In this document: one piece after another, positions 1 to 64,000 of the stretch | How the letters are laid out: each line of letters opens with the position of its first letter | Numbering within the stretch: position 1 is the stretch's first letter | IMG/VR virus record: IMGVR_UViG_3300025000_000053 | Coordinates: 185,854-249,853 of that record | Reading direction: 5' to 3' (one strand) | DNA: 64,000 bases | Position numbers and translations under genes: made by a program | The notes under the pieces: model-generated | What the model saw: only the letters and a program-made list of their open reading frames with translations | The model's database searches: none | Told to the model about the DNA's origin: nothing

Positions 1-16
1 TATTAAGAGATCTGAA

Positions 17-3000
17 ATGTATATTACAGGTGGTGTTATTGATGTAGTTAGAAGGATTGGTGATAATACCTCTGACTTTACACAAAAACCAAAAGATGAT
101 AATAGAAGTAATATATTTGATAATTCAGATAATGTTGTTATGCCAGTAAGAGTAGATGGTGTTACTTCAGTTAGAATTGTTGGTTCGGATAGACCAATTC
201 CTATTTATTTTAATATGAATATGAATCAAAATCAACGTAGAAGTAATTCATTTAATAATAATATATCAGGATTGCCTAATTCAATTAATACGGGAAATAA
301 TAATTATTTAGTTTCTTCATTAACGAATGCACTTGATATATTTGATACAGAAAATGATAAAGAAGAAGAAAATAAACGAATAGAAAAAGAAAGAGAAAAA
401 GAATTATATCAAAACCAACTCGAAGTTTCTAAAAAAACATCAGGGTTCTTAATAGCTCAAAATAATTTAAGAAATGAAAAAGATTTTACTAGAAATAATG
501 AAATAAGACAGACATCATTATTGCAACAAATTGCAAATATATCAAAAAATCAACATGAAAGTTGGTTATCACTATTTGGTAAGAAAGGTATTTTAACAGT
601 TGCCTTTTTATTAACACTACCATATTTAGAAAAAATATTTAAATGGATTAAGGGATTTTTTGGTGGTGATGATGATACTGGTATTGGAGGTGGTATATCT
701 ACTGTTGTTAAAAAGGCATTAGGTTTAATAGAAAAAAACGATGGTAGTCGTAAAGATGCTGAAGATAAAGATATTATAAATGCTCAGGGTAGAGAAAGTT
801 ATATTAAAGGTACCGCTGTTTTAGCAAGAAGATATAGTCCTAAGTTAGTAAAAGCAATAGAAAAAGGTAAAGATAAAATAGCGAATTCTAATATTGTAAA
901 AAATGTTACTAGATATGGTTCAAATTTAAAAAATGCTTTTAATCCATCAAGTACTGTCAGAGGTGGAACTATTGATGCATCTTTCAAGGTTACTGATGAT
1001 ACTGGTAAAATAATTAAAGAAGTTACTGTAAATGATTCAAATAAAATTATTCAAGCTATTAAGAATACTTTTGAGAGATTTTTTAATAATTCATTTGTTA
1101 AGAAACTATTAGGTTCATCTGCTGGTAAAATAGCTAGTAAAATAATAAATGAAGTTACTAAAGTATTAAATTATAAGACTATGTTTAATAATATGGCTAA
1201 ATTATCAAAGGCTTTTTTAAGAACAGGTGTTATTATGTTTGCTGCCCCTGTAATAATATCTTGGGATTTAGCTACAGGTGCCTATGAAGCATCAAGAATA
1301 TTTAAAGTTGCAAATGAATCTGTTGATGGTAAAATGCAAATAGCTTCTTCTGTAACTAAAGCATTAATAGGATTCTTCCCAGTAATTGATATTTTATCAG
1401 AAATATTTAATGAGCAGACTGGTATGAGTTTAAAACAATATGTTGCAACAACTATTTATTCAATGTTAGCATCAACAGAAGAAATTAAAAAATTAGAAGT
1501 AGATAAAAAAGCTTTTGAGCAAGATAAAAATGAGTATAATGAAAAAAATAAAACTAAACTATCATTAAATGCATATAATGATATGAAAAATAAAACGTTC
1601 TTCCAGAAATTTATTAGTAATCCCTTATCAAAAACTAAAGATTTTATTGTGAAAACAGGAAGCAGTATCAGTAATAGTCTATCTGAAAATTGGGATAATT
1701 TTAAAGGTGGTTTTAGTAAAGGTTTTAAAATGATGGGTGATGATGTTTCTAATGCAATGTCTAAAACACCTGAAATGATTAAAACATTTAAGGATACATT
1801 ATCTAAAAATTGGAAAGAACTAAAAGATAATAGCGAAAAACAATGGAATAATATGAAAGGCTTTGTTTCTAAATCTTTAAAGGATACTAATAATACGTTG
1901 GGTATATTATTTGGATATAAAGATGAAGAAGGAAATGATGTTAGTTTTACAGAAGGATTTAATAAAGGATTTAAAGGACTTATAAAAAGCATTAGAGATA
2001 GTTGGAAAGATATTGGTGATGGTGCTAAATTTTATTGGGATAATACAAAAGCATTCACAGAAAGAAAATGGAAAGAATTAAGTGAGAAATTACCAAAGGC
2101 ATTTGAAAGTTTAGATAACTGGTTAGGTGAACTATTAGGATTTAAAGATAATGATGGTAATACATTATCTCTATCTGATTTTGCTAGTAAGCAATTTAAT
2201 ACTATTAAGAAATACTTATCCAATGGAAAAGGTTCATCGACATATTCTAGTGGAAAGGGTGGTAATGGAAACGGTGGGTTTGGTGAAGAACCTAATCAAC
2301 TTAATAATTTCACTTATTATTCACAATATGATGATAGATGGGGAAAAACAACATATGATTTAAGTAAAGGACATTCATCACAACCCACATTATCAGCCAG
2401 AGGTTGTGGTCCAACTTCTATGGCTATGGTTGTGAGTCAATTAACAGGTAAGAGATATGAACCACCTCAATTAGCTAAGATAGCTCAAGAAGGTGGATAC
2501 AGTACAAATGATGGAACAACCTGGGGATATTTTAATAAAGTTGCTAAAGATTTTAGTTTAGATACATCAACTGTTAATCCATCTAATACAATAAATTATC
2601 TTAATAATGGTATGCCTGTAATTCTATCTGGTAAAAGAGATAAATATTCATTTAATGATTCTCCATTTACGCCTGGTGGACATTATGTTGTTGCTGTTGG
2701 AAGAGATGAAAAGGGAAATATTTTAATAAATGATCCTAGAGGTTCTAAATTTTCTAAACCATATAATTATAATAAAGTAATTAAAGAAGCTCGACAAGGT
2801 TGGGCTTTTAGTTATAATGGTGGAATATTACCACCTAATATAGTTTCTTCTGATAATTCAAATAGTTCTAATAAAAAACTATCTACACTAGATTTATTTG
2901 CAAAAATGATAGAAGCATTTACATTATATGAGGAAAATAAAAGATTAGGGACAAATAAAAAATTATCATGGGATGATATTGAGGGTACTAGTAATGATTT

Positions 3001-4234
3001 TAATGTTTCAGTAACTACAACTAATGATTCTAATAGTTTAACTAATTTTGTACCTAAAACTTTACAAGAATCTATTTTAAAGAAAACATTAGAATTATCA
3101 ATAGGTTCAGAATCATCAGGTGATTATACTAGTTCTAATAATGATATTAATGCATCAACAGGCAAAAAAATTTCTCCATCAATAGGTATTTTACAATGGA
3201 GAGGTAATAATGCTAAAACTTTAATGCAAAAAATGTATGAACAACTACCTGGTAATAGTGAGGCGAATTATTTTGCCAATCAAGTAGATTGGGGTAATAA
3301 AAGTCCTTGGAATGATATTCAAAGAGCAAGATTGAAAAAATACCTTGGAGATAATTTAAGTGTAAGTCAAAAAGTTCAAAATGAAATGGCATTATCACAT
3401 ATTAGAGATACAAATTTAGCACCAGTTTATAAATATGGTGTTAATACCAATAAAATAAAAGATCCGAGATCAATAGCATTTCTTGCTGATTTTGCTAATA
3501 CAGGACCAGCTCTTGTTAAACCATTTTTAGATAAATATAATCCAAATAATGGTGGAAAACCTGAATTTGAACATTTTATGGATGAATTTAAGAATAAGAG
3601 TTATTGGGGTAATAAAGGGATTTATGCTAGTAGAATAAAAAACACTTATTCTAAATTATCTGGATGGACTCCTGAAGTTGGTGGTAATGGTAGTTTTAAT
3701 ATATCATCTAATTTTGATAAAACTGCTGGTGGTTTTGGTGGAGAAGAACAAATTATACTCAATAGTAATAAAATTAATTTAGAAAGATTTACAGGTGGAT
3801 TAGGTGATTTATCAACATCTATTTCTAATAAATATAAAGGTGAAAACCTCGGAATTAATCGTAATATATTTGAAAGTTTAAATAATGGAACAGGTGAATA
3901 TATTACTAATAATAGTAATAATACACAAAGTTCAAATATATCAATAAATGAAATTGTTACTGTTTTAAAAGAAATTGCAATAAATACTAACACTACATCA
4001 AAAGGTATTAATGAATTAACTAATAAAGAAATAATAATTAATGTAGAAAATAAACCAAGTATAAATGATAATAACCAAAATAATACTATTAATCTAAATT
4101 CACAACAACCTAAAAACGCAACATTTGTCAGTCCGTTTTTTCAATCTATGAATGAAAGAAGTAATACTGGAAATAGTAAGGAACAACGAGAATATACAAT
4201 AGCTAAAAAAATAGCCGGTGGGAGAGTTAATTAA
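17..4234 (+). CDS. Tail tape-measure / tail-associated lysin with C39-like peptidase and lysozyme-like domains (probably 5'-truncated by the window edge)
   Basis: Long helical Ala/Gly/Lys-rich region. C39-like motifs YYSQYDDRW..GCGPTSMAMV..GHYVV..INDP (about 2300-2820). Second domain GSESSGDY..SIGILQW (about 3060-3670). Frame is open upstream of position 17. Confidence 0.75.
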   Translation: MYITGGVIDVVRRIGDNTSDFTQKPKDDNRSNIFDNSDNVVMPVRVDGVTSVRIVGSDRPIPIYFNMNMNQNQRRSNSFNNNISGLPNSINTGNNNYLVSSLTNALDIFDTENDKEEENKRIEKEREKELYQNQLEVSKKTSGFLIAQNNLRNEKDFTRNNEIRQTSLLQQIANISKNQHESWLSLFGKKGILTVAFLLTLPYLEKIFKWIKGFFGGDDDTGIGGGISTVVKKALGLIEKNDGSRKDAEDKDIINAQGRESYIKGTAVLARRYSPKLVKAIEKGKDKIANSNIVKNVTRYGSNLKNAFNPSSTVRGGTIDASFKVTDDTGKIIKEVTVNDSNKIIQAIKNTFERFFNNSFVKKLLGSSAGKIASKIINEVTKVLNYKTMFNNMAKLSKAFLRTGVIMFAAPVIISWDLATGAYEASRIFKVANESVDGKMQIASSVTKALIGFFPVIDILSEIFNEQTGMSLKQYVATTIYSMLASTEEIKKLEVDKKAFEQDKNEYNEKNKTKLSLNAYNDMKNKTFFQKFISNPLSKTKDFIVKTGSSISNSLSENWDNFKGGFSKGFKMMGDDVSNAMSKTPEMIKTFKDTLSKNWKELKDNSEKQWNNMKGFVSKSLKDTNNTLGILFGYKDEEGNDVSFTEGFNKGFKGLIKSIRDSWKDIGDGAKFYWDNTKAFTERKWKELSEKLPKAFESLDNWLGELLGFKDNDGNTLSLSDFASKQFNTIKKYLSNGKGSSTYSSGKGGNGNGGFGEEPNQLNNFTYYSQYDDRWGKTTYDLSKGHSSQPTLSARGCGPTSMAMVVSQLTGKRYEPPQLAKIAQEGGYSTNDGTTWGYFNKVAKDFSLDTSTVNPSNTINYLNNGMPVILSGKRDKYSFNDSPFTPGGHYVVAVGRDEKGNILINDPRGSKFSKPYNYNKVIKEARQGWAFSYNGGILPPNIVSSDNSNSSNKKLSTLDLFAKMIEAFTLYEENKRLGTNKKLSWDDIEGTSNDFNVSVTTTNDSNSLTNFVPKTLQESILKKTLELSIGSESSGDYTSSNNDINASTGKKISPSIGILQWRGNNAKTLMQKMYEQLPGNSEANYFANQVDWGNKSPWNDIQRARLKKYLGDNLSVSQKVQNEMALSHIRDTNLAPVYKYGVNTNKIKDPRSIAFLADFANTGPALVKPFLDKYNPNNGGKPEFEHFMDEFKNKSYWGNKGIYASRIKNTYSKLSGWTPEVGGNGSFNISSNFDKTAGGFGGEEQIILNSNKINLERFTGGLGDLSTSISNKYKGENLGINRNIFESLNNGTGEYITNNSNNTQSSNISINEIVTVLKEIAINTNTTSKGINELTNKEIIINVENKPSINDNNQNNTINLNSQQPKNATFVSPFFQSMNERSNTGNSKEQREYTIAKKIAGGRVN

Positions 4235-4249
4235 AAATAAAACCAAAAA

Positions 4250-4261
4250 AACATAATGATA
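4250..4261 (+). promoter_or_regulatory. Late promoter motif AACA-N6-TA (representative; 15 copies listed in findings)
   Basis: AACAtaatgaTA upstream of a tail gene. Confidence 0.6.
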
Positions 4262-4318
4262 AGATATTTAATTATATCTTCCATTATGTTTTTTAGATAT
4301 TTGAGGAGGTAAAAAATA

Positions 4319-6076
4319 ATGCGACAAGAAGTTAAAGTAGTAACTAAATCAAATTTAAATATACGTTCCGCAGCCGGAACAACTAACTCAGTAGTTGGTT
4401 CATTGACTCCTGGTTCAATAGTTATGGTTACAGGGATAGTCGATATTGGTACTCAAACATGGTATAAGCTAGACGATGGTAGAGGATGGATTTGTGGATA
4501 TAACCCAGGTGGTGGTGGAAATGGTGTTTATCTTGAATTAATTAGAGATTTAAATAATTTACCAGAAGTATCAATAACACCAGTACCGAATGATTCATCT
4601 ACCGGAACAGTTAGTGAAACTAGTAGTACTGCAACTAGTTTAGGTTTAGATCAAGCAATAATTACAATGTTATATAATCAGGAAAGAAGTAAAATTAAAA
4701 AAATATCTGCATCGACTAGATTATTTGGTTCACCCTTTCAATTTATTAAACAAACTGATTTTAGAATTAATGAATTAGATTTAGGTAGAAAATATTTAGA
4801 AAATATAATAGCTGAATCACCAATTGTTTTTTTTACTCCTGGTAGACCAAACTATTTACCTAATGTGTCATCCTCACAAAAAGAAGCACTACAAAAGTTT
4901 TTTACTAATATGCAAACTAATGAATCTACTTCTAAAAACATACTGAATGAAATAACTGGTAGTGATGATGTACGTTATTTTGATTTTATTAATGATTTTG
5001 CTGAATATATGAGATATGCTAATTTATTATGTAGAATGTGTGCTATATATCTAGGTATTGAAGATAAAAAAGCCTTTGGAACAAGCACAACATATAAGTA
5101 TTATGACTGGACTGATTATAAATATAAAACAGGCTATGTATCTAAAAATACCGAAGGTTCTAATAAATCTGTATTTTCTCTAGAATCTGTATCTGATGAT
5201 GCATTTGAATTAATGTTTGGTAACTATAACTATATACAATTTTATGTAGAACCAAACACTTCATTTAGTGAATCTATGGGAAGTAATACAACTAGTTCTA
5301 AATTAGAGTCTATGTTTGAAACGGGACAGGGTATAATGAAAGAACTTTCTTTCTTAACAAATGCTGCCGCTTTATCAGGTGTTGATGAAGCAACTAAATC
5401 TTTTGGTGTAAATATGGAAGAAATAACACAAAAAATGGTTAATAATAATGGTGAAGGTTTCTTTTCTAGATTACTAGGAATGTCTTCAGCTGTTTTAAAA
5501 GGTTCAAATATTTTATTTCCAGAAATTTGGCAAGATTCAAATTATAATAAATCATATAATGTAACTATTAATCTAGTTTCACCTTATGGTGATAAAGAAA
5601 GTTTATATTTAAATATTTTAGTTCCATTAATGCATATATTAGCTTTAAGTTTACCCCGTCAATCTACAGCAAATAGTTTCTCTCACCCTTTCTTAGTTAA
5701 AGCTTTTAGTAAAGGTTGGTTCTCATGTGAGATGGGAATAATTGATTCAGTTCAAATTGATAAAGGTGGTAGTGGGGATGCCTGGACTGTTGATGGTTTA
5801 CCATCAGAAATGAAAGTTACTATTGGTATAAAAGATCTTTATTCTAACTTAATGATAACACCTACAACTAAACCAACTTTATTTTTTGAAAACCAAGGGA
5901 TGATAGATTTCTTAGCTGTAATGTGTGGTATAGATTTAACTAAACCTAACTTCTTAATTAAATTAGAATCGATGTTTTCAGTATTTTTTGGTAAAGTTAT
6001 AAACTTACCTCAAGAGGCTTACAACGATGTTATTCAAAACCTTAGGGAAAAAATTTTACCATTATTCCGTATTTAA
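4319..6076 (+). CDS. Virion tail/baseplate protein with N-terminal SH3b domain
   Basis: LNIRSAAGTTNSVVGSL..WYKLDDGRGWI is SH3b-like. Follows the tape-measure gene and has a late promoter motif at 4250. Confidence 0.65.
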   Translation: MRQEVKVVTKSNLNIRSAAGTTNSVVGSLTPGSIVMVTGIVDIGTQTWYKLDDGRGWICGYNPGGGGNGVYLELIRDLNNLPEVSITPVPNDSSTGTVSETSSTATSLGLDQAIITMLYNQERSKIKKISASTRLFGSPFQFIKQTDFRINELDLGRKYLENIIAESPIVFFTPGRPNYLPNVSSSQKEALQKFFTNMQTNESTSKNILNEITGSDDVRYFDFINDFAEYMRYANLLCRMCAIYLGIEDKKAFGTSTTYKYYDWTDYKYKTGYVSKNTEGSNKSVFSLESVSDDAFELMFGNYNYIQFYVEPNTSFSESMGSNTTSSKLESMFETGQGIMKELSFLTNAAALSGVDEATKSFGVNMEEITQKMVNNNGEGFFSRLLGMSSAVLKGSNILFPEIWQDSNYNKSYNVTINLVSPYGDKESLYLNILVPLMHILALSLPRQSTANSFSHPFLVKAFSKGWFSCEMGIIDSVQIDKGGSGDAWTVDGLPSEMKVTIGIKDLYSNLMITPTTKPTLFFENQGMIDFLAVMCGIDLTKPNFLIKLESMFSVFFGKVINLPQEAYNDVIQNLREKILPLFRI

Positions 6077-6090
6077 TAATAAAGGATGTT

Positions 6091-6756
6091 TTGATAATGA
6101 AAAAAAAGTTAAATGAATATTTAATAAAATATGGATTGATACCAAAAAATTTTAATGAAAGATTTTTATATCTTATTAAAGAATTAAAGTTATCAATAGA
6201 TGATATAAATGATATAAAAAAGAAGATACGAAAGATTATTAATGCTAAATGGGAGACAATAGATTTAGTATTTTATTTTTATCCAAAAGCTACACCAAGG
6301 GCACGTTATACAAGCTTTACTAAAACATTTTATGTTAAAGACGCATTTAATTATAGTATTTTATTTAAAGAATTTGTAGAGCAATCTGAAGATTTAGAAA
6401 AATTAATAACAACCCCTTGTAAATTTTATTGTGATCTATTTATACCAATGCCTTCTCAAATGAGTAAGAAAGAAAAAATATTATCTGAATTAAAATTATT
6501 ATATGCTTTACCAAGACCTGATTGGGATAATGCTGGTAAGACATATTCCGATATGGTTCAAAAGCATTTAATAATAGAAGATTGTCTTATAATTGATGGG
6601 AGAGTTAGAAAATTTTATTCAATTAAACCGAGGATAGAAATGAGAATAGAATATATGGAAAAGTATGATTGTTTATTTAATAAGAAAAGAGTAGAAAAAT
6701 GGAAAGTTTATAAGGATAATGAAGATAAAATAATACAAAAAGATAATATATGCTAA
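6091..6756 (+). CDS. rusA: RusA-like Holliday junction resolvase
   Basis: PKATPRAR..RPDWDNAGKTYSDMV..EDCLI..RKFYSIKPRIE matches the RusA acidic motif pattern. Likely start is the ATG at 6097. Confidence 0.75.
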   Translation: MIMKKKLNEYLIKYGLIPKNFNERFLYLIKELKLSIDDINDIKKKIRKIINAKWETIDLVFYFYPKATPRARYTSFTKTFYVKDAFNYSILFKEFVEQSEDLEKLITTPCKFYCDLFIPMPSQMSKKEKILSELKLLYALPRPDWDNAGKTYSDMVQKHLIIEDCLIIDGRVRKFYSIKPRIEMRIEYMEKYDCLFNKKRVEKWKVYKDNEDKIIQKDNIC

Positions 6757-6789
6757 ATAAAAATTAATTATTATGTAAACAACCAATTA

Positions 6790-7155
6790 GTGAATAAAAT
6801 AAAGGGGGGTATAAGAATGAATCTAACATCATTAGCTTTTATAGATGATGAAAATGTAACAGGAAATATTAAATCTGAACTAAAAAAAATAAAACAAAAT
6901 AAAAGATTTATTAATACAAATAATATTTTAGATAATTTATTTATAGTATTAAGTCAAAAATATCAACAGAATATACAAAGAACAGAATATGGTGTTACAA
7001 TAAAATTGAATAGTATCATTAAATCAAATAATATTATTCAAGAAATAAGAAATATTATTGAATCATTTATTAATATAGATATAAATATTGATCTTTTATT
7101 TAAATTTATAGTTGAAAATAAAAATATTAGAGTTAAAATAAAACGAAATGTATAA
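6790..7155 (+). CDS. Hypothetical protein
   Basis: ORF with GGGGG SD before an internal ATG; followed by a 40-bp palindrome. Confidence 0.5.
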   Translation: MNKIKGGIRMNLTSLAFIDDENVTGNIKSELKKIKQNKRFINTNNILDNLFIVLSQKYQQNIQRTEYGVTIKLNSIIKSNNIIQEIRNIIESFINIDINIDLLFKFIVENKNIRVKIKRNV

Positions 7156-7185
7156 TAGATAGTATATACTATCTATTATACATTT
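7146..7185. terminator. 40-bp perfect palindrome between convergent genes (bidirectional terminator candidate)
   Basis: aaatgtataatagatagtat|atactatctattatacattt, followed by a T-run. Confidence 0.7.
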
Positions 7186-7191
7186 TTTTTG

Positions 7192-8391
7192 TTAATGAAT
7201 TAGTTTTTCAGAAATTTTACGAATTGTATCATGAGAATATTGTTCAAGTTGAACAGTATATAATAATTCCATTAATGTATACTTAGTGATAGCTTCAGCT
7301 AGAACTAAATCCATATTAATATTATACTCTTCATCTTTTATAAAGCCTTCGTCAGGTTTAGTTTGATTTATTTCATCTTCAAGACTATATTCTCCTTTAG
7401 AAACATCCTTAGTAGTAGTTCTGACTTTAAAATCATCATAGTATTCTTTTTCTCTTTTTTCTTCGTCTGCAAACCCAGGTATTAAACTAGAAATTGATTC
7501 TAAAATTTCCTTATAAGAGTGTCTTAATAAAGCATTGAATAAGGTTGTTTCTTCAATGGGGTTTTTATTAACTATAATTTTATTTAAACATTCTTTAACA
7601 TCTTGTTCATTTGGAGTGTTACCATCTGTATCGGCAAGTTTATCACTAACATCATCTTCAATGTCTTTAATTAATTCTTCTTCTTTTTCCTGCCTTTGTT
7701 TTTCATCTTGTACAACAGTTAATACTTTATTTTTAACTAAATTAGATAATTCATCAATACCCAATTTAGATTTATCTAAATCAAAAGTTTCTTTTTCCTC
7801 ATCATCTAATTCAAAGTTTAAAATATTTAAACTATTTTCTTTATCCGCATTACTGTTACATTCTTTAATTTTCCTTTTACATGTCCGTTTAGTTGTTGTT
7901 TCACATAAAGAACGAATTGATTTTAATATAGGTGAATCTGTTTTGATAATTGAATTTTCAAGTAGTTTATATCCTCCATTGTTATCAATATATTTATCAG
8001 TTACAAATTTGAGATTTTCATAATTCTCCATAATAAATTTATCGTCTATATGGAGCGATTTTTTAAATAATTCAAATAAAATTTCTTTAAAAATTATATC
8101 TTTACCAGTACGACTAAGTGAATCTATTTTATTTAAAATTTGCGACTCAAGGATTTGTCTTTTAACTACAGGCTCATAGGATTTTCTTTGATTAAATAAC
8201 TCCTCTGATTTTTTAGCTCTATTATTAATTAATTCACAATGCTCATGAATAATACGATTTTCTAAAAAATCAAAAACACACATATTATTAGCTTTTTTAG
8301 AAATATCTGAAGATTCTTTAATACCAATAGAAAAAGGTTCTACTTTTCTTTCAGCCTTATTAAAAATACTCATATTGATAACTCCTTTCAT
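7192..8391 (-). CDS. Probable virion protein with hydrophobic-x-E processing-like motifs
   Basis: Acidic/coiled-coil ORF with a late motif at 8407-8418; contains GIKES and EILES motifs. Confidence 0.5.
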   Translation of the reverse strand: MKGVINMSIFNKAERKVEPFSIGIKESSDISKKANNMCVFDFLENRIIHEHCELINNRAKKSEELFNQRKSYEPVVKRQILESQILNKIDSLSRTGKDIIFKEILFELFKKSLHIDDKFIMENYENLKFVTDKYIDNNGGYKLLENSIIKTDSPILKSIRSLCETTTKRTCKRKIKECNSNADKENSLNILNFELDDEEKETFDLDKSKLGIDELSNLVKNKVLTVVQDEKQRQEKEEELIKDIEDDVSDKLADTDGNTPNEQDVKECLNKIIVNKNPIEETTLFNALLRHSYKEILESISSLIPGFADEEKREKEYYDDFKVRTTTKDVSKGEYSLEDEINQTKPDEGFIKDEEYNINMDLVLAEAITKYTLMELLYTVQLEQYSHDTIRKISEKLIH

Positions 8392-8426
8392 ATACCCGTT
8401 AATTTTTATTATATTGTTTTTAGTAT

Positions 8427-11069
8427 CTATATTATTTCTATATTGATATCATCAATATCAATAGTTAAATACTCTGGTATAAAATTCATTAGTTCTTCTT
8501 TAGATAAAGTTGACATATCAACAGTTTTATTTTCTATAACCTGTATAGAAGAATCATAATCATTTATTTTAACAAATTTAAGATAATTAACTTCTCTAAT
8601 ATTTGTTTGTATTGCTGTAATTAAATTAGATATATATAGTGAATTATTACCTTTGATATTTATACTTTCAATATATTTCTTAATATAAGTTTTTAATTTT
8701 TTTATTAAACCATCATCATCATTATCAATAATCGGGTTTACTTTAAACCAAATCTTACAATTAACTTTATCTAATAAAATTTTTTCTTCTCCTGCTACAA
8801 AATTTTTAGAAAACCCATAAGTATTATAAAATTTAACATCAATCGAATAATTATTTGTAATTAAATTAATTACATCATCCATATTTTTATATTGTAAAAA
8901 TAATCTGTGAATAAAATCATTATATTTATCGGTATCTTTCATTGTATCAGCTTTTACAAGAGGGATAAAGTTTAAAAGCATATAATAATTTAATTCATCT
9001 ATTTGAACATATTTCATTCTACTTCTAATTAGACTTAGAGGTTTTATAAAATCAATTTTTTCATCTATAGTTGAATACATATTTGTTAATGAAAAATCTT
9101 GTAAATCTAGTATATGATTAAATTTATGATTCATGTTAACATCTGTATATTTATAAAACACATATATATTCATATTTGAATTATTCATCGGAATTATTTT
9201 TATTGATGGTTGACCCGTTAATATATCTTTAACATTAAGTACTCTAAACTTCTGATCTACTGTTATATAATCATCTGTTTGTAATAAAGTTTCGAAAGTA
9301 AATAAATTTAATTCTTCATCATATTTAGATAAAGTAAAATCAACATAACAAACTTCATTAATATCTGTAAAAACACCTATTACTTTAATAATTTGTGATA
9401 CCGCTGTAATAATATCAGTAAATTCATCAGTAACTATATTTAAATCAAATGTCGGTATTATAGTAGTAGATAATTTATATTCATCCTCTCCAATTAAAGC
9501 ATTTCTACCTATATTTAAATTATTACATATAAATTGAACTATAGAATTACTATTAACATACGAATAATCTAATTGTATTGTTTTTATTATAGAATTTAAA
9601 AAGAATCCCACTATAGCTGGTCTTTTTGTAACTGTTATTAAAAATGGATTCGTATATATGAAATCATAATTTAAAATTGTTAAATCATCATTAATTGTTT
9701 TTAATGGTATTATTTCACCAGTATCTATACTTTCATCAATATATTTAAATAAATGACCAGGTTTTAATAAAAGTCTATTCCCTTGTTCATATTCTAAATC
9801 AAAATCTAAAGGTTTTATTTTTAAATGTAATGTATTTGTACTATATATATTTTCATCTATTCCTTTACTTAGTATAAAAGAACCAAATAATCTTTCAAAT
9901 GGATCATTTCTTCGTTTAGTGAATAATATATCTGCTCCATATTTATATTTTAAGTTATCAAAATATAACTGTAAATCGTTCTCAGTAGTTAATGATTCTA
10001 CAGTTGAAAATTTTTTTACTGTATTTTGTTGTAATTCAGTTCTTGGTAAAATATCTAAACCTAATTTACTTTCAGTTTGTGTGATAGCGAATAAAATTAT
10101 ATTATTATTGTATTCATATTTCTCAGACTTAGGTATTACTGATATATTATTACCTTGATATAATGGAAAATTACCTTTACTCCCAATTGTATTAAATATA
10201 TAGATTTTTATCTCTGAATTAAATTTTGGTTGGAAATAATTTTCCAACGGTGTGAATGATATGTTAATTAGTTGACTATCTTTAGAAGAGTAATAACAGA
10301 ATGGTTCTTTTAAAGGAGGGGTATTAATTAATTTTTTTTGTAATTGAATAAATTGAGTAGAATCCGGTGATTTATAAAATATTTCAAAATTTGCCAGATA
10401 ATCACTAAATTCTATTGGGATTGTTGGATAATTTATTTTATCATTAGTTATAATATGTTCTGTTTTAATAAATTTATTCATTTGTTTAACCTTAACTGAT
10501 AAACATAAATATTTACTACCACTATAATTAATTCTTTTTATTTTAATATATGGATTATTAATATTACTAAGTGTATTATTGAAATCTAAATTATAATAAG
10601 CTACATAAATATATTCCCCAAGTTGTTTTGTAGCAATAATTTTAATATCATAATCTAACATGAACTGTATACCTTCTACATCTATAATCATATTTGAATC
10701 TAATATGAATTCAATAAATGTACCTTTATTTGTTCCTAATCTAATAACATCGTCTTCATTTACAAATAATACAATTCCCATTTCTGATGGTGTTGCAAAA
10801 ATATTATCTATTTGAAATAATGACGCATAATTATAAATTGACTCGGGTAAATCTGCTTTATTAGGAAAAATTTCAGGTATAAGTGTAGCTAAAGTATTGA
10901 AAGAGTCTTCACTAATTGTAGTTATCATTTCAGTTGCATATCCTAACAAACCGACATTGAGTTGATTAACATCATCTAAATTAAAATATTTTTTAATTAA
11001 ATTAAGAGAGAACTCTTTTATTGTATATCCACTACTATAATCCCTAATATTTTTAGCCATAATTATCAC
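8427..11069 (-). CDS. Baseplate wedge-like protein
   Basis: 880-aa beta-rich ORF in the tail cluster, resembling jumbo-phage baseplate wedge subunits in size and context. Likely start is the ATG at 11060. Confidence 0.55.
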   Translation of the reverse strand: MIIMAKNIRDYSSGYTIKEFSLNLIKKYFNLDDVNQLNVGLLGYATEMITTISEDSFNTLATLIPEIFPNKADLPESIYNYASLFQIDNIFATPSEMGIVLFVNEDDVIRLGTNKGTFIEFILDSNMIIDVEGIQFMLDYDIKIIATKQLGEYIYVAYYNLDFNNTLSNINNPYIKIKRINYSGSKYLCLSVKVKQMNKFIKTEHIITNDKINYPTIPIEFSDYLANFEIFYKSPDSTQFIQLQKKLINTPPLKEPFCYYSSKDSQLINISFTPLENYFQPKFNSEIKIYIFNTIGSKGNFPLYQGNNISVIPKSEKYEYNNNIILFAITQTESKLGLDILPRTELQQNTVKKFSTVESLTTENDLQLYFDNLKYKYGADILFTKRRNDPFERLFGSFILSKGIDENIYSTNTLHLKIKPLDFDLEYEQGNRLLLKPGHLFKYIDESIDTGEIIPLKTINDDLTILNYDFIYTNPFLITVTKRPAIVGFFLNSIIKTIQLDYSYVNSNSIVQFICNNLNIGRNALIGEDEYKLSTTIIPTFDLNIVTDEFTDIITAVSQIIKVIGVFTDINEVCYVDFTLSKYDEELNLFTFETLLQTDDYITVDQKFRVLNVKDILTGQPSIKIIPMNNSNMNIYVFYKYTDVNMNHKFNHILDLQDFSLTNMYSTIDEKIDFIKPLSLIRSRMKYVQIDELNYYMLLNFIPLVKADTMKDTDKYNDFIHRLFLQYKNMDDVINLITNNYSIDVKFYNTYGFSKNFVAGEEKILLDKVNCKIWFKVNPIIDNDDDGLIKKLKTYIKKYIESINIKGNNSLYISNLITAIQTNIREVNYLKFVKINDYDSSIQVIENKTVDMSTLSKEELMNFIPEYLTIDIDDINIEII

Positions 11070-12502
11070 TCCCTAAATCTTAATTTAAATACATAATCAC
11101 CATTTGCATTTTTAACAGTTTCTATAAAAGGAGACCCTGTAAATGTTTTTCCTGTAGATAATAAACCAGGTTCATAAGTTTTTTTATAAGTGAATCCACC
11201 TCTACTATTCATATTAAATTCTGCTAATGACAAAGGACTAAAATCTTCTTTAAATGAATACGCAAAACTAATAGAATACTCCGGCATTTTAAGTAAATTA
11301 TTTTTAGACCAACTTGATGTACTGGATGGAATATTAGTTGGAAATAGTCCAAAATATTTAGACCAGAATAAAATAGTTTCATTATCAGGTCCACATAGAA
11401 TATAATATAAACTGCAAGCATAATCTAATATTTTTTTATATATGAATTCAGCTTTAGATACTAACTCTCCTCTATAAATCTTTGAAATATAATCAACCCA
11501 TGCTTTAATAGTTTTATATATATATAACTTATCATTGTCTGTAAATGAAATAGAAATATTACCAGCAGTTTTAGATTCAATATTACTTCTACCATATTGA
11601 AGTTTATATCCTGTAAATGTTTCACCATGTTCTATAGTTTTAATATATTCATCTGATAATTCAAAAGATTGTGCTGTATTTGATAGAAATGGGTTGAAAT
11701 CATGTTCTGATGAAAAACTAGATGTTAGTGATATTAATAAATCAGGATTATTTTTAAAAAGATAATAATAAACAGATTCATTCTGTAATTGTGAATGTAA
11801 TGAATAATTCTTATTACCTTCATAGTTAATTATATTAAGATCAGGTCTTGTAAAAAATACATGGGCAAAAGTTTTAGATAAATGGTAATCTGGGAAAGCT
11901 ATTTTAAATCTATTAAAATTATGAAATAGTGAATAATTTAATTCATTAGATCCTTTATAACCAATAAGATTTAAGTTATTTTTTATTCTTTTTAAATTCT
12001 CGTCTATAAAAGAATAATCTGTTAAATAAGAATAAGTATTAACATCATCATTATTAATAATACGTTTTAATGAATCGATATCGGTAACACCAGTACCTGT
12101 TTTATTTAATTGTGAAGAAAAGGTTGTTGTATTTAAAGTATTATCATTTTGACCTTCATTAAGTGTATTACTGCTACTACTACTAATTGTAATAGATTTT
12201 GGTATTATAAATACATCAGTAGGTGTTGTTGGTGAGGTTTGTGTACCTGAATCTTCAAAATCTTGAACCATTTCAAGATAAACACCATTTCCACCACCAC
12301 CTGGGTTATATCCACAAACCCAACCCCTACCATCCTCTAGTTTATACCACGTTTGAGTACCAACATCTTTAATACCGTTAATTATTATTAAAGCACCTTT
12401 ATTTAATGAACCGACTATTTGATAAGATGTGCCAGCACCTTGACGAATATTTAATGTAAGAACTACCACTCTAAGTTCTTGTCTCATTTTTTTCATCACC
12501 AA
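11066..12502 (-). CDS. Virion tail-tube-initiator/baseplate-like protein with N-terminal SH3b domain
   Basis: The SH3b domain is nearly identical to that of 4319..6076. Late motif at 12522-12533. Confidence 0.6.
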   Translation of the reverse strand: MVMKKMRQELRVVVLTLNIRQGAGTSYQIVGSLNKGALIIINGIKDVGTQTWYKLEDGRGWVCGYNPGGGGNGVYLEMVQDFEDSGTQTSPTTPTDVFIIPKSITISSSSSNTLNEGQNDNTLNTTTFSSQLNKTGTGVTDIDSLKRIINNDDVNTYSYLTDYSFIDENLKRIKNNLNLIGYKGSNELNYSLFHNFNRFKIAFPDYHLSKTFAHVFFTRPDLNIINYEGNKNYSLHSQLQNESVYYYLFKNNPDLLISLTSSFSSEHDFNPFLSNTAQSFELSDEYIKTIEHGETFTGYKLQYGRSNIESKTAGNISISFTDNDKLYIYKTIKAWVDYISKIYRGELVSKAEFIYKKILDYACSLYYILCGPDNETILFWSKYFGLFPTNIPSSTSSWSKNNLLKMPEYSISFAYSFKEDFSPLSLAEFNMNSRGGFTYKKTYEPGLLSTGKTFTGSPFIETVKNANGDYVFKLRFRE

Positions 12503-12706
12503 CTTTCATATTATTAATTGTTAATTTAATGTTCAAGACAGAAAAAATAATGGTTTTTTTATTTATATATTATTTATCTAGAAAATAAAAATAATCATCT
12601 GATCTAATAATAAATATACTTAAAAATAACATCCCCGCAAAATAATATTACTTATATAAAAAATAGATATAAGTTATTTTAAAAATTAAGGGAGAGTGTT
12701 ATTTTT

Positions 12707-12880
12707 ATGTTAGACATAATATTTACTATTGTTCCTATGATTAATGCTATTACTACATTTACTAATATTGAAGAGGTAAGAAAAAATAAAAAAAAGAAAG
12801 AAACAGAATATAATAATCTATCTGACAAAGATCAACATAAACTTATTATGAGAAAATTTAATAAAAGTATGTCTAGTTAA
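12707..12880 (+). CDS. Small 57-aa ORF (below the ORF-track cutoff)
   Basis: SD aagggagag, then MLDIIFTIVPMINAITTF..KSMSS*; hydrophobic N-terminus and basic C-terminus. Confidence 0.45.
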   Translation: MLDIIFTIVPMINAITTFTNIEEVRKNKKKKETEYNNLSDKDQHKLIMRKFNKSMSS

Positions 12881-12908
12881 AAACATAATAGTCAGATGAT
12901 TATTTTTT

Positions 12909-14414
12909 TTGTTTATAAAACATATAAATAAAATAAATGTGTACGAAAGGAAGTGTAAAAATTCAATGGGAGTTTTAAAAGATATAATGGATACACTTAG
13001 GGACATAGATATACATGGTAGTTTAGATGAATATTTTAAAAAAAAGAAATATTCATCTATAGCTAAACAATCCCAAGAAGGTACTCTTCAGTTCCCTGTT
13101 ATAGTTTCCAGAACATCACTTGATATAGAAAATCTTCAAACTATTTCCAGATCTTTAGAACGTCAATTTAGTTCTTTTGTTCAAATAGTTTTAACTATGA
13201 ATCCAGTTCTTAATATTGAAACTGAAAAGAACTTAGCAACATATTTAAGAAAGTTTCATCAAAATTCAGATAGTAAAACAGATATGAATGATATTACTAA
13301 TTTTTTTGTAGATATTGATAATTTGAAAGAAAATTATTTATTGTTGACAGATGAATATGATAACATTGCAATATTAACAGGTACATTTGAAGGTTGCTCT
13401 ACAAAACAAATTGTTGAAACCAATAGAGAGCAACTTAAAGTTATTTTAGAATATTTAAAATTAGATTTATTAAATGATAAGTTTACTCCAAATAATCAGT
13501 CATTGTATAAATTTAGTAATAATAATTTAACAAAATTTCATAATAGAAATGTTTTATTAGAAGCACCTAATAAACCACCTCAAGGTGGAGGGACAAAACC
13601 CCCACAACGTCCACCATATAAACCATCAGCACAAATAATTAGTAGTGTTGGAACTGTTAATAACACTTTTGTTAATAACACTAGTAAAGATAAAATTTAT
13701 AACGGTGGTGGTAGTGAATCAAAAAGATTGTCTGAATTTAATTTACCTAATAAAACATTAGTTGATAATGATGTTAAAAAATCAAATGAGTTAGTACCAA
13801 CTATGTTACACCTTCGTTTAAAATTGATAGATAAAAAAGGTGATAATCATGGTACACATGATTATTTAATAGGTATTAAAGCTGTTATTCATCCTGTAAA
13901 TTCTGAAGAAATGATAAGTAATGTTGTTAATGCTTGTAAAAACAATAATAAACTTTTTGATTTCATTAGATGGACTTCTGGTGAAATTAATTTCTTACAG
14001 GATTTTGTATTAAATATTAAAGAAATTAAAACCGATGTTAATAATAGAGGGAATGGTTCTTCTCCTTGGTGGATTACTTTAAAGAGAAGAAAAGCTTTAT
14101 CTAAAGTAAAAAATACATTACTTTTAGGTAATCAATTATTACCAAATACAACTTTAGTTCTATCTATGCAGGAAGTTGAATTAATTAAAGCGACATATGG
14201 ATATGATTTAATGAATACAACCTTTATTAATAAGGTTATGTTAGAATATTTCTTATTATGTGTTGTAATTGTTGATACTTCATCTCAATTAGCTCATTTT
14301 TTATTTGATGGGCAAAATTCTTATCAAACTAGTACATTTATTGGTTTGGAGAGAGAAAGTGGTTCGGATGAAAAGAAATTTAAAGAAATGCTTAAACTAA
14401 TTAATAGGGTTTAA
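12909..14414 (+). CDS. Virion structural protein (head region)
   Basis: First gene of a late plus-strand operon. Late motif at 12919-12930; likely ATG at 12966 after gaaagg. Confidence 0.55.
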   Translation: MFIKHINKINVYERKCKNSMGVLKDIMDTLRDIDIHGSLDEYFKKKKYSSIAKQSQEGTLQFPVIVSRTSLDIENLQTISRSLERQFSSFVQIVLTMNPVLNIETEKNLATYLRKFHQNSDSKTDMNDITNFFVDIDNLKENYLLLTDEYDNIAILTGTFEGCSTKQIVETNREQLKVILEYLKLDLLNDKFTPNNQSLYKFSNNNLTKFHNRNVLLEAPNKPPQGGGTKPPQRPPYKPSAQIISSVGTVNNTFVNNTSKDKIYNGGGSESKRLSEFNLPNKTLVDNDVKKSNELVPTMLHLRLKLIDKKGDNHGTHDYLIGIKAVIHPVNSEEMISNVVNACKNNNKLFDFIRWTSGEINFLQDFVLNIKEIKTDVNNRGNGSSPWWITLKRRKALSKVKNTLLLGNQLLPNTTLVLSMQEVELIKATYGYDLMNTTFINKVMLEYFLLCVVIVDTSSQLAHFLFDGQNSYQTSTFIGLERESGSDEKKFKEMLKLINRV

Positions 14415-14443
14415 TTTTTTTATAAGGGAGGTTGAAAAAATAA

Positions 14444-15436
14444 ATGTTTACATTGAATGAAGTTTCTAAAATATTAATTGAAAATGCAATTACTCTTAAA
14501 GAAAAAAATCAAATATATTCTCTTAAAGAATCAGATCAAAATATTGTTAATAATACAATGATATCCAATTTATATAAATCAGCTATAGAAAAAGCTCATG
14601 TAGATTTTAATGATATTCCTAATAGTAAAGGGGACTTAACTAAATTTTCAGGTTTTAAATCAATGTTAGATAGTGTTGATTTGTTACATCAATTATCTAA
14701 TAAAACTAATGTTAAAATTGATGAATTAGATATTTTAGATAAAGCTATAAACAATATTATTAATTATAAAGAATCTTTTGAAAAAGGATTTAAATTAGAA
14801 AAAGAATTTATTATTTTACAATATAATATTCTTGTTTGTGCATGTATAGAAGGTTTAAGTTCTATTATTTCATCTTATGTTGATTTTATAAAAAGACCTG
14901 ATAGAATAGAATTTACTTTAATTAAATCTCCTCAATTGACAGGTCGAATTTGTATTATGAATCTCGAAAAATTTAATTCTTGTGTACGTAGTGGTGAATT
15001 TGGTAAAGTTATTAAATCTGTTATCGATAGTGGTAAAGAAGGTTTTGTTGGAACCGAAACATTAATGATTGGTACTTTAATAGTCGGTGGAGTTTTAGTT
15101 TTAGTTCCATTAATGAGAGAATTAATTTTTTATTTTTATTATTCTAGATTAAAAATTTCAGAATATTTAAAAACTCAAGCCTTATTTTTAGAAATTAATA
15201 AAAATAATATTAATATGAATTCATCTTTAAATTCCAAAAATAAGAAACAAATTTTGGATAGACAACAAACTGTTATTAGGAATTTACAAGCATTATCTGA
15301 TAAAATCCGTGTTGACGATACAACTTCAACAACACAAACTTATAAAAATATGAATACGGAAAATAAAGGTTGGTCACTTGGTAGTGTTAAAACTCAATCT
15401 GCATCTGTAGATGGAAATGGGTTTAAGTTACTATAA
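14444..15436 (+). CDS. Virion structural protein
   Basis: SD gggagg; lies in the late operon; ILIEN and SLKES motifs near the N-terminus. Confidence 0.5.
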   Translation: MFTLNEVSKILIENAITLKEKNQIYSLKESDQNIVNNTMISNLYKSAIEKAHVDFNDIPNSKGDLTKFSGFKSMLDSVDLLHQLSNKTNVKIDELDILDKAINNIINYKESFEKGFKLEKEFIILQYNILVCACIEGLSSIISSYVDFIKRPDRIEFTLIKSPQLTGRICIMNLEKFNSCVRSGEFGKVIKSVIDSGKEGFVGTETLMIGTLIVGGVLVLVPLMRELIFYFYYSRLKISEYLKTQALFLEINKNNINMNSSLNSKNKKQILDRQQTVIRNLQALSDKIRVDDTTSTTQTYKNMNTENKGWSLGSVKTQSASVDGNGFKLL

Positions 15437-15511
15437 AAAAATAACTTTATTAAATTGACAATATAAACATATTTATAAAAAATCCTAATACTGAAAGGTG
15501 GTAAAATAATA

Positions 15512-16573
15512 ATGGCTATTTTTAATAGAGTAGGAAGAGGAATTACCATACCTTCATATAGTGGGTATGATTGTTTGGTTAATGGGGATTTGTTAGCAAT
15601 TCAAGAAGGTTATGAAGACCAATTGGCAATCATTGAGTCCATTCATGAAATGGATATAGAAGAAATTAATATGGAAAGTGATGTTAAAACTTTACGGGAA
15701 TCCGGTGCTGATGAAGTTAAAATTCAAACTCGTATTAATGAATTTGAATCTGTGGTTGAAAGTGCCATGGGTGGAGTCTGGGAAAACATTAAAGCGTTCT
15801 TCAGCAAAATGTGGGGTAAATTACAGCAGTTTTTTGCTTCTGTTATTCGTTTCTTTGACGGGTTGTTTAAAAGTGGTAAAGATTTTGCCACTAAATATGA
15901 GAAAGAACTTAGAAGGCTTAGTTTATCCGGTTATAAGCATAAAATGTTCAACTATAGTGAATTGGATGGTAACAATCATGTATCCAACGGTATCACTGTA
16001 GCAATGGAAATTGTAAATCAAACTGGAGCTTTAAAGAATTTCTCTTCTGACACTGAGGCTAAAAAATGTTTGGAAGATATGGAAGAAAATAAAGAAGAAA
16101 CCATTAATAAAGTTCGTGGAGCTTTTGTTGGCGGTGGTTCTAAAGATAGTGATGATTTTAAAAAAGGTCTATTCTCACACTTTAGGAGCGGTGCTAAAGA
16201 TAGTGAAGATATTGAAGAGCAATCCGTTAATATTGGAACCATTATTAATGCTTTAATAAGTGATAAATATGCTAAAATGGCAAAAGATTCTGAATCAGCC
16301 GCTGAGAAATCATTTACCACTATTATTAAAACTGTTAATGATAGGGAAAAAGAGTTTGGTAAATCTGTCGATGACAAGAATAAATCTGACGATAAGAGGA
16401 AACTTGCTTCTGTTCAAATTTCTATTATGCAAAAATATTCATCTTTGTTCAGTGAAGCCAAGACCATTGCCCTTGAATATTTTAGTGCATGGAAACAAGC
16501 TATTACTGAACGTGAGTCTGTATATAAGCAAGTATGTGTAAGTGCGTTTAGATATAAGGAAGAAAAAAAATAA
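15512..16573 (+). CDS. Internal head protein paralog 1
   Basis: Acidic propeptide ending VVE|S, then amphipathic GVWENIKAFFSKMWGKL. Late motif at 15466; C-ending codons suggest high expression. Confidence 0.6.
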   Translation: MAIFNRVGRGITIPSYSGYDCLVNGDLLAIQEGYEDQLAIIESIHEMDIEEINMESDVKTLRESGADEVKIQTRINEFESVVESAMGGVWENIKAFFSKMWGKLQQFFASVIRFFDGLFKSGKDFATKYEKELRRLSLSGYKHKMFNYSELDGNNHVSNGITVAMEIVNQTGALKNFSSDTEAKKCLEDMEENKEETINKVRGAFVGGGSKDSDDFKKGLFSHFRSGAKDSEDIEEQSVNIGTIINALISDKYAKMAKDSESAAEKSFTTIIKTVNDREKEFGKSVDDKNKSDDKRKLASVQISIMQKYSSLFSEAKTIALEYFSAWKQAITERESVYKQVCVSAFRYKEEKK

Positions 16574-16621
16574 TTGAATAATAAGAATATAAGTTAAAAA
16601 ATCAAAGGGGGATACATTCAA

Positions 16622-17707
16622 ATGGTTATTTTTGGACATAAGAGAACTAATGATGTAAATGTCGATTTTGATATTTCAAAATATGACCACATCCAACCTA
16701 CTACTGAAGCATTGGAACAAATCATAACAGAATCAGCTAAAGATTCTTATAAAATCCGTGCAAGTATATATATTTCGGATGTACTGATGGAGCAAGCTGT
16801 ACTGACTGAATCAGCTGATCCTCAAGTTCTTCTTGAGGTATTTGGTAAAGGTTTCTTTACCAAAATAAAAGACATGTTCGTAAGAATGTGGAATGCTATA
16901 AAAGCTTTCTTTGAAAAAATGAAAAGACAACTTATTTTGTTTTTCTCTTCCGGTAAAACTTTTGTAGAAAAGTTTGAAAATGAATTACGCAGTAAGAATG
17001 CAAAAGATTATAAGTACAAATCATTTAAATATACTCCGAGTAAAGGTGATAGTTATGGTAGTAAAGTACTTGATGCAATTAATTCAACTGAAAATGAATA
17101 TGAAAATAAACTTAGTAGTTTAGATGTAAGAGACGTTTCTAAACACAAGAGTGCAATGGATTCTAAAAAAGATAATATGAAGGATTCATATGATACCGGT
17201 GAGGAAAAAGAAGGTATATTTAAAAGTTTAAATGTTGATTCTATTTCTGAATTACAGGAAGAATCATATAAAGAGTACAGGAATGGTTCAAAAGAAAAAG
17301 AAGAATTTAAAGATTTTGAAAACAACAGTAAAGAAGACATGATTAAATTCATTAAAGACAAGGATAAAAATATAACTGACCTTGATAGATATCAGAAAGA
17401 TTTGGATTCTCATTTCAGTAAAGTAATTAAGGCTATTGAAGCCGCCGGAAGTAAGTATAAGAATGAGGAATTATCTAAGGTATCACCTTATGTTTCTCAT
17501 AGCGTTGAAATGTTGAGATTCTGTATGTCGATTCGTTCAGCATTAGTTAAGATGCATATCGATTATATAAAAGATGCAGCCAGTGATTTCGAATCTATTT
17601 TAAAAGGTTTTTTAAGATTTAAAGTAGTTAAAGAAAGTTTTGAAGGTAATTATGATGATGATAAAGGTATTACCAATATCTTTGAAGCAGCAATGAAATT
17701 AGTTTAA
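16622..17707 (+). CDS. Internal head protein paralog 2
   Basis: IITES, VLTES and VLLEV motifs, then GFFTKIKDMFVRMWNAIKAFF. Confidence 0.6.
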   Translation: MVIFGHKRTNDVNVDFDISKYDHIQPTTEALEQIITESAKDSYKIRASIYISDVLMEQAVLTESADPQVLLEVFGKGFFTKIKDMFVRMWNAIKAFFEKMKRQLILFFSSGKTFVEKFENELRSKNAKDYKYKSFKYTPSKGDSYGSKVLDAINSTENEYENKLSSLDVRDVSKHKSAMDSKKDNMKDSYDTGEEKEGIFKSLNVDSISELQEESYKEYRNGSKEKEEFKDFENNSKEDMIKFIKDKDKNITDLDRYQKDLDSHFSKVIKAIEAAGSKYKNEELSKVSPYVSHSVEMLRFCMSIRSALVKMHIDYIKDAASDFESILKGFLRFKVVKESFEGNYDDDKGITNIFEAAMKLV

Positions 17708-17713
17708 TATATT

Positions 17714-17757
17714 AATACATTAGATGAATAGTAAATAAACTATTCATCTAATGTATT
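17714..17757. terminator. Long-stem intrinsic terminator
   Basis: aatacattagatgaatagt-aaataa-actattcatctaatgtatt. Confidence 0.7.
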
Positions 17758-17815
17758 TTATATTTTCTTTGAAAACAAATAAATAAGAAAAAAGAAAAGG
17801 AGTTGACTTTTATTT

Positions 17816-18895
17816 ATGAATTTAAAGAATATTTTCAATAAGAATAATTCTAATAATAAATCAATAAAAACCTTATTAACAACTGATGATATTGATTTTG
17901 ATACAAGTCAATCTTGTCTAGAATACTTTATATTACTAGAAGAAGATTATTTTAATATTAATAAGGAACATTTACAATCAGCACATATCGCTAATAAGGA
18001 TAAAAATATGGAAATAATACGAGAAGGTTTTAATGATTTTATTAATTCGGTTATTTCATTTTTTAAAAATCTTTTGGATAAATTCAAAGAATTTATGAAA
18101 AGAATATTTATGATAATATATGCTTATCTTGGTGATTTCGAAAAGTTCTTAGATAAGTATAAAGAACAGTTAAGAGGTTTAGACCCTAAATTTAATGTTA
18201 AAGGATTTAAATATTCTTTTAAATCAAATATACCTAATTTGGATATTATTAATAATATTATTAACTCATATAATAGTGAATTAAATGATATTGATAATAT
18301 GACAAAAGATAAAATTATAGAACAAAGAGAAAAATTTATGGCAACTGCTAATCTAAATAAAATTAGAGCTAATATTATTAGTGTATCAGGTGAAGTAAGT
18401 TCAGAGGATTATTTAAAAGATGTTAAAAAAATATTTAGAGATGGTAATGAAGAAAAAATAGATATAGAAGTAAATAAATCATTCTTAACAACAGTTATAG
18501 CAGATTACCCATTTCTAAAGAAAAATTATTCAGATGCTATTAAAGAAAGAGATGATATAATTGCAGTTATAGAAAAAATTAAATCATTCTTTGAAAAAAA
18601 TGCATCAGTTTATTATAAAGGTAAGGATAAAACTATTGGTACTAAATTATTAAATAGAAGTGGTAATAAAATTCAAACTGGAGATAATGTTGAAAAAAAT
18701 TATAGTGAAAGTAAAATTAATTTAATTAATACATTCTTTAGTTTTAAATTTGCACAATCAAAAGAAATTGGTAGTATGTGTACCATAGCATGTATTGAAA
18801 AGGTTAATGCACTAAAAGAATGCTTATCCTTTTATAGAGAAATTATTAAAAGATGTGCTTTTAAAGGACCTAAAAGTTCAACTGAAGTTAATTAA
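17816..18895 (+). CDS. Internal head protein paralog 3
   Basis: IIRE|G, then FNDFINSVISFFKNLLDKFKEF. Late motif at 17774. Confidence 0.55.
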   Translation: MNLKNIFNKNNSNNKSIKTLLTTDDIDFDTSQSCLEYFILLEEDYFNINKEHLQSAHIANKDKNMEIIREGFNDFINSVISFFKNLLDKFKEFMKRIFMIIYAYLGDFEKFLDKYKEQLRGLDPKFNVKGFKYSFKSNIPNLDIINNIINSYNSELNDIDNMTKDKIIEQREKFMATANLNKIRANIISVSGEVSSEDYLKDVKKIFRDGNEEKIDIEVNKSFLTTVIADYPFLKKNYSDAIKERDDIIAVIEKIKSFFEKNASVYYKGKDKTIGTKLLNRSGNKIQTGDNVEKNYSESKINLINTFFSFKFAQSKEIGSMCTIACIEKVNALKECLSFYREIIKRCAFKGPKSSTEVN

Positions 18896-18918
18896 AAAAT
18901 AATACGAGGTGAAAAACT

Positions 18919-20007
18919 ATGGACTATTGTTTGGAAACAAGTATATTCCATTTAGAAACTGACAAACAATTCTTTTCTACATTATTGGAAAGAATGGAAC
19001 AAGAATCACAATCTATTAATAAATCAATAGATGATAATTTTATTGTATTAGAGGCTGATACTACAAATAATAATCAAGGGATATGGGAGAAAATTAAAGC
19101 TTTCTTTAAACGTATCTTCGGTGTATTTTCAACTAAAACTAAAACACTTTTTGATTCAAATAAAAAATGGATGGATGAAAATTTTAATAAATTAGATAAA
19201 ATTAATTATGATAAGTTAAAAATAGTCATGTTACCATTTTGGTCAATGACTATTAATGATATTAAAGGTGTTCTTAATACAATTCAAGGAATAGCTGATA
19301 ATGAATTAAATAATCCTAAAAGATTAGAAAAATATAAAGATGTAGATGAAATGAAGAATACTTTATTTAAGGAATATTTTAATGAAGACAATGATTTAAC
19401 TTTAGGGTTAAAAAATAAATTTAGGAGTAATAATCCTAAAGGTCCTATTAAAACACAAGAATTATCTGGAGGAGAGTTAAAAAATAAGGTTGCTGAATTT
19501 AAAGATTATTGTTACAATTATGGTAAAGATATAACACCTATGATTCAAGCTTTGATTAATAAAGCTGAACAATCTTTAAATCGTATAGAAAGAGTTCTAA
19601 AAGAATCTATAAATTTTTGTTTAGTTGAAAGTGCCTTTTATTCTCAAACTGAACTATTTTATTGTAGTAATTTTGAAGCTGTGTTTGAAGCTGATGAAAC
19701 AAATAAAGATGATAAAAAGAAAGATGAAAAAAAACCTGGTGATGCTTCAACTAAACCAACCGAAGTATCAGTGGTTAATACAGATGATAAGAGTAAAGTT
19801 GATGAACACGAAGAAAATAAGAAATACTCTAATGTGAGTAATTCACAACTTACTATGTATAAAAATATAGCCCAAATTATTCAATTAGCTATAACTTCAG
19901 CAATGACAGTTTTAGAAGAAAGATTTAGTGCTTATTTAAATGCTTTAAAGAAAATTGTTGCTGAAGCTGGTGGAAATATAAATAATAATCCTGATGATAA
20001 AAAATAA
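18919..20007 (+). CDS. Internal head protein paralog 4
   Basis: VLE|A, then GIWEKIKAFFKRIFGVF; internal VLKES, LVES and VFEA motifs. Confidence 0.55.
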   Translation: MDYCLETSIFHLETDKQFFSTLLERMEQESQSINKSIDDNFIVLEADTTNNNQGIWEKIKAFFKRIFGVFSTKTKTLFDSNKKWMDENFNKLDKINYDKLKIVMLPFWSMTINDIKGVLNTIQGIADNELNNPKRLEKYKDVDEMKNTLFKEYFNEDNDLTLGLKNKFRSNNPKGPIKTQELSGGELKNKVAEFKDYCYNYGKDITPMIQALINKAEQSLNRIERVLKESINFCLVESAFYSQTELFYCSNFEAVFEADETNKDDKKKDEKKPGDASTKPTEVSVVNTDDKSKVDEHEENKKYSNVSNSQLTMYKNIAQIIQLAITSAMTVLEERFSAYLNALKKIVAEAGGNINNNPDDKK

Positions 20008-20043
20008 AATATAGGTAGAGATTATTTCTCTACCTATATTTTT
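20007..20043. terminator. Bidirectional terminator between convergent genes
   Basis: aatataggtagaga-ttatt-tctctacctatatt. Confidence 0.7.
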
Positions 20044-21281
20044 TTAAATTCACATACCCCACTCATAATAAATTCAGTACCTTCTAACTTAAATTGAATA
20101 ACACGTTTAGTTAATCTATATGAACCACTATAAGTTGAATTAATCTTAGAGTTATCAAATATAAAAACAAATTCTTTATTTGGTGTTACTGCTTCCATAT
20201 CAAAATCTGATATATTTATATTTATAACTGTATTATTTTCAATTTTTCTATTTTTCACATCATTGTTACTATATTCATTTCCGTAGTTATTAACTAATAC
20301 CTGATATGTTCCTACACCTCTTTGAACAGTTTCAGGTTTAATATTTTGAACAGAACCTTGTTTTGGATCTATTATAATAAAATTATTACCAATTATCTGA
20401 TCTGCTACAACAGAATTACTATATATATTTATGTTATCTGGAGTTATATTTATATAATTTTCTTTTTCAATATCTGATACAAAACTACCAGGTGTAAAAA
20501 TATTAGGATCTGTTAATTCTTTAATAGTAAATATAGTACGTTTATATTCTTCTTTTTGAAAGGCTGTGCATTTTGAATTACAGTCAATTATATACATAGC
20601 CATTAAATCAAAAAATATTAAGGCTCCTTTAGTATAAAATCCATATTGTTGATTCAAATAAAGCAAATTATTTAATAATGTTAATGGAGGTAATAGAATT
20701 TCCTTAAAAACCTTTTTGTTCTCTAATGGAGTCATTAAAACATTTCTCATACCACATGTTGATAATAAATAAACTACGGTATCAATTAAAGTACTACTAG
20801 TTATAACATTATTCACTATTTTTTTAGAATTATCTAAATCACTTTCTTTAAATAAATAAAATGAATATATATTTGATAAATCTCTAGGTGTAATTTCACT
20901 TCTTTCAACCTTCTTACTTTCATTATAACTTTTTTCATCAAAATAAGGTGTATCCTCATCCATAAAAACACAAAAAACAGTATTAAAGACATCTTTTTTA
21001 AATTGAAAATCTTTATTTACATCATACGAATATTTTTGCATCCTAATCCTAAATCTTACTTTTAATTTATTTGATAATATTTTAAAATAAACTTTTGGTT
21101 CTATAGAAACTGATAATTTAAATACTGGGAAGTAATCATTATCAAAATCATGTTCTAATAAAATCCCTTTTATAAAATTAGGGTTTATTTTAGTTGGTTC
21201 AATTTCTTCTGGAAATAAAATATCCATTGATTCAATCGTATATTTATATGTTCTCATATTATTTGGTATATTGTTAGCCAA
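20034..21281 (-). CDS. Probable baseplate hub-like structural protein
   Basis: Beta-rich 415-aa ORF with a near-match late motif (TACA-N6-TA) upstream; assignment by resemblance only. Confidence 0.35.
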   Translation of the reverse strand: MANNIPNNMRTYKYTIESMDILFPEEIEPTKINPNFIKGILLEHDFDNDYFPVFKLSVSIEPKVYFKILSNKLKVRFRIRMQKYSYDVNKDFQFKKDVFNTVFCVFMDEDTPYFDEKSYNESKKVERSEITPRDLSNIYSFYLFKESDLDNSKKIVNNVITSSTLIDTVVYLLSTCGMRNVLMTPLENKKVFKEILLPPLTLLNNLLYLNQQYGFYTKGALIFFDLMAMYIIDCNSKCTAFQKEEYKRTIFTIKELTDPNIFTPGSFVSDIEKENYINITPDNINIYSNSVVADQIIGNNFIIIDPKQGSVQNIKPETVQRGVGTYQVLVNNYGNEYSNNDVKNRKIENNTVININISDFDMEAVTPNKEFVFIFDNSKINSTYSGSYRLTKRVIQFKLEGTEFIMSGVCEFKKI

Positions 21282-21369
21282 AAAAAAACCTCCTTATTAA
21301 AAACTTCTTTAATAATTTGTATTAAAAGAAAAAAATAAACTAGAGAGATATTCTCTAGTTTATTAGTTA

Positions 21370-21927
21370 TTAAAAGATTTTTCTAGTTTTATTATTTATA
21401 ATTCTTTCTCTCCAAAATTTACGGTCAAAACATTCCTCCATTATTAGTGTTGCTAGGTTATTAGCAAATATTTCTTCAGGGTTTTCTTCATGTGCTTCAT
21501 CAGATGTGTTTAATTCAGTATTTTCGTAAAATTCTTGAAGAGTTAAATTAAATTTTTCTTTAACCCAATTTTGTTGGGATAAATTAAAATACCAACATAA
21601 TATTTTACTATTTAAAATACCATGGTGAGCTAATTCATGTAATAATAACCACATTATACTGTTAGTATGTTCATATTTATCGACAAATATAAATATTTCA
21701 TTAGTAACCGGTTGATAAAAAGCACGAAAAGCATTATCACTAGGATATTTTCTATTTTTATAATATGGATCTCTTTCAAAAAAGAATTTCTTATATTTTG
21801 AATTTATAATAAAAACATTGACATCTATTTCTTTTCCCCAAAATTTATCTGAATTAAGTTGATTAAATTCTTTTTTAATACCACTAATGTCAATACCTTT
21901 AACGTCAAAATCAATAAAGTTTATCAT
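21370..21927 (-). CDS. Zincin-like metallopeptidase
   Basis: LLLHELAHHG (HExxH) with downstream PEEIFAN acidic ligand. Confidence 0.6.
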   Translation of the reverse strand: MINFIDFDVKGIDISGIKKEFNQLNSDKFWGKEIDVNVFIINSKYKKFFFERDPYYKNRKYPSDNAFRAFYQPVTNEIFIFVDKYEHTNSIMWLLLHELAHHGILNSKILCWYFNLSQQNWVKEKFNLTLQEFYENTELNTSDEAHEENPEEIFANNLATLIMEECFDRKFWRERIINNKTRKIF

Positions 21928-21973
21928 AATAACTCAACCCTCCTATAATAAAAAATATATTTATTAATATTTC

Positions 21974-22318
21974 CTAATGAAGCTCTTCAAATTTTTCATC
22001 ATAAAATAAATTAAAATTCTTTTCATTACAAGTTAAAGAATATAAGAAAGTTTCTCCACTATTATCATCATTAAGACTATTTTTAAAAGTACCATTGAAT
22101 TTACAGCTATATAACTCATTTTTAATTATCAGTGTAGCTTCTTCAATAACTTCACCATTAATAATAAAAGGCTGGAAATACCTTTTTGGAAATAAAATAT
22201 TAATATGCTGACCATGTAAATCTACAAATTCAATTTCATAATCAATATCTGCATATTCATCATTCGAAGGATATTTACCACTTACATCAATAATATTAAT
22301 AACTCTTAACTGTTTCAT
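21974..22318 (-). CDS. Hypothetical protein
   Basis: ORF with SD aggggg. Confidence 0.5.
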   Translation of the reverse strand: MKQLRVINIIDVSGKYPSNDEYADIDYEIEFVDLHGQHINILFPKRYFQPFIINGEVIEEATLIIKNELYSCKFNGTFKNSLNDDNSGETFLYSLTCNEKNFNLFYDEKFEELH

Positions 22319-22367
22319 TATTTAACCCCCTATTATTTTTATCAATCCAATTAAATAACCCTTAATA

Positions 22368-22814
22368 CTAAAATAACTCAGCAAATATCTTTTTATTAAT
22401 AACAATATTTGACAAATCTAATTTTAGTTTTTTATTAACTAACCATTTTAAGGCGTCTATTTTATTTTCATCAGTCCAGTAATTTTGTGGTATTAAACCA
22501 AATTGCCAAGGTTTAAATATATTAGGATATACGCTGTTAATAGTATAAAAAAGTGAAAGTTTATGAATAACTATATAAATATAATTAATTTTATACTCTG
22601 TAAAGATATCTTTATTTAGTTTTTCAATTATATCTTCTTTTGTCCATCCTAAAAGTTCTTCAAATAAAAACTTCAATATTATATCACTAATAATTTTATT
22701 TACTTCAAAACTATTTTGCCAAAAACCTCTTGGAAATTGTTTTCTTTTTTTACCACCTAAAACTTCTTTATAAATTTTAATTACTTGTAATTTATCTATT
22801 TCCATATTTTTCAC
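22368..22814 (-). CDS. DUF4046-like protein
   Basis: IYKEVLGGKKRKQFPRGFW..FLFEELLGW..YPNIFKPWQF..PQNYW resembles the Firmicutes DUF4046 repeat. Early motif at 22840. Confidence 0.55.
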   Translation of the reverse strand: MKNMEIDKLQVIKIYKEVLGGKKRKQFPRGFWQNSFEVNKIISDIILKFLFEELLGWTKEDIIEKLNKDIFTEYKINYIYIVIHKLSLFYTINSVYPNIFKPWQFGLIPQNYWTDENKIDALKWLVNKKLKLDLSNIVINKKIFAELF

Positions 22815-22850
22815 TCCCCATTTATTTTTATCTAATACGATAATATATAT

Positions 22851-23927
22851 TTATATTTTCTTTTTAGATAAAGTAATACTGCTTGTTAATTCCAATAATT
22901 GGATTGGGTATTGTGTAAAATACTTATCATTTAAATTTTTTAAAGATAAATTATCAAATCTATCAATAACTTGTTCAGTTATAGTATATATATCTTTTAT
23001 TGTTAATGCTTTAAATTGAATATCCAAACTAGTTGTATAGTAATTAATTAATAATTGATTTCTAAATTCTTCTTTAATGATATTAGAAAGAATGTTTATA
23101 CTATTAGTATTATTGTTAATAATACCTTTTTTAATAGCTTTATCTAAAGTTTTTATAATAGTTAATAAACCTAAATTTTTAATCTTTTCTATGTTCCGAT
23201 ATTTATCACCTAAAATAGATTTAATAAATGGATATAGATTTGAATCTATATCTATATTATTCACTATCTTATCTTCAAATTTTATTGTTTCAATAACATT
23301 TTCCTTACTTACTATATAACTATCCTGTTTCTTTGGATTTAATATATAAAAATTATTGTTAACATATTGATATTCATATTTATCATTAGATAAAATAAGA
23401 TTCAATGAATTGTCTTTATACCCATTTGTTAATACATATGGTACCAATGAACTTTCTATATTATTACTTTTAATTAAATAAACTCCTTCTATATATTCAG
23501 TTATTACTGATAATAGAGGAATTATTGTAGATAATGTTTGAAATAAAACAAATGTCTTAGGGTTATTAGCATATTTATCCTCATAATATTTTCTATAATT
23601 AACATTTATCATTCTATTTTTATATGTATTCTTTAGTATTGGATAAGAAAAATATATATAAATTTTAGAATATAATTTATTCTTTGAAAAGAATGATCTA
23701 TAATGAGATGTTAAATTTAGAATATTGCTCATTAATTCAATTGCTCGTTCTTCTTTTTTTACCTTTAAATATTCCTCAATATTAGCAGACACTAATTTTT
23801 TTAAAATAGGTTCAAAGTTTATAAACATATTTATTGTAGAATTTGGTGTTAATTCTTTACATTGTTTAGTAAGTAATTCATCTAATAATTTAAATCTAAT
23901 TTTAAATAAATTAAATATTATTTCCAT
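22851..23927 (-). CDS. 5'-3' exonuclease / T4 RNase H-like (FEN family) protein
   Basis: LSNDKYEYQ and H3TH-like ILGDKYRNIEKIKNLGLLTIIK. Confidence 0.55.
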   Translation of the reverse strand: MEIIFNLFKIRFKLLDELLTKQCKELTPNSTINMFINFEPILKKLVSANIEEYLKVKKEERAIELMSNILNLTSHYRSFFSKNKLYSKIYIYFSYPILKNTYKNRMINVNYRKYYEDKYANNPKTFVLFQTLSTIIPLLSVITEYIEGVYLIKSNNIESSLVPYVLTNGYKDNSLNLILSNDKYEYQYVNNNFYILNPKKQDSYIVSKENVIETIKFEDKIVNNIDIDSNLYPFIKSILGDKYRNIEKIKNLGLLTIIKTLDKAIKKGIINNNTNSINILSNIIKEEFRNQLLINYYTTSLDIQFKALTIKDIYTITEQVIDRFDNLSLKNLNDKYFTQYPIQLLELTSSITLSKKKI

Positions 23928-23933
23928 AATAAA

Positions 23934-24299
23934 TCACACCTTTATATTAATTATAAATTGACCTTTTAACTGTGAATTAACTTTATCATTTATAGTAAAT
24001 CTTTTTCTTTTTTTATTAATTGCTTTTTCTAGTGATTCTAATGAACCATAATCACATTCTAATAAAATATCAATTAAATTATTAGTTTCTTCATCTGATA
24101 AACTTATACCCTTACCAATACGATTATTATTCATATTAATATTACGGATGTCTAACGTTGTAGGATTATCTCCCCATGTTATTTTAGTAATAGCTTTACA
24201 CCAGTCATGTTTAGTACTTTCTTTAATAACACCTAAAACTTCTTCTATTGAAAATTTAAAATCTTCATTTGGTTTTTTATTTTTTTTATTTTTAGTCAT
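23934..24299 (-). CDS. PC4/YdbC-like ssDNA-binding protein
   Basis: FSIEEVLGVIKE..WCKAITKITWGDNPTTLDIR..IGKGISLSDEE. Confidence 0.7.
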   Translation of the reverse strand: MTKNKKNKKPNEDFKFSIEEVLGVIKESTKHDWCKAITKITWGDNPTTLDIRNINMNNNRIGKGISLSDEETNNLIDILLECDYGSLESLEKAINKKRKRFTINDKVNSQLKGQFIINIKV

Positions 24300-24381
24300 T
24301 TTTTATCAATCCCTTTCTTTTAAATTTATTATAAAAAAATAAATTATTGGAATACACCTAAAAAAGTGTATTCCAATATAG

Positions 24382-24972
24382 TTAATCCTGAATGTTGTGA
24401 ATGATATTGGAATATTTGTCATTCCCACCATCATCATCTTTACTGAAAAATTTACTGTTTTTGATAACTGTAAGAATAGATTTACCTTTTTTCAGTCTTA
24501 CTATTTCCGGTATTGCTATAGAATGAATTCTGGTATCTACAGCAAACATTAGACCTAGTACTTTAAAAATGTTACATTCTGTATAAACAATATTTTCACC
24601 CATAGCTGTACCAATCTTAAAATCCTTGGTAACACTATATAATGTATTTCTTAATTTTTCACTTACACGATAATTTTCCCCATCCATCTTTCTTCTAAGC
24701 TGTTTAGGCACATCTGCTAAGTTAGAAGTAATATCACTAGAATCCATATGAAACATAGCATAAACTTTAAGTTCTGGTTTAGCTGAACCATCACGAATTA
24801 CACGTGTTCTAATGGCAGCCACACCATCAATTTTTTTAATATCTTTTAAATAATTAAATAAAAAGCTTTCAATATCATCTGATAAAACATTGTATATTAC
24901 ACCTATTGCTTCTATTGGTACAGACCTATCTAATAATCCAAATCCTTTTTGACTCGCATTACCATTATTCAT
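24382..24972 (-). CDS. Hypothetical protein (early)
   Basis: SD aggaggag; early motif at 25043. Confidence 0.55.
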   Translation of the reverse strand: MNNGNASQKGFGLLDRSVPIEAIGVIYNVLSDDIESFLFNYLKDIKKIDGVAAIRTRVIRDGSAKPELKVYAMFHMDSSDITSNLADVPKQLRRKMDGENYRVSEKLRNTLYSVTKDFKIGTAMGENIVYTECNIFKVLGLMFAVDTRIHSIAIPEIVRLKKGKSILTVIKNSKFFSKDDDGGNDKYSNIIHNIQD

Positions 24973-25061
24973 GTAAATATCTCCTCCTAATTAATTTTAA
25001 TTTTTTGTTTAACTAGATATAAAAATCTATTTAGATATTTTAATAATATATAATTAAAATT

Positions 25062-25937
25062 TTAATCTAATTTCTTAACCTCTTGATAATCACTTAACAT
25101 AATATTATTAATTTTATTAGACCATTTATCACTAGAAGAATATATTGTATTGATTTGTTCAATTGTATTTAAACCTTTGTTAACATAATATTTTTTAATT
25201 ATATTTGTAAAACTATCAACACTTTCTGATTTGGTGTTATAATTGTATGCTTTGTTATAAGGATCTTTATCTATAGCATTTAAACCAAATAGATTATTTT
25301 TTTCTCTTGCAATTTGAGATGTACCGTTACCACTTTCTAATCTAGCTACAGCTAGAATAAAGAAACTATTTATATTATAGTCTCTTTCAGCTTTTAGAAT
25401 AGCTTCCTCAATTCCTTCTAATTTTGTACCAGATAAAAGAGTCTTTAAGTCATTTATATGTAAATTAGATTTTGAATTAACTATATTTATGGGTTTTCTT
25501 ATTAACCCCCTAGAACTTAATTTTCTTTTATTGATATATTCCTGTAAACTACTATTACTATCAATTTTCTTTAGATAATTTTTATTAATATAATTATTAT
25601 TTTTATTCTTATACCATTCACCATCATTCTTAGATATTATTTCAACTATATCCCCTTTAGATAATATTCCAACTCTTTCGGAATTAATACTGTTAGATTT
25701 TCTTATATTCAGAAATTCACTTATAACCACATAATATTCTAATTTTTCTTGAATGAATAATGTTGGTTCTTTACTGGTATTTTTTTGTTGTTGAATATTT
25801 AATAATTCTCTATTCTTCTTTTCAACTTCTTTTATTGTCTGATTATAAATATGATTAATATGCAATCCTTGCACTAATAATAAAATAAGTATACAAATAA
25901 TTAATTTATTCTTCTTTGAAATAAATTCTTTAAACAT
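25062..25937 (-). CDS. Signal-anchored SH3b + GH73 glucosaminidase (cell-wall hydrolase)
   Basis: N-terminal TM segment; SH3b LNIRKSNSINSERVGIL; AVARLESGNG..KNNLFGLNA..YSSSDKW. Late motif at 25956-25967. Confidence 0.8.
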   Translation of the reverse strand: MFKEFISKKNKLIICILILLLVQGLHINHIYNQTIKEVEKKNRELLNIQQQKNTSKEPTLFIQEKLEYYVVISEFLNIRKSNSINSERVGILSKGDIVEIISKNDGEWYKNKNNNYINKNYLKKIDSNSSLQEYINKRKLSSRGLIRKPINIVNSKSNLHINDLKTLLSGTKLEGIEEAILKAERDYNINSFFILAVARLESGNGTSQIAREKNNLFGLNAIDKDPYNKAYNYNTKSESVDSFTNIIKKYYVNKGLNTIEQINTIYSSSDKWSNKINNIMLSDYQEVKKLD

Positions 25938-25987
25938 TTTAAAACCTCCTTTAATTATAATAATGTTTTATATATGATAAATAACTA

Positions 25988-26019
25988 ATAATGAGATAAC
26001 CTTAAGGTTATCTCATTAT
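25988..26019. terminator. 32-bp perfect palindrome (terminator candidate)
   Basis: ataatgagataacctt|aaggttatctcattat. Confidence 0.65.
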
Positions 26020-26021
26020 CT

Positions 26022-27944
26022 TTATCCAAACATAATTATTTGAAATAATTTTTTCACACCTAATATAGACTTTGTATTTATATTATAAACAAAAGTATCA
26101 TATCCACCATTTTCAAAATATTTAGTAAAATCAAAATCTTTTTCATTCTTTTGAATCTCTTTTAAATAAGTTTTAAAATCATTGATTGCAAATGCTCTGG
26201 CTTTTTGAGCATCTTTTAATTTTTCACTATTAATATTTTTTTTCTTATAAATCACATCTCTTTCTATAGAATTTATTAAAGCAAATAAATAGGCTAAATT
26301 ATGTTTCATTGCTTCATAATTTTTAGATTTAAAGTTTTCAATTAATAACTTATGGTTTTCTGAATAATCATCCATATATGATTTTTTGGGTTTAAAAGAA
26401 AATTTAATATCACCTGTTTCTTCTATTGAAATACCTTCAGTTAGTATTTTATTATTATATTGATTATCAAGACCCTGTTTATTTATATACACAATCTTCA
26501 TATCCATAGTTTTCAAATCTCTCACATCACCTGTTACTAATGAATTTATATTAATTTCTACAGACGAACCATATAATTTTATTAAAATAATCTCGTTACT
26601 ATCAATTTTATTTTTAGCTAATAAATATAAACGATTTTCTCCTATACCATAATATATTATATCACCATTTATATCAGTAGAATTATATATCCCTGTAAAT
26701 ATATCTTTTAATTTATTTATAAATAATAAATCAGTATCATCTAACTTTAATGTATAATTTTTATCATAGTATTTAATAAATTTTGGATTTAAAGAACCTT
26801 CTAGATATCCTATTATAAATGAAATTTCTTTATTATTTCTCGGTAATTCTTGTAAGAAGAATTCTTTCATATCGTTAAAAAAGTTTATACCAAGTGAAAG
26901 ATTAAATTTAGTTAACATTGAACGAGACAAATCCTTTAATTCAACTGACTTTTTCCTAAGAAATTCTTCAGTATTTTTCATATTTAAATCTAAAAATTGT
27001 TCATAATCTAATTCTCTATCATTACTAGAATCAAAAGAATGTTTATAAGCACTTCTTAAATCATTATCACTAATAAAATCTCTTAATAATGAATTTAAAA
27101 TTTCAGTTTGATTTCTTAAATTCTTTGTTATATTTTTAATATCAACTTCAGTTATTAATTTTAATCCATCAATATATAATAAATAAATACGTCTTATAAC
27201 TAGAAAGAAATTATCTGAATTTTGTATTAACATATCTTTCAATAATGATAAATACTTCTCATTTTCTTCAATACTGTTTTCACTATAAATCATAAAACAA
27301 AAATCTTCAATCATACTCTTTTGTAATTTAATTGACTCAATATAATTAAATCCTTTTCCTCCTATGAATAATATATATTCAAATCCTCTTTCATATATTA
27401 TTTTTTCAATAAAATTATTCAAAATTTGTATAAAATATAATGTATTATTATTTAATGAATTAATTACAACTTCATTTATAAAAGGTCTATATAAATTATC
27501 ATAGAATTTTTTTTCAAAGTCATAAACTTCATCTAATGAAGATGGTATAAATGTATTTAGTTCTTTTATCATCTGTTTTAAATAATTATTTATTGAAGCA
27601 TATTTCAAAAATTCTTCAGGTAATTCCATATCAGTTAACGAGCACTCATCTGACGAACAACTAACACATTCTTTTATTATACTTTTATCAGCTAATTTAT
27701 AAAAAGGGTTTTTTTCACTAATATTTATTTTTAGATTATACTCTTTAGATTTTTTATTTATATTTTTAGCTAATGTGAATTTTTTAGATGCAGGACAGTA
27801 TCTAAAAAATCTAATAGCTTGAATTATATGTTCCTCATCAATTAGTGGGAACTTTCTATCTTTGGGTAAACCAAAATCTTCCGAATCTAGGGTTTTCCGG
27901 TCCTTAGCTTTTAATTTATTTTCTAACAATATATTAAAATCCAA
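26022..27944 (-). CDS. Probable virion protein with N-terminal DUF6582-like domain
   Basis: RKTLDSEDFGLPKDRKFPLIDEEHIIQAIRFF; ILLE, IIKE and ILTE motifs. Late motif at 27974-27985. Confidence 0.5.
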   Translation of the reverse strand: MDFNILLENKLKAKDRKTLDSEDFGLPKDRKFPLIDEEHIIQAIRFFRYCPASKKFTLAKNINKKSKEYNLKINISEKNPFYKLADKSIIKECVSCSSDECSLTDMELPEEFLKYASINNYLKQMIKELNTFIPSSLDEVYDFEKKFYDNLYRPFINEVVINSLNNNTLYFIQILNNFIEKIIYERGFEYILFIGGKGFNYIESIKLQKSMIEDFCFMIYSENSIEENEKYLSLLKDMLIQNSDNFFLVIRRIYLLYIDGLKLITEVDIKNITKNLRNQTEILNSLLRDFISDNDLRSAYKHSFDSSNDRELDYEQFLDLNMKNTEEFLRKKSVELKDLSRSMLTKFNLSLGINFFNDMKEFFLQELPRNNKEISFIIGYLEGSLNPKFIKYYDKNYTLKLDDTDLLFINKLKDIFTGIYNSTDINGDIIYYGIGENRLYLLAKNKIDSNEIILIKLYGSSVEININSLVTGDVRDLKTMDMKIVYINKQGLDNQYNNKILTEGISIEETGDIKFSFKPKKSYMDDYSENHKLLIENFKSKNYEAMKHNLAYLFALINSIERDVIYKKKNINSEKLKDAQKARAFAINDFKTYLKEIQKNEKDFDFTKYFENGGYDTFVYNINTKSILGVKKLFQIIMFG

Positions 27945-28010
27945 TATAATTCACTCCTTTATATTAGTTACTTTAAGTAATTGTTTTTTATTTAAAGAGA
28001 AAATCAATTA

Positions 28011-28018
28011 TATATTAT
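28011..28018 (+). promoter_or_regulatory. Early promoter motif TATATTAT (representative; 11 copies listed in findings)
   Basis: Recurs 25-100 nt upstream of non-structural genes on both strands. Confidence 0.5.
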
Positions 28019-28063
28019 TAAGGAGTAGATTAAATAATAAGTTAAAAATGGAGGCCGAACATA

Positions 28064-28363
28064 ATGAAAACTAATAAAATTGGAATTGAAAAATCTAAAG
28101 ATGTGAAAATTAATAATGCATTGTCATTAAAGTTTAGGAGATATATAGAAAGAATTAAAGAGGATAATGGATATGTTATCGATAGAACCTTAAACTGTGT
28201 AATAAAGATCATCGGCATAGTAATATGTAAAGATGAAAATATTTATCCAATATTAAAAGATGAGAAAATATCCTTTAATGAACTTTCTAGAAGGAATGGA
28301 GTTATGCATATAATGGATATATATAATAAACCTTCTGAAATTTTAGCAACCTATAAATTATAG
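28064..28363 (+). CDS. Hypothetical early protein
   Basis: SD ggagg; early motif at 28011. Confidence 0.55.
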   Translation: MKTNKIGIEKSKDVKINNALSLKFRRYIERIKEDNGYVIDRTLNCVIKIIGIVICKDENIYPILKDEKISFNELSRRNGVMHIMDIYNKPSEILATYKL

Positions 28364-28634
28364 ATTTAATAATTAATGGAGTTAATTTATATTAACTCCA
28401 TTATTCAGAACCAAAAAGATATTAAATTAACTGATATATCTAAAGTTATTGTGTTCTTTCATACATTTGATACAGAAGAATAAAATATAATAAATTATAC
28501 TGAGATAAATTTATCTCAGTATAATTTATTTTTTTATATTCTTAATAGTTTTCAACATTATACGTTCCGTAAATTAACTCAATTAAATTATATATTATTA
28601 CTTTAAGATTAAATAGAAAAGAGGTTTTTAAAAT

Positions 28635-29171
28635 ATGAGAATTTGGAATGATGGACAAAGAAGATTTTTATCTTTTTCCAAGGAGGAAAAAACACTTATA
28701 CAGAATAATATCAAGACTAAATCTAGATGGATTGATATTGATGAATATGATTCTATACAAAAAAGTCTTTTTAAATTATTTCCTGTAATTAATCAAGAAT
28801 TGGACTCATATTATCTTGCTAAAGCCTTCAGTTTAAATGATACTTTTGAATTCCATCCATTAAATCCTATAAGAATTAATTTAGAAATTGGAACACCCCT
28901 GTATCATCTAACAACAAAATTAGATGATATAAAAAAATCTGGTTATTTAATCGGAACAGATAAATCAGGAGATAATATTAAATATTCGGAAAAAAGAGTT
29001 TATTTAGCAATAAATCTTAATGAACTTAATAGAGTTGGTGGGACTTATTTAAAAAATAGAGAAAAAATAGAGTTAATTTATAATGGAAAGTATGAGTTAT
29101 TTATTGACCCTGAATACGATGGAACTAATAACTTTGTTTATGTTAAAACAGAAAAATTATCTATATTTTAA
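28635..29171 (+). CDS. Possible ADP-ribosyltransferase-fold protein (early)
   Basis: PLYHLT..GYL..RVYLA pattern; early motif at 28591. Confidence 0.35.
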   Translation: MRIWNDGQRRFLSFSKEEKTLIQNNIKTKSRWIDIDEYDSIQKSLFKLFPVINQELDSYYLAKAFSLNDTFEFHPLNPIRINLEIGTPLYHLTTKLDDIKKSGYLIGTDKSGDNIKYSEKRVYLAINLNELNRVGGTYLKNREKIELIYNGKYELFIDPEYDGTNNFVYVKTEKLSIF

Positions 29172-29334
29172 AATACCATATAAAAAATAATTTTTATATG
29201 GTATTTATTTTTTTAGTATATTCAATATTACTATTTATATATTATATTGGTAGATAACTAGTAATTCTACCCACCGATCTAGGGTTATATATAATCGGGT
29301 TGTATATAAAATTATACAAATAAGGAGGTGGTAA

Positions 29335-29676
29335 ATGATGAAACCACAGCGAGGATTTACAGTAATAGTTAAAAGGAACTGTTATGAAGGGACTTTGGGA
29401 TGTAGATACCGATCCAGATACCGACCCTTGATTGTAGAAACCGTTACCAATTATACTAATATTAACGGTCATAGCGAATTGACTTTCTTAATTCGGTTTC
29501 GACCATATCAAATCCAGCAGGGCGGTGAACACTGTTTGAACCAAATATTCGAACCAGCTATTGAAAGAAGTCTCAATACTGATGAAAGGAGGCTTTCGAG
29601 GTCTGTTTATCATAACATTCCTAAAACTTCAATGAAACCTCAAGTGGTTTCATTAATCGATAAAAAAATAATATGA
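29335..29676 (+). CDS. Hypothetical early protein
   Basis: SD aggaggt; early motif at 29238; visibly more GC-rich than its flanks. Confidence 0.5.
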   Translation: MMKPQRGFTVIVKRNCYEGTLGCRYRSRYRPLIVETVTNYTNINGHSELTFLIRFRPYQIQQGGEHCLNQIFEPAIERSLNTDERRLSRSVYHNIPKTSMKPQVVSLIDKKII

Positions 29677-29786
29677 TATTTTATAAAAAATAGAGATGGG
29701 GTAATCCCCCGTTTCTATTTTTTTATATATTTAAATAAAAAAATATAATGTAATGGATTAAATACCATTACATTATATTTTTTATA

Positions 29787-30341
29787 TTATGTGTTAATTC
29801 TATGTTTTTTTCCTTTTGGACATCTACTTTTTGCCTTTAACAGTTTATGGGCTTCTTTTCTAATATTGATTTTTGTCCCGTCCTGGATATTGGTATATTC
29901 ACCAACAAACTCGGCGACATCTTTCAGAACGATTGAACCATTGAAGTCTGCTTTAGGAATAAAGTCAAACTTCCTTCCGGTATCGGCGTATTTATAGATT
30001 ATTTCGGAACATACTTCATAGAAACCATCAGTGTTTCTGAATTCATATGACTCAACAACTCGCTGAGCCTCCTGAGCATCGACACCGAAATCCAACAGAA
30101 TAGTTTTAATCATATTACGGAATAATTGTACCGGAAATACCTCTTTTGTTACAATTTCATTTGCTTTATTTGATACAGTTTCAACTTTATAGTTGATTTC
30201 ATTCAAAAAAGCTTTGGTTAATTTATCAAAATCACCACGACTGAATGAAACAATTGGTTTACCTTTCTTAGATAGAGTAATACTGTTTTTAATTTCCTCG
30301 AATACCTCTGTAAAAGATTTGTTAATTGTAACCTTTGTCAT
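29787..30341 (-). CDS. Hypothetical protein, probably abundant
   Basis: SD ggaggt; early motif at 30412; C-ending codons; basic C-terminal tail. Confidence 0.6.
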   Translation of the reverse strand: MTKVTINKSFTEVFEEIKNSITLSKKGKPIVSFSRGDFDKLTKAFLNEINYKVETVSNKANEIVTKEVFPVQLFRNMIKTILLDFGVDAQEAQRVVESYEFRNTDGFYEVCSEIIYKYADTGRKFDFIPKADFNGSIVLKDVAEFVGEYTNIQDGTKINIRKEAHKLLKAKSRCPKGKKHRINT

Positions 30342-30584
30342 TTTAATCCTACCTCCGTTTAATAGTTTATTTTTACTTTATTAGTTCAATTAATTATTAA
30401 TTAATCACTTAATAATATATACTTAAAAATGTATTTCAAAGAAATGTTTAATACATAATAAATAATTATTTATTTTTTAGCTTTATTTTTAGATCTACCC
30501 ATTTTATAACCAATAAATCCAGATATAATACATACGGTCAAAACAGATATTAATACTGAAAATAATATAGCTAAATTATTAATT

Positions 30585-30767
30585 TCATCTACCATATTTT
30601 TTCCCCCCTATAAATAATTTTATTTTTTTAGCTATTTCTTTAGATGCTTGATATATAAAAACTGATATGTAAAATAATAATATAGCTAAAAATATATACT
30701 GTAAATTTTCTATTAGCAAGATTAGAATTAATATTATGAATACAAAAATCATTGCTTCTAACATCAT
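30585..30767 (-). CDS. Small membrane protein
   Basis: Two hydrophobic stretches; SD gaggag. Confidence 0.5.
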   Translation of the reverse strand: MMLEAMIFVFIILILILLIENLQYIFLAILLFYISVFIYQASKEIAKKIKLFIGGKKYGR

Positions 30768-30830
30768 CTCATCTCCTCATTATTTTATAGTAAACCATTC
30801 ACCAACATTAAAAATATAATACTTACTATA

Positions 30831-31070
30831 CTATCCAATTTTTTCACCTATTTTTTCATATGTCATAATTTCGTCTTCATCTATAGTTAATTCTTTATAT
30901 TTATGGAGTTTAACTATATCACCGACAGTATATTTTTTTCTTTCTTCTTTTGAAATATAGACAACAAATGATTCACCTTGAGCATTATTTAAATAAACTG
31001 TAGAACCTTCTCCTGGGTTTATACTTTTTAATATTCTTCTTATTGTCGCACAGAGAGTATTTATTATCAT
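30831..31070 (-). CDS. Small hypothetical protein
   Basis: ORF within the early minus-strand cluster. Confidence 0.5.
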   Translation of the reverse strand: MIINTLCATIRRILKSINPGEGSTVYLNNAQGESFVVYISKEERKKYTVGDIVKLHKYKELTIDEDEIMTYEKIGEKIG

Positions 31071-31102
31071 ATATTTATTTCATACTCCTTTTAAAAATAT
31101 TT

Positions 31103-31539
31103 TTATTCAGGTTTAATTTTATTAAATAAATTTAAAGCATCTTTCAATAACAAAAGTTGTTTTTTTATAAAATCACTAACATTTTCTTTATTAGACATAT
31201 CTATATATTCGTCTATATTTTCTTTAGTTATTTTTAAATCATCTTCTAATACAAATAAATTATTCGTATTAATTAAAATAAATAAATCTAATGCAGATAA
31301 TAAGTTATGATAAATTAAACTATACGCAAATTCATCCTTTATTTGTTCATCAACTTCATTAAAACTTTCAACTTCATCAATAATACTTTGAAACATTGAG
31401 AAAAATATTCCATCTCTTGCACCTGCAAAATCATTATATACTTCACATAATTTATTATGCTTTAAAATAAATGTTTTTATTTTATTAAATTCATCCTTTT
31501 TTCTTTCAGTTTCTTATTTAAATCAATGATATTCAATAT
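31103..31539 (-). pseudogene. Frameshifted member of a three-gene paralog family (pseudogene, recoding or assembly indel)
   Basis: SD ggagg, then ATA/TTG NIIDLNKKLKEK; a -1 shift at the A6 run (31497-31502) joins this to the 31103..31396 frame. Confidence 0.55.
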
Positions 31540-31552
31540 AAATAAACCTCCT

Positions 31553-32026
31553 TTAACTAATATTATTTAATAAATCATCATAGATAATCATAATGTTTTT
31601 TAAATGTTTTACCTGTTCTAATAAAACTTTATTTTCTTCAATTTTTTCTTTAGTAATATTTTTCTCTAAAATTTTTATATATTCATCTATATTGTCTTTA
31701 TTTAATTCACAATTTCTTAAAATACATTCAACATTCATATCAATAAAAAGCTTTAATGCGCCTAACAAATTTTTGTAAATTAATCCATAGACAAATGAAT
31801 CCATAAATAAAGGAATATTTTCTTTATCTGAAAATGTTTCACACTCTTTTACTATATCAGGAATAAAACCATAAAAAGAATAATCCCTAGCATCATTAAC
31901 TAAATTAAAACCTGGTAATAAGAAATCATATTTATTAAAAAAGTCAAATACTATTTGACCTTTTTCTTCAATTTGCTTATCTCTCAACTTATCATTTAAA
32001 TCTAGTAACTTACCATATTTACTCAA
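31553..32026 (-). CDS. Paralog family member (early)
   Basis: FVYGLIYKNLLGALKLFI..LNKDNIDEYI is shared with its neighbours. Confidence 0.6.
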   Translation of the reverse strand: MSKYGKLLDLNDKLRDKQIEEKGQIVFDFFNKYDFLLPGFNLVNDARDYSFYGFIPDIVKECETFSDKENIPLFMDSFVYGLIYKNLLGALKLFIDMNVECILRNCELNKDNIDEYIKILEKNITKEKIEENKVLLEQVKHLKNIMIIYDDLLNNIS

Positions 32027-32035
32027 CTATATCAC

Positions 32036-32242
32036 CTATCCTTTTTTTAAAATTATTTTTTTATTTTCAATTATAACAGTATGTCCGTCAATTTCATTAA
32101 TTTCTTCAATAGATTCTATTTCTTCTAGAAATGAAAGAAGTTCCTTTTCTACTTTTTCTTTAGCTTCATTTTCATTACTAGCTATAATTAAAAAACATGT
32201 TCTATCACCAAAATACATAGTATAAATTTTGAATAATTTCAT
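32036..32242 (-). CDS. Small hypothetical protein
   Basis: SD ggaga; 68-aa ORF. Confidence 0.5.
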   Translation of the reverse strand: MKLFKIYTMYFGDRTCFLIIASNENEAKEKVEKELLSFLEEIESIEEINEIDGHTVIIENKKIILKKG

Positions 32243-32277
32243 AAAATCACATCTCCATATTCATATATTAAGTACTA

Positions 32278-32742
32278 TTAAAGTTTACGGACTATACGAA
32301 TTAACTGTTTAATTAATTCACACTGTTCTATATCAAATTTTTTTTGCTCTGAATCTAATTTTTTATCTTTTTTTGTTTCTTCTATTTGTTTATTTATTAT
32401 ATCAATATCAAATTTATTATCTTTGTTGATATAATCTAAATTTACTGCACCGATGAAATGTTTTATAGCTATCTTTAAGTTATATCTGGTTAAAAGACCA
32501 TAAAATAAATGTTTTAACCTATTTCTTTCTTCTTCGTCAACTTCTAGATTGTTATTATTTTCTTCTATAAATCTAATAGCATCTCTAATTGTCATAGTTA
32601 AAAAACTATCTTCTGCATTTACAAAGTCATTAAATGTTTCTACTAAAAACTCATTTTCATCAAAAAAACCATCTATTTGTTTTTCAGCATTTATTAAATC
32701 CTTTTCAAATAATCTTACATTAACATCAATAATATTACTCAT
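32278..32742 (-). CDS. Paralog family member (early)
   Basis: MSNIIDVN..LFYGLLTRYNLKIAIKHFI; early motif at 32773. Confidence 0.6.
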   Translation of the reverse strand: MSNIIDVNVRLFEKDLINAEKQIDGFFDENEFLVETFNDFVNAEDSFLTMTIRDAIRFIEENNNNLEVDEEERNRLKHLFYGLLTRYNLKIAIKHFIGAVNLDYINKDNKFDIDIINKQIEETKKDKKLDSEQKKFDIEQCELIKQLIRIVRKL

Positions 32743-32831
32743 AAAATCACCCTCCTAAAATTTATTATATTAATAATATATATTTATAATAATATTAAAG
32801 AATGGATATGAATCATATCCATTCTTTATAT

Positions 32832-35800
32832 TCATTTTTTAATATTTAGACAAAATAATATATATGAATTTAAATCTAAACCATAATCGATTTCATTAGG
32901 TACAGCACTCCATACTAATAATGGATATTTTTTATTCGATTCTATTTTAGAATGTATACTCTCAATATATTGTTTCAGATGTATTAAAGAATTAAAAGGA
33001 CCATGAATTCCTAATTGTTCACCCCAAGAAGTTTCAATCCAATAAATCTTTTCATTTTTAATATAATAACATAAAGTATGATTAAAACCACCAGTATTTT
33101 CTTTTTCATTATATTCAATAAAGAATAAACAATTAGCTTTATATATCTTATTATTATTAAATAAATTACGAATAAAAATTGCTTGTTCATGTGATGAGCC
33201 ATTTTGAGATTCAATAAGTTCATCATCATTTTTTAATATAGTAAAGTCAGAATTCTTAATATTATTTCTCATAAAATTATATACATCTTCATCACCATTA
33301 AAATTAGGTAAATCAGTTAGATATAATTCAGTAACAATATTACTTTCATATTGCTTTATTATTGTTAATGTATTTTTATCAACTGCATCTTTATTATAAT
33401 TCTCTAATTTACCCCTAGTTACAAAATGAGTTTTTTTATGTTTAGCAAAGTCATACGGTTTATATAAACTAGGATGTTTATCAATCATACCATTATTAGA
33501 AGCCTTCAATATTTCAGCTACAAATTGACTACAAAAATATTCATTTTGTCTATCAGTTTCTTTACCAATAGAAATATTAAATAATCCAATAAAACTAAAT
33601 TTTAATTTGTCTTTTTTCTTTTTAAAATCTTCTAATCTATTTATCATTAATTCTTTTTGTTCTTTAGTAACAAATAATACATAGAGTGAATAAATTGTAT
33701 CTTTAGTAACATCTTTAAGTAAACCATCTTTTATATCTTCATTAATAAATGTCATATTGGAATCTTTAAATTTTCTACCAAAACTATACATATCATTCAT
33801 ACTACTATCAAAAGAGATACTTACATGACTATATACATCACCAGTAACAAATTTAATTACTTTAGCCATATTAGTACTAGTGAAAGTTAATAGAATAAAT
33901 ACTGGATATAAATTATTATTATCGTAAGATTCCTTAATAATTTCCCCTATTCTTGCCTTATAATTAATAGTTAATTCTTCACCTTTATTGATATTTTTTA
34001 TACTATAAAGATGATATTTACCATTATCATTAACTATTTTTAAATTAGGAGTATCTGAATGATTAAAATAATTATCAAAATTATTAATATCATCTTTTTT
34101 TATTGAAGTTTCACCTATTATATTATTCATATTAATATCTTTTTTAACAAATGAACCTTTAGCTAATTTACTAGTTATTATAAAAGATTCCTTAACAAAA
34201 TCTCTTTCACCTTCAAAATCAAATTGTTTATAATCTATAGTTAGTTCTTCACCTTTTTTAATTTTATTTTTAGATTTATAAAAATAAACTTTCTTTCCAT
34301 TTCTAATAGTTTGAACTAATACTAAATTAGGATTATTTGAATGATTAACAAATTGACCCGCTTTAGTTCGTTTATAATCTTTATCCGGATTATCAGTATC
34401 ATTAACTTTCTTTATAGCTAATAATTTAGTATTAGAATCAATATTTTTATTTGCAAATATACCTTTACCTGATATTTTTGAATCTTTAACATTATAGTAT
34501 GTTTCATTTATATGAATTAATTTAACACCTGTTGTATAATTATGATTTATTTTAATACCATTTTTATTTATATAGTTCATAAATTCAATAGTAGTTAAAT
34601 TATATTTATCAATTTTATATTCATATATACTAAATTTAAAAGACTCACCTTCATCTTCAAACATATTTTTCAATATAAAGTTAAATATATCTTTTAAAGA
34701 ATTTGATTCATATATCCCTTGAATTTTTTTATATGATGATTCAAAATAATAAAATTTATTATTATTTATATAAACTAAAAAAGTATGTGTTGAAGAATTT
34801 TTATTTTTTAATTCAATATAATAAGTTTTAAATTTAAAATTGAATTTTTTATTAAATATATTTCTTTCAAATTCAGTATAATCCCAACATACACCAACCT
34901 TATATTTATAAAAATCCTTTGGAGAAATAGTTTTGTATAAATTAAAAAATTCATCACCTGATAAATTATCAGCTAATATTTTTTTATCTTTAGTTAATAT
35001 ACCATATTTAAAATCATTAAGGATTTTATTTAATTCTAAAGGATTATTTATTTTAGAGATTTCATCTATATATGATTCCTTTAAAACATCTTCTATTCCA
35101 GCTTCTTTTTCCATTTTAACCAACCTAGTATAATAATCAGGGATTTCATCTAAATGGTCTTTAGCTATCATTCTAGCTTTATCTAAATTTTTAGTATGTT
35201 CCTGTTCAATTTCTATACCAATTTTTAATTGTTCAGAATCATAATCAGAATCTGGTCTTATATCATAACTAAGGTCAATAGCTTTTTCATCTTTATTTTC
35301 TTCTATAAAAGATTCTTTAATAAATTCATCAAGAGATTTAATAAACCTTATATGAGTTTTATTAACCATATCACTTTTTTGTTCTTTAAATCCATATTTT
35401 TTAGCTAATTTGATAGATATATTATTAGTCTTTTTTATATTTAGAACAATTGATGTTATATCTCTTTTAGATCGATGGCAGAATTGAATACCTTCATTCA
35501 TTAAAGCATGAGAAATACCTTTTCCACGAAATTCTTCTTTAATAAATATATTAAAGAAAGCATACCCTCTTTTAACCTTTACTTCAATAAATCCAGCATT
35601 TTTATTACCAACTTTATAAATATATCTAAAAGCTACTTTATTATAAAATTCCCTTGGTCCTAATTTTTCATTATTATCATTATCTCCTAATATTCTTAAT
35701 GCACGATGATATTCAGCTTCTATTATAATATCAACATTATTATAACTTTCAGATATTAAATACTCAATTTCTTTATTTTTTAAAAAATTTATCCACTCAT

Positions 35801-37379
35801 CTTCAACTTGTTCAATTTTTAATCCAAATATATTAAAGAAATATTTCTTCATTGTATTTAAAGAATTCATTTTTGGTAAACTATCAATAAATTCTTTTAT
35901 TTTTTTTATTAAAATTAGATTTAACTGTCCTTGACCAAGAAGATATGTTATAAATGAACCAGCTATAGAATATGAAACAATAGTTTGTAATTTACTAAAT
36001 TCATTATTATCATAAATAATATTTTCGAGTTTACTAAATCCTCGTTCCATAATTAATTTAGCATTATCGTGAATGGAATATTTTCCAAACCACCCTATAT
36101 CATTTTTATATTTTTCATCTAAAAATCTCGGCCATGAATAATACATAGCTATTCCCTCAGTCCAAAACATTCCAGAAATTTTAAACCCTTTCCAAATATT
36201 TTCTATTCCTGATATATTAAACATAGTTACAATATGTGCAACTTCATGAGTATCAGATGAATGAATACTTTGTACTACAAGTTCATGGGGAAATGCTCTA
36301 CCCTTACCTTTCATTCCAGTAAGTTGAATATAATTATGTTCTGGTAATTTGTAATATGTTATTTTTTTCCCAATAGGAAAATTCCAATTTGATGCCACTA
36401 TAGACATAAAGTTTTCTAATCGTTTAATAGCTTTTTTAATTTCATAAAAGTTTTCATCTTTTGAATATTTATATATAAAATGTTTTGATTCTTCAGTATC
36501 CCATTCGAATATTGGGTGAATGATTATATCTTTTTGTTTATACAAACTTTTTTCAGTTAATACTTCCGTATTATTATTAATATCATTAAAAGATTCCATT
36601 AAAACAAATATGGGTCTGTTATCTTCACCATTAGATTCAATATATCTATCTTTAGCTTGTTTTAAAAATTCAAATATAGAATCATAATTCTTATTAGTAA
36701 CTTTTATATAGCTAAAAGTTGTTTGACTCATTAATACCTTATCCTTTAATCTTTCTTTAACTTTATCTACTGCTTGAATTTTACCATGTTTATTTTCATT
36801 ATCCCCACCATCTTTAACCTCTATTTCTAATCCTAAAGAAGCTATAAATGCATCTGGTATATAAAATTTTTCTTCACCTTCATATTCATAATAATAAACA
36901 TGAGGTGATGGTGTCATTACATCGTCTGAATCAAATTGTAAAAATATATCTAAGAATTTTAATAAATCTAATTCATATGAACCAGTATATGTTTTTTTAG
37001 CTCCATCTGACCATATATACTCACCTGAAATTTTTCTATTAGCTAACATTTTCTTTTGTTGTTCAGGGTTACTTAATAAATGAATTTTACCATATTTACC
37101 AATCATTCTTTTTTTAAATATTTCCCTATATATATCTTTACATTTAGGATTTTCACAAAATCTTTTATACTTATTAGTTACATTACACCATTTAGTAGGT
37201 TTTTTACAAATAATACATCTACCTTTATCTTTACCTGTTTTTAAAAAATAAAAATATTGTGATGACGTAAAATTTTTAGGTATCAGTCCATTATGTTCAT
37301 CTTCAAGATGTTGATATAAATCTTCAATATGATTAAATTTATCATTACATATAGTACATTTAATCAAATTAAAACACAC
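32832..37379 (-). CDS. Multi-enzyme polyprotein: Zn-finger + TnsA/gp4-like nuclease, gluzincin, GNAT, DUF5661-like, transglutaminase-like, SET, partial SET, permuted papain (YiiX-like), second transglutaminase-like
   Basis: Motifs YIPD..IEVKD; HEVAH..TEG; FRGKG; EHTK..IAKDHL.E.PDYY; GVCWDY/THTF/YFES; NHS..PN/GEELTIDY twice; YSHVSI..YFCSQF; GSSHEQ/NHTL/YWIETSW. Late motif at 37396. Confidence 0.75.
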   Translation of the reverse strand: MCFNLIKCTICNDKFNHIEDLYQHLEDEHNGLIPKNFTSSQYFYFLKTGKDKGRCIICKKPTKWCNVTNKYKRFCENPKCKDIYREIFKKRMIGKYGKIHLLSNPEQQKKMLANRKISGEYIWSDGAKKTYTGSYELDLLKFLDIFLQFDSDDVMTPSPHVYYYEYEGEEKFYIPDAFIASLGLEIEVKDGGDNENKHGKIQAVDKVKERLKDKVLMSQTTFSYIKVTNKNYDSIFEFLKQAKDRYIESNGEDNRPIFVLMESFNDINNNTEVLTEKSLYKQKDIIIHPIFEWDTEESKHFIYKYSKDENFYEIKKAIKRLENFMSIVASNWNFPIGKKITYYKLPEHNYIQLTGMKGKGRAFPHELVVQSIHSSDTHEVAHIVTMFNISGIENIWKGFKISGMFWTEGIAMYYSWPRFLDEKYKNDIGWFGKYSIHDNAKLIMERGFSKLENIIYDNNEFSKLQTIVSYSIAGSFITYLLGQGQLNLILIKKIKEFIDSLPKMNSLNTMKKYFFNIFGLKIEQVEDEWINFLKNKEIEYLISESYNNVDIIIEAEYHRALRILGDNDNNEKLGPREFYNKVAFRYIYKVGNKNAGFIEVKVKRGYAFFNIFIKEEFRGKGISHALMNEGIQFCHRSKRDITSIVLNIKKTNNISIKLAKKYGFKEQKSDMVNKTHIRFIKSLDEFIKESFIEENKDEKAIDLSYDIRPDSDYDSEQLKIGIEIEQEHTKNLDKARMIAKDHLDEIPDYYTRLVKMEKEAGIEDVLKESYIDEISKINNPLELNKILNDFKYGILTKDKKILADNLSGDEFFNLYKTISPKDFYKYKVGVCWDYTEFERNIFNKKFNFKFKTYYIELKNKNSSTHTFLVYINNNKFYYFESSYKKIQGIYESNSLKDIFNFILKNMFEDEGESFKFSIYEYKIDKYNLTTIEFMNYINKNGIKINHNYTTGVKLIHINETYYNVKDSKISGKGIFANKNIDSNTKLLAIKKVNDTDNPDKDYKRTKAGQFVNHSNNPNLVLVQTIRNGKKVYFYKSKNKIKKGEELTIDYKQFDFEGERDFVKESFIITSKLAKGSFVKKDINMNNIIGETSIKKDDINNFDNYFNHSDTPNLKIVNDNGKYHLYSIKNINKGEELTINYKARIGEIIKESYDNNNLYPVFILLTFTSTNMAKVIKFVTGDVYSHVSISFDSSMNDMYSFGRKFKDSNMTFINEDIKDGLLKDVTKDTIYSLYVLFVTKEQKELMINRLEDFKKKKDKLKFSFIGLFNISIGKETDRQNEYFCSQFVAEILKASNNGMIDKHPSLYKPYDFAKHKKTHFVTRGKLENYNKDAVDKNTLTIIKQYESNIVTELYLTDLPNFNGDEDVYNFMRNNIKNSDFTILKNDDELIESQNGSSHEQAIFIRNLFNNNKIYKANCLFFIEYNEKENTGGFNHTLCYYIKNEKIYWIETSWGEQLGIHGPFNSLIHLKQYIESIHSKIESNKKYPLLVWSAVPNEIDYGLDLNSYILFCLNIKK

Positions 37380-37458
37380 CCTCTCATTATTCTATTATTT
37401 AAATGTTAATTATATATAAAAGATATAACTAAATAAAAAAATCAAGTAGATATAATAT

Positions 37459-37860
37459 CTACTTGATTTTTAATTTTTTCTCCTTTATGAATTCCATTAA
37501 CATAATTTGAATAGTTTTAGTTACATAACCTATTATATATTCCTTGCTATAATAATATTCTAAATTTGTCATAAAAGGTTTATTAAATGACATTATGACC
37601 GCATGAGTTAATTGATTTAAATCTTTTTCAAAATCTTTAATCATTGTCATATTTCTTAATTCATACTCTAGTTTATATTTTTCTAAGAATGTTCGTTTTA
37701 TAGTAGTATCTATGATATTCATTAAAGTATCTAAATCTTGAACATTGATATGAAGGTCATGCTTAATTTTATATAAAAAAATACTACTAGCAATAATCAA
37801 AGATGTTGTTAGAAAAAGTATAAGTGTACTTACTATGATTATAATATTGTTAATCTCCAT
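37459..37860 (-). CDS. Membrane-anchored late protein
   Basis: N-terminal TM helix; late motif at 37888-37899. Confidence 0.55.
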   Translation of the reverse strand: MEINNIIIIVSTLILFLTTSLIIASSIFLYKIKHDLHINVQDLDTLMNIIDTTIKRTFLEKYKLEYELRNMTMIKDFEKDLNQLTHAVIMSFNKPFMTNLEYYYSKEYIIGYVTKTIQIMLMEFIKEKKLKIK

Positions 37861-37958
37861 ATTAACCTCCTATTATTTATATTTTTTTAAATTATTGTTT
37901 TAAGTATATTATTAATTTACTTATAATACATTTTAGTAATAATTGTTATTATTTTGAG

Positions 37959-38390
37959 GTGATGAGAAATATGGATACTTTTAAAAAAGAACTTGATTTT
38001 GGGGTTGATAATTTTCAAAAACAAAAGGTTCTTGATAATAATCAGTCTATTGCTCAAATTATAGTTAATTTATTTTTTATGAGACCTGGAAATTTACCAA
38101 GTTTACCTCATATAGGAATTAATATACATCAATATTTATATACACTTGATGATCAAGTTGATGTCGATAAACTTAAAGAAAATATATATAAACAATGTCC
38201 TGCTTTAATTCCATATTTAAATATGGGTGAAGTAAAAGTATTTGTTGCTGAATATAAAGGCAATGGCATTTTAATGGTAGTAATTCCATTATTAACTGAT
38301 AGTAATACTTTGATAATTGGTTTTACTAAAGATAAATCCGGTGACATACTCTTCAATTATACTGTTGAAGAAGGTTTAAATAATATTTAA
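37959..38390 (+). CDS. gp25-like baseplate wedge protein
   Basis: IVNLFFMRPGNLPSLPHIGINI matches the gp25/GPW pattern. Confidence 0.65.
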   Translation: MMRNMDTFKKELDFGVDNFQKQKVLDNNQSIAQIIVNLFFMRPGNLPSLPHIGINIHQYLYTLDDQVDVDKLKENIYKQCPALIPYLNMGEVKVFVAEYKGNGILMVVIPLLTDSNTLIIGFTKDKSGDILFNYTVEEGLNNI

Positions 38391-38406
38391 GGAGGAGATT
38401 TTAGGT

Positions 38407-39909
38407 ATGGAAGAAGTTAAATTTGATAAGGCTATTGATTTAAAGGCAATTGTTAAACAGAATAAAGAAGATAATTTAGTAAAAGAAGAAGTCGATGAAA
38501 CCGAATTAACTAAGGTTATTGGAAATGATTGGTTAAAAAATATTAATTCTGAAAAAAATAATGAACCAATCATACCAGATGATTCTATTAATTTATCTAG
38601 TTCGGTTCAAACTGAAAATAATACTTATGCTGGACCAGGAATGATAATTGAAAATAGTGAAATAGCAAAAGAAAAAGACGGTGTTAAATTACAACAACCT
38701 GGTTTATCAAAAGAAACAATGAATAATTTAGATTCATATATGAAAGAATTTGAAGAGGATTTTACTAAAATTAAAGAAATAGTCGAGGAAAAAAAATCTG
38801 AACAAGAAAAAGATAATGATGAAGAAACAATAATGACTAAAGATGAATTCGATAGAGTTTATTCTGAAGCTGTTGTAGTTATTGATAAAACTGGTATGGG
38901 TACTATTATTAATTTCACTGAAGAAGAAAGACAGAAATTAGAAAGTGTGAAAAAAATTAGATTGGAAGAAATAGAAACTGTTAATCTAGAAGTTCTTAAA
39001 ACTAAAAAGAAAAAAGGTAAAGTCGATACAATTCTTAAAAAATTTGTTAATATTCACACAACGCCTATTATTGCAGTAAATTCGGGATATGCAGCTATGA
39101 TGAAAGGATGTTCAGCTTATGAATTAATGTCTATAATGGCAGATACTAAAAATCCTCTTGTAGATGCACAAACAAAATGGACATTAATCCATAGTAAAAT
39201 TGAATCAACCAGTATTGGTATATTAACATATGAAGATTTTCTAATTAAAACAGCGGCATTAGATTACAGTATGTTTATTTATGGTATTCTTTGTGCTACA
39301 TATCCTAATGATGATATGATTCCTTTAACATGTGAAAAATGTAATAAAGATTTTAAACATAAGTATTCTATTAGGTCTTTAATTAGAGCTGAGAAGATGA
39401 GTGATAAACTTAAACAAGAAGTAGCTTCTATTGTAGATGCTTCGTTTAGTTTAGACACAGCTAAATTTAAACATAATAATAGTCCTCTATCTCAAGTTAA
39501 AGCTATTAGATTACCCGATAGTAGTTTCATTGTTCAATTATATATTCAATCAGTATACGATCATATTAATAAATCTATTAAAGAATTATCTGAAAATAAA
39601 GATAGTAAATATAATCAGGCTTCTGTTTTATCATCAGTAGTAAATAAAATTCTCATTCCTGATTCTGATAATGATGAATACTTCGAATTTGATTCTGTTA
39701 CAGATATAACTAAGATTATTTATTCTTTAAGTGATACTGATATTTTAATATTGAGTAAGCAAGCTGAAAGTATTATGGATGGGTTTGAATTTGGATTGAT
39801 GAATATTACATGTCCTAATTGTAAACATCATAACAATACAGTTAATATGGAGATTGAACAAATACTTTTTCTCAAATATCAACAGGCGATGACTACCAAA
39901 ATAGAATAA
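38407..39909 (+). CDS. Baseplate hub assembly protein (T4 gp26/gp51-like)
   Basis: Acidic N-terminus; two CxxC pairs (CEKC, CPNC); follows the gp25-like gene. Confidence 0.55.
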   Translation: MEEVKFDKAIDLKAIVKQNKEDNLVKEEVDETELTKVIGNDWLKNINSEKNNEPIIPDDSINLSSSVQTENNTYAGPGMIIENSEIAKEKDGVKLQQPGLSKETMNNLDSYMKEFEEDFTKIKEIVEEKKSEQEKDNDEETIMTKDEFDRVYSEAVVVIDKTGMGTIINFTEEERQKLESVKKIRLEEIETVNLEVLKTKKKKGKVDTILKKFVNIHTTPIIAVNSGYAAMMKGCSAYELMSIMADTKNPLVDAQTKWTLIHSKIESTSIGILTYEDFLIKTAALDYSMFIYGILCATYPNDDMIPLTCEKCNKDFKHKYSIRSLIRAEKMSDKLKQEVASIVDASFSLDTAKFKHNNSPLSQVKAIRLPDSSFIVQLYIQSVYDHINKSIKELSENKDSKYNQASVLSSVVNKILIPDSDNDEYFEFDSVTDITKIIYSLSDTDILILSKQAESIMDGFEFGLMNITCPNCKHHNNTVNMEIEQILFLKYQQAMTTKIE

Positions 39910-39935
39910 ATGATTTCTATGTATTTCTTGATGAG

Positions 39936-40130
39936 ATGTTAGAATTATTTAAAGGGCAACTTGATATTGAATATATTAAATATGGTATGTCATATAAAGA
40001 AACCCTCTTATTAAGAGATACTAGAATCAAAAGGTTAAAAAAAGAAAGAGAAGAAATTGAAAAAGAAAGAGAAGCTGAAGCTGCCAAGATGAAACAACAA
40101 CAATTTCAAAAATCTTTCATGAAAAAATAA
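39936..40130 (+). CDS. Small baseplate/tail assembly protein
   Basis: Directly follows the hub-assembly gene; coiled-coil C-terminus. Confidence 0.4.
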   Translation: MLELFKGQLDIEYIKYGMSYKETLLLRDTRIKRLKKEREEIEKEREAEAAKMKQQQFQKSFMKK

Positions 40131-40173
40131 ACCCATCCTGTTGATATAAACCTTGAAAGGGGTTTATTAAGTT

Positions 40174-40554
40174 ATGTTGAATGATATTATTTCTGTATTC
40201 AATCAGCTTACTCGTAATGAGTTGGCTGATTGTTCATTATTTGAAAATATTATTAATAGACATTATGAAAAATTTAAATATTTTTACTTTATTATAGATA
40301 ATATTAGCTTAAAGAATATAATAGACATTAAATGTCAGGAAGAATCAACACGATTAAATATTTCCATCTCATTTAAAACAAAAAAAGAAAGAGATTTATT
40401 TTTTAATATATTTAATAATAAGATTAATAATAATTGTAATTTTAAATATAAAGATTATTTTATTTTCAAAATTATAAAAGATACTAAATCTATTAATGTA
40501 ACAATAGAAAATAATGATATTATAGTAGAAGAGGTGTTGTATGGATGCAAATAG
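40174..40554 (+). CDS. Hypothetical protein
   Basis: Overlaps the start of the RNAP gene. Confidence 0.5.
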   Translation: MLNDIISVFNQLTRNELADCSLFENIINRHYEKFKYFYFIIDNISLKNIIDIKCQEESTRLNISISFKTKKERDLFFNIFNNKINNNCNFKYKDYFIFKIIKDTKSINVTIENNDIIVEEVLYGCK

Positions 40555-42803
40555 AACTCTTTGATACTAAGAAATTTATCGAAGTGAATAACTTAAGAGA
40601 GGTAACAAATTTAATATTATTTGAAAAAGGAAATATCCCAACTGTTGATGGTTTATTATCAACAGATATATTTGGGGTATCATCTAGAGAAAGAAAAGAA
40701 ACATATGCTTATATTGATTTACACGGACATTTCTTACATCCATTTATATTTAAGACATTAAAACGAATGAATAGAAAATTTGAATCTGCTATATATGGGA
40801 ATATAAATTTTATAATTAAAGATGGTGAATTAGTTGAAGATGAAAACGGAGAAAGTGGAATAGACTTTTTATATAAAAATTGGGAAAAATTTAATTTTGA
40901 ACGAAATAATAGTATGATGCGTAATGAAAGAATTTCTGTTTTAGAATCATATAAAAAAAATGTTTTATTTACTAAGTATTGGATTGTTATGCCAGCTTTT
41001 TTTAGAGATGTGAATTTACAATTTGCAGCTGAAGGAAGAGTATCTCACCATGAGATAAATGATAAATATTCTAAGTTAATTAGGTTTGCTTCTATAATTA
41101 TTAATAACAATTTTGATTTTGTTCTAAATACAACTAAAGCAAAAATTCAAGAAACTCTTGTTGAAATCTACGATTTACTTAAAGGTAAGATAGAAAAGAA
41201 ACAAGGGTTGATTCGTAAATCATTATTAGGTAAATCAATAGATTTTGGCGTTAGGAGTGTAAATTTACAATGCACGTGATTCTTTAATTGTCGGGGAAGC
41301 CCTTTAAATCTCTTACTACCAAACTATAATAGCAATATTATAGTGGCGAAGGGTAATGCCTTAGGTATGGTAACAAGGTAAGAAATTAGGTAATCCGCAG
41401 CTAAGATTCTAATATATTAATATTATTAGAATAAAGTTCAACGACTATCTGATGACGCTACTTTTAGTAGAGTAGGAGTAGACTCACAAGTCAATTAATG
41501 GTGAGTTGAAATGGGAAACCATCAAAAAGATGAAGATATAGTCTAGTATCCTAGTGAAAACTAGGGAAGTTCATTAGAGAACTGCATAGTCTGACGAACT
41601 ATGTGAATACAACGAATTTCTGCACCAATATTCAAAGCGAATAAATCAGAAGATATGAAAGTCGATTTTTATAATTGTGGTATACCATTATCACAATGCT
41701 GTTCATTATGCACACCATATATGATAACTTGGGTGAAAAGATTCTTTCAGAGGGAATTAGAAAGACTTTATATGAAATATCCGGTTAAATTAAAAACAGA
41801 AGAGATTATTTATGTTAAATTAAAATCACCTGAGTTATTTTTTAATGATGAATATATTGAAAAGCAAATTAATAAATTTATTTCTAGTTATGGTGATAGA
41901 TTTGAAAAAATCAAATTACCTATAGATGATCCTAAATATGAAAAAAATATTTATTTAAGTTTTATTGGAAGAGAATTTATTAAAGGTGTTCCAGAAACAG
42001 AATCACCTTTAATACAAAGACCTGCTACATGGTGTGATATTTTATATCAAGCAGCAGTTGAAATTACTTCTGATAAACATGTTTATGTAACACGATATCC
42101 TGTTTTAGATTATTTCGGTACTTTTCCTAATAAAATTCATGTTTTATCAACTCATGAAACTATTCCAATGTTTGTTGGTTCTAGGGTATATGAGCACTAC
42201 CCTAAAATAGATATTAAAATGCCTAAAGAAAAAGTTTCTATTACCTTTGCTGATACAGTAACAATGTCAAACCTGTATTTAACAGGTCTTGGTGGAGACT
42301 ACGATGGTTCTTTAAATGCCCACTTATATGGTGACATATATGTGAATCTTCTTTAATTGTCGGGGAGGCTCTTAGAGCTTTTTATTATATAATAAAAAGA
42401 TTGGGTAATCCGCAGCTAAGATTCTAATATATTAATAATATATTAGAATAAAGTTCAACGACTATCCCTAGGTACTGAAATGTACAACAGGAGTAGGGCT
42501 CAAGTGAGTGGGTGAAAATCCCTTAAATCGAAATAGGAAGCACCTCCTATAAGGTGATGATATAGTCTAGTATCCTAGTGAAAGCTAGGGAAGTTCATAA
42601 GAGAACTGCATAGAATAACGACCTATGTGAATATATCGGATCAAGTATCTTTAAAGGTTTTATTTTCACAAGAAGCTAATCTTGAGGCAGATAGAATTAT
42701 GAAATCAAAAGGTCATATTCTTAATATCTATGGACAAAATATGAGAAAGACAACAAATGAAGGTGCTCATACTTTATTTATGTTAACAAAGTTTAATAAA
42801 TAA
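40545..42803 (+). CDS. rpoC: RNA polymerase beta' N-terminal subunit (probably virion RNAP), spliced from exons 40545-41260, 41615-42308, 42639-42803 (524 aa)
   Basis: GLIRKSLLGKSIDFGVRS-V-ISAP and GGDYDG-DQV are restored only after removing two group I introns. Frames checked; stop codon at 42801-42803. Confidence 0.85.
41261..41614 (+). mobile_element. Group I intron 1 (354 nt, ORF-less)
   Basis: P aattgtcgggga, Q aatccgcagc, R gttcaacgacta, S aagatatagtct. P1 gugu|a pairs with ugcac, giving a U.G pair at the splice site. Terminal G at 41614. Confidence 0.9.
42309..42638 (+). mobile_element. Group I intron 2 (330 nt, ORF-less), inside the catalytic DYDG/D motif
   Basis: P/Q/R/S elements present. 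The exon ends in U (ggt), the intron ends in G, and splicing restores DYDGD. Confidence 0.9.
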
Positions 42804-42808
42804 ATTTA

Positions 42809-42847
42809 AGATATAGATAGAATATATTAGTTTCTATCTATATCTTA
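42809..42847. terminator. Intrinsic terminator after the RNAP gene
   Basis: aagatatagatagaa..ttctatctatatctt; supports the extended gene end at 42803. Confidence 0.65.
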
Positions 42848-43005
42848 TTTATATATTATATAAGAGATATTAACGTTTTAGATATAAATATTAAAATATA
42901 TGTGAATAAATCACATATATTTTTTTTCGTATTTTTAACAATAATAGATATATATTATTTTAGTGTATGAAATTTAAATAATATAAATTTAAGGGGGATT
43001 TTATA

Positions 43006-43329
43006 ATGAAAATAACATTTGATTATTCTATGAGAGAAGCTAATTCCATTAATAATTTAATAACCGAGATTAATAATGTTAACAAAATAGCTGAAACAAA
43101 ACAGGTTGTTTTACCATTTGAAAACAAATATGCTTCATTAACTATCAACAGGGGTGAGAAAGCTATATTGATGATTAATGAAGATTTCTTTATTGATTCT
43201 TTATCATACTTAACAGTTGTTTATAATCGAATTGCACCGCTGGTTTTAGCATGGAAAAACCTTATTAAAGACATAACACCTTTTGGAAAAGAATATTACA
43301 TTAAATGGTTTCAGAAGAAAGATAAATAA
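43006..43329 (+). CDS. Hypothetical early protein
   Basis: SD aaggggg; early motif at 42951. Confidence 0.55.
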   Translation: MKITFDYSMREANSINNLITEINNVNKIAETKQVVLPFENKYASLTINRGEKAILMINEDFFIDSLSYLTVVYNRIAPLVLAWKNLIKDITPFGKEYYIKWFQKKDK

Positions 43330-43914
43330 TTTTCAGTCATTATATTTTAGTTATATTAATGAAGGTGTAATAATCCACCTTTATTTTTTATATACACAGC
43401 TGGCTTACCGCTATTTTTAATTTTATTATCTAATAATGTATAGATACCCACCACCCGTTTCATTAATTGGGAAAAAGAAATGGGGTGATTAAAAAAGATA
43501 ATGTAACAATAAATAGATATATTTATCAAAGATACCGACAATAATTTTAACTCAAATAATTTATATCTTCTATCTTAGTAAAATAACATATAGAAGGGAG
43601 GGATGCCTATATACATGACGATGTATATGGGATAACCTCTAATTATTTATGAGTTTAAATTATTATTAGGTATATGAGTTTATTTATAAAATTCGCCTAC
43701 TAAAATTTCCCCATAGACACACATGTGTATAGGCAATCTATGATGGATGGGGACACTATCGGTTTAGAATACGATGAAGAATAATTTGTTACCTATTTGT
43801 TACAATATAATTAGATAGTGTGATAATATGTGTTTATTTCATTAAATATATATGGTGAATTTATTTATAAAATAGAATAAAGCTCTGTATAAAAACAACA
43901 GAGCTTTATTCTAT

Positions 43915-44262
43915 TTATTTTTTTTCAATAAGATCAGGTATAATTTCTTCTGTTTTTACAGAAGGATTAATAATTTTTTTTCCTTTAAGTTCCTGTTCTT
44001 TATTAATCAAATTAACAGGCTTAGTACTATCATTATAGAAATCAATAGTATTATTAATATTTTCATTATCTTTATCAAAATTAATAGTGGTTAATTTTAC
44101 TTCAGTACCATCTTTAAGTACTTCAACAACATCAACCCCTTGTGTAATCATAGCAAAAATAATAGATGTTTTTTCTGTATATGGTGTTAAAATTGGACCA
44201 TATATTCCACCCTTAGCTCTAATAGGGGTTCTACTGAGAATTTTAATATTTTTAGTTTTCAT
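43915..44262 (-). CDS. Hypothetical protein
   Basis: SD ggaggc; followed by a long hairpin at about 43870-43915. Confidence 0.55.
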   Translation of the reverse strand: MKTKNIKILSRTPIRAKGGIYGPILTPYTEKTSIIFAMITQGVDVVEVLKDGTEVKLTTINFDKDNENINNTIDFYNDSTKPVNLINKEQELKGKKIINPSVKTEEIIPDLIEKK

Positions 44263-44292
44263 AATTTCTCAAGCCTCCATTTTATTCATTTA

Positions 44293-44547
44293 TTAATAAT
44301 TGGTTTCTGGGATAAAATTTTCTTTGATATGTTTTAATTTTTCTTCCATATCCTTTTCCTCATCAAATTCCGGTATTTGCTCAGCAAGTTTTTTAATTTC
44401 AGCATCGTCTTCATCCATTAATAATAGACCACTATCGTCTAAAATGGAATCACGAATATCTCCACTAATACTAGTTTCACTTACAGCTTCTGATAAAAAT
44501 TGTTCTTGTTCATTTCTACGAATAGTTCTTTTAAGACCAGATAACAT
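44293..44547 (-). CDS. Small acidic late protein (scaffold/head-protein-like)
   Basis: Late motif at 44571-44582; FLSE|AVSE|T and IKE|N motifs. Confidence 0.5.
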   Translation of the reverse strand: MLSGLKRTIRRNEQEQFLSEAVSETSISGDIRDSILDDSGLLLMDEDDAEIKKLAEQIPEFDEEKDMEEKLKHIKENFIPETNY

Positions 44548-44592
44548 AATATAAATACCCCCAATCTTTTTATTAAATTGTTTAAATGAAAA

Positions 44593-45795
44593 TTAGTTAT
44601 TCGATACAAATTTATTATAATAAAAGCGAAGAATAAATAGTAATATAGGTATTTTAATAAATGAATTAAATGAATATTCTATAAATTCATATTCTTCTAA
44701 TTGTTCTAAGTTTATATTATAAATAGAATCAATATGTTTATTAAAGTAATCCACCATTAGATTTTCAATAATAAATTCATCACTAAGTTTAATATCTGTT
44801 AATATAGCATTTAAAATATTATCTTCAATATATTCTATACCATCAGTACTAAATACTATTGAATTAACATTATCTAAAAAATATAAGAATATAGAATTAT
44901 GATTTTTAATAATTGTATTACTATATTTAATACTTAGAGGTAAATTCTTTTTATTTTTTTCTAAAAATCTATAAATTGATTTTTCATATTCTATTACAAA
45001 TGTTGAACTATCGTCCTCATTAACTAAACAAATAGTATTAAAGTTATATTTCTCATTAAATAAAATATTGTTATTAATAAAATAATTTAAATATTTATCA
45101 TAAAACTTACTACCAAGTTCATTATTAAACATAAAACAATTATATTTCTTATTAAAAAAAAATATCTTGTACTTATCAGCTATATATCTATAAATCTCAT
45201 TTAATTTAAGTATTTTATAATAATCATCTTCTCGTATTAAACATTTTTCCTGTGTTCCGATATTTCTTAACACACAGTTATATATTTCATTAATTTGATT
45301 ATTTAAATCAGTAACTAATTCACCATAAGCTGATTTTAATGTAAAAGAAATTTTATAATAATTGTTACTTTTTATTGTATCATACTTAACTTCTGTTACC
45401 ATAAATAAATAATTTTTATCTAAATAAGATATAGTAAAAAAATCATTTGGTAAGGGTTTAAGTGTATTAGGTAAAATTATAAGTTCACTATCAAAATTAG
45501 TTGTTAAACCTTCCTCTTCTTCACTTAATTCTAACATAATAGATTCTAGACCATATACAGGAAAATCATTTATCTTTTTAAACTTTAATGGGGAATTTTC
45601 TCCTAGTAAATCCTCAATATTAATAAATCCACTATCTGTAATACTATTAATATTATCAATATTATAATATGTGACAAATGTTGGATTTTTATCTAAAAAT
45701 CTAGAATATTGAGAATTCATTCTTTCTTCGTATTTAAAAATATTTTCATTAATAAAAGTCTTATCATCTATTAAATAACCCAATAAAATCACCAT
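44593..45795 (-). CDS. Virion structural protein (neck/head-tail connector-like)
   Basis: Late operon context; LKPLPNDFF-type beta-barrel pattern. Assignment is tentative. Confidence 0.4.
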   Translation of the reverse strand: MVILLGYLIDDKTFINENIFKYEERMNSQYSRFLDKNPTFVTYYNIDNINSITDSGFINIEDLLGENSPLKFKKINDFPVYGLESIMLELSEEEEGLTTNFDSELIILPNTLKPLPNDFFTISYLDKNYLFMVTEVKYDTIKSNNYYKISFTLKSAYGELVTDLNNQINEIYNCVLRNIGTQEKCLIREDDYYKILKLNEIYRYIADKYKIFFFNKKYNCFMFNNELGSKFYDKYLNYFINNNILFNEKYNFNTICLVNEDDSSTFVIEYEKSIYRFLEKNKKNLPLSIKYSNTIIKNHNSIFLYFLDNVNSIVFSTDGIEYIEDNILNAILTDIKLSDEFIIENLMVDYFNKHIDSIYNINLEQLEEYEFIEYSFNSFIKIPILLFILRFYYNKFVSNN

Positions 45796-45817
45796 CCCCC
45801 TTTATTTATATAATAAT

Positions 45818-46837
45818 TTAACTTCTTTTATATATAGTTATATAAGGTGATGTACTATGTGCTACAACTAGATAAATACTATCTGGTGAGAAAGAACATC
45901 CATTACCAGTACCTGTAGGTAATATATCCGGATCAGATAATTTAGTAAATGTATCTCCACTTCTTTTATATATAGTTATATAAGGTGATGTACTATGTGC
46001 TACAACTAGATAAATAATATCTGGTGAGAAAGAACAACCATAACCAACACCTGTGGGTAATATACTAGGATTAGCCAATTTAGTAAATGTATCACCACTT
46101 CTTTTATATATAGTTATATATGGTGATGTATTATGTGCCACAGCTAGATAATTATTATCTGGTGAGAAAGAACAACCATAACCAACACCTGTGGGTAATA
46201 TATCTGGATCAGGTAATTTAGTAAAAGTATCTCCACTTCTTTTATATATAGTTATATATGGACTATTGTTATGTCCTACAACTAAATAATTATTATCTGG
46301 TGAGAAAAAACAACCATAACCAGTACCTATAGGTAGTACACTAGGATTATCTAATTTAGTAAAAGTATCACCAGATCTTTTATATATAGTTATATATGGA
46401 CTATTTTTATGTGATATAGCTAAATAATTATTATCTGATGAAAAAGAACAATCAAAACCTTGTCCTGTAGGTAATATACTAGGATCAGGTAATTTAGTAA
46501 ATGTATCACCACTTCTTTTATATATAGTTACATATGGTGAAATATAATGTGCTACAGTTAAATAATTATTATCTGGTGAGAAAGAACAACCATAACAATA
46601 CCCTGGAGGTAATACACTTGGATCAGGTAATTTAGTAAAGGTATCACCATCTCTTTTATATATAGTTATATAAGGTGATGTATCATGTCCTACAGCCAAA
46701 TAATTATTATCTGATGAAAAAAAACTTTCATAAGCATTGTTAGTAGGTAATATACTAGGATTATCTAATTTAGTAAATATACCACCAATATTACTATTAT
46801 TTTTAAAACTACTCATTAATATTAAGTTACTTAACAT
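45818..46837 (-). CDS. Seven-bladed beta-propeller repeat protein
   Basis: Seven 46-aa repeats FTKLxDPxILPTGxGYGCSFSPDNNYLxVxHxxSPYITIYKRSGDT. Real start is probably the ATG at 46837 (SD gaaagg; late motif 46865-46876). Confidence 0.85.
   Translation of the reverse strand: MLSNLILMSSFKNNSNIGGIFTKLDNPSILPTNNAYESFFSSDNNYLAVGHDTSPYITIYKRDGDTFTKLPDPSVLPPGYCYGCSFSPDNNYLTVAHYISPYVTIYKRSGDTFTKLPDPSILPTGQGFDCSFSSDNNYLAISHKNSPYITIYKRSGDTFTKLDNPSVLPIGTGYGCFFSPDNNYLVVGHNNSPYITIYKRSGDTFTKLPDPDILPTGVGYGCSFSPDNNYLAVAHNTSPYITIYKRSGDTFTKLANPSILPTGVGYGCSFSPDIIYLVVAHSTSPYITIYKRSGDTFTKLSDPDILPTGTGNGCSFSPDSIYLVVAHSTSPYITIYKRS
45821..46780 (-). repeat. 138-bp tandem coding repeat, 7 copies
   Basis: Period read directly from recurring cttttatatatagtta at about 45963 and 46101, etc. 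Confidence 0.9.
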
Positions 46838-46950
46838 ATTAATCAACCTTTCTTTATAAGTATTTAATATAATGTTGAAAAGTATTAGAAACATAAAAAT
46901 AAATAAATCAGTATGTTAAAATAAAATACATACTGATTTATTTATTAAAT

Positions 46951-47235
46951 CTATTTATTAACTGATTTTATAATTCTTTCTTTAAATTTTTCAATTTGAT
47001 TATTTATACTTATTATTCGTGCTTCCAATAATTTAATATGTTCTCTAGGATCTCTTAATATCCAATTGGATGGAACCCAAATAAATTTTCCCCCCATTAT
47101 GTTTTTTCTTAATTCATCAGGAGCTACCCATTCATCAATATCATCTAAATAAAACCATAAACCTTTTTCTTTAGCCTCTTTAAACATAGGCTCCAAAGAT
47201 TCTAAAATAGCATCCGTACTCATTGAATTAACCAT
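46951..47235 (-). CDS. Small paralog array member 4
   Basis: EAKEKGLWFY..W..P.E..WILRDP..coiled coil. Confidence 0.65.
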   Translation of the reverse strand: MVNSMSTDAILESLEPMFKEAKEKGLWFYLDDIDEWVAPDELRKNIMGGKFIWVPSNWILRDPREHIKLLEARIISINNQIEKFKERIIKSVNK

Positions 47236-47239
47236 TTTT

Positions 47240-47533
47240 TCATCCTCCTTTATTGATATCTTTTTTAATTTTTTCTAAGCGTTTTTCAATATCATCTTTT
47301 TCCGATTCCAGTATTTCAATTAAAGTACTAGGTGAACGTAACAACCATCTAATTGAAGGATTCGAATACATTCCAGAACGATGTACAGCTTCTATCTCAC
47401 CAGGAGTAAACCAATGACCAGTTTCAGTATCATAAAAATACATTTTGTCTTTTTTAGCTTGACCAATCAAAGATTTTGAAATTTCTTTTTTCTTATGTTG
47501 CATATTATACACTTCCTTTTTATAAAAAATCAA
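47240..47533 (-). CDS. Small paralog array member 3
   Basis: QAKKDKMYFY..WFTPGE..WLLRSP. Confidence 0.65.
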   Translation of the reverse strand: MIFYKKEVYNMQHKKKEISKSLIGQAKKDKMYFYDTETGHWFTPGEIEAVHRSGMYSNPSIRWLLRSPSTLIEILESEKDDIEKRLEKIKKDINKGG

Positions 47534-47816
47534 CTATTATTCGTTTATCAGAGGGATTATCAATTAAATCTCTAACATTACTAATTATTTCTTCAATTTT
47601 TATTTTCCTAGATTCTAACCTTTTAATTAATTTTTCAGGTGATTCAAGTCTCCAATTCGTAGATTTAATAAGTTTTCTTTCTATTAAAGATTTAAATTCA
47701 GGTACGTTGTACCAACATCCATTATTAAAACCAACGAACCATAATCCATTTTTTTCAGCATCTTTAATCATTTCATTTAATATTTCTTGATTTTTGTCAT
47801 TTAACATATCAATCAC
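47520..47816 (-). CDS. Small paralog array member 2
   Basis: DAEKNGLWFV..WY..E..WRLESP; early motif at 47844. Confidence 0.65.
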   Translation of the reverse strand: MIDMLNDKNQEILNEMIKDAEKNGLWFVGFNNGCWYNVPEFKSLIERKLIKSTNWRLESPEKLIKRLESRKIKIEEIISNVRDLIDNPSDKRIIVDFL

Positions 47817-47854
47817 CCCTAAAATTTATTATTCATTATTTTAATAATATATAT

Positions 47855-48166
47855 TTAATTTTTTATATAACTTTCAATTTCATTTATCCTTAGTTTTATT
47901 ATTTCTTTTTTGTTATATAAAGAATTAAGTAATTCTATAGGATTACGTAATATCCATTTTGTTTTACACATAATATATTCAATATTATTATAATAATTTA
48001 TTATTTCACTAGGAGTGAAATAAATTTTAAAAAATTCATCATAAAATAATAACTTTTCATTACTAGCTTTATCAATTAAAGGTTCTAATAATTTAAGATA
48101 ATTAATTATTTCATCTTTACTAGAAATAGATTTATTATTAAATAAAATATTTTCATAATTGAACAT
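47855..48166 (-). CDS. Small paralog array member 1
   Basis: KASNEKLLFY..YFTPSE..WILRNP. Confidence 0.6.
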   Translation of the reverse strand: MFNYENILFNNKSISSKDEIINYLKLLEPLIDKASNEKLLFYDEFFKIYFTPSEIINYYNNIEYIMCKTKWILRNPIELLNSLYNKKEIIKLRINEIESYIKN

Positions 48167-48215
48167 ATAATCACCTCTTTATTTTTTTATTATAATTTAT
48201 TATGTTTCTTTGATT

Positions 48216-49247
48216 TCACTTAAATTTAACCTCCTTTTTAATTAAATTAATCTCATTCTTTTTAACACCATAATCTTTTCCTAAAGTATTATAATATAGC
48301 TTTATCTTATTAACGAAAGGACTTAATTCTTCAAATAGATTTTTATAAAACCATGGTTTTTTATCTTTATCTGAAAATATATTAATATCCACATTTCCTA
48401 TTATACCAGATTGAATATAAAATTTTAATACATTAACAAATCCACATCCACATACTGCCGTATATATTTTATTATTTTTTTCTTTATCAAATATATTATA
48501 ATATAAGCCTAAAACATCAAATACACCTTCAGCTATATTAATAGTAATAGTTTTAGGTGTTAATAAATCAATAGTATTAGGAATTGAATAAAACTTCCTA
48601 GTATTATCTAAATTTTTATATATACTGTATTTAAAGTATCTTTTATACTTTCCACTTGTATCTCTAAATACAATATGTTCATTTTTAGCTGATAAAAATC
48701 CCACATATTTGTTATGTAATAAACTAGCTTGTTCTTTATTAGTTGTTATAGTTTTTATATTATTATGTCTAAGAAATTCTCCAAAATTAAATACCACTTT
48801 TAATTTAATAAATTCTTCTTCAGTAATATTAATACCTAGTCTATTTTCAATATATTCTTTCTTCTCTTTTACTAATTCTTTTAATACTGATATTGGAATT
48901 TTAAAATCAAAAATATTATTTTTTATACCTAATTTCTTATTAATTTTTCCTATAGTTTCTTTATTATAAGATAATAATTTACTATTGATTTGTAAATCAT
49001 TAATCCTAAATGTTCTTAATATAGACGGAGTCAATACTCCTGATATATCACATAAGAAACAATGAAATATAATTGGTGTATTTATTTTTAATTCAATTTT
49101 TATAAAGAAATGAGCACTTGTACTGTTTTTTACACTATCACCACAAAAAGGACAACGAATCACTATTTGTGATTCGTTGATATTTTTTGAAGAAGTAACA
49201 TTAAGTAATTTATTTTTTATCTTTAATTTAAAAGAATAGTTGTCCAT
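48216..49247 (-). CDS. DNA primase (Zn-finger + TOPRIM)
   Basis: CPFCGD..CFLC zinc finger; IAEGVFD and FSDKD TOPRIM motifs. Confidence 0.8.
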   Translation of the reverse strand: MDNYSFKLKIKNKLLNVTSSKNINESQIVIRCPFCGDSVKNSTSAHFFIKIELKINTPIIFHCFLCDISGVLTPSILRTFRINDLQINSKLLSYNKETIGKINKKLGIKNNIFDFKIPISVLKELVKEKKEYIENRLGINITEEEFIKLKVVFNFGEFLRHNNIKTITTNKEQASLLHNKYVGFLSAKNEHIVFRDTSGKYKRYFKYSIYKNLDNTRKFYSIPNTIDLLTPKTITINIAEGVFDVLGLYYNIFDKEKNNKIYTAVCGCGFVNVLKFYIQSGIIGNVDINIFSDKDKKPWFYKNLFEELSPFVNKIKLYYNTLGKDYGVKKNEINLIKKEVKFK

Positions 49248-49261
49248 GTTAACATTCCTTT

Positions 49262-50812
49262 TTATAGTTGATTTAAGAAACTTAAAAATTCATCAGATAC
49301 AACATCTTGATTGACTTCAAGTTTTTCTCCAAGCTTATCTGGATGGTCATAATCAACGATTGTAAATGTTGAATTTAAAATTGTTGATAATAAATTCAAA
49401 ATTAAATTTGACTTTTTTACTTCACTAAGAGTTGAGTATTTATCTTGTATTAATGATTGATATATTGGAGTTTCTTCTAATTTATTTAAAAATTTTGTAT
49501 TTTGAATAGTACGAGTATTTAATCTTCCTTCAATATTACCACTTATAATCTGAGGAAGATATAAAGCACCCTGAATTTGTAATCTTCTTTTCAATAATAT
49601 AACAAGAGTTATATATTGCTTTCTTGTTAATAAATTTAAATCTCTATATCCACCAAAATATTTAGCATAAAAATAGTGTATTAACTGTACTTGAAATTTA
49701 TTTATCTTATGAAATTTCTTATAAAAGTTAATTTCATCTTTAGTAATTTCAACACCAATATTTTTCCTGATGTTTTTAATTGTACTTTTAATATTTACTT
49801 CAGATAATATTATCAATGACTCATCTATTTTATTAGAATTCATTTCAAATTTATCTAAACCGCTTAAACCATCTTCACCACTTTTATCTGCACTTAATTC
49901 TACTAAATTAACTTTATAATTCTTTTTAATAATAAAATATAATTGTTTCTCTAGTATAAAAGAATTGAAGTTAACAATATTTTTATTGAAAACATATTTA
50001 AACATAGTTTCAGTTATAATATTTTTTTTCAATAAACCGTTGAGATGTATTAGTGGATCAACACCGAATATTTCTTGTTGTTCCCACATTGGTTTATTTG
50101 TAGCTAAGTTTTTATTTATCTTAGCAGACACTGTCACCATTAATTTATTATAAATATTAATTCCATCACCATACAAATCAAATAAACCTTTATAAAAATT
50201 ATAGATATAATCAATATCTTTCTTAACATTATTCACATTAATATATTGAAATACTACTGGAATCATTATTTTAATAGACATTGATATCATCATCATTATT
50301 TTAGCATGTTCATTTGTTATCTCTAATGATTCACTATATTTCTTTTTATCATTACTTGTCAAATCTATATAGTAATTATCTTCAACCATTTTAATAATCT
50401 TTTCTTTCATGGTATCTGTAAATAAAATACCATATAGAAATTTAATAAAGGTTTTAGGTTTTTTAATAGGTTTACTCTTATTATCAATGAAATATTTAAG
50501 TTTAAAATATGACATTAATAACTCATTATTAATATCATAAAATTTAATAAAATAATTTAGATAATGAATTATTCCCTTTCCTTTGTCATTATCCTCAAGT
50601 TGATTAACATATGATTCTTTCTTAATAATGAAAACATTTAATGTGCTAGTACTATCCTTTTTAAAGATTTTATCAAATGGGATTATTATTATTTTCCCAT
50701 CAGATTTAATAATCTTATCTTTTTCTTCGGGCACCCACTCATCTACTCGTATTATTTCGGTAACAGAAATCATTACTAATATCCCACCCCCCCCTAATAA
50801 AAATACCTCCAC
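49262..50812 (-). CDS. Probable non-virion RNAP promoter-specificity subunit (AR9 gp226 / phiKZ gp68-like)
   Basis: About 500-aa helical protein two genes from the chaperonin, the spacing I recall for AR9 gp226 and gp228. Early motif at 50862. Inferred from context, not from alignment. Confidence 0.4.
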   Translation of the reverse strand: MEVFLLGGGGILVMISVTEIIRVDEWVPEEKDKIIKSDGKIIIIPFDKIFKKDSTSTLNVFIIKKESYVNQLEDNDKGKGIIHYLNYFIKFYDINNELLMSYFKLKYFIDNKSKPIKKPKTFIKFLYGILFTDTMKEKIIKMVEDNYYIDLTSNDKKKYSESLEITNEHAKIMMMISMSIKIMIPVVFQYINVNNVKKDIDYIYNFYKGLFDLYGDGINIYNKLMVTVSAKINKNLATNKPMWEQQEIFGVDPLIHLNGLLKKNIITETMFKYVFNKNIVNFNSFILEKQLYFIIKKNYKVNLVELSADKSGEDGLSGLDKFEMNSNKIDESLIILSEVNIKSTIKNIRKNIGVEITKDEINFYKKFHKINKFQVQLIHYFYAKYFGGYRDLNLLTRKQYITLVILLKRRLQIQGALYLPQIISGNIEGRLNTRTIQNTKFLNKLEETPIYQSLIQDKYSTLSEVKKSNLILNLLSTILNSTFTIVDYDHPDKLGEKLEVNQDVVSDEFLSFLNQL

Positions 50813-50904
50813 TAAGGTCTACTATATCTTTTACTAAATTAAAAATCTTATCTATACTTTTATAATATATACTTCATTTTATTTATACTTTATCTGGGTG
50901 GGTA

Positions 50905-51666
50905 TTATATTTTTGGTTTCTTCATTTTAACTATAATTTTAGATTTAGGTTGTATCTTATTAATAACAGATTTTTTTACACCTGAAATCTTTTCAATTAT
51001 ATTATTATTTTTAGTTCGGTCCTTCTTTTCAACTATTTTCTTCTTACGTTTGATTTCATTATTAGCATTTTTTATATCTATTTTAATCTGATTAATATCT
51101 CTAATAGATTTAAATAAATCACCTTTATTTAATTTTTTAGAATGAGAATTAAGAAATGATTTTGATAAATACTTACTTCTATTCAGTAATATATGAAAAC
51201 CAATAAAATAAATTGATTTCTCAAAACTTATAATTTCTCCTGGATTTCTAACTATAGGATTTGCTTTAATAACATCAACAGTAAATTTCTTATTGAGAAA
51301 ATCTATTAATAAATCATACTGGTTAAAAGCATATGCATAAGTAAAAGTAAAATTAGGAGAATTTGAAAAGAATTTAACATAATAGTTTTCTAGAGTGACT
51401 TCTCTTTTTAAATCATCATCACCCATAGTAAATAATATTAATACATCATAAGTGTTATTTCTTTCAGTTTCACTTGGTAATAAAAAATGAAAAAGATAAT
51501 CGTCTTTATCCCTATAAATAATAGGTTCAGATATTTTTTTCTTTTTTATTAAACTATAATATCGTTTATTAAGATCGTCTCTAATAAGTTGTCTATTATG
51601 AATTGCAGTACTACCTTTACCCATAGGATTATCAATGTAATCTTTTAACGTTTGAAGTATAAACAA
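50905..51666 (-). CDS. Hypothetical protein with basic C-terminus
   Basis: ORF between the putative specificity factor and the chaperonin. Confidence 0.55.
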   Translation of the reverse strand: MFILQTLKDYIDNPMGKGSTAIHNRQLIRDDLNKRYYSLIKKKKISEPIIYRDKDDYLFHFLLPSETERNNTYDVLILFTMGDDDLKREVTLENYYVKFFSNSPNFTFTYAYAFNQYDLLIDFLNKKFTVDVIKANPIVRNPGEIISFEKSIYFIGFHILLNRSKYLSKSFLNSHSKKLNKGDLFKSIRDINQIKIDIKNANNEIKRKKKIVEKKDRTKNNNIIEKISGVKKSVINKIQPKSKIIVKMKKPKI

Positions 51667-51752
51667 AAGATAATAACCCCCTGTTAGTAATTTTTAAAAT
51701 CTTATCTAGGAATGGTTGCTATTAGCAACCATTCCTTTAGTAATTATAAAAA

Positions 51753-53432
51753 TTATTGTTCTCTATTACTGGTCATAATAGATATATATTGATTACTTGA
51801 TAATAACAAAGATACTATAGATGTTACTGCTTTTAAAATTTCAATATCTGTTTGACATGAATTAATAATATCTTTAGAAAAACAATCATCAATTAAATTC
51901 CAACATTCTTTTTTTTCAATACACTCATTAATTAAGTCGTTAACAACAAAATCAGTTGACTCACCTTTAAACTTATTATATATTACTTTTGAGAATACTT
52001 CAACAAAGGTTTGTCTTAATAATTCAAAGAATTTCTTCTCATTATCAGTAAATTTAATACCTTCATTTAATAATTCATCTATTACAATTGGAATAATTAA
52101 ATTACCACCAATATTATATCCGTATTTAAATGCAGACTCACATGCTTTAACCGCATCTTCAACTAAATCATAATTAGTAGTTTTCATTAGAGATGAGTTA
52201 CCACCAACATTAATTATACCCATTTTACATTTCAATTTTGATACCCTCTGTTTTAAATCATAAATCTGACTATTAACAATATTTAAATTTTGATTCACTT
52301 CTTCAATTTCCTTAAGTTTAGTAATAGCATCATTTAAATATACATCGTAAGTACTTTGTTTCATAGAATTGAAACCTTTAATAATACTCGTTTTAGGACC
52401 AATTGAAATTTTATCTACCTGACCAATATAATGACTAATATAACCATCATTTTCTTTCTCTAAATCATATAAAGTATTTTCACTAATAAGCATACCACCA
52501 GTTAACATACAGAAATCATTATAAAACAGTTGTTGTAAATTATTAAATAGTGCAATTCGTGTATAAACAGTTGAACAAAAACCTGATTTTCTAAATTCTA
52601 TATTTGCTGTTTGTTTTATATGATTTAATAATAAATTGTCATAATGTGGAGCTATTACAACAACTCGTCTATTAGTTGAAATGCCTAATTCAATTATTTT
52701 AGATATAATTTTATCAAAATGAATTTTTTCAATTTTATGATCAAACATAATAATTAACGGATTATCAATTTCACAAATACCAATATCATTTTCTGCAAAT
52801 ATACTATCAAGATAAGTAATATTAGCTCTATAACCTTCAATTATTTCACATGAAGTGATACTTGTCTTAGATGGAGAGAATTCAATATTTGGATTTTCTG
52901 TTTCTTTATATATTTTACGGATTATATCAGATAGGATATGATCTCCATTAGTTGCAATCATTGCCAATTGATATATCTCTTGATAGTCATTGTCTTTAGT
53001 GATTTTTGTAGAAGATTGTAATATTCTATCTGTAATCATTTTAACACAAATAGATAGAATATCAGAAAAATTTCTAGATCTTATCTTTTTCAATTCTTTA
53101 TCAGAATCTAATAATATTAATAATGAATTAGCAGCAACTAAAGAAGAAGAACTACCGTCACCAACCTTAATAACAACTTGTGCGGCTATATTGATTAATA
53201 ACTGTTTAATATTATTATCAATACTATTATTGGAATTAATATTCTTTAATATTTGCCAGCCATCTTTAGTAATGTGCATTTGTCCAAATTGCTCAATTAT
53301 TGTGTTGGACCCATAAGGACCTAAACTTTTTTGTATAGCAGATGAAACTTTATTAAAAATCATATGAATACGTTGTTTAAATTCCTCTTCACTAATAATA
53401 TTCCAATCATTTTTTTCTTCAAAACTAAGCAT
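51753..53432 (-). CDS. groEL: Phage chaperonin (GroEL-like)
   Basis: SLGPYG..ITKDGWQIL..VGDGSSS..EDAVKA..GG. Late motif at 53463-53474. Confidence 0.85.
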   Translation of the reverse strand: MLSFEEKNDWNIISEEEFKQRIHMIFNKVSSAIQKSLGPYGSNTIIEQFGQMHITKDGWQILKNINSNNSIDNNIKQLLINIAAQVVIKVGDGSSSSLVAANSLLILLDSDKELKKIRSRNFSDILSICVKMITDRILQSSTKITKDNDYQEIYQLAMIATNGDHILSDIIRKIYKETENPNIEFSPSKTSITSCEIIEGYRANITYLDSIFAENDIGICEIDNPLIIMFDHKIEKIHFDKIISKIIELGISTNRRVVVIAPHYDNLLLNHIKQTANIEFRKSGFCSTVYTRIALFNNLQQLFYNDFCMLTGGMLISENTLYDLEKENDGYISHYIGQVDKISIGPKTSIIKGFNSMKQSTYDVYLNDAITKLKEIEEVNQNLNIVNSQIYDLKQRVSKLKCKMGIINVGGNSSLMKTTNYDLVEDAVKACESAFKYGYNIGGNLIIPIVIDELLNEGIKFTDNEKKFFELLRQTFVEVFSKVIYNKFKGESTDFVVNDLINECIEKKECWNLIDDCFSKDIINSCQTDIEILKAVTSIVSLLLSSNQYISIMTSNREQ

Positions 53433-53498
53433 AATTTCCTACCCCCATTTATTTTTAGTCTTTAGAACTATGTTTAACACATAATTATTTTTTAATAT

Positions 53499-54185
53499 TT
53501 ACTTAAAATTATAAGGTGAGAATGTTGCAAATTTAAATATTTTTTCTATTAATAAATCTTCTACATTAAACCTTGGTACTAATAAATCTTTTTCATCTAA
53601 AGTAAAATTATACCCATAATTAGCTACAATTATATTAGTATATTCAGATTTATTTAATTCAATAATAATACCAACATCTAAAATATTTCTAAGAATATAA
53701 GTAGTAATACCTGATAAACTTTTAATAACATTAAATAAATTACCAGTAATATATTTAATTTTATCCATATCTTTAAATTCATTCTGTATATCCATATGAA
53801 CTCTTTTATCATATTTTTCAGTATGAATATAAATTTTTTCAGTGAACCTTTGTTTTAACATTACATGTATACTAGAACTTATTATAAGTGGTTCTGACAT
53901 AACAAACATATCATCGAATTTATAAAAAATATCATTTAATGTTTTATTATAATCAAATTCTTTTTTAGATAGATGCTCAATTACATTTATTGTCCTACGT
54001 TCAATACAAAACTTAAGTAAATCCTTCATATTAAATTTATCTATTAATGAAAAATTAATAAAGTCTTCATAAATTTTTCTATATGTAGTTCTCATTTGAT
54101 GTATAATAAAAGGATAAGGGTTTTTAATAATTTCATCATAACATATGAAAATTATTTCAGGTCTTTTAACAAACTCAGTACTCAT
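53499..54185 (-). CDS. Hypothetical protein (weak HAD-like appearance)
   Basis: IIFICYDEII near the N-terminus; catalytic DxD not intact. Confidence 0.45.
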   Translation of the reverse strand: MSTEFVKRPEIIFICYDEIIKNPYPFIIHQMRTTYRKIYEDFINFSLIDKFNMKDLLKFCIERRTINVIEHLSKKEFDYNKTLNDIFYKFDDMFVMSEPLIISSSIHVMLKQRFTEKIYIHTEKYDKRVHMDIQNEFKDMDKIKYITGNLFNVIKSLSGITTYILRNILDVGIIIELNKSEYTNIIVANYGYNFTLDEKDLLVPRFNVEDLLIEKIFKFATFSPYNFK

Positions 54186-54256
54186 TTATAATCATCCTTT
54201 ATTTTAAAGTATAAAAAAAGAATATAATGAAAAAATCATTATATTCTTTTAATAAT

Positions 54257-55042
54257 TTACATAAATTGCTCAATGTCATTAATACCTTCTATATTACTGA
54301 TATCTGGTGGTATTTGAGTATTTGAAGATGAATTAGTATTACTATTAGAGAAAATGTTATTTTGTTTTCCATAGCTACGACCTTCAATACCATGTTTCTT
54401 TGCAATACCTTCCAGATACTTCATAGAAGCTTCTCTATATCCTCTATCAGCATATCTAATAGAATGTGCAACCCCATTCGATATAGTATCCCGACTACTT
54501 TTTAGTAATTTCATAAAAGTAAGTAATTCGGAATGAAGACCAGATGTGATTTCAAATGTTCCTTCTTCTTCATTATAATCATCTACTCGATATGATCTGT
54601 TAAATTCATAACATATACTCATTTCGGGCTTTTTCGTTTCCTCATTCAAATTTTTATATATAGCAACATAAGGTCTGTTACTACCAATAGTTTTATTTCC
54701 CGTTGCAATAACAAATAGAGAACTTGCACCAACAGGAACTCCAATAGATTTAATTTTATTTTCTTTAAGAGCAGGAATAAGTATTTCGACAAAATCATTT
54801 AAAAGAATTGTTACTTTTTCCACCGTAAGTGCTGTTGAAACAGTTGTTTCATAATCAAATACTTTCGACTCAGTTTGTTTATTTTTCTCTAAAGCTGGAT
54901 TCATTTTAATAGAAATTAATTCATTCCAAAATCCAAATGATAAAGCAGATGGGTCGAATCCATCCTTATTTCTAAATTGAATACTTTTAGTATTTACATT
55001 AACAACATTTTTTGAATTATTTTGAGAATTATTATTAAACAT
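54257..55042 (-). CDS. Possible ssDNA-binding protein
   Basis: Beta-rich core with a low-complexity, acidic/hydrophobic C-terminal tail; replication context. Confidence 0.35.
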   Translation of the reverse strand: MFNNNSQNNSKNVVNVNTKSIQFRNKDGFDPSALSFGFWNELISIKMNPALEKNKQTESKVFDYETTVSTALTVEKVTILLNDFVEILIPALKENKIKSIGVPVGASSLFVIATGNKTIGSNRPYVAIYKNLNEETKKPEMSICYEFNRSYRVDDYNEEEGTFEITSGLHSELLTFMKLLKSSRDTISNGVAHSIRYADRGYREASMKYLEGIAKKHGIEGRSYGKQNNIFSNSNTNSSSNTQIPPDISNIEGINDIEQFM

Positions 55043-55089
55043 GTTCTAACCTCCAATATTTTTTACTTATAATAAAGTTCACTATGTTT

Positions 55090-55596
55090 TTAATTATTAA
55101 TAATTTCATATACTTTAGAGTATGATTTTTTTTCTTCTGTCAATACAACTTTATTAAATAAAAAATCTTTTTTCATAGTTATACTGCTTAGAATAAAGTG
55201 CTTAAACCATTTACTGTCTTTCGGATGTTCTAATAAGTTTCTAATAATTGAATATATTGAATATTTGTGACCATTTCTATTAGTCCTTTCAAAAGTAAAA
55301 ATACTTTTATCAGAAAAATCTGGATTTTTACCAAAAACTCGATGTATTTCTTTTAGAAATCTTTTTGACCTCTTTTTTAATAATAAAAATTCCCTACGTG
55401 AACAGTTAGAACCTAATATGCTTTTCTTTCGATTACCTTGTAAAACAATAGTTTTAGCTACCTTATAGATAAAATGACAAGTTTTTTCATTGAGTATATT
55501 AAAAAATCCTACTAAACCTTTTGAGAATTTTGTTAAAACCTCTTTAAGATTATTAGTAGCTTTAACTAATATTTCACTATCAATATTTAAATTCAT
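55090..55596 (-). CDS. Basic hypothetical protein, tandem paralog B
   Basis: MNLNIDSEILVKATNNLKEVL..KKRSKRFLKEIH. Confidence 0.6.
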   Translation of the reverse strand: MNLNIDSEILVKATNNLKEVLTKFSKGLVGFFNILNEKTCHFIYKVAKTIVLQGNRKKSILGSNCSRREFLLLKKRSKRFLKEIHRVFGKNPDFSDKSIFTFERTNRNGHKYSIYSIIRNLLEHPKDSKWFKHFILSSITMKKDFLFNKVVLTEEKKSYSKVYEIINN

Positions 55597-55617
55597 TAAT
55601 TTTTCCTCCTTATATTT

Positions 55618-56055
55618 TTAATTAGTTTTAGGATGATCAAATTCACCATACCAGATGTTATTAAATTTTTCTATATTATTTTTTAATCTATTTATACCAT
55701 AACACCTATTATTCCTATTTAACCATGTAAGATTCCCGTCTAAAAAAGATGGATGTTTCCCATATACCTTATGGATAAATTTTAAAAATCTCTTAGCTCG
55801 TTTTTTCATTAATAAAAATTTTTTACGAGAATGAAATTTTCCACAAAATCCAAATTTGCGATTATGTTTTATTATTTTAATAGCCATATTATAGTAAAAT
55901 CTTAAAGTTAAATCAGATTTTCTAATAAAAAAAGCATTATGAAAATTCATTAATTTTTCAGTAAAATCACAAAATGAATATTTTAGTTTTAATAAAACCT
56001 CTTTAAGATTATTAATAGCTTTAACTAATATTTCACTATCAATATTTAAATTCAT
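55618..56055 (-). CDS. Basic hypothetical protein, tandem paralog A
   Basis: MNLNIDSEILVKAINNLKEVL..KKRAKRFLKFIH. Confidence 0.6.
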   Translation of the reverse strand: MNLNIDSEILVKAINNLKEVLLKLKYSFCDFTEKLMNFHNAFFIRKSDLTLRFYYNMAIKIIKHNRKFGFCGKFHSRKKFLLMKKRAKRFLKFIHKVYGKHPSFLDGNLTWLNRNNRCYGINRLKNNIEKFNNIWYGEFDHPKTN

Positions 56056-56069
56056 TAATTTTCACCCCC

Positions 56070-58351
56070 TTATATTTTTAGAATATTACTATAGTAATCA
56101 TCTTCAGTTGTCTTAATAATTCCAATACCCAAACTATCTAATACACCATGGAACGTAGATAAATTATTATTTATAATTGTACTATAATCAATAAAAGGAA
56201 TTATCCAATTTGGTATCTTAGGTATATTTCTAGGCAAAGCTATAACTTTAACTCCTTTCTCTCTTATTTTCTTATCACTATTATTATATATATTTTCAAT
56301 TATCCTTTCATATATTTCAGGCTCAGATTGTTTTATTTTTTCAATAGAGTTTTCATCCATATTAACCTTAATAATATCAATGTGTTCAGGTAGTTCTATT
56401 GAATTATCAGGATAAGCATAATTCCATGCTAAAACAGCACGGACACCCATTTCTCTTAATGGATCTTTATATGCTTCTAATTCTTTTACTGATTTAGGAA
56501 TTAGAAAATCTTTTTGACCTGATTCTAGAGATATTCTAATTATATTTTCTAATTTTTCTAATTCTTTTAAAACATTAGATATATTAATTTCTTCAGTTGA
56601 TAATAAATGTTCTTTAATAAGATTTTTAAAGAATTTTTCTGTTGCTTCTCTTGTTGATGACTTAACAAAATCTAACGTAGTGTTCACATAGGTCGTTAAT
56701 CTATGCAGTTCTCTTATGAACTTCCCTAAGTTTCCCTAGGATACCAGACTATATCTTCATCCTTATTATATAACTAATAAGGAGCCTCCCATTTCGATTT
56801 AAGGGATTTTCACCCACTCACTTGAGCCCTACTCCTATTGATCATTTCAGATCCAAAGGGATAGTCGTTGAACCTTTCTCTTATATTAGAGACTTGGCTG
56901 CTGATTACCCAATATTTTAGTTTATTACCTTTATCTTAAGGTACTAAAATCTATAAGGATTTTCCAGCAGTTAAAGAGGTTTTCTTTATATATTACTATA
57001 TAAAGGAGCAATATTTATTACCCTTAATATCAACTTTTTCAGGATATATTTCATCTCCTTCTCTTAATCTAACACTACTTATATATCTTTTCTTTTTCTG
57101 TGTTAAAATAAGTCTAGTGAATAAAAATTCATTTTTCATATTTATTTTATGTCTATATCTTTTAGGTATATTTACATCTTTAGTATATTTCTTCAATGTA
57201 TTAGTAACCATATTAGTTATTATATAAGCCAATAAGTTGATAGAAATAAATTTTAATTCAGTTTTATCCTTATTTATTAATTTATCATTAACATCGATAA
57301 TATTATATTTAATAAATTTAACCCATTTATCAATAGTCATAATAGTTGAATCTGTATCTGAACCAACTACAGTTTTTCTTTCATCATATTTTAATCTACG
57401 AATCCTATTATATGGAGAAAAATTAAAGAAAACAAATTCTTTATATAGTTTCCATAATAGTTCTAAATCATCTTTTACGTTATTAGGTATCTTATTAGGA
57501 TTTTTAAATGTATCAATATTTTCTATAATATATGATAATAAGTTTCTTATTTTTCTTAATTTTGAAAATTCAAAAATGTTATTCTTATAGTAAATTCTAT
57601 TAATATCTTTTTGACTTAAAGATAATAAATAATTTAAAATAAAAGAATTATACTCTTTTTTATAATTAAAAAATCTTTTCTTTAAATATTTCATTAATTG
57701 TTTTGAACTAATATTTTCTAAAAAATTATCATTTAAATTTCTTTTTTCCTTAATTACATTAGTTAAAAAAAACACACATTCTTCAAGATTATTAAATGGA
57801 GCATTATTTTCTAAAAAAGTTTCAAAAGCCATTTCAGCTGTAGCTATTAATGATTGGCCGGAGTTTGTAATAGAACTGGCGGTGTATAAATTATAAAAAT
57901 TAGATGTTGGGGCTCCGTTGGACCCGAAGAACGAGTTTGCGTTGGTTTTCTCAGAACCTTGTAACCTATCAAATGTCCCATATTCATAATCATCTTTTGA
58001 ATATTTTTTTAATTGATTTTTATACTCTTTTCTTAACGACATAAAGTTTTCTAGCATAACAGCGGCTGGATTCAATGATTCATCTTGATTTTTAAAAAAT
58101 ACTCCGAATCCAGCAACTATAGGTTTAGTTTTTTTAACCCAATCATATACTGATATTAAATCTACATTAATAGATTTATGAATATAGTTATTATGAATTA
58201 TAGCTTTAGGGTTAATTAAGTTTTTATCTATAATATCATCTAAAACTTTTGATATATCTTTATTTGTTAGTTCAGGATACATTCTTTTAAATATCTCTAT
58301 ATTACTTTCTTTCCAATCTTTTATAAATAAACTTTTAATTTTTTTAGATAT
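56070..58351 (-). CDS. polB: Family B DNA polymerase, C-terminal polypeptide of a split enzyme; exons 58351(or 58282)-57020 and 56675-56070
   Basis: EKTNANSFFG (motif B), GSDTDS (motif C), KKRY, and DIKG-LDFVKSST restored after splicing. Motif A (DxxSLYP) is absent. Confidence 0.85.
56676..57019 (-). mobile_element. Group I intron 3 (344 nt, ORF-less) in the DNA polymerase gene
   Basis: On the minus strand: P aactgctggaaa, Q aatcagcagc, R gttcaacgacta, S aagatatagtct. The exon ends ggt and the intron ends in G; frame restored. Confidence 0.9.
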
Positions 58352-58435
58352 TGTATTTACCTCCTAACATAAAGTTTTTTAGTATAGAATTAATATTTTG
58401 TTATCCAATTTGTTAATTTTTATTTTAATTCAAAA

Positions 58436-58942
58436 ATGCCTATAGAACAATTAATTAAAAAAATGGCATTGAAAGGTTGTGTTGTTATGTTATTCAATAA
58501 GAATGGAAAACAAGATAATTATACTGAAGATTTAACTCCGGATTCATTATCTTTAATTACTGAATGTATGTTAAAAGATGAATTGAGTAAAGAAGAGTTG
58601 GAAGCTTTTTTAGAAGATTCATCTGAAATTAATTCGGCTATGAAAGATGAAGTGTTACTTGAAAAAACTATTGTTAGAATGGATAAGTATGCAAAATTAA
58701 ATAGGGGTCAGAAAATAGCAGTATTTACTATTGCTAGAGAAAAAAAAGACCCCAAGTTTAAGAAACTATTAACTATTTGGAGAATTGAAAGATTTTTGGA
58801 AGCCGAACTTATGAAAAAATATGGTAATGAAGGTATGCGTCGTGCCAAAGCAGCTATGAATAAAAGTAGAACATCAACCTCTAAAATTGTTAAAACAGTT
58901 GCTAATAAAGTTCATAATCAATTTAACACTGGAATTAAATAA
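58436..58942 (+). CDS. Late protein with acidic propeptide-like N-terminus and basic C-terminus
   Basis: Late motif at 58446-58457; likely ATG at about 58487; LITE and VLLE|K motifs. Confidence 0.55.
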   Translation: MPIEQLIKKMALKGCVVMLFNKNGKQDNYTEDLTPDSLSLITECMLKDELSKEELEAFLEDSSEINSAMKDEVLLEKTIVRMDKYAKLNRGQKIAVFTIAREKKDPKFKKLLTIWRIERFLEAELMKKYGNEGMRRAKAAMNKSRTSTSKIVKTVANKVHNQFNTGIK

Positions 58943-58945
58943 TTT

Positions 58946-58981
58946 AAATAATACTAGATGGATATCCATCTAGTATTATTT
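58946..58981. terminator. 36-bp perfect palindrome (terminator candidate)
   Basis: aaataatactagatggat|atccatctagtattattt. Confidence 0.7.
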
Positions 58982-59064
58982 TTTATTCTATGTTCCATGC
59001 CTTAAAATATATATTATTAATACATGAAAAACAAATAAATAATTTAAACTAAAGAAAGGGTGTT

Positions 59065-62000
59065 ATGTTATTGGAAAATAATATAAAAGAAATTATTGGT
59101 TTATTAAGTAACAAAGTATTTATTATTTCAGAAATAATGGAAACTAGAAAAACTTTTAATGAGAATCTAGAGACAATTTATGATTATTTAAAACAAGGTT
59201 TTGAAATTAAAGAATTAAGAACATGTCCAACTTACTTTAGATTTAAAGAAGATGGTTATATACACACTTTACAATTAAGACATTTTCTTACCAACTTGAT
59301 GTTTTGGGAACCATTAATGAGATTTGATTGTTCAGATAAGTTAGATGAAACTTATATTGTTGATTGTACTAAAATGTCATCTAAATTAATTAAAAATTAT
59401 ATTGATAATAAAATTGTTATACCTTATAGAAGAATAATCGAAAATAAGAAAATGAATAAAGTTATTCATGATATGATTTATAATCTATCAAGAATATCAA
59501 CAGATTTTAATATTATATTAGGATTGTCTATTAATGTTGAGACATTTATTGATGTTGCAAAAAGAAATCCAAGATTTAATGAGATTATTAGGACTCAATT
59601 AAATGAAGATATGCAACCAACTGAGATTGAGGAATATTTAGATAAATTGATGCATGAACAAATAGAAATCTTAAAAAATGATGATAAAGATAATTTATTA
59701 AAACCAATACTTAAATCAGGTGCTGGTATTAAAAGTAAACAATTGTCAGAATTCTCAATATCTGGCGGGTTAAAAATTAGCCCCGTACATAGGCGACTAT
59801 GTGCGTAAACCTCTTTAATTGCTGGGACTCTCTTAAAATATTCTTCTACCAGAATATTAATAAAAGTTGGTGTTGATATTGAAGCTAGTTAATATCGATT
59901 ATGATAAAAAGAAGAAGTTATATATAGTTACCTTTTTTAAAAATAAGGGTGGTTATAAAATAAGAACTAAAAGATTTACTTATTCTGAAGATAGTCATGG
60001 ACCTTTCGCTAGGATTCTTGCTTTACATACAATGAAGACAGGTGAGAGACTTTATCATTGGTTTGTGACTGACGGTATATATACATCTATTTTTATATAT
60101 AATAAAAAATATGGTTTTAGACGTATGTTAATCGATAATGAATTTATTGACATCGTCAAAAATCATAGGATTAATATAATTAAAAATAAAACTGGTCAGA
60201 ATATATTTTATGCGACAATAAAAATAAACGGTAAGAATGTCCCTGTACATCGTCTTATTATGGGTCTAGGAGAATATAGAAATGATCCTGTAGATCATGT
60301 ATTTCATGATTCTTTAGATAATATGAAATTAAATCTACGTGTCTGTACTCCTAGTATTAATAATAGGAATTCAAGATTACGATGTGACAGTAAAACTGGT
60401 ATACAGGGAGTTTGTTTTAATAAAAATAAATGCTCGTATACCGCAGAAGTTAGAGATTTTAATGGTAGAAAAATTAGAAAAAGCTTTCCCATAAAACTTT
60501 ATGGTGAAAATAAAGCCATTGAATTAGCAAAACAATGGCGTGAAATTATGGTAGAAGAATATTATGAGAGACAATCAGCAGCGAAGCCTGATTATTAGTC
60601 AGGAACGTTCAACGACTATCCAAAGCATGTTCATTATTGATATAAAATATAATGAACATAAGCGAGTAGAGTAGGACTAGAAGCTAATGCTAGTTCCAAA
60701 CGGGAGGCATCTCACTGAGATGATGATATAGTCTAGTATCCTAAAGTGATTTAGGGAAGTTCATAAGAGAACTGTATAGGGGTTGCGTCCTATATGAATG
60801 ATCGTAAAACCAAATATTTCTGGTACTACTATCCCTATACCTATTAATAGTAATTATATCGTAGGTGGATTGAGGAATATAACTAATTATTATATAGATT
60901 CTCTCGGTGGTCGCAAATCATTGATTATGAGTAAGCTTGAGATGGGAAATTCTGGGCATTTCGCACGTACTGTGATGCTATTAGTTTCCAGTATTAATTT
61001 ATCTAAAACAGTCGAATCATGTAATACTGTACATCCAATAAAAATTGAATTAACAACTAAAGACCATTTAATAAGAATGCGGGGTAGATATTATCGAACC
61101 ATGTATTCTAGAAATTATCAATTATTAAAAGGTGATGAATATAATTTAATAGGGGAAACTATTTTTGTTAAATCACCAGTTACTTGTGCTTGTAAAGATG
61201 GGATATGTAAAATGTGTTATGGTGAATTATCATATATAAATAATGATATTTCAATAGGTGTATATGCTGGTACAAAAATCACAGAACCAGTTTCACAAAA
61301 TATTTTATCCTCTAAACATTTATTAACAACTAAATCAGAAAAAATACAATTTAATGAAGAATTCTATAGATTTTTTAATATAAGTGGTAATGAAATAATT
61401 ATTAATCCAAATGATGATTTAGATAATTTAGATGATTATAGTTTACTTATAATTAAAAGTAATATTAAAACAATAGCTGATTATGATGATAATGATATGG
61501 AATTTAATGAATATGTAAATCTATTCCATGTATATAATAAGAAAACTAATGAGATGATAGAAATAAAAGAAAGTAGAGATAAAGATTTATATATCTCTCC
61601 TGAATTAAGAAAATTATTTAAGAAAAAAAGTAAAAAGGAAGTTTATGAAATTGATTTTAAAAATATTGATGATGATAGAATTTTTGTTATAGAAGTAGTT
61701 AATAATGAGTTAACCCGTCCACTATATGATATTATGCGTTTAATTGATAGGGTTGACTATAGAATCATACATTGGAACTGTGTTACAATTGATCAAATGT
61801 GTCAAAAGATGTTAGATTTAATAATAGAGTCTGAAATTAATTCTGACTCTGTTCATGGTGAATTAATTTTAACACCATTATTAAGAGATAAAGATGATAT
61901 ATTAGAAAGACCTAAATTTAATAAGTACTTTAATGGTGATGAAGGATACCAAATTCTAACAGTTAAATCTGCTTTAGAAAAACATCCATCAGTATTAGTT

Positions 62001-62102
62001 GGTTTATCATTCCAAGCACTTGATAGACAATTAACAAACCCATTAACATTTAGAAAAAAGGAAAGTTCATTTATTGATCCTTTCTTTAAAGAAAGACCAT
62101 AA
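59065..62102 (+). CDS. rpoC: RNA polymerase beta' C-terminal subunit (probably non-virion RNAP), exons 59065-59770 and 60805-62102 (667 aa)
   Basis: Splicing gives GGL-KPNISG. Bridge-helix-like GL..YY..GGRKSL..SGHFAR and Zn site SPVTC..ICKMCYG are present. Confidence 0.8.
59771..60804 (+). mobile_element. Group I intron 4 (1034 nt) carrying a homing endonuclease
   Basis: P1 gggu|u pairs with agccc (U.G at the junction). P aattgctggga, Q aatcagcagc, R gttcaacgacta, S gatatagtct; terminal G at 60804. Confidence 0.9.
59867..60598 (+). CDS. Intron-encoded HNH homing endonuclease with AP2-like DNA-binding domain(s)
   Basis: VHRLIM..VDHVFHDSLDN..NLR (HNH); SKTGIQGVCF..YTA..KSF..YG..AIELA (AP2). 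Confidence 0.85.
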   Translation: MVLILKLVNIDYDKKKKLYIVTFFKNKGGYKIRTKRFTYSEDSHGPFARILALHTMKTGERLYHWFVTDGIYTSIFIYNKKYGFRRMLIDNEFIDIVKNHRINIIKNKTGQNIFYATIKINGKNVPVHRLIMGLGEYRNDPVDHVFHDSLDNMKLNLRVCTPSINNRNSRLRCDSKTGIQGVCFNKNKCSYTAEVRDFNGRKIRKSFPIKLYGENKAIELAKQWREIMVEEYYERQSAAKPDY

Positions 62103-62247
62103 AAATATTATAAAAAAGAAAAAGGAGATGTTTTATAATGAAAGGAAATTTTATAAAAGTAAAAGTTGATGAAAACTTAGATATTGAATATAAAGATACT
62201 GATGCAATCAAATTATACCCGATTGTTTTAATATTTTATATTCAAAT

Positions 62248-62724
62248 ATGATTATCAAAACTATTAATTTTAAGAATATCAATGAAACAGCTTTATTAAA
62301 AATAATTGAGATAAGATTAAAAGAAATTCAAAAAAAATCAATTAATTATCTTGAAAGTAAAGTTCTTATTCGATGTATTGAATCAGCATTAACCGTTATA
62401 CATGATATAGAAAGTTATAAAACAACTACAATTAAATCAATGAAACAGCGTTTAATAGAATGCTATGAAGATGCTGTTAAAAATAAAATGAAATATATTG
62501 GTTATATCACTACATTAACTACTGATGATGTATATAGTGATTATGTTATTTCATCAATAGAAAAATTTCAAGTTAATATACAATATCTAAATACTTTTAA
62601 TGATGATTTAGTTAAAATGACCAATAAACGATTTAAAATAACAGCATTTTGTTCTGGAGATTCATTTAGTGAAATAGAAGAAAAAATAAATAAATTTGAA
62701 AAGGGGGAGTTTATTAATGAATGA
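62248..62724 (+). CDS. Hypothetical protein
   Basis: 158-aa ORF downstream of the RNAP gene. Confidence 0.5.
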   Translation: MIIKTINFKNINETALLKIIEIRLKEIQKKSINYLESKVLIRCIESALTVIHDIESYKTTTIKSMKQRLIECYEDAVKNKMKYIGYITTLTTDDVYSDYVISSIEKFQVNIQYLNTFNDDLVKMTNKRFKITAFCSGDSFSEIEEKINKFEKGEFINE

Positions 62725-63160
62725 ATCTATTAAAAAAGAAACTTTTACTTTAAAATTAGCAAGAGAAATTGGAAAACCTAATGAAGATAATATATTCATT
62801 AGTAAAGATGTTTGGACTAGTTCTTTAAACGGATATATTAAAGAATTAATAGAAAAAAATAGTTTTTTCATTACTTTAGGTAAAGAAGAACTATTTCATA
62901 TTAATTTGCTAAAAGCTGTTGCTAGAATAAAAGAAATAAATGATAAATATGCTATTATTGAATTAATTAAAATTTCTAATTATATTGAAATTTTCGTTAA
63001 AAATATGGGAATTGATAATTTAAGATTAAATTTTAATGCTCATTTTAAATATGAACAAAAAAATAATTTAAAAATTGTAACTGAAATTAAATTAGGAACT
63101 TTTTATATAGATTATTATTCAGTACCAAGTCATACTAGAATAAAAAGAGGAGATGTATGA
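62696..63160 (+). CDS. Hypothetical protein
   Basis: SD aaggggga before the ATG at about 62717. Confidence 0.5.
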   Translation: MKRGSLLMNESIKKETFTLKLAREIGKPNEDNIFISKDVWTSSLNGYIKELIEKNSFFITLGKEELFHINLLKAVARIKEINDKYAIIELIKISNYIEIFVKNMGIDNLRLNFNAHFKYEQKNNLKIVTEIKLGTFYIDYYSVPSHTRIKRGDV

Positions 63161-63161
63161 A

Positions 63162-64000
63162 ATGAAAAAAACACTTGAACAACAACATCTTTCTGTACAA
63201 TATAAAAAGGAGTTAGGTTGTGTTTTACCAAATCAATTTGATATTATATCAAAAGTTGGTAATTATGATGATGTAAAAGTTATTAATACTATTAAATTTC
63301 AGGAAGGTTCTGTTGAGGAATTTGGAATTAATGGTGTTACTGAAGAGAGTTTATTATCTGTATTAATGATAAGATTTGAAGAACTTCAAAAAAGTCCTCT
63401 TTCTTGTGAAAAATATCAATTATCATTAGAATTAGTAAATACACTATTACAATTATTAACAAAAACCGATGAAAATTATCTAGTTCAAAATAATATAAGT
63501 AAAACAACTCTAAATCTTTTACTTGAAAAAAGAAAAGAAATTAAAGAAGAAATATTAACTAGAAAAATAACCCTAAAGCAGAGATTCCTTAATCTTATTG
63601 ATGAAGCTATTAAAAGGAATATTAATCGTATTGTAATTATTGTACAGCAAATAGATAATTGTGATTGTGAACCAATTCATAATTATTATGGAGGTATGAA
63701 TAATAATTGTTTTTCTGATAAATTAAGATATAAGCTGATTGATATTGAGACAGATGGGTTTAATATTTTAAAAAATGATATTATAGAAAATTTTGACGAT
63801 GAATTAAATCATAAAATATTTAGTAAAACATTAATATTTAGTTTTTGTTATAGTAATTATATTGATAATGAACTCAATGAAAACATTTGTAAGTTATTAA
63901 ATTTTAGACCATATAAACTCTATAATTCACCTAAAAAATGTTTATTAGATTATATTAAATACTCTGTTAGTATTCTTAGGAAATATATTGGTTATATTAT
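63162..64000 (+). CDS. Acb2-like (anti-CBASS cyclic-nucleotide sponge) domain fused to an unknown region; runs off the window
   Basis: Manual translation is open to the window end (at least 279 codons): IKFQEGSVEEFGINGVTEESLLSVLMIRFEELQKSPLSCEKYQLSL. SD gaggag. Confidence 0.6.
   Translation, partial: MKKTLEQQHLSVQYKKELGCVLPNQFDIISKVGNYDDVKVINTIKFQEGSVEEFGINGVTEESLLSVLMIRFEELQKSPLSCEKYQLSLELVNTLLQLLTKTDENYLVQNNISKTTLNLLLEKRKEIKEEILTRKITLKQRFLNLIDEAIKRNINRIVIIVQQIDNCDCEPIHNYYGGMNNNCFSDKLRYKLIDIETDGFNILKNDIIENFDDELNHKIFSKTLIFSFCYSNYIDNELNENICKLLNFRPYKLYNSPKKCLLDYIKYSVSILRKYIGYI

What the first reader, a model, noticed from the sequence alone, without database searches (positions are those of the whole stretch)
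42291..42660. Intron interrupts the RNAP catalytic DxDGD motif
Seen: GGT GGA GAC TAC GAT GGT | intron | GAT CAA GTA gives GGDYDG-DQV. The ORF track stops at DYDGSL and misses the last 54-codon exon. Established: DxDGD binds the catalytic Mg2+. Inference: unspliced mRNA yields a dead subunit, so splicing is an absolute gate, and the ultra-conserved site is ideal for homing.
Basis: partly seen in the sequence, partly recalled or inferred. Interest (0 to 1): 0.65.

Follow-up and report, generated by a model that had tools for sequence, protein, structure and literature searches.

The report
Self-splicing intron splits phage RNA-polymerase active site
A 330-base self-splicing group I intron with no endonuclease gene sits inside the codons for the catalytic DxDGD motif of a giant phage's virion RNA-polymerase beta' gene, a site already known to carry introns in cultured relatives such as AR9, Madawaska and phiR1-37.

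Summary
GGT GGA GAC TAC GAT GGT ends at 42308. A 330-nt group I intron follows at 42309-42638 (Rfam RF00028, 76.4 bits, E 1.3e-17). GAT CAA GTA starts a 54-codon last exon at 42639.

The three exons (40545-41260, 41615-42308, 42639-42803) tile without gap or overlap onto uninterrupted homologues, which read GGDYDGDQV/TV. A second, related intron (41261-41614) lies in the same gene.

The gene is the N-terminal beta' subunit of the virion RNA polymerase of an AR9/PBS1-like jumbo phage: 249,853 bp, 24.5% GC, from a groundwater metagenome, with at least 12 group I introns.

The kind is known.
- AR9 gene 145 carries an endonuclease-bearing group I intron one codon upstream (DYD|GD).
- Staphylococcus phage Madawaska (annotated) and Yersinia phage phiR1-37 (not annotated) have introns at exactly DxDG|D.

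New here: among relatives, six different codon-boundary insertion points fall within 18 nt of this motif. Their introns carry GIY-YIG, HNH/NUMOD4, other or no endonuclease genes, and one lineage has two introns separated by a 9-nt micro-exon.

The window's copy has no endonuclease gene, so it cannot home by itself. No RNA data exist, so splicing is inferred, not shown.

The parts
40545..41260 (+). Exon 1 of the virion RNAP beta'-N gene. It ends ...GVRS plus GT of the split Val codon.
   Evidence: tblastn with BpSp gp212 residues 1-243. phrog_2986 'RNA polymerase beta subunit', profile positions 8-250, E 2.4e-52.
41261..41614 (+). Intron 1, a 354-nt group I intron without an ORF. It splits RSV|ISAP.
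   Evidence: RF00028 57.1 bits. 5' splice site after U41260 with P1 GUGU/GCAC and a terminal G at 41614. 96.5% identical on both flanks to the HNH/NUMOD4-bearing intron at the same site in L005.
41615..42308 (+). Exon 2. It ends GGT GGA GAC TAC GAT GGT (GGDYDG).
   Evidence: tblastn residues 244-452 of gp212. phrog_2986 profile positions 252-487, E 2.3e-26.
42309..42638 (+). Intron 2, the finding: a 330-nt group I intron with no endonuclease gene, inserted in phase 0 between Gly and the third Asp of DxDGD.
   Evidence: RF00028 76.4 bits, E 1.3e-17, full model. No ORF of 20 aa or more lies wholly inside it. Five core motifs are identical to the consensus of the genome's other introns. Orthologous to L006 intron B, 81% over the full length.
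42306..42320 (+). P1: exon GGU (42306-42308) pairs with the guide GCC (42318-42320), with the U42308-G42318 wobble at the 5' splice site.
   Evidence: The minimum-energy fold of 42297-42324 gives exactly these 3 pairs. They are weak, -1.1 kcal/mol, no better than shuffles. The register is fixed by orthologues L006_B and L011_B, where the base after the U is not U.
42638..42638 (+). Terminal G of intron 2 (omega-G), the 3' splice site.
   Evidence: Sequence. It is the only position that restores GGDYDG|DQV colinear with homologues.
42453..42567 (+). Catalytic core: J6/7-P7 (GTTCAACGACTA at 42453), a roughly 69-nt insert between the P7 5' strand and the P3 3' strand (position of P7.1/P7.2 in subgroup IA), P8, and J8/7-P7 (GATATAGTC at 42559).
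   Evidence: Rfam alignment and motif scan.
42639..42803 (+). Exon 3: 54 codons (DQVSLK...TKFNK) plus the stop codon.
   Evidence: tblastn residues 453-503 of gp212. 98% identical to exon 3 of L005 and L006. Alignment.

Best explanation
[quoted passage not shown] It is probably subgroup IA-like and belongs to a family of at least 12 related introns in this 250-kb AR9-like jumbo phage. [quoted passage not shown]

The gene is transcribed as a precursor with two introns. Each intron is expected to remove itself by the usual two transesterifications. Guanosine attacks after U42308, which is held in P1 by the guide GCC. The exon's 3' OH then attacks after the terminal G42638. This joins GAT GGT to GAT CAA and gives ...GLGGDYDGDQVSLK....

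Without splicing, translation stops 15 codons into the intron, and the product lacks the third aspartate and the C-terminal 53 residues. Only spliced mRNA can therefore give an active subunit.

The site is one of six adjacent codon boundaries in this motif that carry introns in related phages. The likely reason is that homing endonucleases target invariant DNA. This copy has lost, or never had, its endonuclease gene and persists by vertical descent.

Shown: the RNA family match, the splice-site rules and colinearity with intronless homologues. Inferred: actual splicing, the subgroup and the history.
For: Rfam RF00028 scores 76.4 bits, E 1.3e-17, over the full model. Exon ends follow group I rules, with U before the 5' site and G before the 3' site. 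The three exons tile onto intronless BpSp gp212, LPJP1 rpoC1, L008, L012, L021 and L026 with no gap at GGDYDG|DQV.

A profile of the intronless relatives hits solved RNAP beta' chains. The best is AR9 non-virion RNAP 7S01_d, E 1.5e-18, with the motif aligned to its GDYDGD. Exons 1 and 2 match phrog_2986 positions 8-250 and 252-487.

AR9 g145 is annotated 'virion RNAP subunit ... N-terminus' and joined from 3 pieces, with a group I-type intron at DYD|GD carrying homing endonuclease g146. Madawaska has an annotated join with a homing endonuclease at DFDG|D, and phiR1-37 has the same site occupied. A preprint states that the AR9 exon junctions were determined experimentally on mature mRNA (10.1101/2020.12.14.422802). 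NAR 2025, PMC12350094, Fig. [quoted passage not shown]

Orthologous introns at the same site in L006 and L011 have guide sequences that match their own exon.
Against: There is no RNA evidence. Only DNA runs from one groundwater study hold the sequence. P1 is only 3 base pairs and scores no better than shuffled sequence, and I found no convincing P10. Pfam gives no hit on the exons themselves, so the RNAP assignment rests on homologues, PHROGs and the profile of relatives.
Confidence: 0.93

Rival explanations
1. The element is a group I intron, but it splices one base further on at both ends (after U42309 and after G42639). That would give GGT TAT CAA, that is DYDGYQ.
For: The Rfam alignment register can be read with U42309 opposite G42318. 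Both shifted positions still obey U-before and G-before.
Against: It destroys the third Asp, which is invariant in all six intronless relatives (D470, D472, G473 and D474 are invariant). In orthologues L006_B and L011_B the base after the splice-site U is A or C, so no shifted site exists there. The minimum-energy fold pairs U42308 with G42318.
Confidence: 0.02
2. The intron no longer splices. Either the gene is dead, or it is expressed as separate polypeptides, with the last piece starting at GTG 42627 (MNISDQVSLK...), as beta' is already split in these phages.
For: An ORF 42627..42803 with a GTG start exists. P1 is weak. No endonuclease gene is present, which fits a decaying element.
Against: All core motifs are intact and the model matches end to end. 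The exons are under clear protein constraint: 94-98% amino-acid identity to L005 and L006 against about 92% DNA identity to L005 in exon 2. The virion RNAP is annotated as a virion or structural protein in AR9 and phiR1-37. A break inside the Mg2+-binding loop would separate the three aspartates onto two chains. No relative has a gene boundary there without intron hallmarks.
Confidence: 0.03
3. The interruption is another kind of element: an intein, a group II intron or a translational bypass.
For: AR9's first intron in the same gene is group II. Inteins are reported in gyrase A of related Staphylococcus phages.
Against: The insert has in-frame stops and no ORF, so it is not an intein. Rfam places it in RF00028, and no group II model matched in the window.
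Confidence: 0.005

Closest known systems
Group I intron in Bacillus phage AR9 gene 145 (virion RNAP beta'-N), carrying 'Hef-like homing endonuclease' g146
   Same: It is in the orthologous gene and the same catalytic motif, and it is a group I-type intron obeying the U/G splice rules. Its 3' part shares sequence with the window's intron, 78% over 64 nt including GTTCATAAGAGAAC.
   Different: AR9's intron lies one codon upstream (DYD|GD against DYDG|D) and is about 1.87 kb with a 495-aa endonuclease ORF. The window's intron is 330 nt with no ORF. AR9's other intron in this gene is group II and sits at a different site.
Introns at DFDG|D in Staphylococcus phage Madawaska (annotated join, homing endonuclease CPT_Madawaska_114) and Yersinia phage phiR1-37 (g178, not annotated)
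   Same: The insertion point is exactly the same, after GGT of Gly and before GAT of the third Asp. Both obey the U/G rules and share exact J6/7-P7 and J8/7-P7 core motifs.
   Different: They are 1472 and 1413 nt long and contain ORFs. Outside the core motifs there is no detectable similarity to the window's intron, so they are either very old orthologues or independent invasions.
PhiPA3 gp210 intron in the virion RNAP beta subunit (Birkholz et al., Science 2024, PMC11620839)
   Same: It is a group I intron in a jumbo-phage virion RNAP gene, placed next to conserved acidic residues. Its endonuclease cuts the intronless allele of a co-infecting phage.
   Different: It is in a different subunit (beta, not beta') and a different phage family (Chimalliviridae), and it carries an active HNH nickase. 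The window's intron encodes nothing.
Group I introns of Twort-like Staphylococcus phages (endolysin gene) and N4-like Vibrio phages
   Same: These are the nearest DNA matches among cultured phages to the 3' half of the window's intron: 80% over about 130 nt and 96% over 46 nt.
   Different: They sit in other host genes, and most have an HNH endonuclease ORF beside or inside them.

Membership tests
Group I catalytic intron (Rfam RF00028) | Covariance-model score above the curated gathering score over the whole model | tested here: met
   76.4 bits against 50, E 1.3e-17, model positions 1-253.
Group I catalytic intron (Rfam RF00028) | 5' splice site after a U that forms a U-G wobble with the internal guide in P1 | tested here: met
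   U42308-G42318, G42307-C42319 and G42306-C42320. This is only 3 pairs and weak in isolation.
Group I catalytic intron (Rfam RF00028) | Terminal guanosine (omega-G) at the 3' end | tested here: met
   G42638 lies directly before GAT CAA.
Group I catalytic intron (Rfam RF00028) | Exon ligation restores a reading frame colinear with intronless homologues | tested here: met
   checked exon by exon. The joined sequence itself was not built for any search.
Group I catalytic intron (Rfam RF00028) | Self-splicing shown on RNA | not testable with these tools
   Only DNA runs hold the sequence.
Subgroup IA (phage-type) group I intron | Extra P7.1/P7.2 helices between the P7 5' strand and the P3 3' strand | tested here: inconclusive
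   The Rfam alignment shows a roughly 69-nt insert at that position. Its helices were read by eye only.
Mobile (homing) group I intron | Intron-encoded homing endonuclease | tested here: not met
   No ORF of 20 aa or more lies wholly inside 42309-42638. GIY-YIG is absent from the genome, and HNH_3/NUMOD4 ORFs occur only at about 17.9, 52.3 and 74.1 kb of the genome. The nearest endonuclease-like ORF in the window is 59867-60598, in another intron.
Mobile (homing) group I intron | Intron-plus and intron-minus alleles among relatives | tested here: met
   L008/9, L012, L021, L026/27, BpSp, LPJP1 and Goe21 are intronless at this site. L006 and L011 carry the orthologous intron.
Multisubunit RNAP beta' (DPBB domain with DxDGD), virion RNAP beta'-N of AR9-like phages | Sequence homology to the annotated subunit and to solved beta' chains, with the motif aligned | tested here: met
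   tblastn to AR9 g145, BpSp gp212 and others. phrog_2986. The profile of relatives hits 7S01_d and bacterial beta', with GDYDGD aligned. Pfam alone gave nothing.
Multisubunit RNAP beta' (DPBB domain with DxDGD), virion RNAP beta'-N of AR9-like phages | Packaged in virions | not testable with these tools
   This rests only on annotation of the orthologues: AR9 'virion RNAP subunit' and phiR1-37 g178 'phage structural protein'.

The most novel reading that the evidence does not exclude
The 18 nt encoding G-D-x-D-G-D of the virion RNAP beta' may be a contested landing site. At least six intron lineages, with different or no endonuclease genes (GIY-YIG, HNH/NUMOD4, AR9's 'Hef-like', none), each occupy a different codon boundary. 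Sometimes two sit together with a 9-nt micro-exon between them. Occupancy by any one intron disrupts the recognition sequence of the rivals' endonucleases. On this reading, even an ORF-less intron such as the window's acts as immunity against cleavage by co-infecting relatives, as an extension of the PhiPA3 gp210 interference idea, and is kept for that reason rather than being mere debris.
Probability: 0.3. Interest if true: 0.6.

Novelty: new member of a known kind. Interest (0 to 1): 0.4.

Why it matters
For annotation, ORF callers truncate this essential polymerase subunit at DYDG and miss its last exon. The same error stands in the public record of Yersinia phage phiR1-37.

For biology, the finding is ordinary as a single case, because group I introns in RNAP genes of AR9-like jumbo phages are published. 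The comparison set found here is less ordinary. It has six insertion points in 18 nt and closely related phages (92% DNA identity in exon 2) carrying unrelated introns 3 nt apart. It also has versions of one intron with and without the endonuclease gene, and twin introns around a 9-nt exon. This is a compact natural system for studying how homing endonucleases and introns compete for one invariant target.

Tried and rejected
- Pfam on the three exons gave no family. The assignment was reached through PHROGs, tblastn and a profile of relatives.
- Sequencing runs: only four DNA runs from one groundwater study hold the region, and none is RNA.
- Laying contigs of X1 and X3 gave short pieces that break at the introns. 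No joint 42308|42639 appeared, so there is no intronless DNA allele of this strain. The listed joints link paralogous intron copies and look like repeat artefacts. Intron bins are 300-1800 deep against 7-90 for exons, which reflects many copies.
- The AR9 genome paper (Lavysh 2016) is not held. The AR9 exon ends were therefore derived from the record's DNA.
- Rfam did not detect the endonuclease-bearing introns of relatives or AR9's intron B, presumably because long ORFs split the core. They were supported instead by core motifs, U/G rules and hand-read P1 pairings.
- The P1 fold of the window's intron is not better than shuffles.
- I looked for P10 by eye and found nothing convincing.
- An intein or a group II intron was rejected.
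- The joined (spliced) protein was not built, searched or folded. All work was exon by exon.

Full report
**Observation**

GGT GGA GAC TAC GAT GGT occupies 42291-42308 and GAT CAA GTA occupies 42639-42647. The mechanical ORF 41655..42356 reads ...GLGGDYDGSLNAHLYGDIYVNLL* and so runs 15 codons into the insert. The frame 42639-42800 is 54 codons, followed by a stop.

Rfam's group I intron model (RF00028) matches 42299-42590 end to end at 76.4 bits (gathering score 50, E 1.3e-17). It also matches 41199-41566 at 57.1 bits, so the gene has two introns.

**Exact anatomy**

| Part | Coordinates | Notes |
|---|---|---|
| Exon 1 | 40545-41260 | |
| Intron 1 | 41261-41614 | 354 nt; splits RSV\|ISAP, with the Val codon split GT\|A |
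| Exon 2 | 41615-42308 | |
| Intron 2 | 42309-42638 | 330 nt, phase 0 |
| Exon 3 | 42639-42803 | includes the stop codon |

Both 5' sites follow a U and both introns end in G.

The uninterrupted orthologue of Bacillus phage BpSp (gp212, 504 aa) aligns to the window in three colinear pieces. They end and start at residues 243/244 and 452/453. In a multiple alignment with six intronless homologues, the three exons tile with neither gap nor overlap: GGDYDG then DQVSLK, against GGDYDGDQVTVK or GGDYDGDTVSLR.

A one-base shift of both sites would give DYDGYQ and lose an invariant Asp. That shift is also impossible in the orthologous introns of L006 and L011, where the base after the splice-site U is A or C.

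**The gene**

Pfam finds nothing in the exons. Other evidence identifies the gene:
- Exons 1 and 2 match PHROG 2986 'RNA polymerase beta subunit' at profile positions 8-250 and 252-487 of 539.
- tblastn finds the beta' genes of AR9, PBS1, BpSp, Goe21, LPJP1, the Staphylococcus jumbo phages, phiR1-37 and Fusobacterium phages.
- AR9 g145 is annotated 'virion RNAP subunit ... beta'-subunit, N-terminus'.
- phiR1-37 g178 is annotated 'phage structural protein'.
- A profile of six intronless relatives hits solved beta' chains. The best is AR9 non-virion RNAP (7S01_d, E 1.5e-18), followed by bacterial beta'. The motif aligns to that chain's GDYDGD.

That DxDGD binds the catalytic Mg2+ is established knowledge (restated in PMC7598289).

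**The genome**

The window is bases 185854-249853 of a 249,853-bp IMG/VR virus record rated 100% complete. Its GC content is 24.5%. It is found only in DNA runs of one groundwater study.

It holds 12 RF00028 matches above the cut-off and 16 at E of 0.001 or less. Most are 70-81% identical to intron 2 over 250-330 nt. The introns therefore form one expanded family.

**The intron itself**

- No ORF of 20 aa or more lies wholly inside it.
- The core strings J3/4-P4, P4-P6, J6/7-P7, J8/7-P7 and a 3' hairpin (GTTCATAAGAGAAC) are all present without mismatch.
- P1 is only GGU/GCC with the U42308-G42318 wobble. Alone it is no better than shuffled sequence. This is the weakest point of the model.
- A roughly 69-nt insert between the P7 5' strand and the P3 3' strand sits where subgroup IA introns carry P7.1/P7.2. 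I read this by eye only.
- The nearest DNA matches in cultured phages are the 3' halves of introns in Twort-like Staphylococcus phages (endolysin gene) and N4-like Vibrio phages.

**What is already known**

AR9 g145 is recorded as a three-piece join. Its first intron is group II (as published in PMC12350094).

Its second intron carries endonuclease g146. It starts after GAC TAC GAT and ends ...TTTTG before GGT GAT ACA. That is DYD|GD, one codon upstream of the window's site.

Staphylococcus phage Madawaska has an annotated join with a homing endonuclease at GAC GGT | ... ATG | GAT ATG, which is exactly DFDG|D. Yersinia phage phiR1-37 has GAT GGT | 1413 nt | GAT ACA at the same point. Its record ends g178 at that point, and g179 lies within the insert.

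A preprint on the Staphylococcus phages states that RNAP subunit genes of these phages are often split by introns. It also states that the AR9 junctions rest on experimentally determined mature mRNA. Birkholz et al. showed that an intron endonuclease in a jumbo-phage virion RNAP beta gene serves in competition between phages.

The finding is therefore a new member of a known kind.

**What the comparison adds**

Twenty-three IMG/VR loci encode relatives with 37-94% identity in exon 2. Mapping the exons on them gives six different insertion points, all at codon boundaries within 18 nt.

| Site | Loci |
|---|---|
| GG\|DYDGD | L014/15, L022 |
| GGD\|YDGD | L016-20, L006/7 intron A, L010/11 intron A |
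| GGDY\|DGD | L023-25 |
| GGDYD\|GD | L013, AR9 |
| GGDYDG\|D | window, L006 intron B, L010/11 intron B, Madawaska, phiR1-37 |
| GGDYDGD\|Q | L005 |
| Intronless | L008/9, L012, L021, L026/27, BpSp, LPJP1, Goe21 |

At each site the intron starts after a U. A guide sequence a few bases inside the intron complements the local exon, for example CGACUAU/GUAGUCG in L023 and GGAGAU/GUCUCC in L016. I read these pairings by hand. All the introns end in G except L006/7 intron A.

Rfam confirms L013 (91.8 bits), L006 B (76 bits) and L011 B (69.8 bits). The longer introns carry ORFs:
- L005: GIY-YIG.
- L011 intron A: GIY-YIG.
- L014: NUMOD4.
- L023: NUMOD4 plus HNH_3.
- L022: no family found.

In these 23 loci the only other intron site in the gene is site 1.

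A rough, post hoc calculation follows. It counts about nine distinct sites across all relatives, including AR9's group II site and an unresolved one in Machias. Six of nine falling in one 7-codon stretch of a roughly 520-codon gene has a probability of about 5e-10 under uniform placement.

**History hints**

L005 is the closest relative found, with 92% DNA identity in exon 2. It carries an unrelated GIY-YIG intron 3 nt downstream of the window's site, and nothing at the window's site.

At site 1, the window's intron is 96.5% identical on both flanks to L005's intron. L005's intron additionally holds an HNH/NUMOD4 ORF. Versions of one intron with and without the endonuclease gene, and replacement of one intron by another at adjacent sites, fit the classical cycle of invasion, endonuclease loss and re-invasion.

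The window's intron 2 has no endonuclease in cis. The genome's three HNH_3/NUMOD4 ORFs lie far away, and GIY-YIG is absent.

**Mechanism and limits**

Splicing is inferred from family membership, the splice rules and colinearity. No RNA data exist.

It follows from the sequence that unspliced mRNA gives a truncated product lacking the third Asp. That this serves as regulation is not supported by anything seen here.

Everything was done exon by exon, by reference.

Noticed in passing
window 41261-41614: There is a second group I intron in the same gene (57.1 bits), splitting RSV|ISAP. It is the ORF-less form of the HNH/NUMOD4-bearing intron at the same site in L005, 96.5% identical on both flanks.
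   Followed up: yes
window 56070-58282 (- strand); intron about 56688-56995: A family-B DNA polymerase gene (Pfam divDNApol/DNA_pol_B) is split by a group I intron. The intron scores 87.9 bits in the whole-genome search but was not listed by the gathering-threshold scan of the window.
   Followed up: partly
window 59065-62102 (+): Another RNAP beta'-type gene (Rpb1 domain 5 in 60798-62102) appears split by a roughly 990-nt insert. The insert holds an AP2-domain ORF (59867-60598, likely an HNH-AP2 type homing endonuclease) and a group I 3' core (60482-60756, 38 bits).
   Followed up: partly
G000 (whole genome): 85051-85357/85410-85727 and 177368-177713/177732-178088: The genome has at least 12 group I introns. 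Two pairs of Rfam matches lie only 18-52 nt apart, which suggests further tandem introns with very short exons. The contig also begins inside a partial intron (131-189).
   Followed up: no
L011 3688-5060 (same in L010): Two introns lie inside the DxDGD codons. A 1109-nt GIY-YIG intron follows GGA GAT and a 255-nt intron follows GGT. They are separated by a 9-nt micro-exon TAC GAC GGT (4797-4805). Both obey the U/G rules and have matching guide sequences.
   Followed up: partly
L006 3685-4059 (identical in L007): The intron at GGD|YDG ends in A (…GGTAAAATA|TAT), where its homologues in L011 and L016 end in G. No nearby G gives an in-frame DxDGD. Either splicing is impaired, a terminal A is tolerated, or both assemblies share an error.
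   Followed up: partly
L033 (Yersinia phage phiR1-37, AJ972879.2) 3628-5040: The public annotation ends g178 (RNAP beta') at DFDGKF*. A 1413-nt insert with exact group I core motifs and ORF g179 follows, and the last exon (DTFRLIGLF...) starts at 5041, overlapping the small ORF g181. This is an unannotated intron.
   Followed up: partly
window 45818-46894 (- strand): A 358-aa ORF is made of about seven copies of a roughly 44-residue repeat (...SPYITIYKRSGDTFTKLPDPSILPTG...), possibly a beta-propeller.
   Followed up: no
window 55090-55596 and 55618-56055 (- strand): Two adjacent ORFs begin with nearly the same 22 residues (MNLNIDSEILVKA.NNLKEVL). They look like tandem paralogues just downstream of the DNA polymerase gene.
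   Followed up: no

What the first reader, a model, noticed from the sequence alone, without database searches (positions are those of the whole stretch)
41261..60804. A family of four related group I introns, all in polymerase genes
Seen: introns at 41261-41614, 42309-42638, 56676-57019 (minus) and 59771-60804. All end in almost the same tail, TAGTCT(A/G)GTATCCTA..TAGGGAAGTTCAT(A/T)AGAGAACTG(C/T)ATAG..CTAT(G/A)TGAA..CG. Each has an exon-terminal U and an intron-terminal G, and each restores a conserved motif in frame. Three are ORF-less. Inference: one lineage spread within this genome to unrelated sites (reverse splicing or a shared endonuclease), making transcription and replication dependent on splicing.
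Basis: partly seen in the sequence, partly recalled or inferred. Interest (0 to 1): 0.75.

Follow-up and report, generated by a model that had tools for sequence, protein, structure and literature searches.

The report
Four phage group I introns confirmed

Summary
All four introns exist at exactly the stated coordinates. Rfam's group I model scores I1 at 57, I2 at 76 and I3 at 88 bits. I4 scores only 38 bits because a 243-aa HNH-AP2 homing-endonuclease gene sits in its P5 loop; without that ORF it aligns colinearly with I3. Each junction is confirmed by intron-less DNA. A diverged second copy in the same record is continuous across the I3 and I4 sites. Intron-free relatives in IMG/VR are continuous across the I1 (RS[V]ISAP) and I2 (DYDG|DQV) sites. 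Host genes are virion-RNAP beta'-N (two introns), family-B DNA polymerase and non-virion-RNAP beta'-C.

The record holds about 20 group I introns, 18 of them with the tail. Others interrupt terminase, a virion structural protein, a helicase-like ATPase and other RNAP pieces. The tail core also occurs in AR9, MarsHill and phage K introns and in at least 90 IMG/VR stretches. AR9 has 18 Rfam hits, and one 218-kb relative has none.

Thirteen of 17 insertion sites end in GGT| or CCT|, matching two shared guide-sequence classes. This favours guide-sequence-limited spread over a shared endonuclease. No RNA data exist. Verdict: confirmed, a new member of a known kind.

The parts
40545..41260 (+). Gene A exon 1: virion-type RNAP beta' N-terminal subunit, ending ...GVRS V(gt|)
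   Evidence: PHROG 2986, E 2e-52. tblastn finds AR9 g145 (virion RNAP beta'-N) and MarsHill 'viral RNA polymerase beta-prime' at 38-41% identity.
41261..41614 (+). Intron I1: group I, 354 nt, ORF-less, no P2, long P5 extension. Phase 2, inside the Val codon of the RSVI motif.
   Evidence: RF00028, 57.1 bits. P1 GUGUA/UGCAC has U41260.G. Intron-less homologues read RS[V]ISAP. AR9 is continuous across this site.
41615..42308 (+). Gene A exon 2, ending ...GLGGDYDG
   Evidence: PHROG 2986, E 2e-26. 23 IMG/VR relatives were found with it.
42309..42638 (+). Intron I2: group I, 330 nt, ORF-less. Phase 0, between Gly and the third Asp of the catalytic DYDGD (NADFDGD) motif.
   Evidence: RF00028, 76.4 bits. 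Intron-less homologues read DYDG|DQV. The same site is occupied in AR9 g145. P1 is only GGU/GCC.
42639..42803 (+). Gene A exon 3: 54 codons plus the stop
   Evidence: Translation. It is contiguous with exon 2 in intron-less relatives.
57020..58282 (-). Gene B exon 1: family-B DNA polymerase catalytic subunit, ending ...VDIKG
   Evidence: Pfam PF20286 (E 4e-24) and PF00136 (E 1e-12). 33% identical to AR9 g152.
56676..57019 (-). Intron I3: group I, 344 nt, ORF-less, phase 0
   Evidence: RF00028, 87.9 bits. The intron-less allele in the same record is continuous at exactly 57020|56675. An intron-less DNA joint 56675->57020 is present in source-sample contigs.
56070..56675 (-). Gene B exon 2, starting LDFVKSST...
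   Evidence: Pfam PF20286, E 6e-15.
59065..59770 (+). Gene C exon 1: non-virion-type RNAP beta' C-terminal subunit, ending ...FSISGG(t|)
   Evidence: It is in frame with exon 2. The gene is the orthologue of AR9 g154.
59771..60804 (+). Intron I4: group I, 1034 nt, phase 1, with an ORF in the P5 loop
   Evidence: The 3' half scores 38.2 bits on RF00028. Without the ORF it is colinear with I3. The second copy of the gene is continuous across 59770|60805. P1 GGGUUAA/UUAGCCC has U59770.G.
59867..60598 (+). Homing-endonuclease gene inside I4: HNH-AP2 type, 243 aa. Its last ~13 codons overlap P4'/P6 of the ribozyme.
   Evidence: Pfam AP2, E 1e-9. 33% identity, E 5e-32, over its full length to AR9 g190 'HNH homing endonuclease, AP2 domain', itself intron-encoded in the AR9 vRNAP beta gene.
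60805..62102 (+). Gene C exon 2, starting (L)KPNISGTTIPIP...
   Evidence: Pfam Rpb1 domain 5, E 1.6e-6. tblastn finds AR9 g154 (non-virion RNAP beta'-C) at 31% identity.
60904..60905 (+). Empty site where the sister strain carries a different HEG-bearing intron (NUMOD4+HNH_3), 100 nt downstream of the I4 site
   Evidence: Copy 1 has its intron at genome 17521-18694, and the alignment of the two copies breaks at window 60904.
42401..64000 (.). Part of the window that has a colinear copy at 80-89% identity at the start of the record (record 1-21181)
   Evidence: blastn within the record. Record 1-2528 is 100% identical to another IMG/VR contig, L035.

Best explanation
The four elements are self-splicing group I introns of the IA2-like phage type, with a P7.1/P7.2 insert and a P9-P9.1-P9.2 tail. 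They lie in a roughly 228-kb, 24.5% G+C jumbo phage from groundwater that is distantly related to AR9.

Where they sit:
- The virion RNAP beta'-N gene, twice: in the RSVI motif and in the catalytic DYDG|D motif.
- The family-B DNA polymerase, at KG|LDFV.
- The non-virion RNAP beta'-C gene, at SGG|LKP.

How they work (established group I chemistry, inferred here): the 5' exon's last U pairs with a G of the internal guide sequence in P1. Guanosine attacks there, and the freed exon then attacks after the terminal G, restoring the reading frame. Without splicing each protein is truncated.

The introns belong to a family of about 20 in this genome and are mobile in the population. Co-occurring sister strains and relatives differ in whether each site is occupied.
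- I4 carries its own HNH-AP2 homing endonuclease and most likely moves by homing.
- The ORF-less I1-I3 most likely persist and move between co-infecting relatives by recombination at the same sites.
- The family most likely reached unrelated genes by integration limited by guide-sequence pairing. Reverse splicing, or a selection filter for a G/C-rich P1, would both act at ...GGU| or ...CCU| sites.

Shown: identity as group I introns, exact borders, host genes, polymorphism, and the site signature. Inferred: actual splicing, endonuclease activity, and the route of spread.
For: Group I identity:
- RF00028 scores of 57-88 bits for I1-I3. I4 is colinear with I3 once its ORF is removed.
- In an alignment of 12 ORF-less copies, RNAalifold gives 63 pairs, 27 of them with compensatory changes, covering P2, P3, P4, P5, P6, the two hairpins between P7 and P3', P9, P9.1 and P9.2.
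- P7 (GACUAU/AUAGUC) is invariant in 12 of 12 copies, and P8 covaries.
- P1 with a U.G wobble forms at each 5' splice site.

Borders: intron-less alleles and homologues confirm all four.

Host genes.

Endonuclease.

Family size and distribution:
- 19 copies of the P7 motif and 18 tails in the record, 12 Rfam hits over the cut-off, plus two divergent introns.
- Counts in other records: relative G001 has 0 hits, G003 has 8, G002 has 14 and AR9 has 18.

Site signature:
- 13 of 17 sites end NGGT| or NCCT|, against 4.3% expected (P 3.5e-15). 14 of 17 are in phase 0.
- There are two guide-sequence classes. 'uuagcccc' is shared by the introns in terminase, two RNAP beta pieces and I4. 'uguggggc' is shared by three others. 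Their flanks have nothing else in common.

Precedent: introns in RNAP, DNA polymerase and terminase genes of AR9 and MarsHill-like phages.
Against: - There is no RNA evidence. Only DNA runs of a groundwater metagenome hold the sequence. The joints seen there are DNA alleles, not spliced RNA.
- P1 of I2 is only 3 bp (GGU/GCC, -1.1 kcal/mol, no better than shuffles). Rfam's alignment prefers a register 1 nt downstream, but that register would destroy the catalytic Asp.
- The tree of 3' cores is mostly unresolved. AR9 introns nest within the polytomy, so this genome's copies are not shown to form a single clade.
- The GGU|/CCU| signature could come purely from selection for a stable P1 in a 24.5% G+C genome, not from the integration mechanism.
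- Pfam detects the AP2 domain in the I4 ORF but no HNH domain.
Confidence: 0.85

Rival explanations
1. The introns are old, vertically inherited residents of AR9-like phage polymerase genes. Their similarity reflects a conserved ribozyme scaffold, not recent movement in this genome.
For: The I2 site (DYDG|D) is occupied in AR9 g145 and in relatives down to 37% protein identity. The tail core is conserved in AR9, MarsHill, phage K and IPLA-C1C introns. AR9 itself has 18 RF00028 hits.
Against: - A complete 218-kb relative with direct terminal repeats, 72% identical in gene A, has no group I intron at all.
- The I3 and I4 sites are empty in a sister strain only ~13% diverged, present in the same samples.
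- The I1 site is occupied only in close relatives and is empty in AR9.
- The intron at the I2 site of the sister strain is closer (90%) to an intron in another gene than to I2 (82%).
Confidence: 0.08
2. One shared, trans-acting homing endonuclease (intron-encoded or free-standing) cut all the unrelated sites and seeded the ORF-less introns there.
For: At least four introns in the record carry endonuclease genes: HNH-AP2 in I4, and NUMOD4+HNH_3 in three others.
Against: - The 17 insertion sites share no sequence beyond the 3-4 nt GGT| or CCT|. Homing endonucleases need targets longer than 14 bp (plus general knowledge).
- The shared nucleotides are exactly those that pair with the intron's own guide sequence.
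- The window ORFs next to I1-I3 that were scanned show no endonuclease domain.
Confidence: 0.05
3. The elements are decayed relics that no longer splice, and the interrupted genes are pseudogenes or are expressed as separate fragments.
For: No RNA data exist. P1 of I2 is weak. Jumbo-phage RNAP subunits are naturally split into several polypeptides.
Against: - Cores are intact. P7 is invariant and 27 pairs covary across copies.
- Exons stay open and in frame on both sides, and are 55-94% identical to those of relatives.
- The breaks fall inside catalytic motifs such as DYDG|D. Fragments broken there could not function separately.
Confidence: 0.02

Closest known systems
Group I introns of Bacillus jumbo phage AR9/PBS1 (Lavysh et al. 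2016, as cited in bioRxiv 10.1101/2020.12.14.422802)
   Same: - Same phage type, with two multisubunit RNAPs and the same local gene order beta'-N, DNA polymerase, beta'-C.
- AR9 g145 (virion RNAP beta'-N) has an intron at the same DYDG|D site as I2.
- AR9 g189 (vRNAP beta) is joined from 6 pieces and holds an HNH-AP2 endonuclease 33% identical to the I4 ORF.
- AR9 introns are ~70-72% identical to I3.
- AR9 has 18 RF00028 hits genome-wide.
   Different: - The proteins are only 31-38% identical to AR9's.
- AR9's DNA polymerase catalytic subunit and nvRNAP beta'-C are uninterrupted, and its beta'-N is continuous at the I1 site.
- AR9's intron at the I2 site carries a Hef-like endonuclease, whereas I2 is ORF-less.
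[quoted passage not shown]
   Same: Introns lie in RNAP subunits, DNA polymerase and terminase, with intron content varying between close relatives. The MarsHill vRNAP beta intron is 76% identical to part of I3.
   Different: Fewer Rfam hits (5) in MarsHill. The host and the insertion sites differ.
Twort/K-like Staphylococcus phage introns (e.g. the lysK intron of phage K) and the SPO1/SP82 DNA polymerase intron with I-HmuI
   Same: Same ribozyme subfamily: 79% identity over 140 nt of I3 to the phage K lysin intron, with the same GTTCATAAGAGAAC element. Multiple similar ORF-less introns in Twort, and HNH nicking endonucleases in SPO1/SP82, are established precedents (own knowledge; references listed).
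   Different: Those phages carry 1-5 introns, not ~20, and in different host genes.
PhiPA3 vRNAP intron endonuclease gp210 (Science 2024, PMC11620839) and the Jug gut phages with 18.5 group I introns per genome (Sci Adv 2026, PMC12880540)
   Same: An intron-borne endonuclease sits in a jumbo-phage RNAP gene. Dozens of group I introns interrupt essential genes of huge phages, partly validated by metatranscriptomes.
   Different: Unrelated phage lineages. Jug introns are short (~206 nt). No competition phenotype was tested here.

Membership tests
Group I intron (Rfam RF00028) | Covariance-model score at or above the gathering threshold of 50 bits | tested here: met
   I1 57.1, I2 76.4 and I3 87.9 bits. 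I4 alone scores 38.2 bits, for its 3' half only, because of the 730-nt ORF insert. With the ORF removed it aligns colinearly with I3.
Group I intron (Rfam RF00028) | 5' exon ends in U paired to a G of the internal guide sequence (P1); intron ends in G | tested here: met
   T at 41260, 42308, 57020(-) and 59770. G at 41614, 42638, 56676(-) and 60804. The minimum-free-energy hairpins place a U.G pair at each site. The I2 helix is only 3 bp.
Group I intron (Rfam RF00028) | Conserved catalytic core (P3-P8 and P4-P6 domains, with P7 as the guanosine-binding helix) maintained by covariation | tested here: met
   27 of 63 consensus pairs have compensatory changes in 12 copies. P7 is invariant in 12 of 12 and P8 covaries.
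Group I intron (Rfam RF00028) | Precise excision restores a functional reading frame | tested here: met
   Intron-less alleles and homologues are continuous at all four junctions.
Group I intron (Rfam RF00028) | Guanosine-dependent self-splicing of the RNA | not testable with these tools
   No RNA run holds the sequence. This needs RT-PCR or in-vitro splicing.
Subgroup IA2-like phage introns | Extra helices P7.1/P7.2 between P7 and P3' | tested here: met
   Two hairpins are predicted between the P7 5' strand and P3' (alignment columns 243-290 and 297-320), the first with covarying pairs. Subgroup-specific models were not available, so the assignment rests on this and on similarity to AR9 and phage K introns.
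Mobile (homing) intron | Presence/absence polymorphism at the same site among close relatives | tested here: met
   The I3 and I4 sites are empty in a sister strain about 87% identical in DNA. The I1 and I2 sites are empty in several relatives. A relative with 0 introns exists.
Mobile (homing) intron | Intron-encoded site-specific endonuclease | tested here: inconclusive
   Only I4 has an ORF. It has an AP2 domain and is homologous to AR9's annotated HNH-AP2 endonuclease, but no Pfam HNH model matches it at E<=1. I1-I3 have none. Activity was not tested.

The most novel reading that the evidence does not exclude
A single ORF-less ribozyme lineage multiplied inside this phage lineage by guide-sequence-directed integration (reverse splicing), not by endonuclease homing. 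Two guide-sequence alleles, GCCC(C) and GGGG, each seeded several unrelated essential genes at GGU| or CCU| codon ends. The copies then exchanged modules by recombination.

This would make the genome a natural record of group I intron retro-transposition in a virus. The mutually exclusive HEG-bearing introns 100 nt apart in the nvRNAP beta'-C gene of two co-occurring strains might also act in strain competition.
Probability: 0.25. Interest if true: 0.55.

Novelty: new member of a known kind. Interest (0 to 1): 0.3.

Why it matters
For annotation, the three polymerase genes in the window must be joined across these introns or they will be mis-called as fragments.

Biologically the case is ordinary for AR9-like jumbo phages. 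It does offer a clean natural data set: about 20 related introns, a sister strain with reciprocal occupancy, and an intron-free relative. Together with a strong insertion-site signature (GGU|/CCU| matching two guide-sequence classes), this could be used to test how ORF-less group I introns reach new sites in viruses.

Tried and rejected
- The whole-window Rfam scan at gathering threshold missed I3, an 88-bit hit found only when a 6-kb stretch was searched. Motif counts and the whole-genome search were used for the census instead.
- Alternative register for I2. Rfam's P1 alignment puts the U.G pair 1 nt downstream (42309). Rejected because the only frame-preserving partner junction gives DYDGY and loses the catalytic Asp, while all intron-less homologues read DYDG|DQV.
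- RNA evidence. The look-up of sequencing runs returned only DNA runs from groundwater. Read laying gave DNA alleles, not splicing.
- Phylogeny of the 3' cores (37 sequences, 209 columns). It is mostly a polytomy, so it neither shows nor rejects a single clade for this genome's copies.
- A custom covariance model of the full intron was not built, because the size limit on calibration (~190 positions) is below the ~330-nt core. Structural counts were made in a script rather than by sending a 482-character structure string.
- The weak RF00028 hit at genome 142929-143221 (17.7 bits) did not reappear at E<=0.01 and was not counted.
- Free-standing endonuclease genes near I1-I3: none were detected by Pfam in the neighbouring ORFs tested.
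- The architecture at genome 177373-178137 (tandem introns or a twintron) was left unresolved.

Full report
**Observation**

Rfam's group I model (RF00028, gathering score 50 bits) matches as follows:
- I1 at 41199-41566, 57.1 bits, and I2 at 42299-42590, 76.4 bits.
- I3 at 56724-57029 on the minus strand, 87.9 bits. This appeared only when a 6-kb stretch was searched, because the fast filters of the whole-window scan had dropped it.
- The 3' half of I4, 38.2 bits.

I4 scores low because it carries a 243-codon ORF. With intron nucleotides 97-783 removed it aligns colinearly with I3 through P1, P2, P3, P4, P4', P6, P7, P3', P8, P7', P9 and the tail, at 63.5% identity. The shared tail is visible in alignments A1 and A2. 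All four have T before the 5' splice site and G as the last intron base. In each case the minimum-free-energy fold of the first ~30 nt is a P1 hairpin with that U in a U.G wobble. For I2 this hairpin is only GGU/GCC.

**Exact borders**

The 249,853-bp virus record containing the window (window = record 185854-249853) carries a second copy of window 42401-64000 at its start. That copy (record 1-21181) is colinear and 80-89% identical.
- I3: in the second copy the DNA polymerase gene is continuous exactly where I3 is predicted to leave...GATATTAAGGGT|TTAGATTTTGTTAA....
- I4: the beta'-C gene of the second copy is continuous across the I4 junction...GGCGGGT|TAAAACC....
- I1 and I2: 23 related IMG/VR loci were fetched with exon 2. 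Four of them (72%, 72%, 63% and 42% amino-acid identity) have an uninterrupted gene whose translation reads RS[V]ISAP and DYDG|DQV at the two junctions.
- Logan contigs of the source groundwater runs also contain the intron-less joints 56675->57020 and 59775->60821. These are DNA alleles, not spliced RNA.

Rfam's P1 alignment for I2 favours a register one base downstream. That register would turn DYDGD into DYDGY and is rejected.

**Host genes**
- Gene A (40545-42803, three exons) is the orthologue of AR9 g145, the N-terminal beta' piece of the virion RNAP, and of MarsHill's 'viral RNA polymerase beta-prime'.
- Gene B (58282-56070, minus strand) is a family-B DNA polymerase catalytic subunit (Pfam PF20286 and PF00136; AR9 g152).
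- Gene C (59065-62102) matches AR9 g154, the C-terminal beta' piece of the non-virion RNAP.
- The local gene order beta'-N, DNA polymerase, beta'-C is the same as in AR9.
- Unspliced transcripts meet in-frame stops at 41277, 42354, 56998 and 59806. Synthesis of all three enzymes must therefore depend on splicing. From published AR9 biology, the virion RNAP is injected, so early transcription of a given infection would not need new splicing; production of non-virion RNAP, DNA polymerase and progeny virion RNAP would.

**The I4 ORF**

ORF 59867-60598 has an AP2 domain (E 1e-9). It is 33% identical (E 5e-32) over its full length to AR9 g190, annotated as an HNH-AP2 homing endonuclease and itself located in an intron of the AR9 vRNAP beta gene. 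No Pfam HNH model matches it. It sits in the P5 loop, and its last ~13 codons run through P4' and P6.

**The family is much larger than four**

The P7 5' motif GTTCAACGACTATC occurs 19 times and the tail 21-mer 18 times in the record. RF00028 gives 12 hits over the cut-off and more below it. Two further, more divergent group I introns lack the tail, at genome 82541-82882 and 177368-177713. Allowing for the duplicated end, that is about 18 occupied sites per genome equivalent.

By splice-site reconstruction and family scans, the other hosts are:
- the large terminase;
- a virion structural protein;
- a DnaB/RecA-like ATPase, with two introns separated by a 15-nt exon;
- the exonuclease part of DNA polymerase;
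- several RNAP beta and beta' pieces.

'All in polymerase genes' therefore holds only inside the window. Three other introns carry NUMOD4+HNH_3 endonuclease genes unrelated to the I4 ORF.

**Are the ribozymes functional?**

In an alignment of the 12 ORF-less copies, RNAalifold finds 63 pairs, 27 of them with compensatory double changes. These cover P2, P3, P4, P5, P6, two hairpins between P7 and P3' (the P7.1/P7.2 mark of IA2-type introns), P9, P9.1 and P9.2. P7 (GACUAU/AUAGUC), which RNAalifold cannot draw because it crosses P3, is invariant in 12 of 12 copies, and P8 covaries. This pattern is expected of active ribozymes. There is no RNA evidence: only DNA runs of a groundwater metagenome hold the sequence.

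**Is it one lineage that spread in this genome?**

Only partly shown.

Against a simple reading:
- The tail core GTTCATAAGAGAAC is also present in AR9, MarsHill, phage K and IPLA-C1C introns.
- I3 is 70-79% identical to introns of AR9/PBS1 and of many Staphylococcus phages.
- The I2 site is also occupied in AR9 g145 and in relatives down to 37% identity.
- A tree of 37 3' cores is mostly a polytomy with the AR9 introns inside it.

For recent activity:
- Intron load among related records is 0 (a complete 218-kb genome with terminal repeats, 72% identical in gene A), 8, 14 and about 20.
- The I3 and I4 sites are empty in a sister strain present in the same samples.
- That sister strain has a different endonuclease-bearing intron 100 nt downstream, at a site empty in the window (60904|60905).
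- The sister strain's intron at the I2 site is closer (90%) to an intron in another gene than to I2 (82%).
- Copies are mosaic. For I2 the nearest relative is g92375 in P3-P5 (96%), I1 in P6 (85%), I3 in P7.1-P3' (88%) and the terminase intron in the tail (91%). This suggests recombination among copies.

**Route of spread**
- Thirteen of 17 reconstructed insertion sites end in NGGT| or NCCT|, against 4.3% expected (P 3.5e-15). Eight end in GGGT| or CCCT|, against 0.6% expected.
- 14 of 17 sites are in phase 0 (46% expected), and 11 of those 14 follow a GGT or CCT codon (8% expected).
- Introns at unrelated GGGU| sites share the guide context uuagcccc (terminase, two beta pieces, I4). Those at CCCU| sites share uguggggc.
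- The exon flanks share nothing else.

A site-specific endonuclease common to all sites is therefore unlikely. Integration limited by guide-sequence pairing (reverse splicing), or survival only where a G/C-rich P1 can form in a 24.5% G+C genome, both fit. The data cannot separate these two.

**Comparison with what is known**

Multiple group I introns in RNAP subunit, DNA polymerase and terminase genes, with content varying between close relatives, are described for AR9 and the MarsHill-like Staphylococcus jumbo phages. AR9 has 18 RF00028 hits, and its vRNAP beta gene is annotated as six joined pieces. Jug gut phages average 18.5 group I introns per genome. An intron endonuclease in a jumbo-phage RNAP gene mediates competition in PhiPA3. 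The present case is a new, distant member of this known kind: 31-41% protein identity to cultured relatives. New occupied sites relative to AR9 are I1, I3 and I4.

**Caveat on the record**

Record 1-2528 is 100% identical to another IMG/VR contig, whose upstream sequence is only 86% identical to the window strain. Exact and ~12%-diverged contigs co-occur in the source runs at different depths. The record is therefore most likely a wrap-around assembly that merges two co-occurring strains, with a true genome of about 228 kb. This does not affect the window's introns. It means that the 'second copy' is a sister-strain allele, not a paralogue.

Noticed in passing
window 42401-64000 versus record 1-21181: The last 21.6 kb of the record (in the window) repeats its first 21.2 kb at only 80-89% identity. 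Record 1-2528 is 100% identical to contig IMGVR_UViG_3300025010_000040. The record most likely merges two co-occurring strains by wrap-around assembly, and the true genome is about 228 kb.
   Followed up: yes
window 60904|60905 (empty site); record 17521-18694 (occupied in the sister strain): The two strains carry mutually exclusive endonuclease-bearing introns 100 nt apart in the nvRNAP beta'-C gene: HNH-AP2 in the window strain, NUMOD4+HNH_3 in the other. This is reminiscent of competing intron endonucleases in SPO1/SP82.
   Followed up: partly
17 intron sites genome-wide, including window 41260, 42308, 57020 and 59770: There is an insertion-site signature. 13 of 17 5' exons end in GGT| or CCT| (P ~3.5e-15), and 14 of 17 sites are in phase 0. 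The sites match two shared guide-sequence classes (uuagcccc and uguggggc), with no other flank similarity.
   Followed up: partly
record 84999-85717 (minus strand), outside the window: Two family introns in a DnaB/RecA-like ATPase gene are separated by a 15-nt mini-exon, GGTGGGAATGCACCT (GGNAP).
   Followed up: partly
record 177373-178137, outside the window: A divergent group I intron is followed within ~30 nt by a family intron in an RNAP beta-like gene. This is either tandem introns with a mini-exon of 29 nt or less, or a twintron with the second intron inserted in the first one's 3' tail. Not resolved.
   Followed up: partly
IMGVR_UViG_3300009430_000004 (locus L038; 218,088 bp, direct terminal repeats): A complete relative, 72% identical in gene A, has no RF00028 hit at all. 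It is a natural intron-free reference for every site of this phage group.
   Followed up: partly
window 56660-57003 in source metagenome contigs: Summed contig depth over the I3 core is 877-1726, against 30-80 in the flanking exons. The intron family is therefore highly repeated across the phage community of these groundwater samples.
   Followed up: no
window 56724-57029: The whole-window Rfam scan at gathering threshold missed an 88-bit group I hit, which a 6-kb scan found. Filter loss matters in this 24.5% G+C sequence.
   Followed up: yes
alignment A2 (12 ORF-less introns): Copies are mosaic. The nearest relative of I2 and I3 changes from one structural module to the next (P2, P3-P5, P6, P7.1-7.2, P8, tail), which suggests recombination among intron copies. 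I1 lacks P2.
   Followed up: partly
window 15512-18895: Consecutive ~355-aa ORFs on the plus strand are weak paralogues: 15512 versus 16622 at 30% identity (E 3e-11), and 15512 versus 17816 at E 7e-4. Function not examined. No tRNA genes were found in the window.
   Followed up: no

What the first reader, a model, noticed from the sequence alone, without database searches (positions are those of the whole stretch)
59771..60804. AP2-HNH homing endonuclease embedded between P and Q, overlapping the ribozyme core
Seen: the ORF starts just after the P element, and its last codons (RQSAAK) are the Q element caatcagcagcgaag, so it sits in the P5 region with dual-use sequence. Established: an HNH endonuclease in an RNAP intron of phage PhiPA3 has been shown to attack the intron-less RNAP gene of a competing phage. 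Inference: the same interference role is possible here, and it may also serve the three ORF-less introns in trans.
Basis: partly seen in the sequence, partly recalled or inferred. Interest (0 to 1): 0.6.

Follow-up and report, generated by a model that had tools for sequence, protein, structure and literature searches.

The report
Mobile RNA-polymerase intron with HNH-AP2 endonuclease
A self-splicing group I intron in a giant phage's RNA polymerase beta-prime gene carries an HNH-AP2 homing endonuclease gene whose last codons double as ribozyme core; it is a well-known kind of selfish element, notable mainly because strains with and without it occur in the same groundwater samples.

Summary
Window 59771-60804 is a group I intron in the non-virion RNA polymerase beta-prime C-terminal gene of an uncultivated AR9/PBS1-like jumbo phage. 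Its 243-codon ORF (59867-60598) lies in the P5 loop. Its last 11 codons, stop included (60566-60598), are also P5', J5/4, P4' (the Q element) and half of P6.

The protein has an unassigned N-terminal domain, an I-HmuI-type HNH motif with all key residues, and a C-terminal AP2 domain. Its nearest named relative is AR9 g190 (33% identity), an annotated HNH-AP2 homing endonuclease in another RNAP intron.

The same intron and ORF sit at the same site in two related metagenomic phage lineages. The site is empty in six others and in AR9. An intron-less strain occurs in the same groundwater samples and is even assembled into the start of this record. The ORF is under purifying selection (dN/dS 0.21-0.35).

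The likeliest function is homing by nicking the empty allele. PhiPA3-like interference is plausible but untested, and gp210 is not a detectable sequence relative. Serving the three ORF-less introns in trans is not supported: the four insertion sites are no more alike than random sequence, and other introns in the record carry their own HNH genes. This is a new member of a known kind, of moderate interest.

The parts
59065..59770 (+). Exon 1 of the non-virion RNAP beta-prime C-terminal subunit gene. It ends on U59770, the first base of a Leu codon.
   Evidence: ORF list. Aligns to AR9 g154 residues 60-218. Contiguous with exon 2 in the intron-less relatives L018, L020-L024 and AR9.
59771..60804 (+). 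Group I intron of phage IA type with a P7.1/P7.2 region, 1034 nt. The 5' splice site follows U59770 and the terminal G is G60804.
   Evidence: The splice sites are fixed by the U-G pair in P1, by the terminal G, and by in-frame collinearity with empty alleles.
59767..59783 (+). P1 hairpin, 59767-73 paired with 59777-83, holding the U59770-G59780 wobble. The same guide bases (59777-79) can pair with the first bases of exon 2 to form P10.
   Evidence: Constrained fold. The P10 pairing is inferred from the shared TAAAA at the start of the intron and the start of exon 2.
59784..59805 (+). P2 hairpin, 9 bp.
59810..59825 (+). P3 5' strand (59810-13), J3/4, and the P4 5' strand, which is the P element (59820-25).
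   Evidence: P4 comes from the fold and from two compensatory P/Q classes among introns. P3 pairing with 60704-07 is inferred by homology to intron 2 in the Rfam alignment; the fold did not recover it.
59829..59840 (+). P5 5' strand (59829-35) and a P5 extension (59837-40).
   Evidence: pairs with 60565-71 and 60560-63.
59867..60598 (+). Homing endonuclease gene of 243 codons plus TAG. It has an unassigned N-terminal domain (about residues 1-110), an HNH motif (about 125-170; D143 H144 N152 N156 N165 N168) and an AP2 domain (177-229). The start is uncertain: TTG 59867, GTG 59870 or TTG 59873/59879.
   Evidence: dN/dS 0.21-0.35 against orthologues.
60566..60598 (+). Dual-use stretch. The last 10 codons plus the stop are also P5' (60565-71), J5/4, P4', which is the Q element (60575-80), and the P6 5' strand and loop. 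The stop TAG (60596-98) straddles the P6 loop and 3' strand.
   Evidence: More conserved than the ORF body: 90% and 83% against 81% and 66% nucleotide identity to L014 and L017.
60587..60603 (+). P6 hairpin.
   Evidence: Relatives lack 4 nt of the loop, and with them the stop codon.
60607..60618 (+). R element and P7 5' strand.
   Evidence: Exact 12-mer shared with the other introns. Rfam alignment.
60623..60707 (+). P7.1/P7.2 region and the P3 3' strand (60704-07).
   Evidence: Hairpin 60627-37 with 60649-59. Homology to the insert between R and P3' in introns 1 and 2.
60708..60804 (+). P8 (60708-22), the S element and P7 3' strand (60725-33), P9 (60740-55), P9.1 (60758-73), P9.2 (60774-95) and the terminal G60804.
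60805..62102 (+). Exon 2 of the beta-prime C-terminal subunit gene. It holds the bridge-helix-like segment and Rpb1 domain 5.
   Evidence: Pfam RNA_pol_Rpb1_5 and PHROG 3015. 31% identity to AR9 g154 residues 226-631.

Best explanation
This is a composite selfish element: a self-splicing group I intron whose P5 loop has been colonised by a gene for a site-specific HNH endonuclease with an AP2 DNA-binding domain.

The intron splits the essential beta-prime C-terminal subunit gene of the phage's non-virion RNA polymerase at a conserved Gly-Gly-Leu-Lys-Pro site. RNA splicing restores the reading frame.

By inference, during co-infection with a related phage whose site is empty the endonuclease binds that site and cuts. 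By analogy with I-HmuI and gp210 it probably nicks one strand. Recombinational repair from the intron-bearing genome then copies the intron and flanking markers into the cut allele (homing, marker exclusion). If repair fails, the same cut would damage a competitor.

The ORF has no stop codon of its own. It reads on into the ribozyme until the core supplies one: in the P6 loop here, and only after P7 in relatives. Those codons are therefore constrained by RNA structure rather than by the protein.

Shown: the anatomy, the domain content, the intact catalytic motif, the patchy distribution, co-occurrence with an empty allele, and purifying selection.

Inferred: splicing, cleavage, nicking and homing.
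For: - Ribozyme. All helices were recovered with the ORF interior unpaired. Rfam matches the 3' part. R and S are exact. The P4 change is compensatory: TCGG with CCGC in most introns, CTGG with CAGC here.
- Exons. They are collinear with the intron-less AR9 g154, with 7 residues across the gap on both sides, and with six metagenomic relatives.
- Protein. AP2 is above the Pfam cut-off. PHROG 99 HNH scores 6e-23. I-HmuI (1U3E) is the best solved-structure match by sequence, and D143 H144 N152 N156 N165 N168 align to its D74 H75 N83 N87 N96 N99. The AP2 fold gives Z 9.2 at 2.1 A over 61 residues. The nearest named relative is AR9 g190, an HNH-AP2 gene in a vRNAP beta intron.
- Independent mobility of the gene. 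AR9 g190 lies in L6 of its intron, while this gene lies in L5.
- Distribution. The same intron and ORF are at the same site in L014/L019 (75% aa identity) and L017 (57%). The site is empty in L018, L020-L024 and AR9.
- Co-occurrence. Contigs from the same groundwater runs join 59775 to 60821 with L018-like letters, at depth comparable to the intron-bearing forms. The start of the record carries this empty allele.
- Selection. dN/dS is 0.21-0.35, with no frameshift despite 19-34% nucleotide divergence.
Against: - No RNA data exist, so splicing is not shown.
- No ATG start and no clear Shine-Dalgarno sequence precede the ORF, although most long genes of this record have one. Expression may be weak.
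- Pfam HNH_3 itself scores only 12.9 bits against a cut-off of 24.8, and the AlphaFold model of the HNH core is below pLDDT 50.
- Exon and intron divergence between the window and L014 are similar, and no co-conversion tract is seen next to the intron. Recent homing is therefore not demonstrated; the pattern also fits old vertical inheritance with loss or non-acquisition in L018.
- The empty L018 site differs from the window's flanks from position +8 onward, so it could be a resistant variant.
Confidence: 0.75

Rival explanations
1. The endonuclease is kept mainly as a weapon, as with PhiPA3 gp210. It nicks the beta-prime gene of co-infecting intron-less relatives and lowers their yield, which gives the carrier phage a net benefit beyond selfish spread.
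For: gp210 does this to PhiKZ. Here an intron-less strain, about 87% nucleotide identity, occurs in the same samples at similar contig depth. The target gene is essential. The ORF is under purifying selection.
Against: There is no functional data. gp210 is not a detectable sequence relative and uses NUMOD rather than AP2 modules. The intron-less strain carries its own NUMOD4-HNH intron 100 nt downstream, and L014 carries both elements, which fits ordinary reciprocal homing equally well. Contig depths are not a measure of fitness.
Confidence: 0.25
2. The single HNH-AP2 enzyme also mobilises the three ORF-less introns of the window (beta-prime N-terminal gene twice, DNA polymerase once) by cutting their empty sites in trans.
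For: The four introns share near-identical R, S and P9 sequences. The DNA polymerase intron is absent from the second strain, so it is also polymorphic.
Against: The four 40-nt insertion sites match each other at 9-16 positions, against a random mean of 12.6 (sd 3.0). This ribozyme's 3' half is at most 71% identical to any other intron in the record, so the others are not recent copies of it. The record has three other intron-borne NUMOD4-HNH genes. AR9 has 18 Rfam group I matches, though only the g189 stretch was examined for ORFs; there, of its introns, one carries an annotated ORF. That suggests ORF-less introns are common in this clade.
Confidence: 0.05
3. The ORF no longer acts as a nuclease. 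It is either decaying or has been recruited as a splicing helper (maturase) or a DNA-binding regulator.
For: The start codon is weak and the ORF overlaps the core, so translation and ribozyme folding could be coupled. The HNH core is poorly modelled.
Against: All motif residues that align with I-HmuI's catalytic and metal-binding positions are invariant across six homologues. dN/dS is well below 1. To my knowledge, maturase activity is documented for LAGLIDADG proteins and not for HNH proteins.
Confidence: 0.08

Closest known systems
Bacillus phage AR9 g190 (HNH homing endonuclease with AP2 domain) in a group I intron of the virion RNAP beta gene g189
   Same: Closest named homologue: 33% identity over residues 4-231, including the N-terminal domain. 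It has the same HNH plus AP2 content, sits in a group I intron of a multisubunit RNAP gene, and belongs to a jumbo phage of the same broad clade.
   Different: A different host gene (vRNAP beta, not nvRNAP beta-prime). Its ORF lies in the P6 loop and ends before the P6 3' strand, so it does not overlap the core. Here the ORF lies in the P5 loop and runs into P5', P4' and P6.
I-HmuI / I-HmuII of Bacillus phages SPO1 and SP82 (PDB 1U3E)
   Same: Best solved-structure match by sequence for the nuclease part, with the DH...N...N motif aligned. Both are encoded in phage group I introns in an essential polymerase gene. From the literature as I know it, they are nicking enzymes, and the two phages' enzymes compete during mixed infection.
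   Different: I-HmuI uses NUMOD and helix-turn-helix DNA-binding modules, not AP2. Its host gene is the DNA polymerase. Activity of the present protein is untested.
PhiPA3 gp210 (intron HNH endonuclease that nicks PhiKZ gp178)
   Same: An HNH endonuclease in a group I intron of a jumbo-phage RNAP gene, inserted at a conserved site, with a natural intron-less relative.
   Different: No detectable pairwise similarity (E 0.79). It has HNH_3 plus NUMOD1 / I-HmuI-like modules. Its host gene is the vRNAP beta subunit, and it belongs to the nucleus-forming chimallivirus lineage.
NUMOD4-HNH genes in other introns of the same record
   Same: The same kind of element in the same genome. One of them sits 100 nt downstream in the same gene of the co-occurring strain.
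   Different: They lie in the P6 loop, have NUMOD4 plus HNH_3 architecture (PHROG 59) and lack an AP2 domain. A search with the HNH-AP2 protein does not find them.

Membership tests
Group I intron (Rfam RF00028) | P1 with a U-G wobble at the 5' splice site, and a terminal G at the 3' splice site | tested here: met
   U59770 pairs with G59780 in P1. G60804 precedes exon 2. Shifting the boundary within the TAAAA repeat loses the terminal G.
Group I intron (Rfam RF00028) | Conserved core P3-P9 with P/Q and R/S pairings | tested here: met
   P4, P5, P6, P8 and P9 were recovered. R and S are exact. P4 covaries between intron classes. P3 is assigned by homology only.
Group I intron (Rfam RF00028) | Score at or above the Rfam gathering threshold | tested here: not met
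   38.2 bits against 50, on the 3' part only. The model cannot bridge the 750-nt insert. ORF-less sister introns score 57-88 bits.
Group I intron (Rfam RF00028) | Removal restores a continuous, conserved reading frame | tested here: met
   In frame, and collinear with AR9 g154 and six intron-less relatives. The exons were compared separately and were not joined.
Group I intron (Rfam RF00028) | Self-splicing with a guanosine cofactor | not testable with these tools
   No RNA run holds the stretch.
HNH (His-Me finger) homing endonuclease, I-HmuI type | Beta-beta-alpha-metal motif with the catalytic His and metal-binding Asn residues | tested here: met
   D143 H144 N152 N156 N165 N168 are invariant in six homologues and align to I-HmuI. 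PHROG 99 scores 6e-23.
HNH (His-Me finger) homing endonuclease, I-HmuI type | Pfam HNH_3 above its gathering score | tested here: not met
   12.9 bits against 24.8 on the isolated segment, and not listed for the whole protein. AR9 g190 also falls just below, at 22.7 bits.
HNH (His-Me finger) homing endonuclease, I-HmuI type | Patchy presence with empty cognate sites in close relatives | tested here: met
HNH (His-Me finger) homing endonuclease, I-HmuI type | Site-specific nicking or cleavage of the intron-less allele | not testable with these tools
   Needs a biochemical assay.
AP2 DNA-binding domain (PF00847) | Profile match above the curated cut-off | tested here: met
   39 bits against 33.3, residues 177-229.
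AP2 DNA-binding domain (PF00847) | Three-stranded sheet packed on a helix | tested here: met
   Model strands 182-208 and helix 214-233 at pLDDT 65-81. Z 9.2 with rmsd 2.1 A over 61 residues to an ApiAP2 domain, and Z 5.1 to the AtERF1 GCC-box domain.
PhiPA3 gp210-type interference endonuclease | Sequence relationship to gp210 | tested here: not met
   BLASTP E 0.79. The DNA-binding modules differ.
PhiPA3 gp210-type interference endonuclease | Reduces the yield of an intron-less co-infecting phage | not testable with these tools
   The phage is uncultivated. Only co-occurrence of the two alleles is shown.

The most novel reading that the evidence does not exclude
Two co-occurring strains of this groundwater phage carry different HNH-bearing introns only 100 nt apart in the same essential beta-prime gene: HNH-AP2 in one strain, NUMOD4-HNH in the other. 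Each strain is empty at the other's site.

The two enzymes may act as reciprocal weapons or marker-exclusion devices in mixed infections. That would be a natural-population counterpart of the SPO1/SP82 and PhiPA3/PhiKZ laboratory cases.

The AP2 domain may read the GC-rich GGCGGG next to the insertion site. That hexamer occurs only twice in the 250-kb record, at the occupied site and at the empty site.
Probability: 0.25. Interest if true: 0.55.

Novelty: new member of a known kind. Interest (0 to 1): 0.35.

Why it matters
Intron-borne HNH endonucleases in jumbo-phage RNA polymerase genes have recently been shown, in one laboratory pair, to decide the outcome of mixed infections.

This locus offers a second, unrelated enzyme architecture (HNH plus AP2) in a different polymerase subunit. 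It also provides the natural substrates: an occupied allele and an empty allele from the same groundwater samples, and a second intron with its own endonuclease 100 nt away in the other strain. Homing, resistance and interference can therefore be tested with defined DNA.

It is also a clear example of an endonuclease gene borrowing its stop codon from the ribozyme core. The overlap is 33 nt here and about 84 nt in relatives, which bears on how translation and ribozyme folding are kept apart.

None of this changes what is known about the class.

Tried and rejected
- A megablast of the locus against phage records found nothing. The phage has only distant cultured relatives.
- Rfam at gathering threshold, and at E 0.01 over the whole window, misses this intron. 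It also misses the ORF-bearing orthologues in L018 and L019. I located those with tblastn and motif scans instead.
- The AlphaFold model of the whole protein is weak: mean pLDDT 60.8, with the HNH core below 50. The N-terminal domain modelled alone is worse, at 49, so I did not use it for fold searches.
- The idea that the N-terminal domain is a second AP2 domain stays open:
  - profile-profile probability 0.5%;
  - no hit to solved structures and none in Pfam;
  - no lead from the Atlas;
  - only a tandem-AP2 match at Z 6.4 with rmsd 15 A, and generic matches at Z about 4.
- No RNA run holds the locus, so I could not look for spliced reads.
- I looked for a co-conversion tract, meaning higher exon identity between the intron-bearing alleles close to the intron. 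There is none.
- L017, the third orthologue, is mosaic. Its sequence after P7 is unrelated (37-40% identity) and its downstream ORF looks like an RNAP beta segment, so I used it only for the ORF and the 5' core.
- The mir-957 and SNORD43 hits inside the ORF are far below their cut-offs, and I dismissed them.
- I never joined the exons into a spliced model. All exon searches and comparisons were done exon by exon, by reference.
- I did not run the large representative-protein search, because the family scans already placed the protein.

Full report
**What is there**

The window is the last 64 kb of a 249,853-bp IMG/VR virus record with 24.5% G+C. The proteins around the finding are 25-33% identical to those of Bacillus phage AR9/PBS1 and share its gene order: DNA polymerase on the minus strand, a small gene, then the non-virion RNAP beta-prime C-terminal subunit.

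In the window that subunit gene is split.
- Exon 1 is 59065-59770 and exon 2 is 60805-62102.
- Exon 1 aligns to AR9 g154 up to residue 218, and exon 2 aligns from residue 226.
- The gap holds exactly seven residues on both sides.
- I compared the exons separately, by reference, and left out any joined spliced model.

**The intron**

The stretch 59771-60804 is a group I intron.
- Rfam matches 60482-60756 at E 7.7e-8. That is 38 bits, below the 50-bit cut-off, because the covariance model cannot bridge the insert.
- The R and S elements are exact copies of those in three ORF-less introns of the window. Two of these pass the cut-off in the window scan, and the third passes in the whole-record search.
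- I folded the native sequence with only the ORF interior held single-stranded. This returned P1 (U59770 with G59780), P2, P4 (59820-25 with 60575-80), P5 (59829-35 with 60565-71, plus a 4-bp extension), P6 (60587-93 with 60597-603), a P7.1-type hairpin, P8, P9, P9.1 and P9.2.
- P3 (59810-13 with 60704-07) and P7 (60614-18 with 60729-33) are assigned by homology.
- P4 covaries. Most introns of the record pair TCGG with CCGC. This intron, its orthologues and the DNA polymerase intron pair CTGG with CAGC.

**The ORF**

- The ORF 59867-60598 lies in the P5 loop.
- Its last ten codons and its stop (60566-60598) are also P5', J5/4, P4' (the Q element) and the first strand and loop of P6.
- This stretch is more conserved than the ORF body: 90% and 83% nucleotide identity to L014 and L017, against 81% and 66%. 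That is as expected if RNA structure constrains it.
- The orthologues lack 4 nt of the P6 loop, and with them the stop codon. Their ORFs (260 and 259 aa) read on through P6, J6/7 and the R element into P7.1. The tail therefore varies in length and is probably dispensable. The ORF simply ends wherever the core supplies a stop.
- No ATG is available. The first codon, TTG 59867, corresponds to the ATG of L014. There is no clear Shine-Dalgarno sequence, whereas most long genes of the record have one.

**The protein**

- Pfam AP2 is above its cut-off at residues 177-229. PHROG 99 (HNH endonuclease) scores 6e-23.
- A profile of six homologues finds I-HmuI (1U3E) as the best solved chain, followed by AP2 domains.
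- D143 H144 N152 N156 N165 N168 are invariant and align with I-HmuI D74 H75 N83 N87 N96 N99. The roles of those I-HmuI residues are from my knowledge of that structure.
- The modelled AP2 domain matches solved AP2 domains at Z 9.2 with rmsd 2.1 A over 61 residues.
- The HNH core and the N-terminal roughly 110 residues are poorly modelled. The N-terminal domain is shared with AR9 g190 but remains unassigned.
- dN/dS against the orthologues is 0.21-0.35.

**Relatives and distribution**

- The closest named relative is AR9 g190, at 33% identity. It is annotated as an HNH homing endonuclease with an AP2 domain, inside an intron of the virion RNAP beta gene. There the ORF sits in the P6 loop and does not overlap the core. 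The endonuclease gene has therefore entered different loops of different introns.
- Close homologues are few: one at 75% and one at 57% identity.
- The 75% homologue lies at exactly the same site of the same gene in L014/L019, with the same P1 guide sequence.
- The site is empty in L018, L020, L021, L022, L023, L024 and AR9.

**Two strains in one record**

Logan contigs from the groundwater runs that hold the window contain three forms: the window form, an L014-like intron-bearing form, and a form that joins 59775 to 60821 with L018-like letters. The last is an empty allele.

The record overlaps itself.
- Window 42401-64000 is 80-89% identical to record 1-21181.
- In this gene that first part is 100% identical to L018.
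- The record is therefore about one genome plus 21 kb of a second strain.

That second strain:
- lacks the HNH-AP2 intron;
- lacks the DNA polymerase intron;
- carries a NUMOD4-HNH intron 100 nt downstream, at a site that is empty in the window.

L014 carries both elements. Exon and intron divergence are similar and no co-conversion tract is visible. The pattern therefore shows polymorphism and opportunity for homing, not a recent homing event.

- The PhiPA3 statement is accurate. However, gp210 shows no detectable similarity to this protein, has NUMOD-type DNA-binding modules, and sits in a different subunit gene. Interference is plausible and untested.
- Trans-service of the ORF-less introns is not supported.
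  - The four insertion sites match at 9-16 of 40 positions, against a random mean of 12.6.
  - This ribozyme's 3' half is at most 71% identical to any other intron in the record, against 92% for its orthologue.
  - The record holds about 19 R elements, or about 17 per genome once the overlap is discounted, and three other intron-borne HNH genes.
- A heavy intron load is typical of this clade. AR9 has 18 Rfam matches, while two complete, more distant relatives have none.
- Overlap between nuclease genes and group I core elements has been noted before, in Bastillevirinae introns (PMC11878797).

**Verdict**

This is a genuine, well-formed mobile group I intron with an apparently functional HNH-AP2 homing endonuclease gene. 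It is a new member of a known kind. Its useful features are the P5-loop position with core overlap and the naturally co-occurring occupied and empty alleles.

Noticed in passing
window 42401-64000, against record G000:C1:1-21181: The record overlaps itself at 80-89% nucleotide identity. Its two ends come from two related strains, so the 'genome' is about 228.6 kb plus about 21 kb of a second haplotype. In the beta-prime gene that haplotype is identical to L018. Gene and intron counts for the record are inflated by this.
   Followed up: partly
window 56676-57019 (- strand): An ORF-less group I intron in the family B DNA polymerase gene, between 'VDIKG' and 'LDFVK'. It is absent from the second strain (record 14673|14674 is contiguous) and from L014, where the polymerase is a single 648-aa ORF.
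   Followed up: partly
window 42309-42638 (+): An ORF-less intron splits the catalytic Asp motif of the beta-prime N-terminal subunit: exon 'GGDYDG', then the intron, then 'DQV'. The same site is occupied at the start of the record (Q, R and S at record 7, 42 and 160).
   Followed up: partly
window 41261-41614 (+): A second ORF-less intron in the same beta-prime N-terminal gene, after 'IDFGVRS'. I placed the splice sites by reading frame, by a GUGU/GCAC P1, and by similarity to the bacterial 'GRSVI' motif as I remember it.
   Followed up: partly
record G000:C1 17717-18502 (+), 52558-51815 (-), 74333-73746 (-); L003, L004, L005: Three other introns carry NUMOD4 plus HNH_3 endonuclease ORFs (PHROG 59) in their P6 loops. 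An 89-codon ORF with no family match lies in the P6 loop of another intron, at record 178595-178864, and may be a remnant.
   Followed up: partly
record G000:C1 177368-179067 (+) and 85051-85727 (-): Clusters of two or three group I introns within 1-2 kb. The host genes were not identified.
   Followed up: no
L022:2103-2953, and L014:5040-6600: Relatives carry other introns in the same beta-prime gene. L022 has three ORF-less introns within 850 nt. L014 has one ORF-less intron and one NUMOD4-HNH intron, after residues 33 and 47 of exon 2.
   Followed up: partly
window 59854-59879: A 9-bp hairpin (59854-62 with 59871-79) places the candidate start codons TTG 59867 and GTG 59870 in its loop. The same hairpin can form in L014, with one A-U pair in place of a G-U pair. 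It may act as a translational control.
   Followed up: no
window 59764-59769, and record 17414-17419: GGCGGG occurs only twice in the 250-kb, 24.5% G+C record: next to the occupied insertion site and next to the empty insertion site. It resembles the complement of the plant AP2/ERF GCC box. L014 lacks it.
   Followed up: partly
L017:1412-1925: This 1925-nt Logan contig has the orthologous exon 1, 5' core and ORF. After P7 its sequence is unrelated, and the downstream ORF resembles an RNAP beta segment. It is probably an assembly chimera formed through shared intron sequence, or a recombinant intron.
   Followed up: partly

What the first reader, a model, noticed from the sequence alone, without database searches (positions are those of the whole stretch)
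63162..64000. Hidden edge ORF: Acb2-like sponge domain fused to a long extension
Seen: an ORF absent from the track; about 63280-63470 encodes KFQEGSVEEFGINGVTEESLLSVLMIRFEELQKSPLSCEKY. Established: Acb2 proteins are about 90-aa stand-alone sponges with FQ.G...E.G.NG.T.E.LL....RL..F...PF.CREN that bind CBASS and Thoeris signals. Here CREN becomes CEKY, the C-terminal Arg patch is missing, and more than 170 extra residues follow. Inference: a divergent sponge with altered ligand range, or a nucleotide-sensing domain controlling a fused effector.
Basis: partly seen in the sequence, partly recalled or inferred. Interest (0 to 1): 0.68.

Follow-up and report, generated by a model that had tools for sequence, protein, structure and literature searches.

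The report
Pocket-less Tad1-like domain fused to orphan repeats
The ORF at the window edge is real: it is the first 279 codons of a roughly 345-codon jumbo-phage gene whose N-terminus belongs to the Tad1 family of immune-signal sponges (closer to Tad1 than to Acb2). It has lost every known ligand-contact residue and is fused to two copies of an orphan domain, so its function is still open.

Summary
Window 63162-63998 (+) is an open frame cut by the contig end, and the quoted peptide is there. A 95% identical second copy in the same contig gives the full 344-aa protein.

The family call needs correcting. The N-terminal ~105 residues are Tad1 family: phrog_2428 E 8e-14, CmTad1 E 1e-8, and the top 20 Foldseek PDB hits are all Tad1. 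No solved Acb2 chain matches. Pfam does unite the two families in one 'Acb2/Tad1 hairpin' model, but that model does not hit this protein.

The validated Tad1 contacts are all replaced: pocket F/N/R/R becomes L/Y/T/Y, the RGVEG lid becomes NNIS, and the trinucleotide R/T pair becomes E/E.

The 240-residue extension is a helical linker plus a tandem duplication of an orphan alpha/beta module (hhalign 94.5%, E 8e-8). In 1.84 billion representative proteins it has one full-length relative.

Codons 1-150 are 95-97% identical in DNA to that relative, against about 85% in the flanks. Codons ~153-272 are unalignable.

The gene sits in the early polB / non-virion RNAP beta' / helicase block of an AR9/PBS1-like phage. 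My best reading is a counter-defence accessory protein that uses the Tad1 fold as a scaffold. A retuned sponge is not excluded. Nothing points to an effector.

The parts
63162..64000 (+). Partial CDS: codons 1-279 of a ~345-codon gene, cut by the contig end. The full-length counterpart is at contig 20346-21380 (L002:1497-2531, 344 aa).
63144..63152 (+). Shine-Dalgarno-like AAAGAGGAG, 9 nt before ATG 63162. The upstream ORF's stop is at 63158-63160, so the two genes are tightly coupled.
   Evidence: Read directly.
63162..63476 (+). Tad1-family domain, residues ~1-105. It has three beta strands, the FQEG..EEFGING.TEESLL loop, and two helices containing the invariant Cys. The canonical ligand residues are substituted.
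63477..63563 (+). Conserved helical linker, residues ~106-134. It replaces the RGVEG lid of Tad1.
63564..63920 (+). Orphan alpha/beta module, copy 1 (residues ~135-253). It carries the F-[DN]-D-E-L ... I..F.YS motif. Its first half is hypervariable between phages.
63921..64000 (+). Start of module copy 2 (residues 254-279). The remaining ~66 codons lie beyond the contig end.
62696..63160 (+). Upstream ORF of 147-154 aa with no family assignment. It is conserved immediately in front of the gene in all three phage versions, with a gap of 1-2 nt.
62248..62724 (+). 158-aa tandem paralogue, made of a degenerate Tad1-like helical remnant plus one copy of the orphan module. It is absent from the contig's first copy of this region.
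60798..62102 (+). Context: C-terminal part of an RNA polymerase beta' subunit. Its best cultured match is the non-virion RNAP beta' C-terminus of Bacillus phage AR9.

Best explanation
SHOWN
- The gene encodes a ~345-aa, three-part protein of an AT-rich (24.5% GC) AR9/PBS1-like jumbo phage.
- Part 1 is an N-terminal Tad1-family domain.
- Part 2 is a conserved helical linker that takes the place of Tad1's C-terminal lid.
- Part 3 is two tandem copies of a ~95-115-aa orphan alpha/beta module.
- The domain keeps the structural core of Tad1: the FQ.G...E.G.NG.T.E.LL loop, the Arg of helix 1 and the invariant Cys.
- Every residue shown by mutagenesis to hold gcADPR/cGAMP or cyclic trinucleotides in Tad1 is replaced.

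INFERRED
- It is not a canonical gcADPR, cyclic-dinucleotide or cyclic-trinucleotide sponge.
- Most likely it is an early-expressed counter-defence accessory protein. In this reading the Tad1 fold has been kept as a self-associating scaffold, and the fast-evolving duplicated C-terminal module supplies the specificity for a host protein or another small molecule.
- The precedents are known sponge fusions, namely Tad2-Acb4 and Sequestin fusions, and PhiKZ gp184, which is Tad1 fused to a capsid-targeting domain.
For: Family:
- phrog_2428 E 7.9e-14.
- CmTad1 1.1e-8 and CbTad1 7e-4.
- The family profile finds only Tad1 and gp184 in the PDB.
- The top 20 Foldseek PDB hits are all Tad1, probability 1.00, TM about 0.5 by target.
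- The model topology is three strands plus two helices, as described for Tad1 in bioRxiv 10.1101/2023.11.15.567273.

Lost contacts:
- CbTad1 F82 is L here. The family has F in 15/20.
- N92 is Y. The family has N in 20/20.
- R109 is T. The family has R in 19/20.
- R113 is Y. The family has R in 18/20.
- The RGVEG lid is QNNIS.
- The trinucleotide pair R88/T95 of CmTad1 is E/E.

Extension:
- Of 28 hits among 1.84 billion representatives, 27 stop at about residue 110. Only one relative is full length.
- The internal duplication has hhalign probability 94.5%, E 8.2e-8.
- The same module sits in a neighbouring 158-aa paralogue next to a degenerate Tad1-like remnant.

Selection pattern:
- Codons 1-150 are 95-97% identical in DNA to the relative phage, against 80-89% in the flanks.
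- Codons ~153-272 give no DNA alignment and about 33% amino-acid identity.

Context:
- The gene lies between the non-virion RNAP beta' C-terminus and a DEAH helicase, next to polB.
- In AR9 this block is driven by annotated early promoters.

Precedents for fusions.
Against: - No binding or activity was measured, and none could be.
- The oligomeric state is unknown. The homodimer test gave no verdict. Only 1 of the 8 CmTad1 hexamer-interface residues is kept.
- The loop lining the Tad1 pocket (G.NG.T) is perfectly kept, and two pocket positions became Tyr. That could equally mean a remodelled pocket rather than a dead one.
- The C-terminal fold could not be modelled: pLDDT 36 alone and below 50 in the whole-protein model.
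- The high N-terminal DNA identity has few synonymous changes. It may reflect a recent recombination rather than purifying selection.
- The host is unknown, as is whether it carries Thoeris or CBASS.
Confidence: 0.45

Rival explanations
1. Retuned sponge. The Tad1-like domain still forms an oligomer with a pocket, but the pocket has been rebuilt (N/R/R to Y/T/Y) to sequester a different immune signal. Candidates include His-ADPR, N7-cADPR, cyclic mononucleotides, cA4/cA6 or an unknown molecule.
For: - Sponge families are known to shift specificity by pocket substitutions. About a quarter of tested homologues inhibit none of seven systems, which hints at unknown ligands (bioRxiv 10.1101/2025.08.24.671296).
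- The pocket-lining loop is fully conserved.
- The substituted residues are invariant across all alleles.
- Two of the new residues are Tyr, which could stack on bases. Y11 does this in Acb2 (PMC10312549).
Against: - All positively charged contacts and the lid are lost at once.
- The core has the fewest Lys+Arg residues of 23 family members, and net charge -5 to -6. Known sponge pockets are positively charged.
- The lid is replaced by a long helix leading into 240 further residues.
Confidence: 0.25
2. One reading: a nucleotide-sensing domain that controls a fused effector.
For: The architecture, a small ligand-type domain followed by a large extension, is formally compatible with this.
Against: - The extension has no match to any enzyme or effector family in Pfam, PHROGs or the PDB.
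- It is an internally duplicated orphan module.
- The sensor's known ligand contacts are gone.
- No Tad1 or Acb2 relative is known to act as a sensor. This last point is from the papers read.
Confidence: 0.07
3. Virion-delivered protein of the PhiKZ gp184 type. One part anchors the protein in the capsid, and the Tad1-like part is released and injected with the DNA.
For: - PhiKZ gp184 is a Tad1 fused to a capsid-embedded domain and is cleaved by the head protease (PMC11297242; bioRxiv 10.1101/2025.11.23.690004).
- Its Tad1 part matches this protein at E 2e-6.
- This phage is also a jumbo phage with multisubunit RNAPs.
Against: - The domain order is reversed.
- The non-Tad1 parts are not similar.
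- The gene lies in a replication/transcription block, not among structural genes.
- gp184 keeps the N and the Arg-rich GTEG tail, whereas this protein does not.
Confidence: 0.1
4. A decaying, functionless relic of a former Tad1 gene.
For: - Loss of all functional residues.
- A degenerate paralogue lies next door, with a frameshifted upstream fragment.
- One allele carries a 30-aa in-frame duplication.
Against: - Intact frames of 328-374 aa occur in four alleles from different contigs.
- The N-terminal part is better conserved than the surrounding genome.
- The start is coupled to a conserved upstream gene.
Confidence: 0.05

Closest known systems
Tad1 (Thoeris anti-defence 1; SBSphiJ7, CbTad1 7UAV/7UAW, CmTad1 8KBB; phrog_2428)
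   Same: - Significant sequence similarity over residues ~20-105.
- The same consensus loop, FQ.G...E.G.NG.T.E.LL.
- The same invariant Cys.
- The same predicted topology of a beta-sheet plus two helices.
   Different: - 344 aa rather than ~120.
- Pocket residues F/N/R/R, the RGVEG lid and the trinucleotide R/T pair are all substituted.
- 7 of the 8 hexamer-interface residues differ.
- Oligomeric state and ligand are unknown.
PhiKZ gp184 (Tad1 fused to a capsid-embedded N-terminal domain; PDB 8Y6V chain I)
   Same: A jumbo-phage protein in which a Tad1-type domain is fused to a second, unrelated part. The Tad1 parts align at E 2e-6.
   Different: - In gp184 the Tad1 domain is C-terminal and keeps CEEN and the Arg-rich tail.
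- Its partner domain is a virion anchor unrelated to the modules here.
Acb2 (anti-CBASS 2; PaMx33 gp26, T4 Vs.4)
   Same: - Pfam groups the Acb2 and Tad1 helical hairpin in one model, PF24729.
- Both families hold cyclic trinucleotides with an Arg and a Thr seven residues apart.
   Different: - No solved Acb2 chain is found by sequence, profile or fold search.
- PF24729 does not hit this protein.
- Acb2 lacks Tad1's N-terminal sheet. That statement rests on the structure descriptions in the papers read, not on a test here.
Sponge-sponge fusions (Tad2-Acb4, Sequestin PF21825 fused to Tad2 or Acb4)
   Same: A known sponge-family domain is fused to a small domain of unknown function. In those cases, that kind of fusion led to the discovery of a new sponge.
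   Different: - The partner here matches none of PF11195, PF13876 or PF21825.
- The Tad1-like part itself looks ligand-dead.

Membership tests
Tad1 (phrog_2428 / PDB 7UAV, 8KBB) | Significant sequence similarity to family members | tested here: met
   phrog_2428 at 7.9e-14 and 4e-16 in six frames. CmTad1 at 1.1e-8. tblastn hits to Bacillus-phage Tad1 genes.
Tad1 (phrog_2428 / PDB 7UAV, 8KBB) | Fold: N-terminal antiparallel sheet followed by two helices | tested here: met
   The AF2 model has E5-11, E23-29, E36-43, H59-75 and H82-99, with pLDDT 55-80. The top 20 Foldseek PDB hits are all Tad1, probability 1.00, TM 0.50-0.55 by target. The model is of only moderate confidence.
Tad1 (phrog_2428 / PDB 7UAV, 8KBB) | gcADPR / cyclic-dinucleotide pocket residues (CbTad1 F82, N92, R109, R113) and the C-terminal lid (residues 116-122, RGVEG) | tested here: not met
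   The pocket residues are L, Y, T, Y and the lid is QNNIS. In 20 other members the same positions are F 15, N 20, R 19 and R 18, and the lid positions are G13, V16, E16, G17.
Tad1 (phrog_2428 / PDB 7UAV, 8KBB) | Cyclic-trinucleotide site (CmTad1 R88 and T95) | tested here: not met
   Both positions are Glu. They also vary among the relatives collected here.
Tad1 (phrog_2428 / PDB 7UAV, 8KBB) | Small stand-alone protein forming a homo-hexamer (a trimer of dimers) | tested here: inconclusive
   The size criterion is not met: 344 aa, with the domain at the N-terminus. The homodimer prediction gave no verdict. Only 1 of 8 interface residues is kept.
Tad1 (phrog_2428 / PDB 7UAV, 8KBB) | Sequesters the signal and inhibits Thoeris or CBASS | not testable with these tools
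   Needs binding and plaque assays.
Acb2 | Sequence or profile similarity to solved Acb2 proteins | tested here: not met
   No Acb2 chain at E<=10 with the protein, its N-domain or the family profile.
Acb2 | Match to Pfam PF24729 (Acb2/Tad1 hairpin) | tested here: not met
   No hit at E<=10 for the protein or for the genome. Six of 31 relatives hit it, all below the 27-bit cut-off, over helices 1-2.
Acb2 | Structural match to Acb2 | tested here: not met
   No Acb2 entry appears among the 50 best Foldseek PDB rows or the 50 VIA-align rows.
Acb2 | Cyclic-dinucleotide residues Y11 and K26 | not tested
   No alignment to Acb2 could be obtained.
Sponge-sponge fusion (Tad2 / Acb4 / Sequestin partners) | The second domain belongs to a known sponge family | tested here: not met
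   Pfam scans of the extension at E<=5-10 list none of PF11195, PF13876 or PF21825. PF13876 has no match in the genome.
PhiKZ gp184-type capsid-targeted Tad1 | Capsid-anchoring domain homologous to gp184 residues 1-118 | tested here: not met
   BLASTP aligns only the Tad1 parts.

The most novel reading that the evidence does not exclude
The fusion marks a new counter-defence module. One possibility is that the duplicated orphan C-terminal module forms an intramolecular pseudo-dimer that binds a host immune signal or protein. That would make it a new sponge or inhibitor family found by 'guilt by fusion', as Sequestin was. The other is that the rebuilt Tyr-lined Tad1 pocket captures a signal that no known sponge binds.
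Probability: 0.2. Interest if true: 0.75.

Novelty: new variant of a known kind. Interest (0 to 1): 0.45.

Why it matters
Sponge proteins have been useful both as phage counter-defences and as tools for discovering new immune signalling molecules. Fusions to known sponges have already led to a new family, Sequestin.

A Tad1 fold that has shed all its known ligand contacts yet is kept more faithfully than the surrounding genome, joined to a fast-evolving duplicated domain, could be one of two things. It could be a natural example of a sponge fold reused as a scaffold, or a pointer to an unknown ligand or target.

The limitation is that the architecture occurs in only one small lineage of uncultured AR9-like jumbo phages with an unknown host. 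General importance therefore depends on experiments.

Tried and rejected
- Pfam on the whole protein and on its parts gave only chance-level hits: DUF1959, DUF7499 and DUF7325, all below cut-off.
- I first took PF13876 for the Acb2 family, from memory. A paper shows it is Acb4. It has no match in the genome anyway, so that test says nothing about Acb2.
- The word-index protein search with the N-domain alone found nothing. With the full protein it found only three close clusters.
- The ESM Atlas feature search of the extension gave no usable hit.
- AF2 of the extension alone failed, with mean pLDDT 36. Fold matches to residues 136-237 (a designed protein at Z 5.7, HHV-6 IE2 at Z 5.5) are within the noise. 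I make no claim about the fold of the extension.
- The homodimer prediction of residues 1-150 gave no verdict. It counts neither for nor against self-association.
- phrog_3915, the weak match of the module, is absent from PhiKZ, AR9 and Atlee. The 158-aa paralogue has no match in cultured phages.
- The upstream RNAP fragment is not similar to PhiKZ gp180, so I dropped the idea of synteny with gp180-gp184.
- The net charge of the domain is at the acidic end of the family but not outside its range. This is weak evidence only.
- AR9's early-promoter motif is too AT-rich to be searched meaningfully in a 24.5% GC genome.
No reads were laid, so neither expression nor the status of the contig-end repeat was checked with reads.

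Full report
**1. The observation**

The + strand frame 63153..63998 is open to the end of the window. The likely start is ATG 63162. It is preceded at 9 nt by AAAGAGGAG and lies 2 nt after the stop of the upstream ORF. The full-length alleles also begin MKK. The translation contains the quoted peptide at residues 45-85.

The window's last base is the last base of a 249,853-bp IMG/VR-type virus contig. The frame is therefore cut by the assembly, not by biology.

A self-comparison shows that the contig's last 21.6 kb (228254-249853) is an 81-89% identical copy of its first 21.2 kb. The alignment begins at contig base 1 and ends at the last base. This is what a wrap-around of a ~228-kb permuted genome built from two co-occurring strains would give. 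Related contigs of 187-233 kb, and a 95-kb contig from the same sample carrying the copy-1 allele, fit that reading.

The counterpart gene in the first copy is complete at 344 aa. A metagenomic protein of 345 aa is 277/279 identical to the window allele. So the window holds the first 81% of the gene.

**2. Which family**

Pfam gives nothing for the protein or its parts.

PHROGs gives phrog_2428 at 7.9e-14. That family is Tad1: the annotated 'anti-thoeris viral protein' of Bacillus phage Atlee covers the whole profile at 5.9e-52.

Against all PDB sequences, the N-domain finds three things:
- CmTad1 (8KBB) at 1.1e-8.
- CbTad1 at 7e-4.
- PhiKZ gp184 (8Y6V chain I) at 1e-4.

A profile of 23 relatives finds the same entries, at 4.7e-32 for CmTad1 and 6.9e-23 for CbTad1 (gp184's 8.4e-29 is by construction, since its sequence is in that profile), and no Acb2 chain at E<=10.

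The AlphaFold model is of moderate quality in this part. It has three strands and two helices, which is the topology described for Tad1. The 20 best Foldseek PDB matches are all Tad1.

PhiKZ gp184 is already known as that phage's Tad1. It is fused to an N-terminal capsid-embedded part and is released by the head protease.

The label 'Acb2-like' is not baseless, for three reasons:
- Pfam has a model called 'Acb2/Tad1 hairpin' (PF24729).
- Several relatives hit that model below threshold over helices 1-2.
- BFVD carries that name on some structural neighbours.

However, PF24729 does not hit this protein or this genome.

**3. What is kept and what is lost**

I used the residues defined by mutagenesis in bioRxiv 10.1101/2023.11.15.567273 and the alignments. 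Family counts are from 20 other members.

| Tad1 feature | Reference residue | This protein | Family (of 20) |
|---|---|---|---|
| gcADPR / dinucleotide pocket | CbTad1 F82 | L | F 15 |
| gcADPR / dinucleotide pocket | CbTad1 N92 | Y | N 20 |
| gcADPR / dinucleotide pocket | CbTad1 R109 | T | R 19 |
| gcADPR / dinucleotide pocket | CbTad1 R113 | Y | R 18 |
| Lid, residues 116-122 | RGVEG | QNNIS | mostly RGVEG |
| Trinucleotide site | CmTad1 R88 | E | variable |
| Trinucleotide site | CmTad1 T95 | E | variable |

Seven of the eight hexamer-interface residues also differ.

The FQ.G...E.G.NG.T.E.LL loop, the Arg of helix 1 and the invariant Cys are retained. All of the substituted residues are identical in the three alleles.

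The structural core is therefore preserved while the known chemistry is gone.

**4. The extension**

A full HMMER scan of 1.84 billion representative proteins found 28 hits. Twenty-seven of them end near residue 110. Only one, a 328-aa protein from 187-233-kb contigs, is full length.

The extension starts with a conserved helix and then contains two homologous modules, residues ~134-252 and 253-344. The profile-profile probability is 94.5%, E 8.2e-8. Both modules share an F-[DN]-D-E-L ... I..F.YS signature.

The module resembles phrog_3915 (unknown function) only weakly.

In the window allele, a 158-aa gene just upstream (62248-62724) combines a degenerate Tad1-like remnant with one such module. 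It has an intact 71% identical relative elsewhere. So the pairing of the two elements recurs.

The fold of the module could not be predicted. I claim no fold for it.

**5. Evolution and context**

Against the relative phage, the picture along the gene is as follows:
- Codons 1-150 are 95-97% identical in DNA.
- The flanking genes are 80-89% identical.
- Codons ~153-272 give no nucleotide alignment and about 33% amino-acid identity.
- Similarity returns in the last ~70 codons.

The pattern is a conserved head with a hypervariable module. It fits an interaction with a fast-changing partner, but recombination is an alternative explanation.

In all versions, the gene follows a conserved 139-154-aa ORF with a 1-2-nt gap. 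It sits between the C-terminal part of an RNAP beta' subunit and a DEAH helicase, close to polB.

The beta' fragment is closest (31% identity) to the non-virion RNAP beta' C-terminus of Bacillus phages AR9 and PBS1. There, the syntenic polB / beta' / helicase block carries annotated early promoters.

The genome has 24.5% GC. It has no other Tad1-family gene.

**6. Interpretation**

Shown:
- This is a Tad1-family domain fusion with the canonical ligand contacts replaced.
- Its extension is a duplicated orphan module.
- The architecture is restricted to one small lineage of uncultured jumbo phages.

Inferred, at about 45% confidence: an early counter-defence accessory protein that uses the Tad1 fold as a scaffold and the variable modules for specificity.

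Rivals:
- A retuned sponge with a Tyr-lined pocket, about 25%.
- A virion-delivered protein of the gp184 type, about 10%.
- A decaying relic, about 5%.

None of these can be settled without binding, oligomerisation and infection assays.

**7. Novelty**

Already known:
- Tad1 itself.
- Tad1 fused to another domain (PhiKZ gp184).
- Sponge-sponge fusions.

New here:
- A Tad1 domain at the N-terminus that has lost all validated contacts.
- A partner that is a duplicated orphan module.

This is a new variant of a known kind, of moderate interest.

Noticed in passing
Whole contig; window 42401-64000 = contig 228254-249853: The last 21.6 kb of the contig is an 81-89% identical copy of its first 21.2 kb. 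The alignment starts at contig base 1 and ends at the last base. The probable cause is a wrap-around assembly of a ~228-kb permuted genome from two co-occurring strains, not a true repeat. Every gene in this part of the window therefore has a diverged second allele near the contig start.
   Followed up: partly
Window 41199-41566 and 42299-42590, plus at least 13 further dispersed copies across the contig (for example contig 1-232, 18495-18690, 40676-40908, 73030-73278, 242536-242766): Two group I introns reach the Rfam threshold (RF00028, 57 and 76 bits). A dispersed 200-350-bp repeat family with 15 or more copies overlaps the second one. In the relative phage, copies of this repeat flank a NUMOD4 homing-endonuclease gene. 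The phage appears to be heavily colonised by introns.
   Followed up: partly
Window 60700-60800: The sequence just upstream of the RNAP beta' C-terminal ORF is GC-richer (0.28-0.32 against about 0.22) and looks structured. That ORF may be an exon following an intron rather than a separately initiated gene.
   Followed up: no
Window 62139-62724: A 37-aa ORF overlaps the start of the 158-aa ORF in another frame (ATGA overlap). Together they give a weak Tad1-family match (E 0.008) that lacks the G.NG loop. This is a tandem, partly decayed paralogue, present in this allele of the region but absent from the contig's first copy.
   Followed up: partly
L009:4001-5125 (IMG/VR contig from the same JGI sample): This allele of the gene carries an exact in-frame 30-aa tandem duplication inside the Tad1-like sheet (VLPNQ...FQEGS twice), giving 374 aa. 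It could be a real variant or an assembly artefact.
   Followed up: no
L006:13470-14159 (PhiKZ gp184): Unlike the protein studied here, PhiKZ's capsid-associated Tad1 keeps the family's CEEN motif and its Arg-rich GTEG tail. That is consistent with its reported anti-Thoeris role.
   Followed up: partly
P0008, P0015, P0016 (hits): Some metagenomic relatives of 258-284 aa contain two Tad1-like domains in tandem. Tandem Tad1 fusions therefore exist in nature.
   Followed up: no
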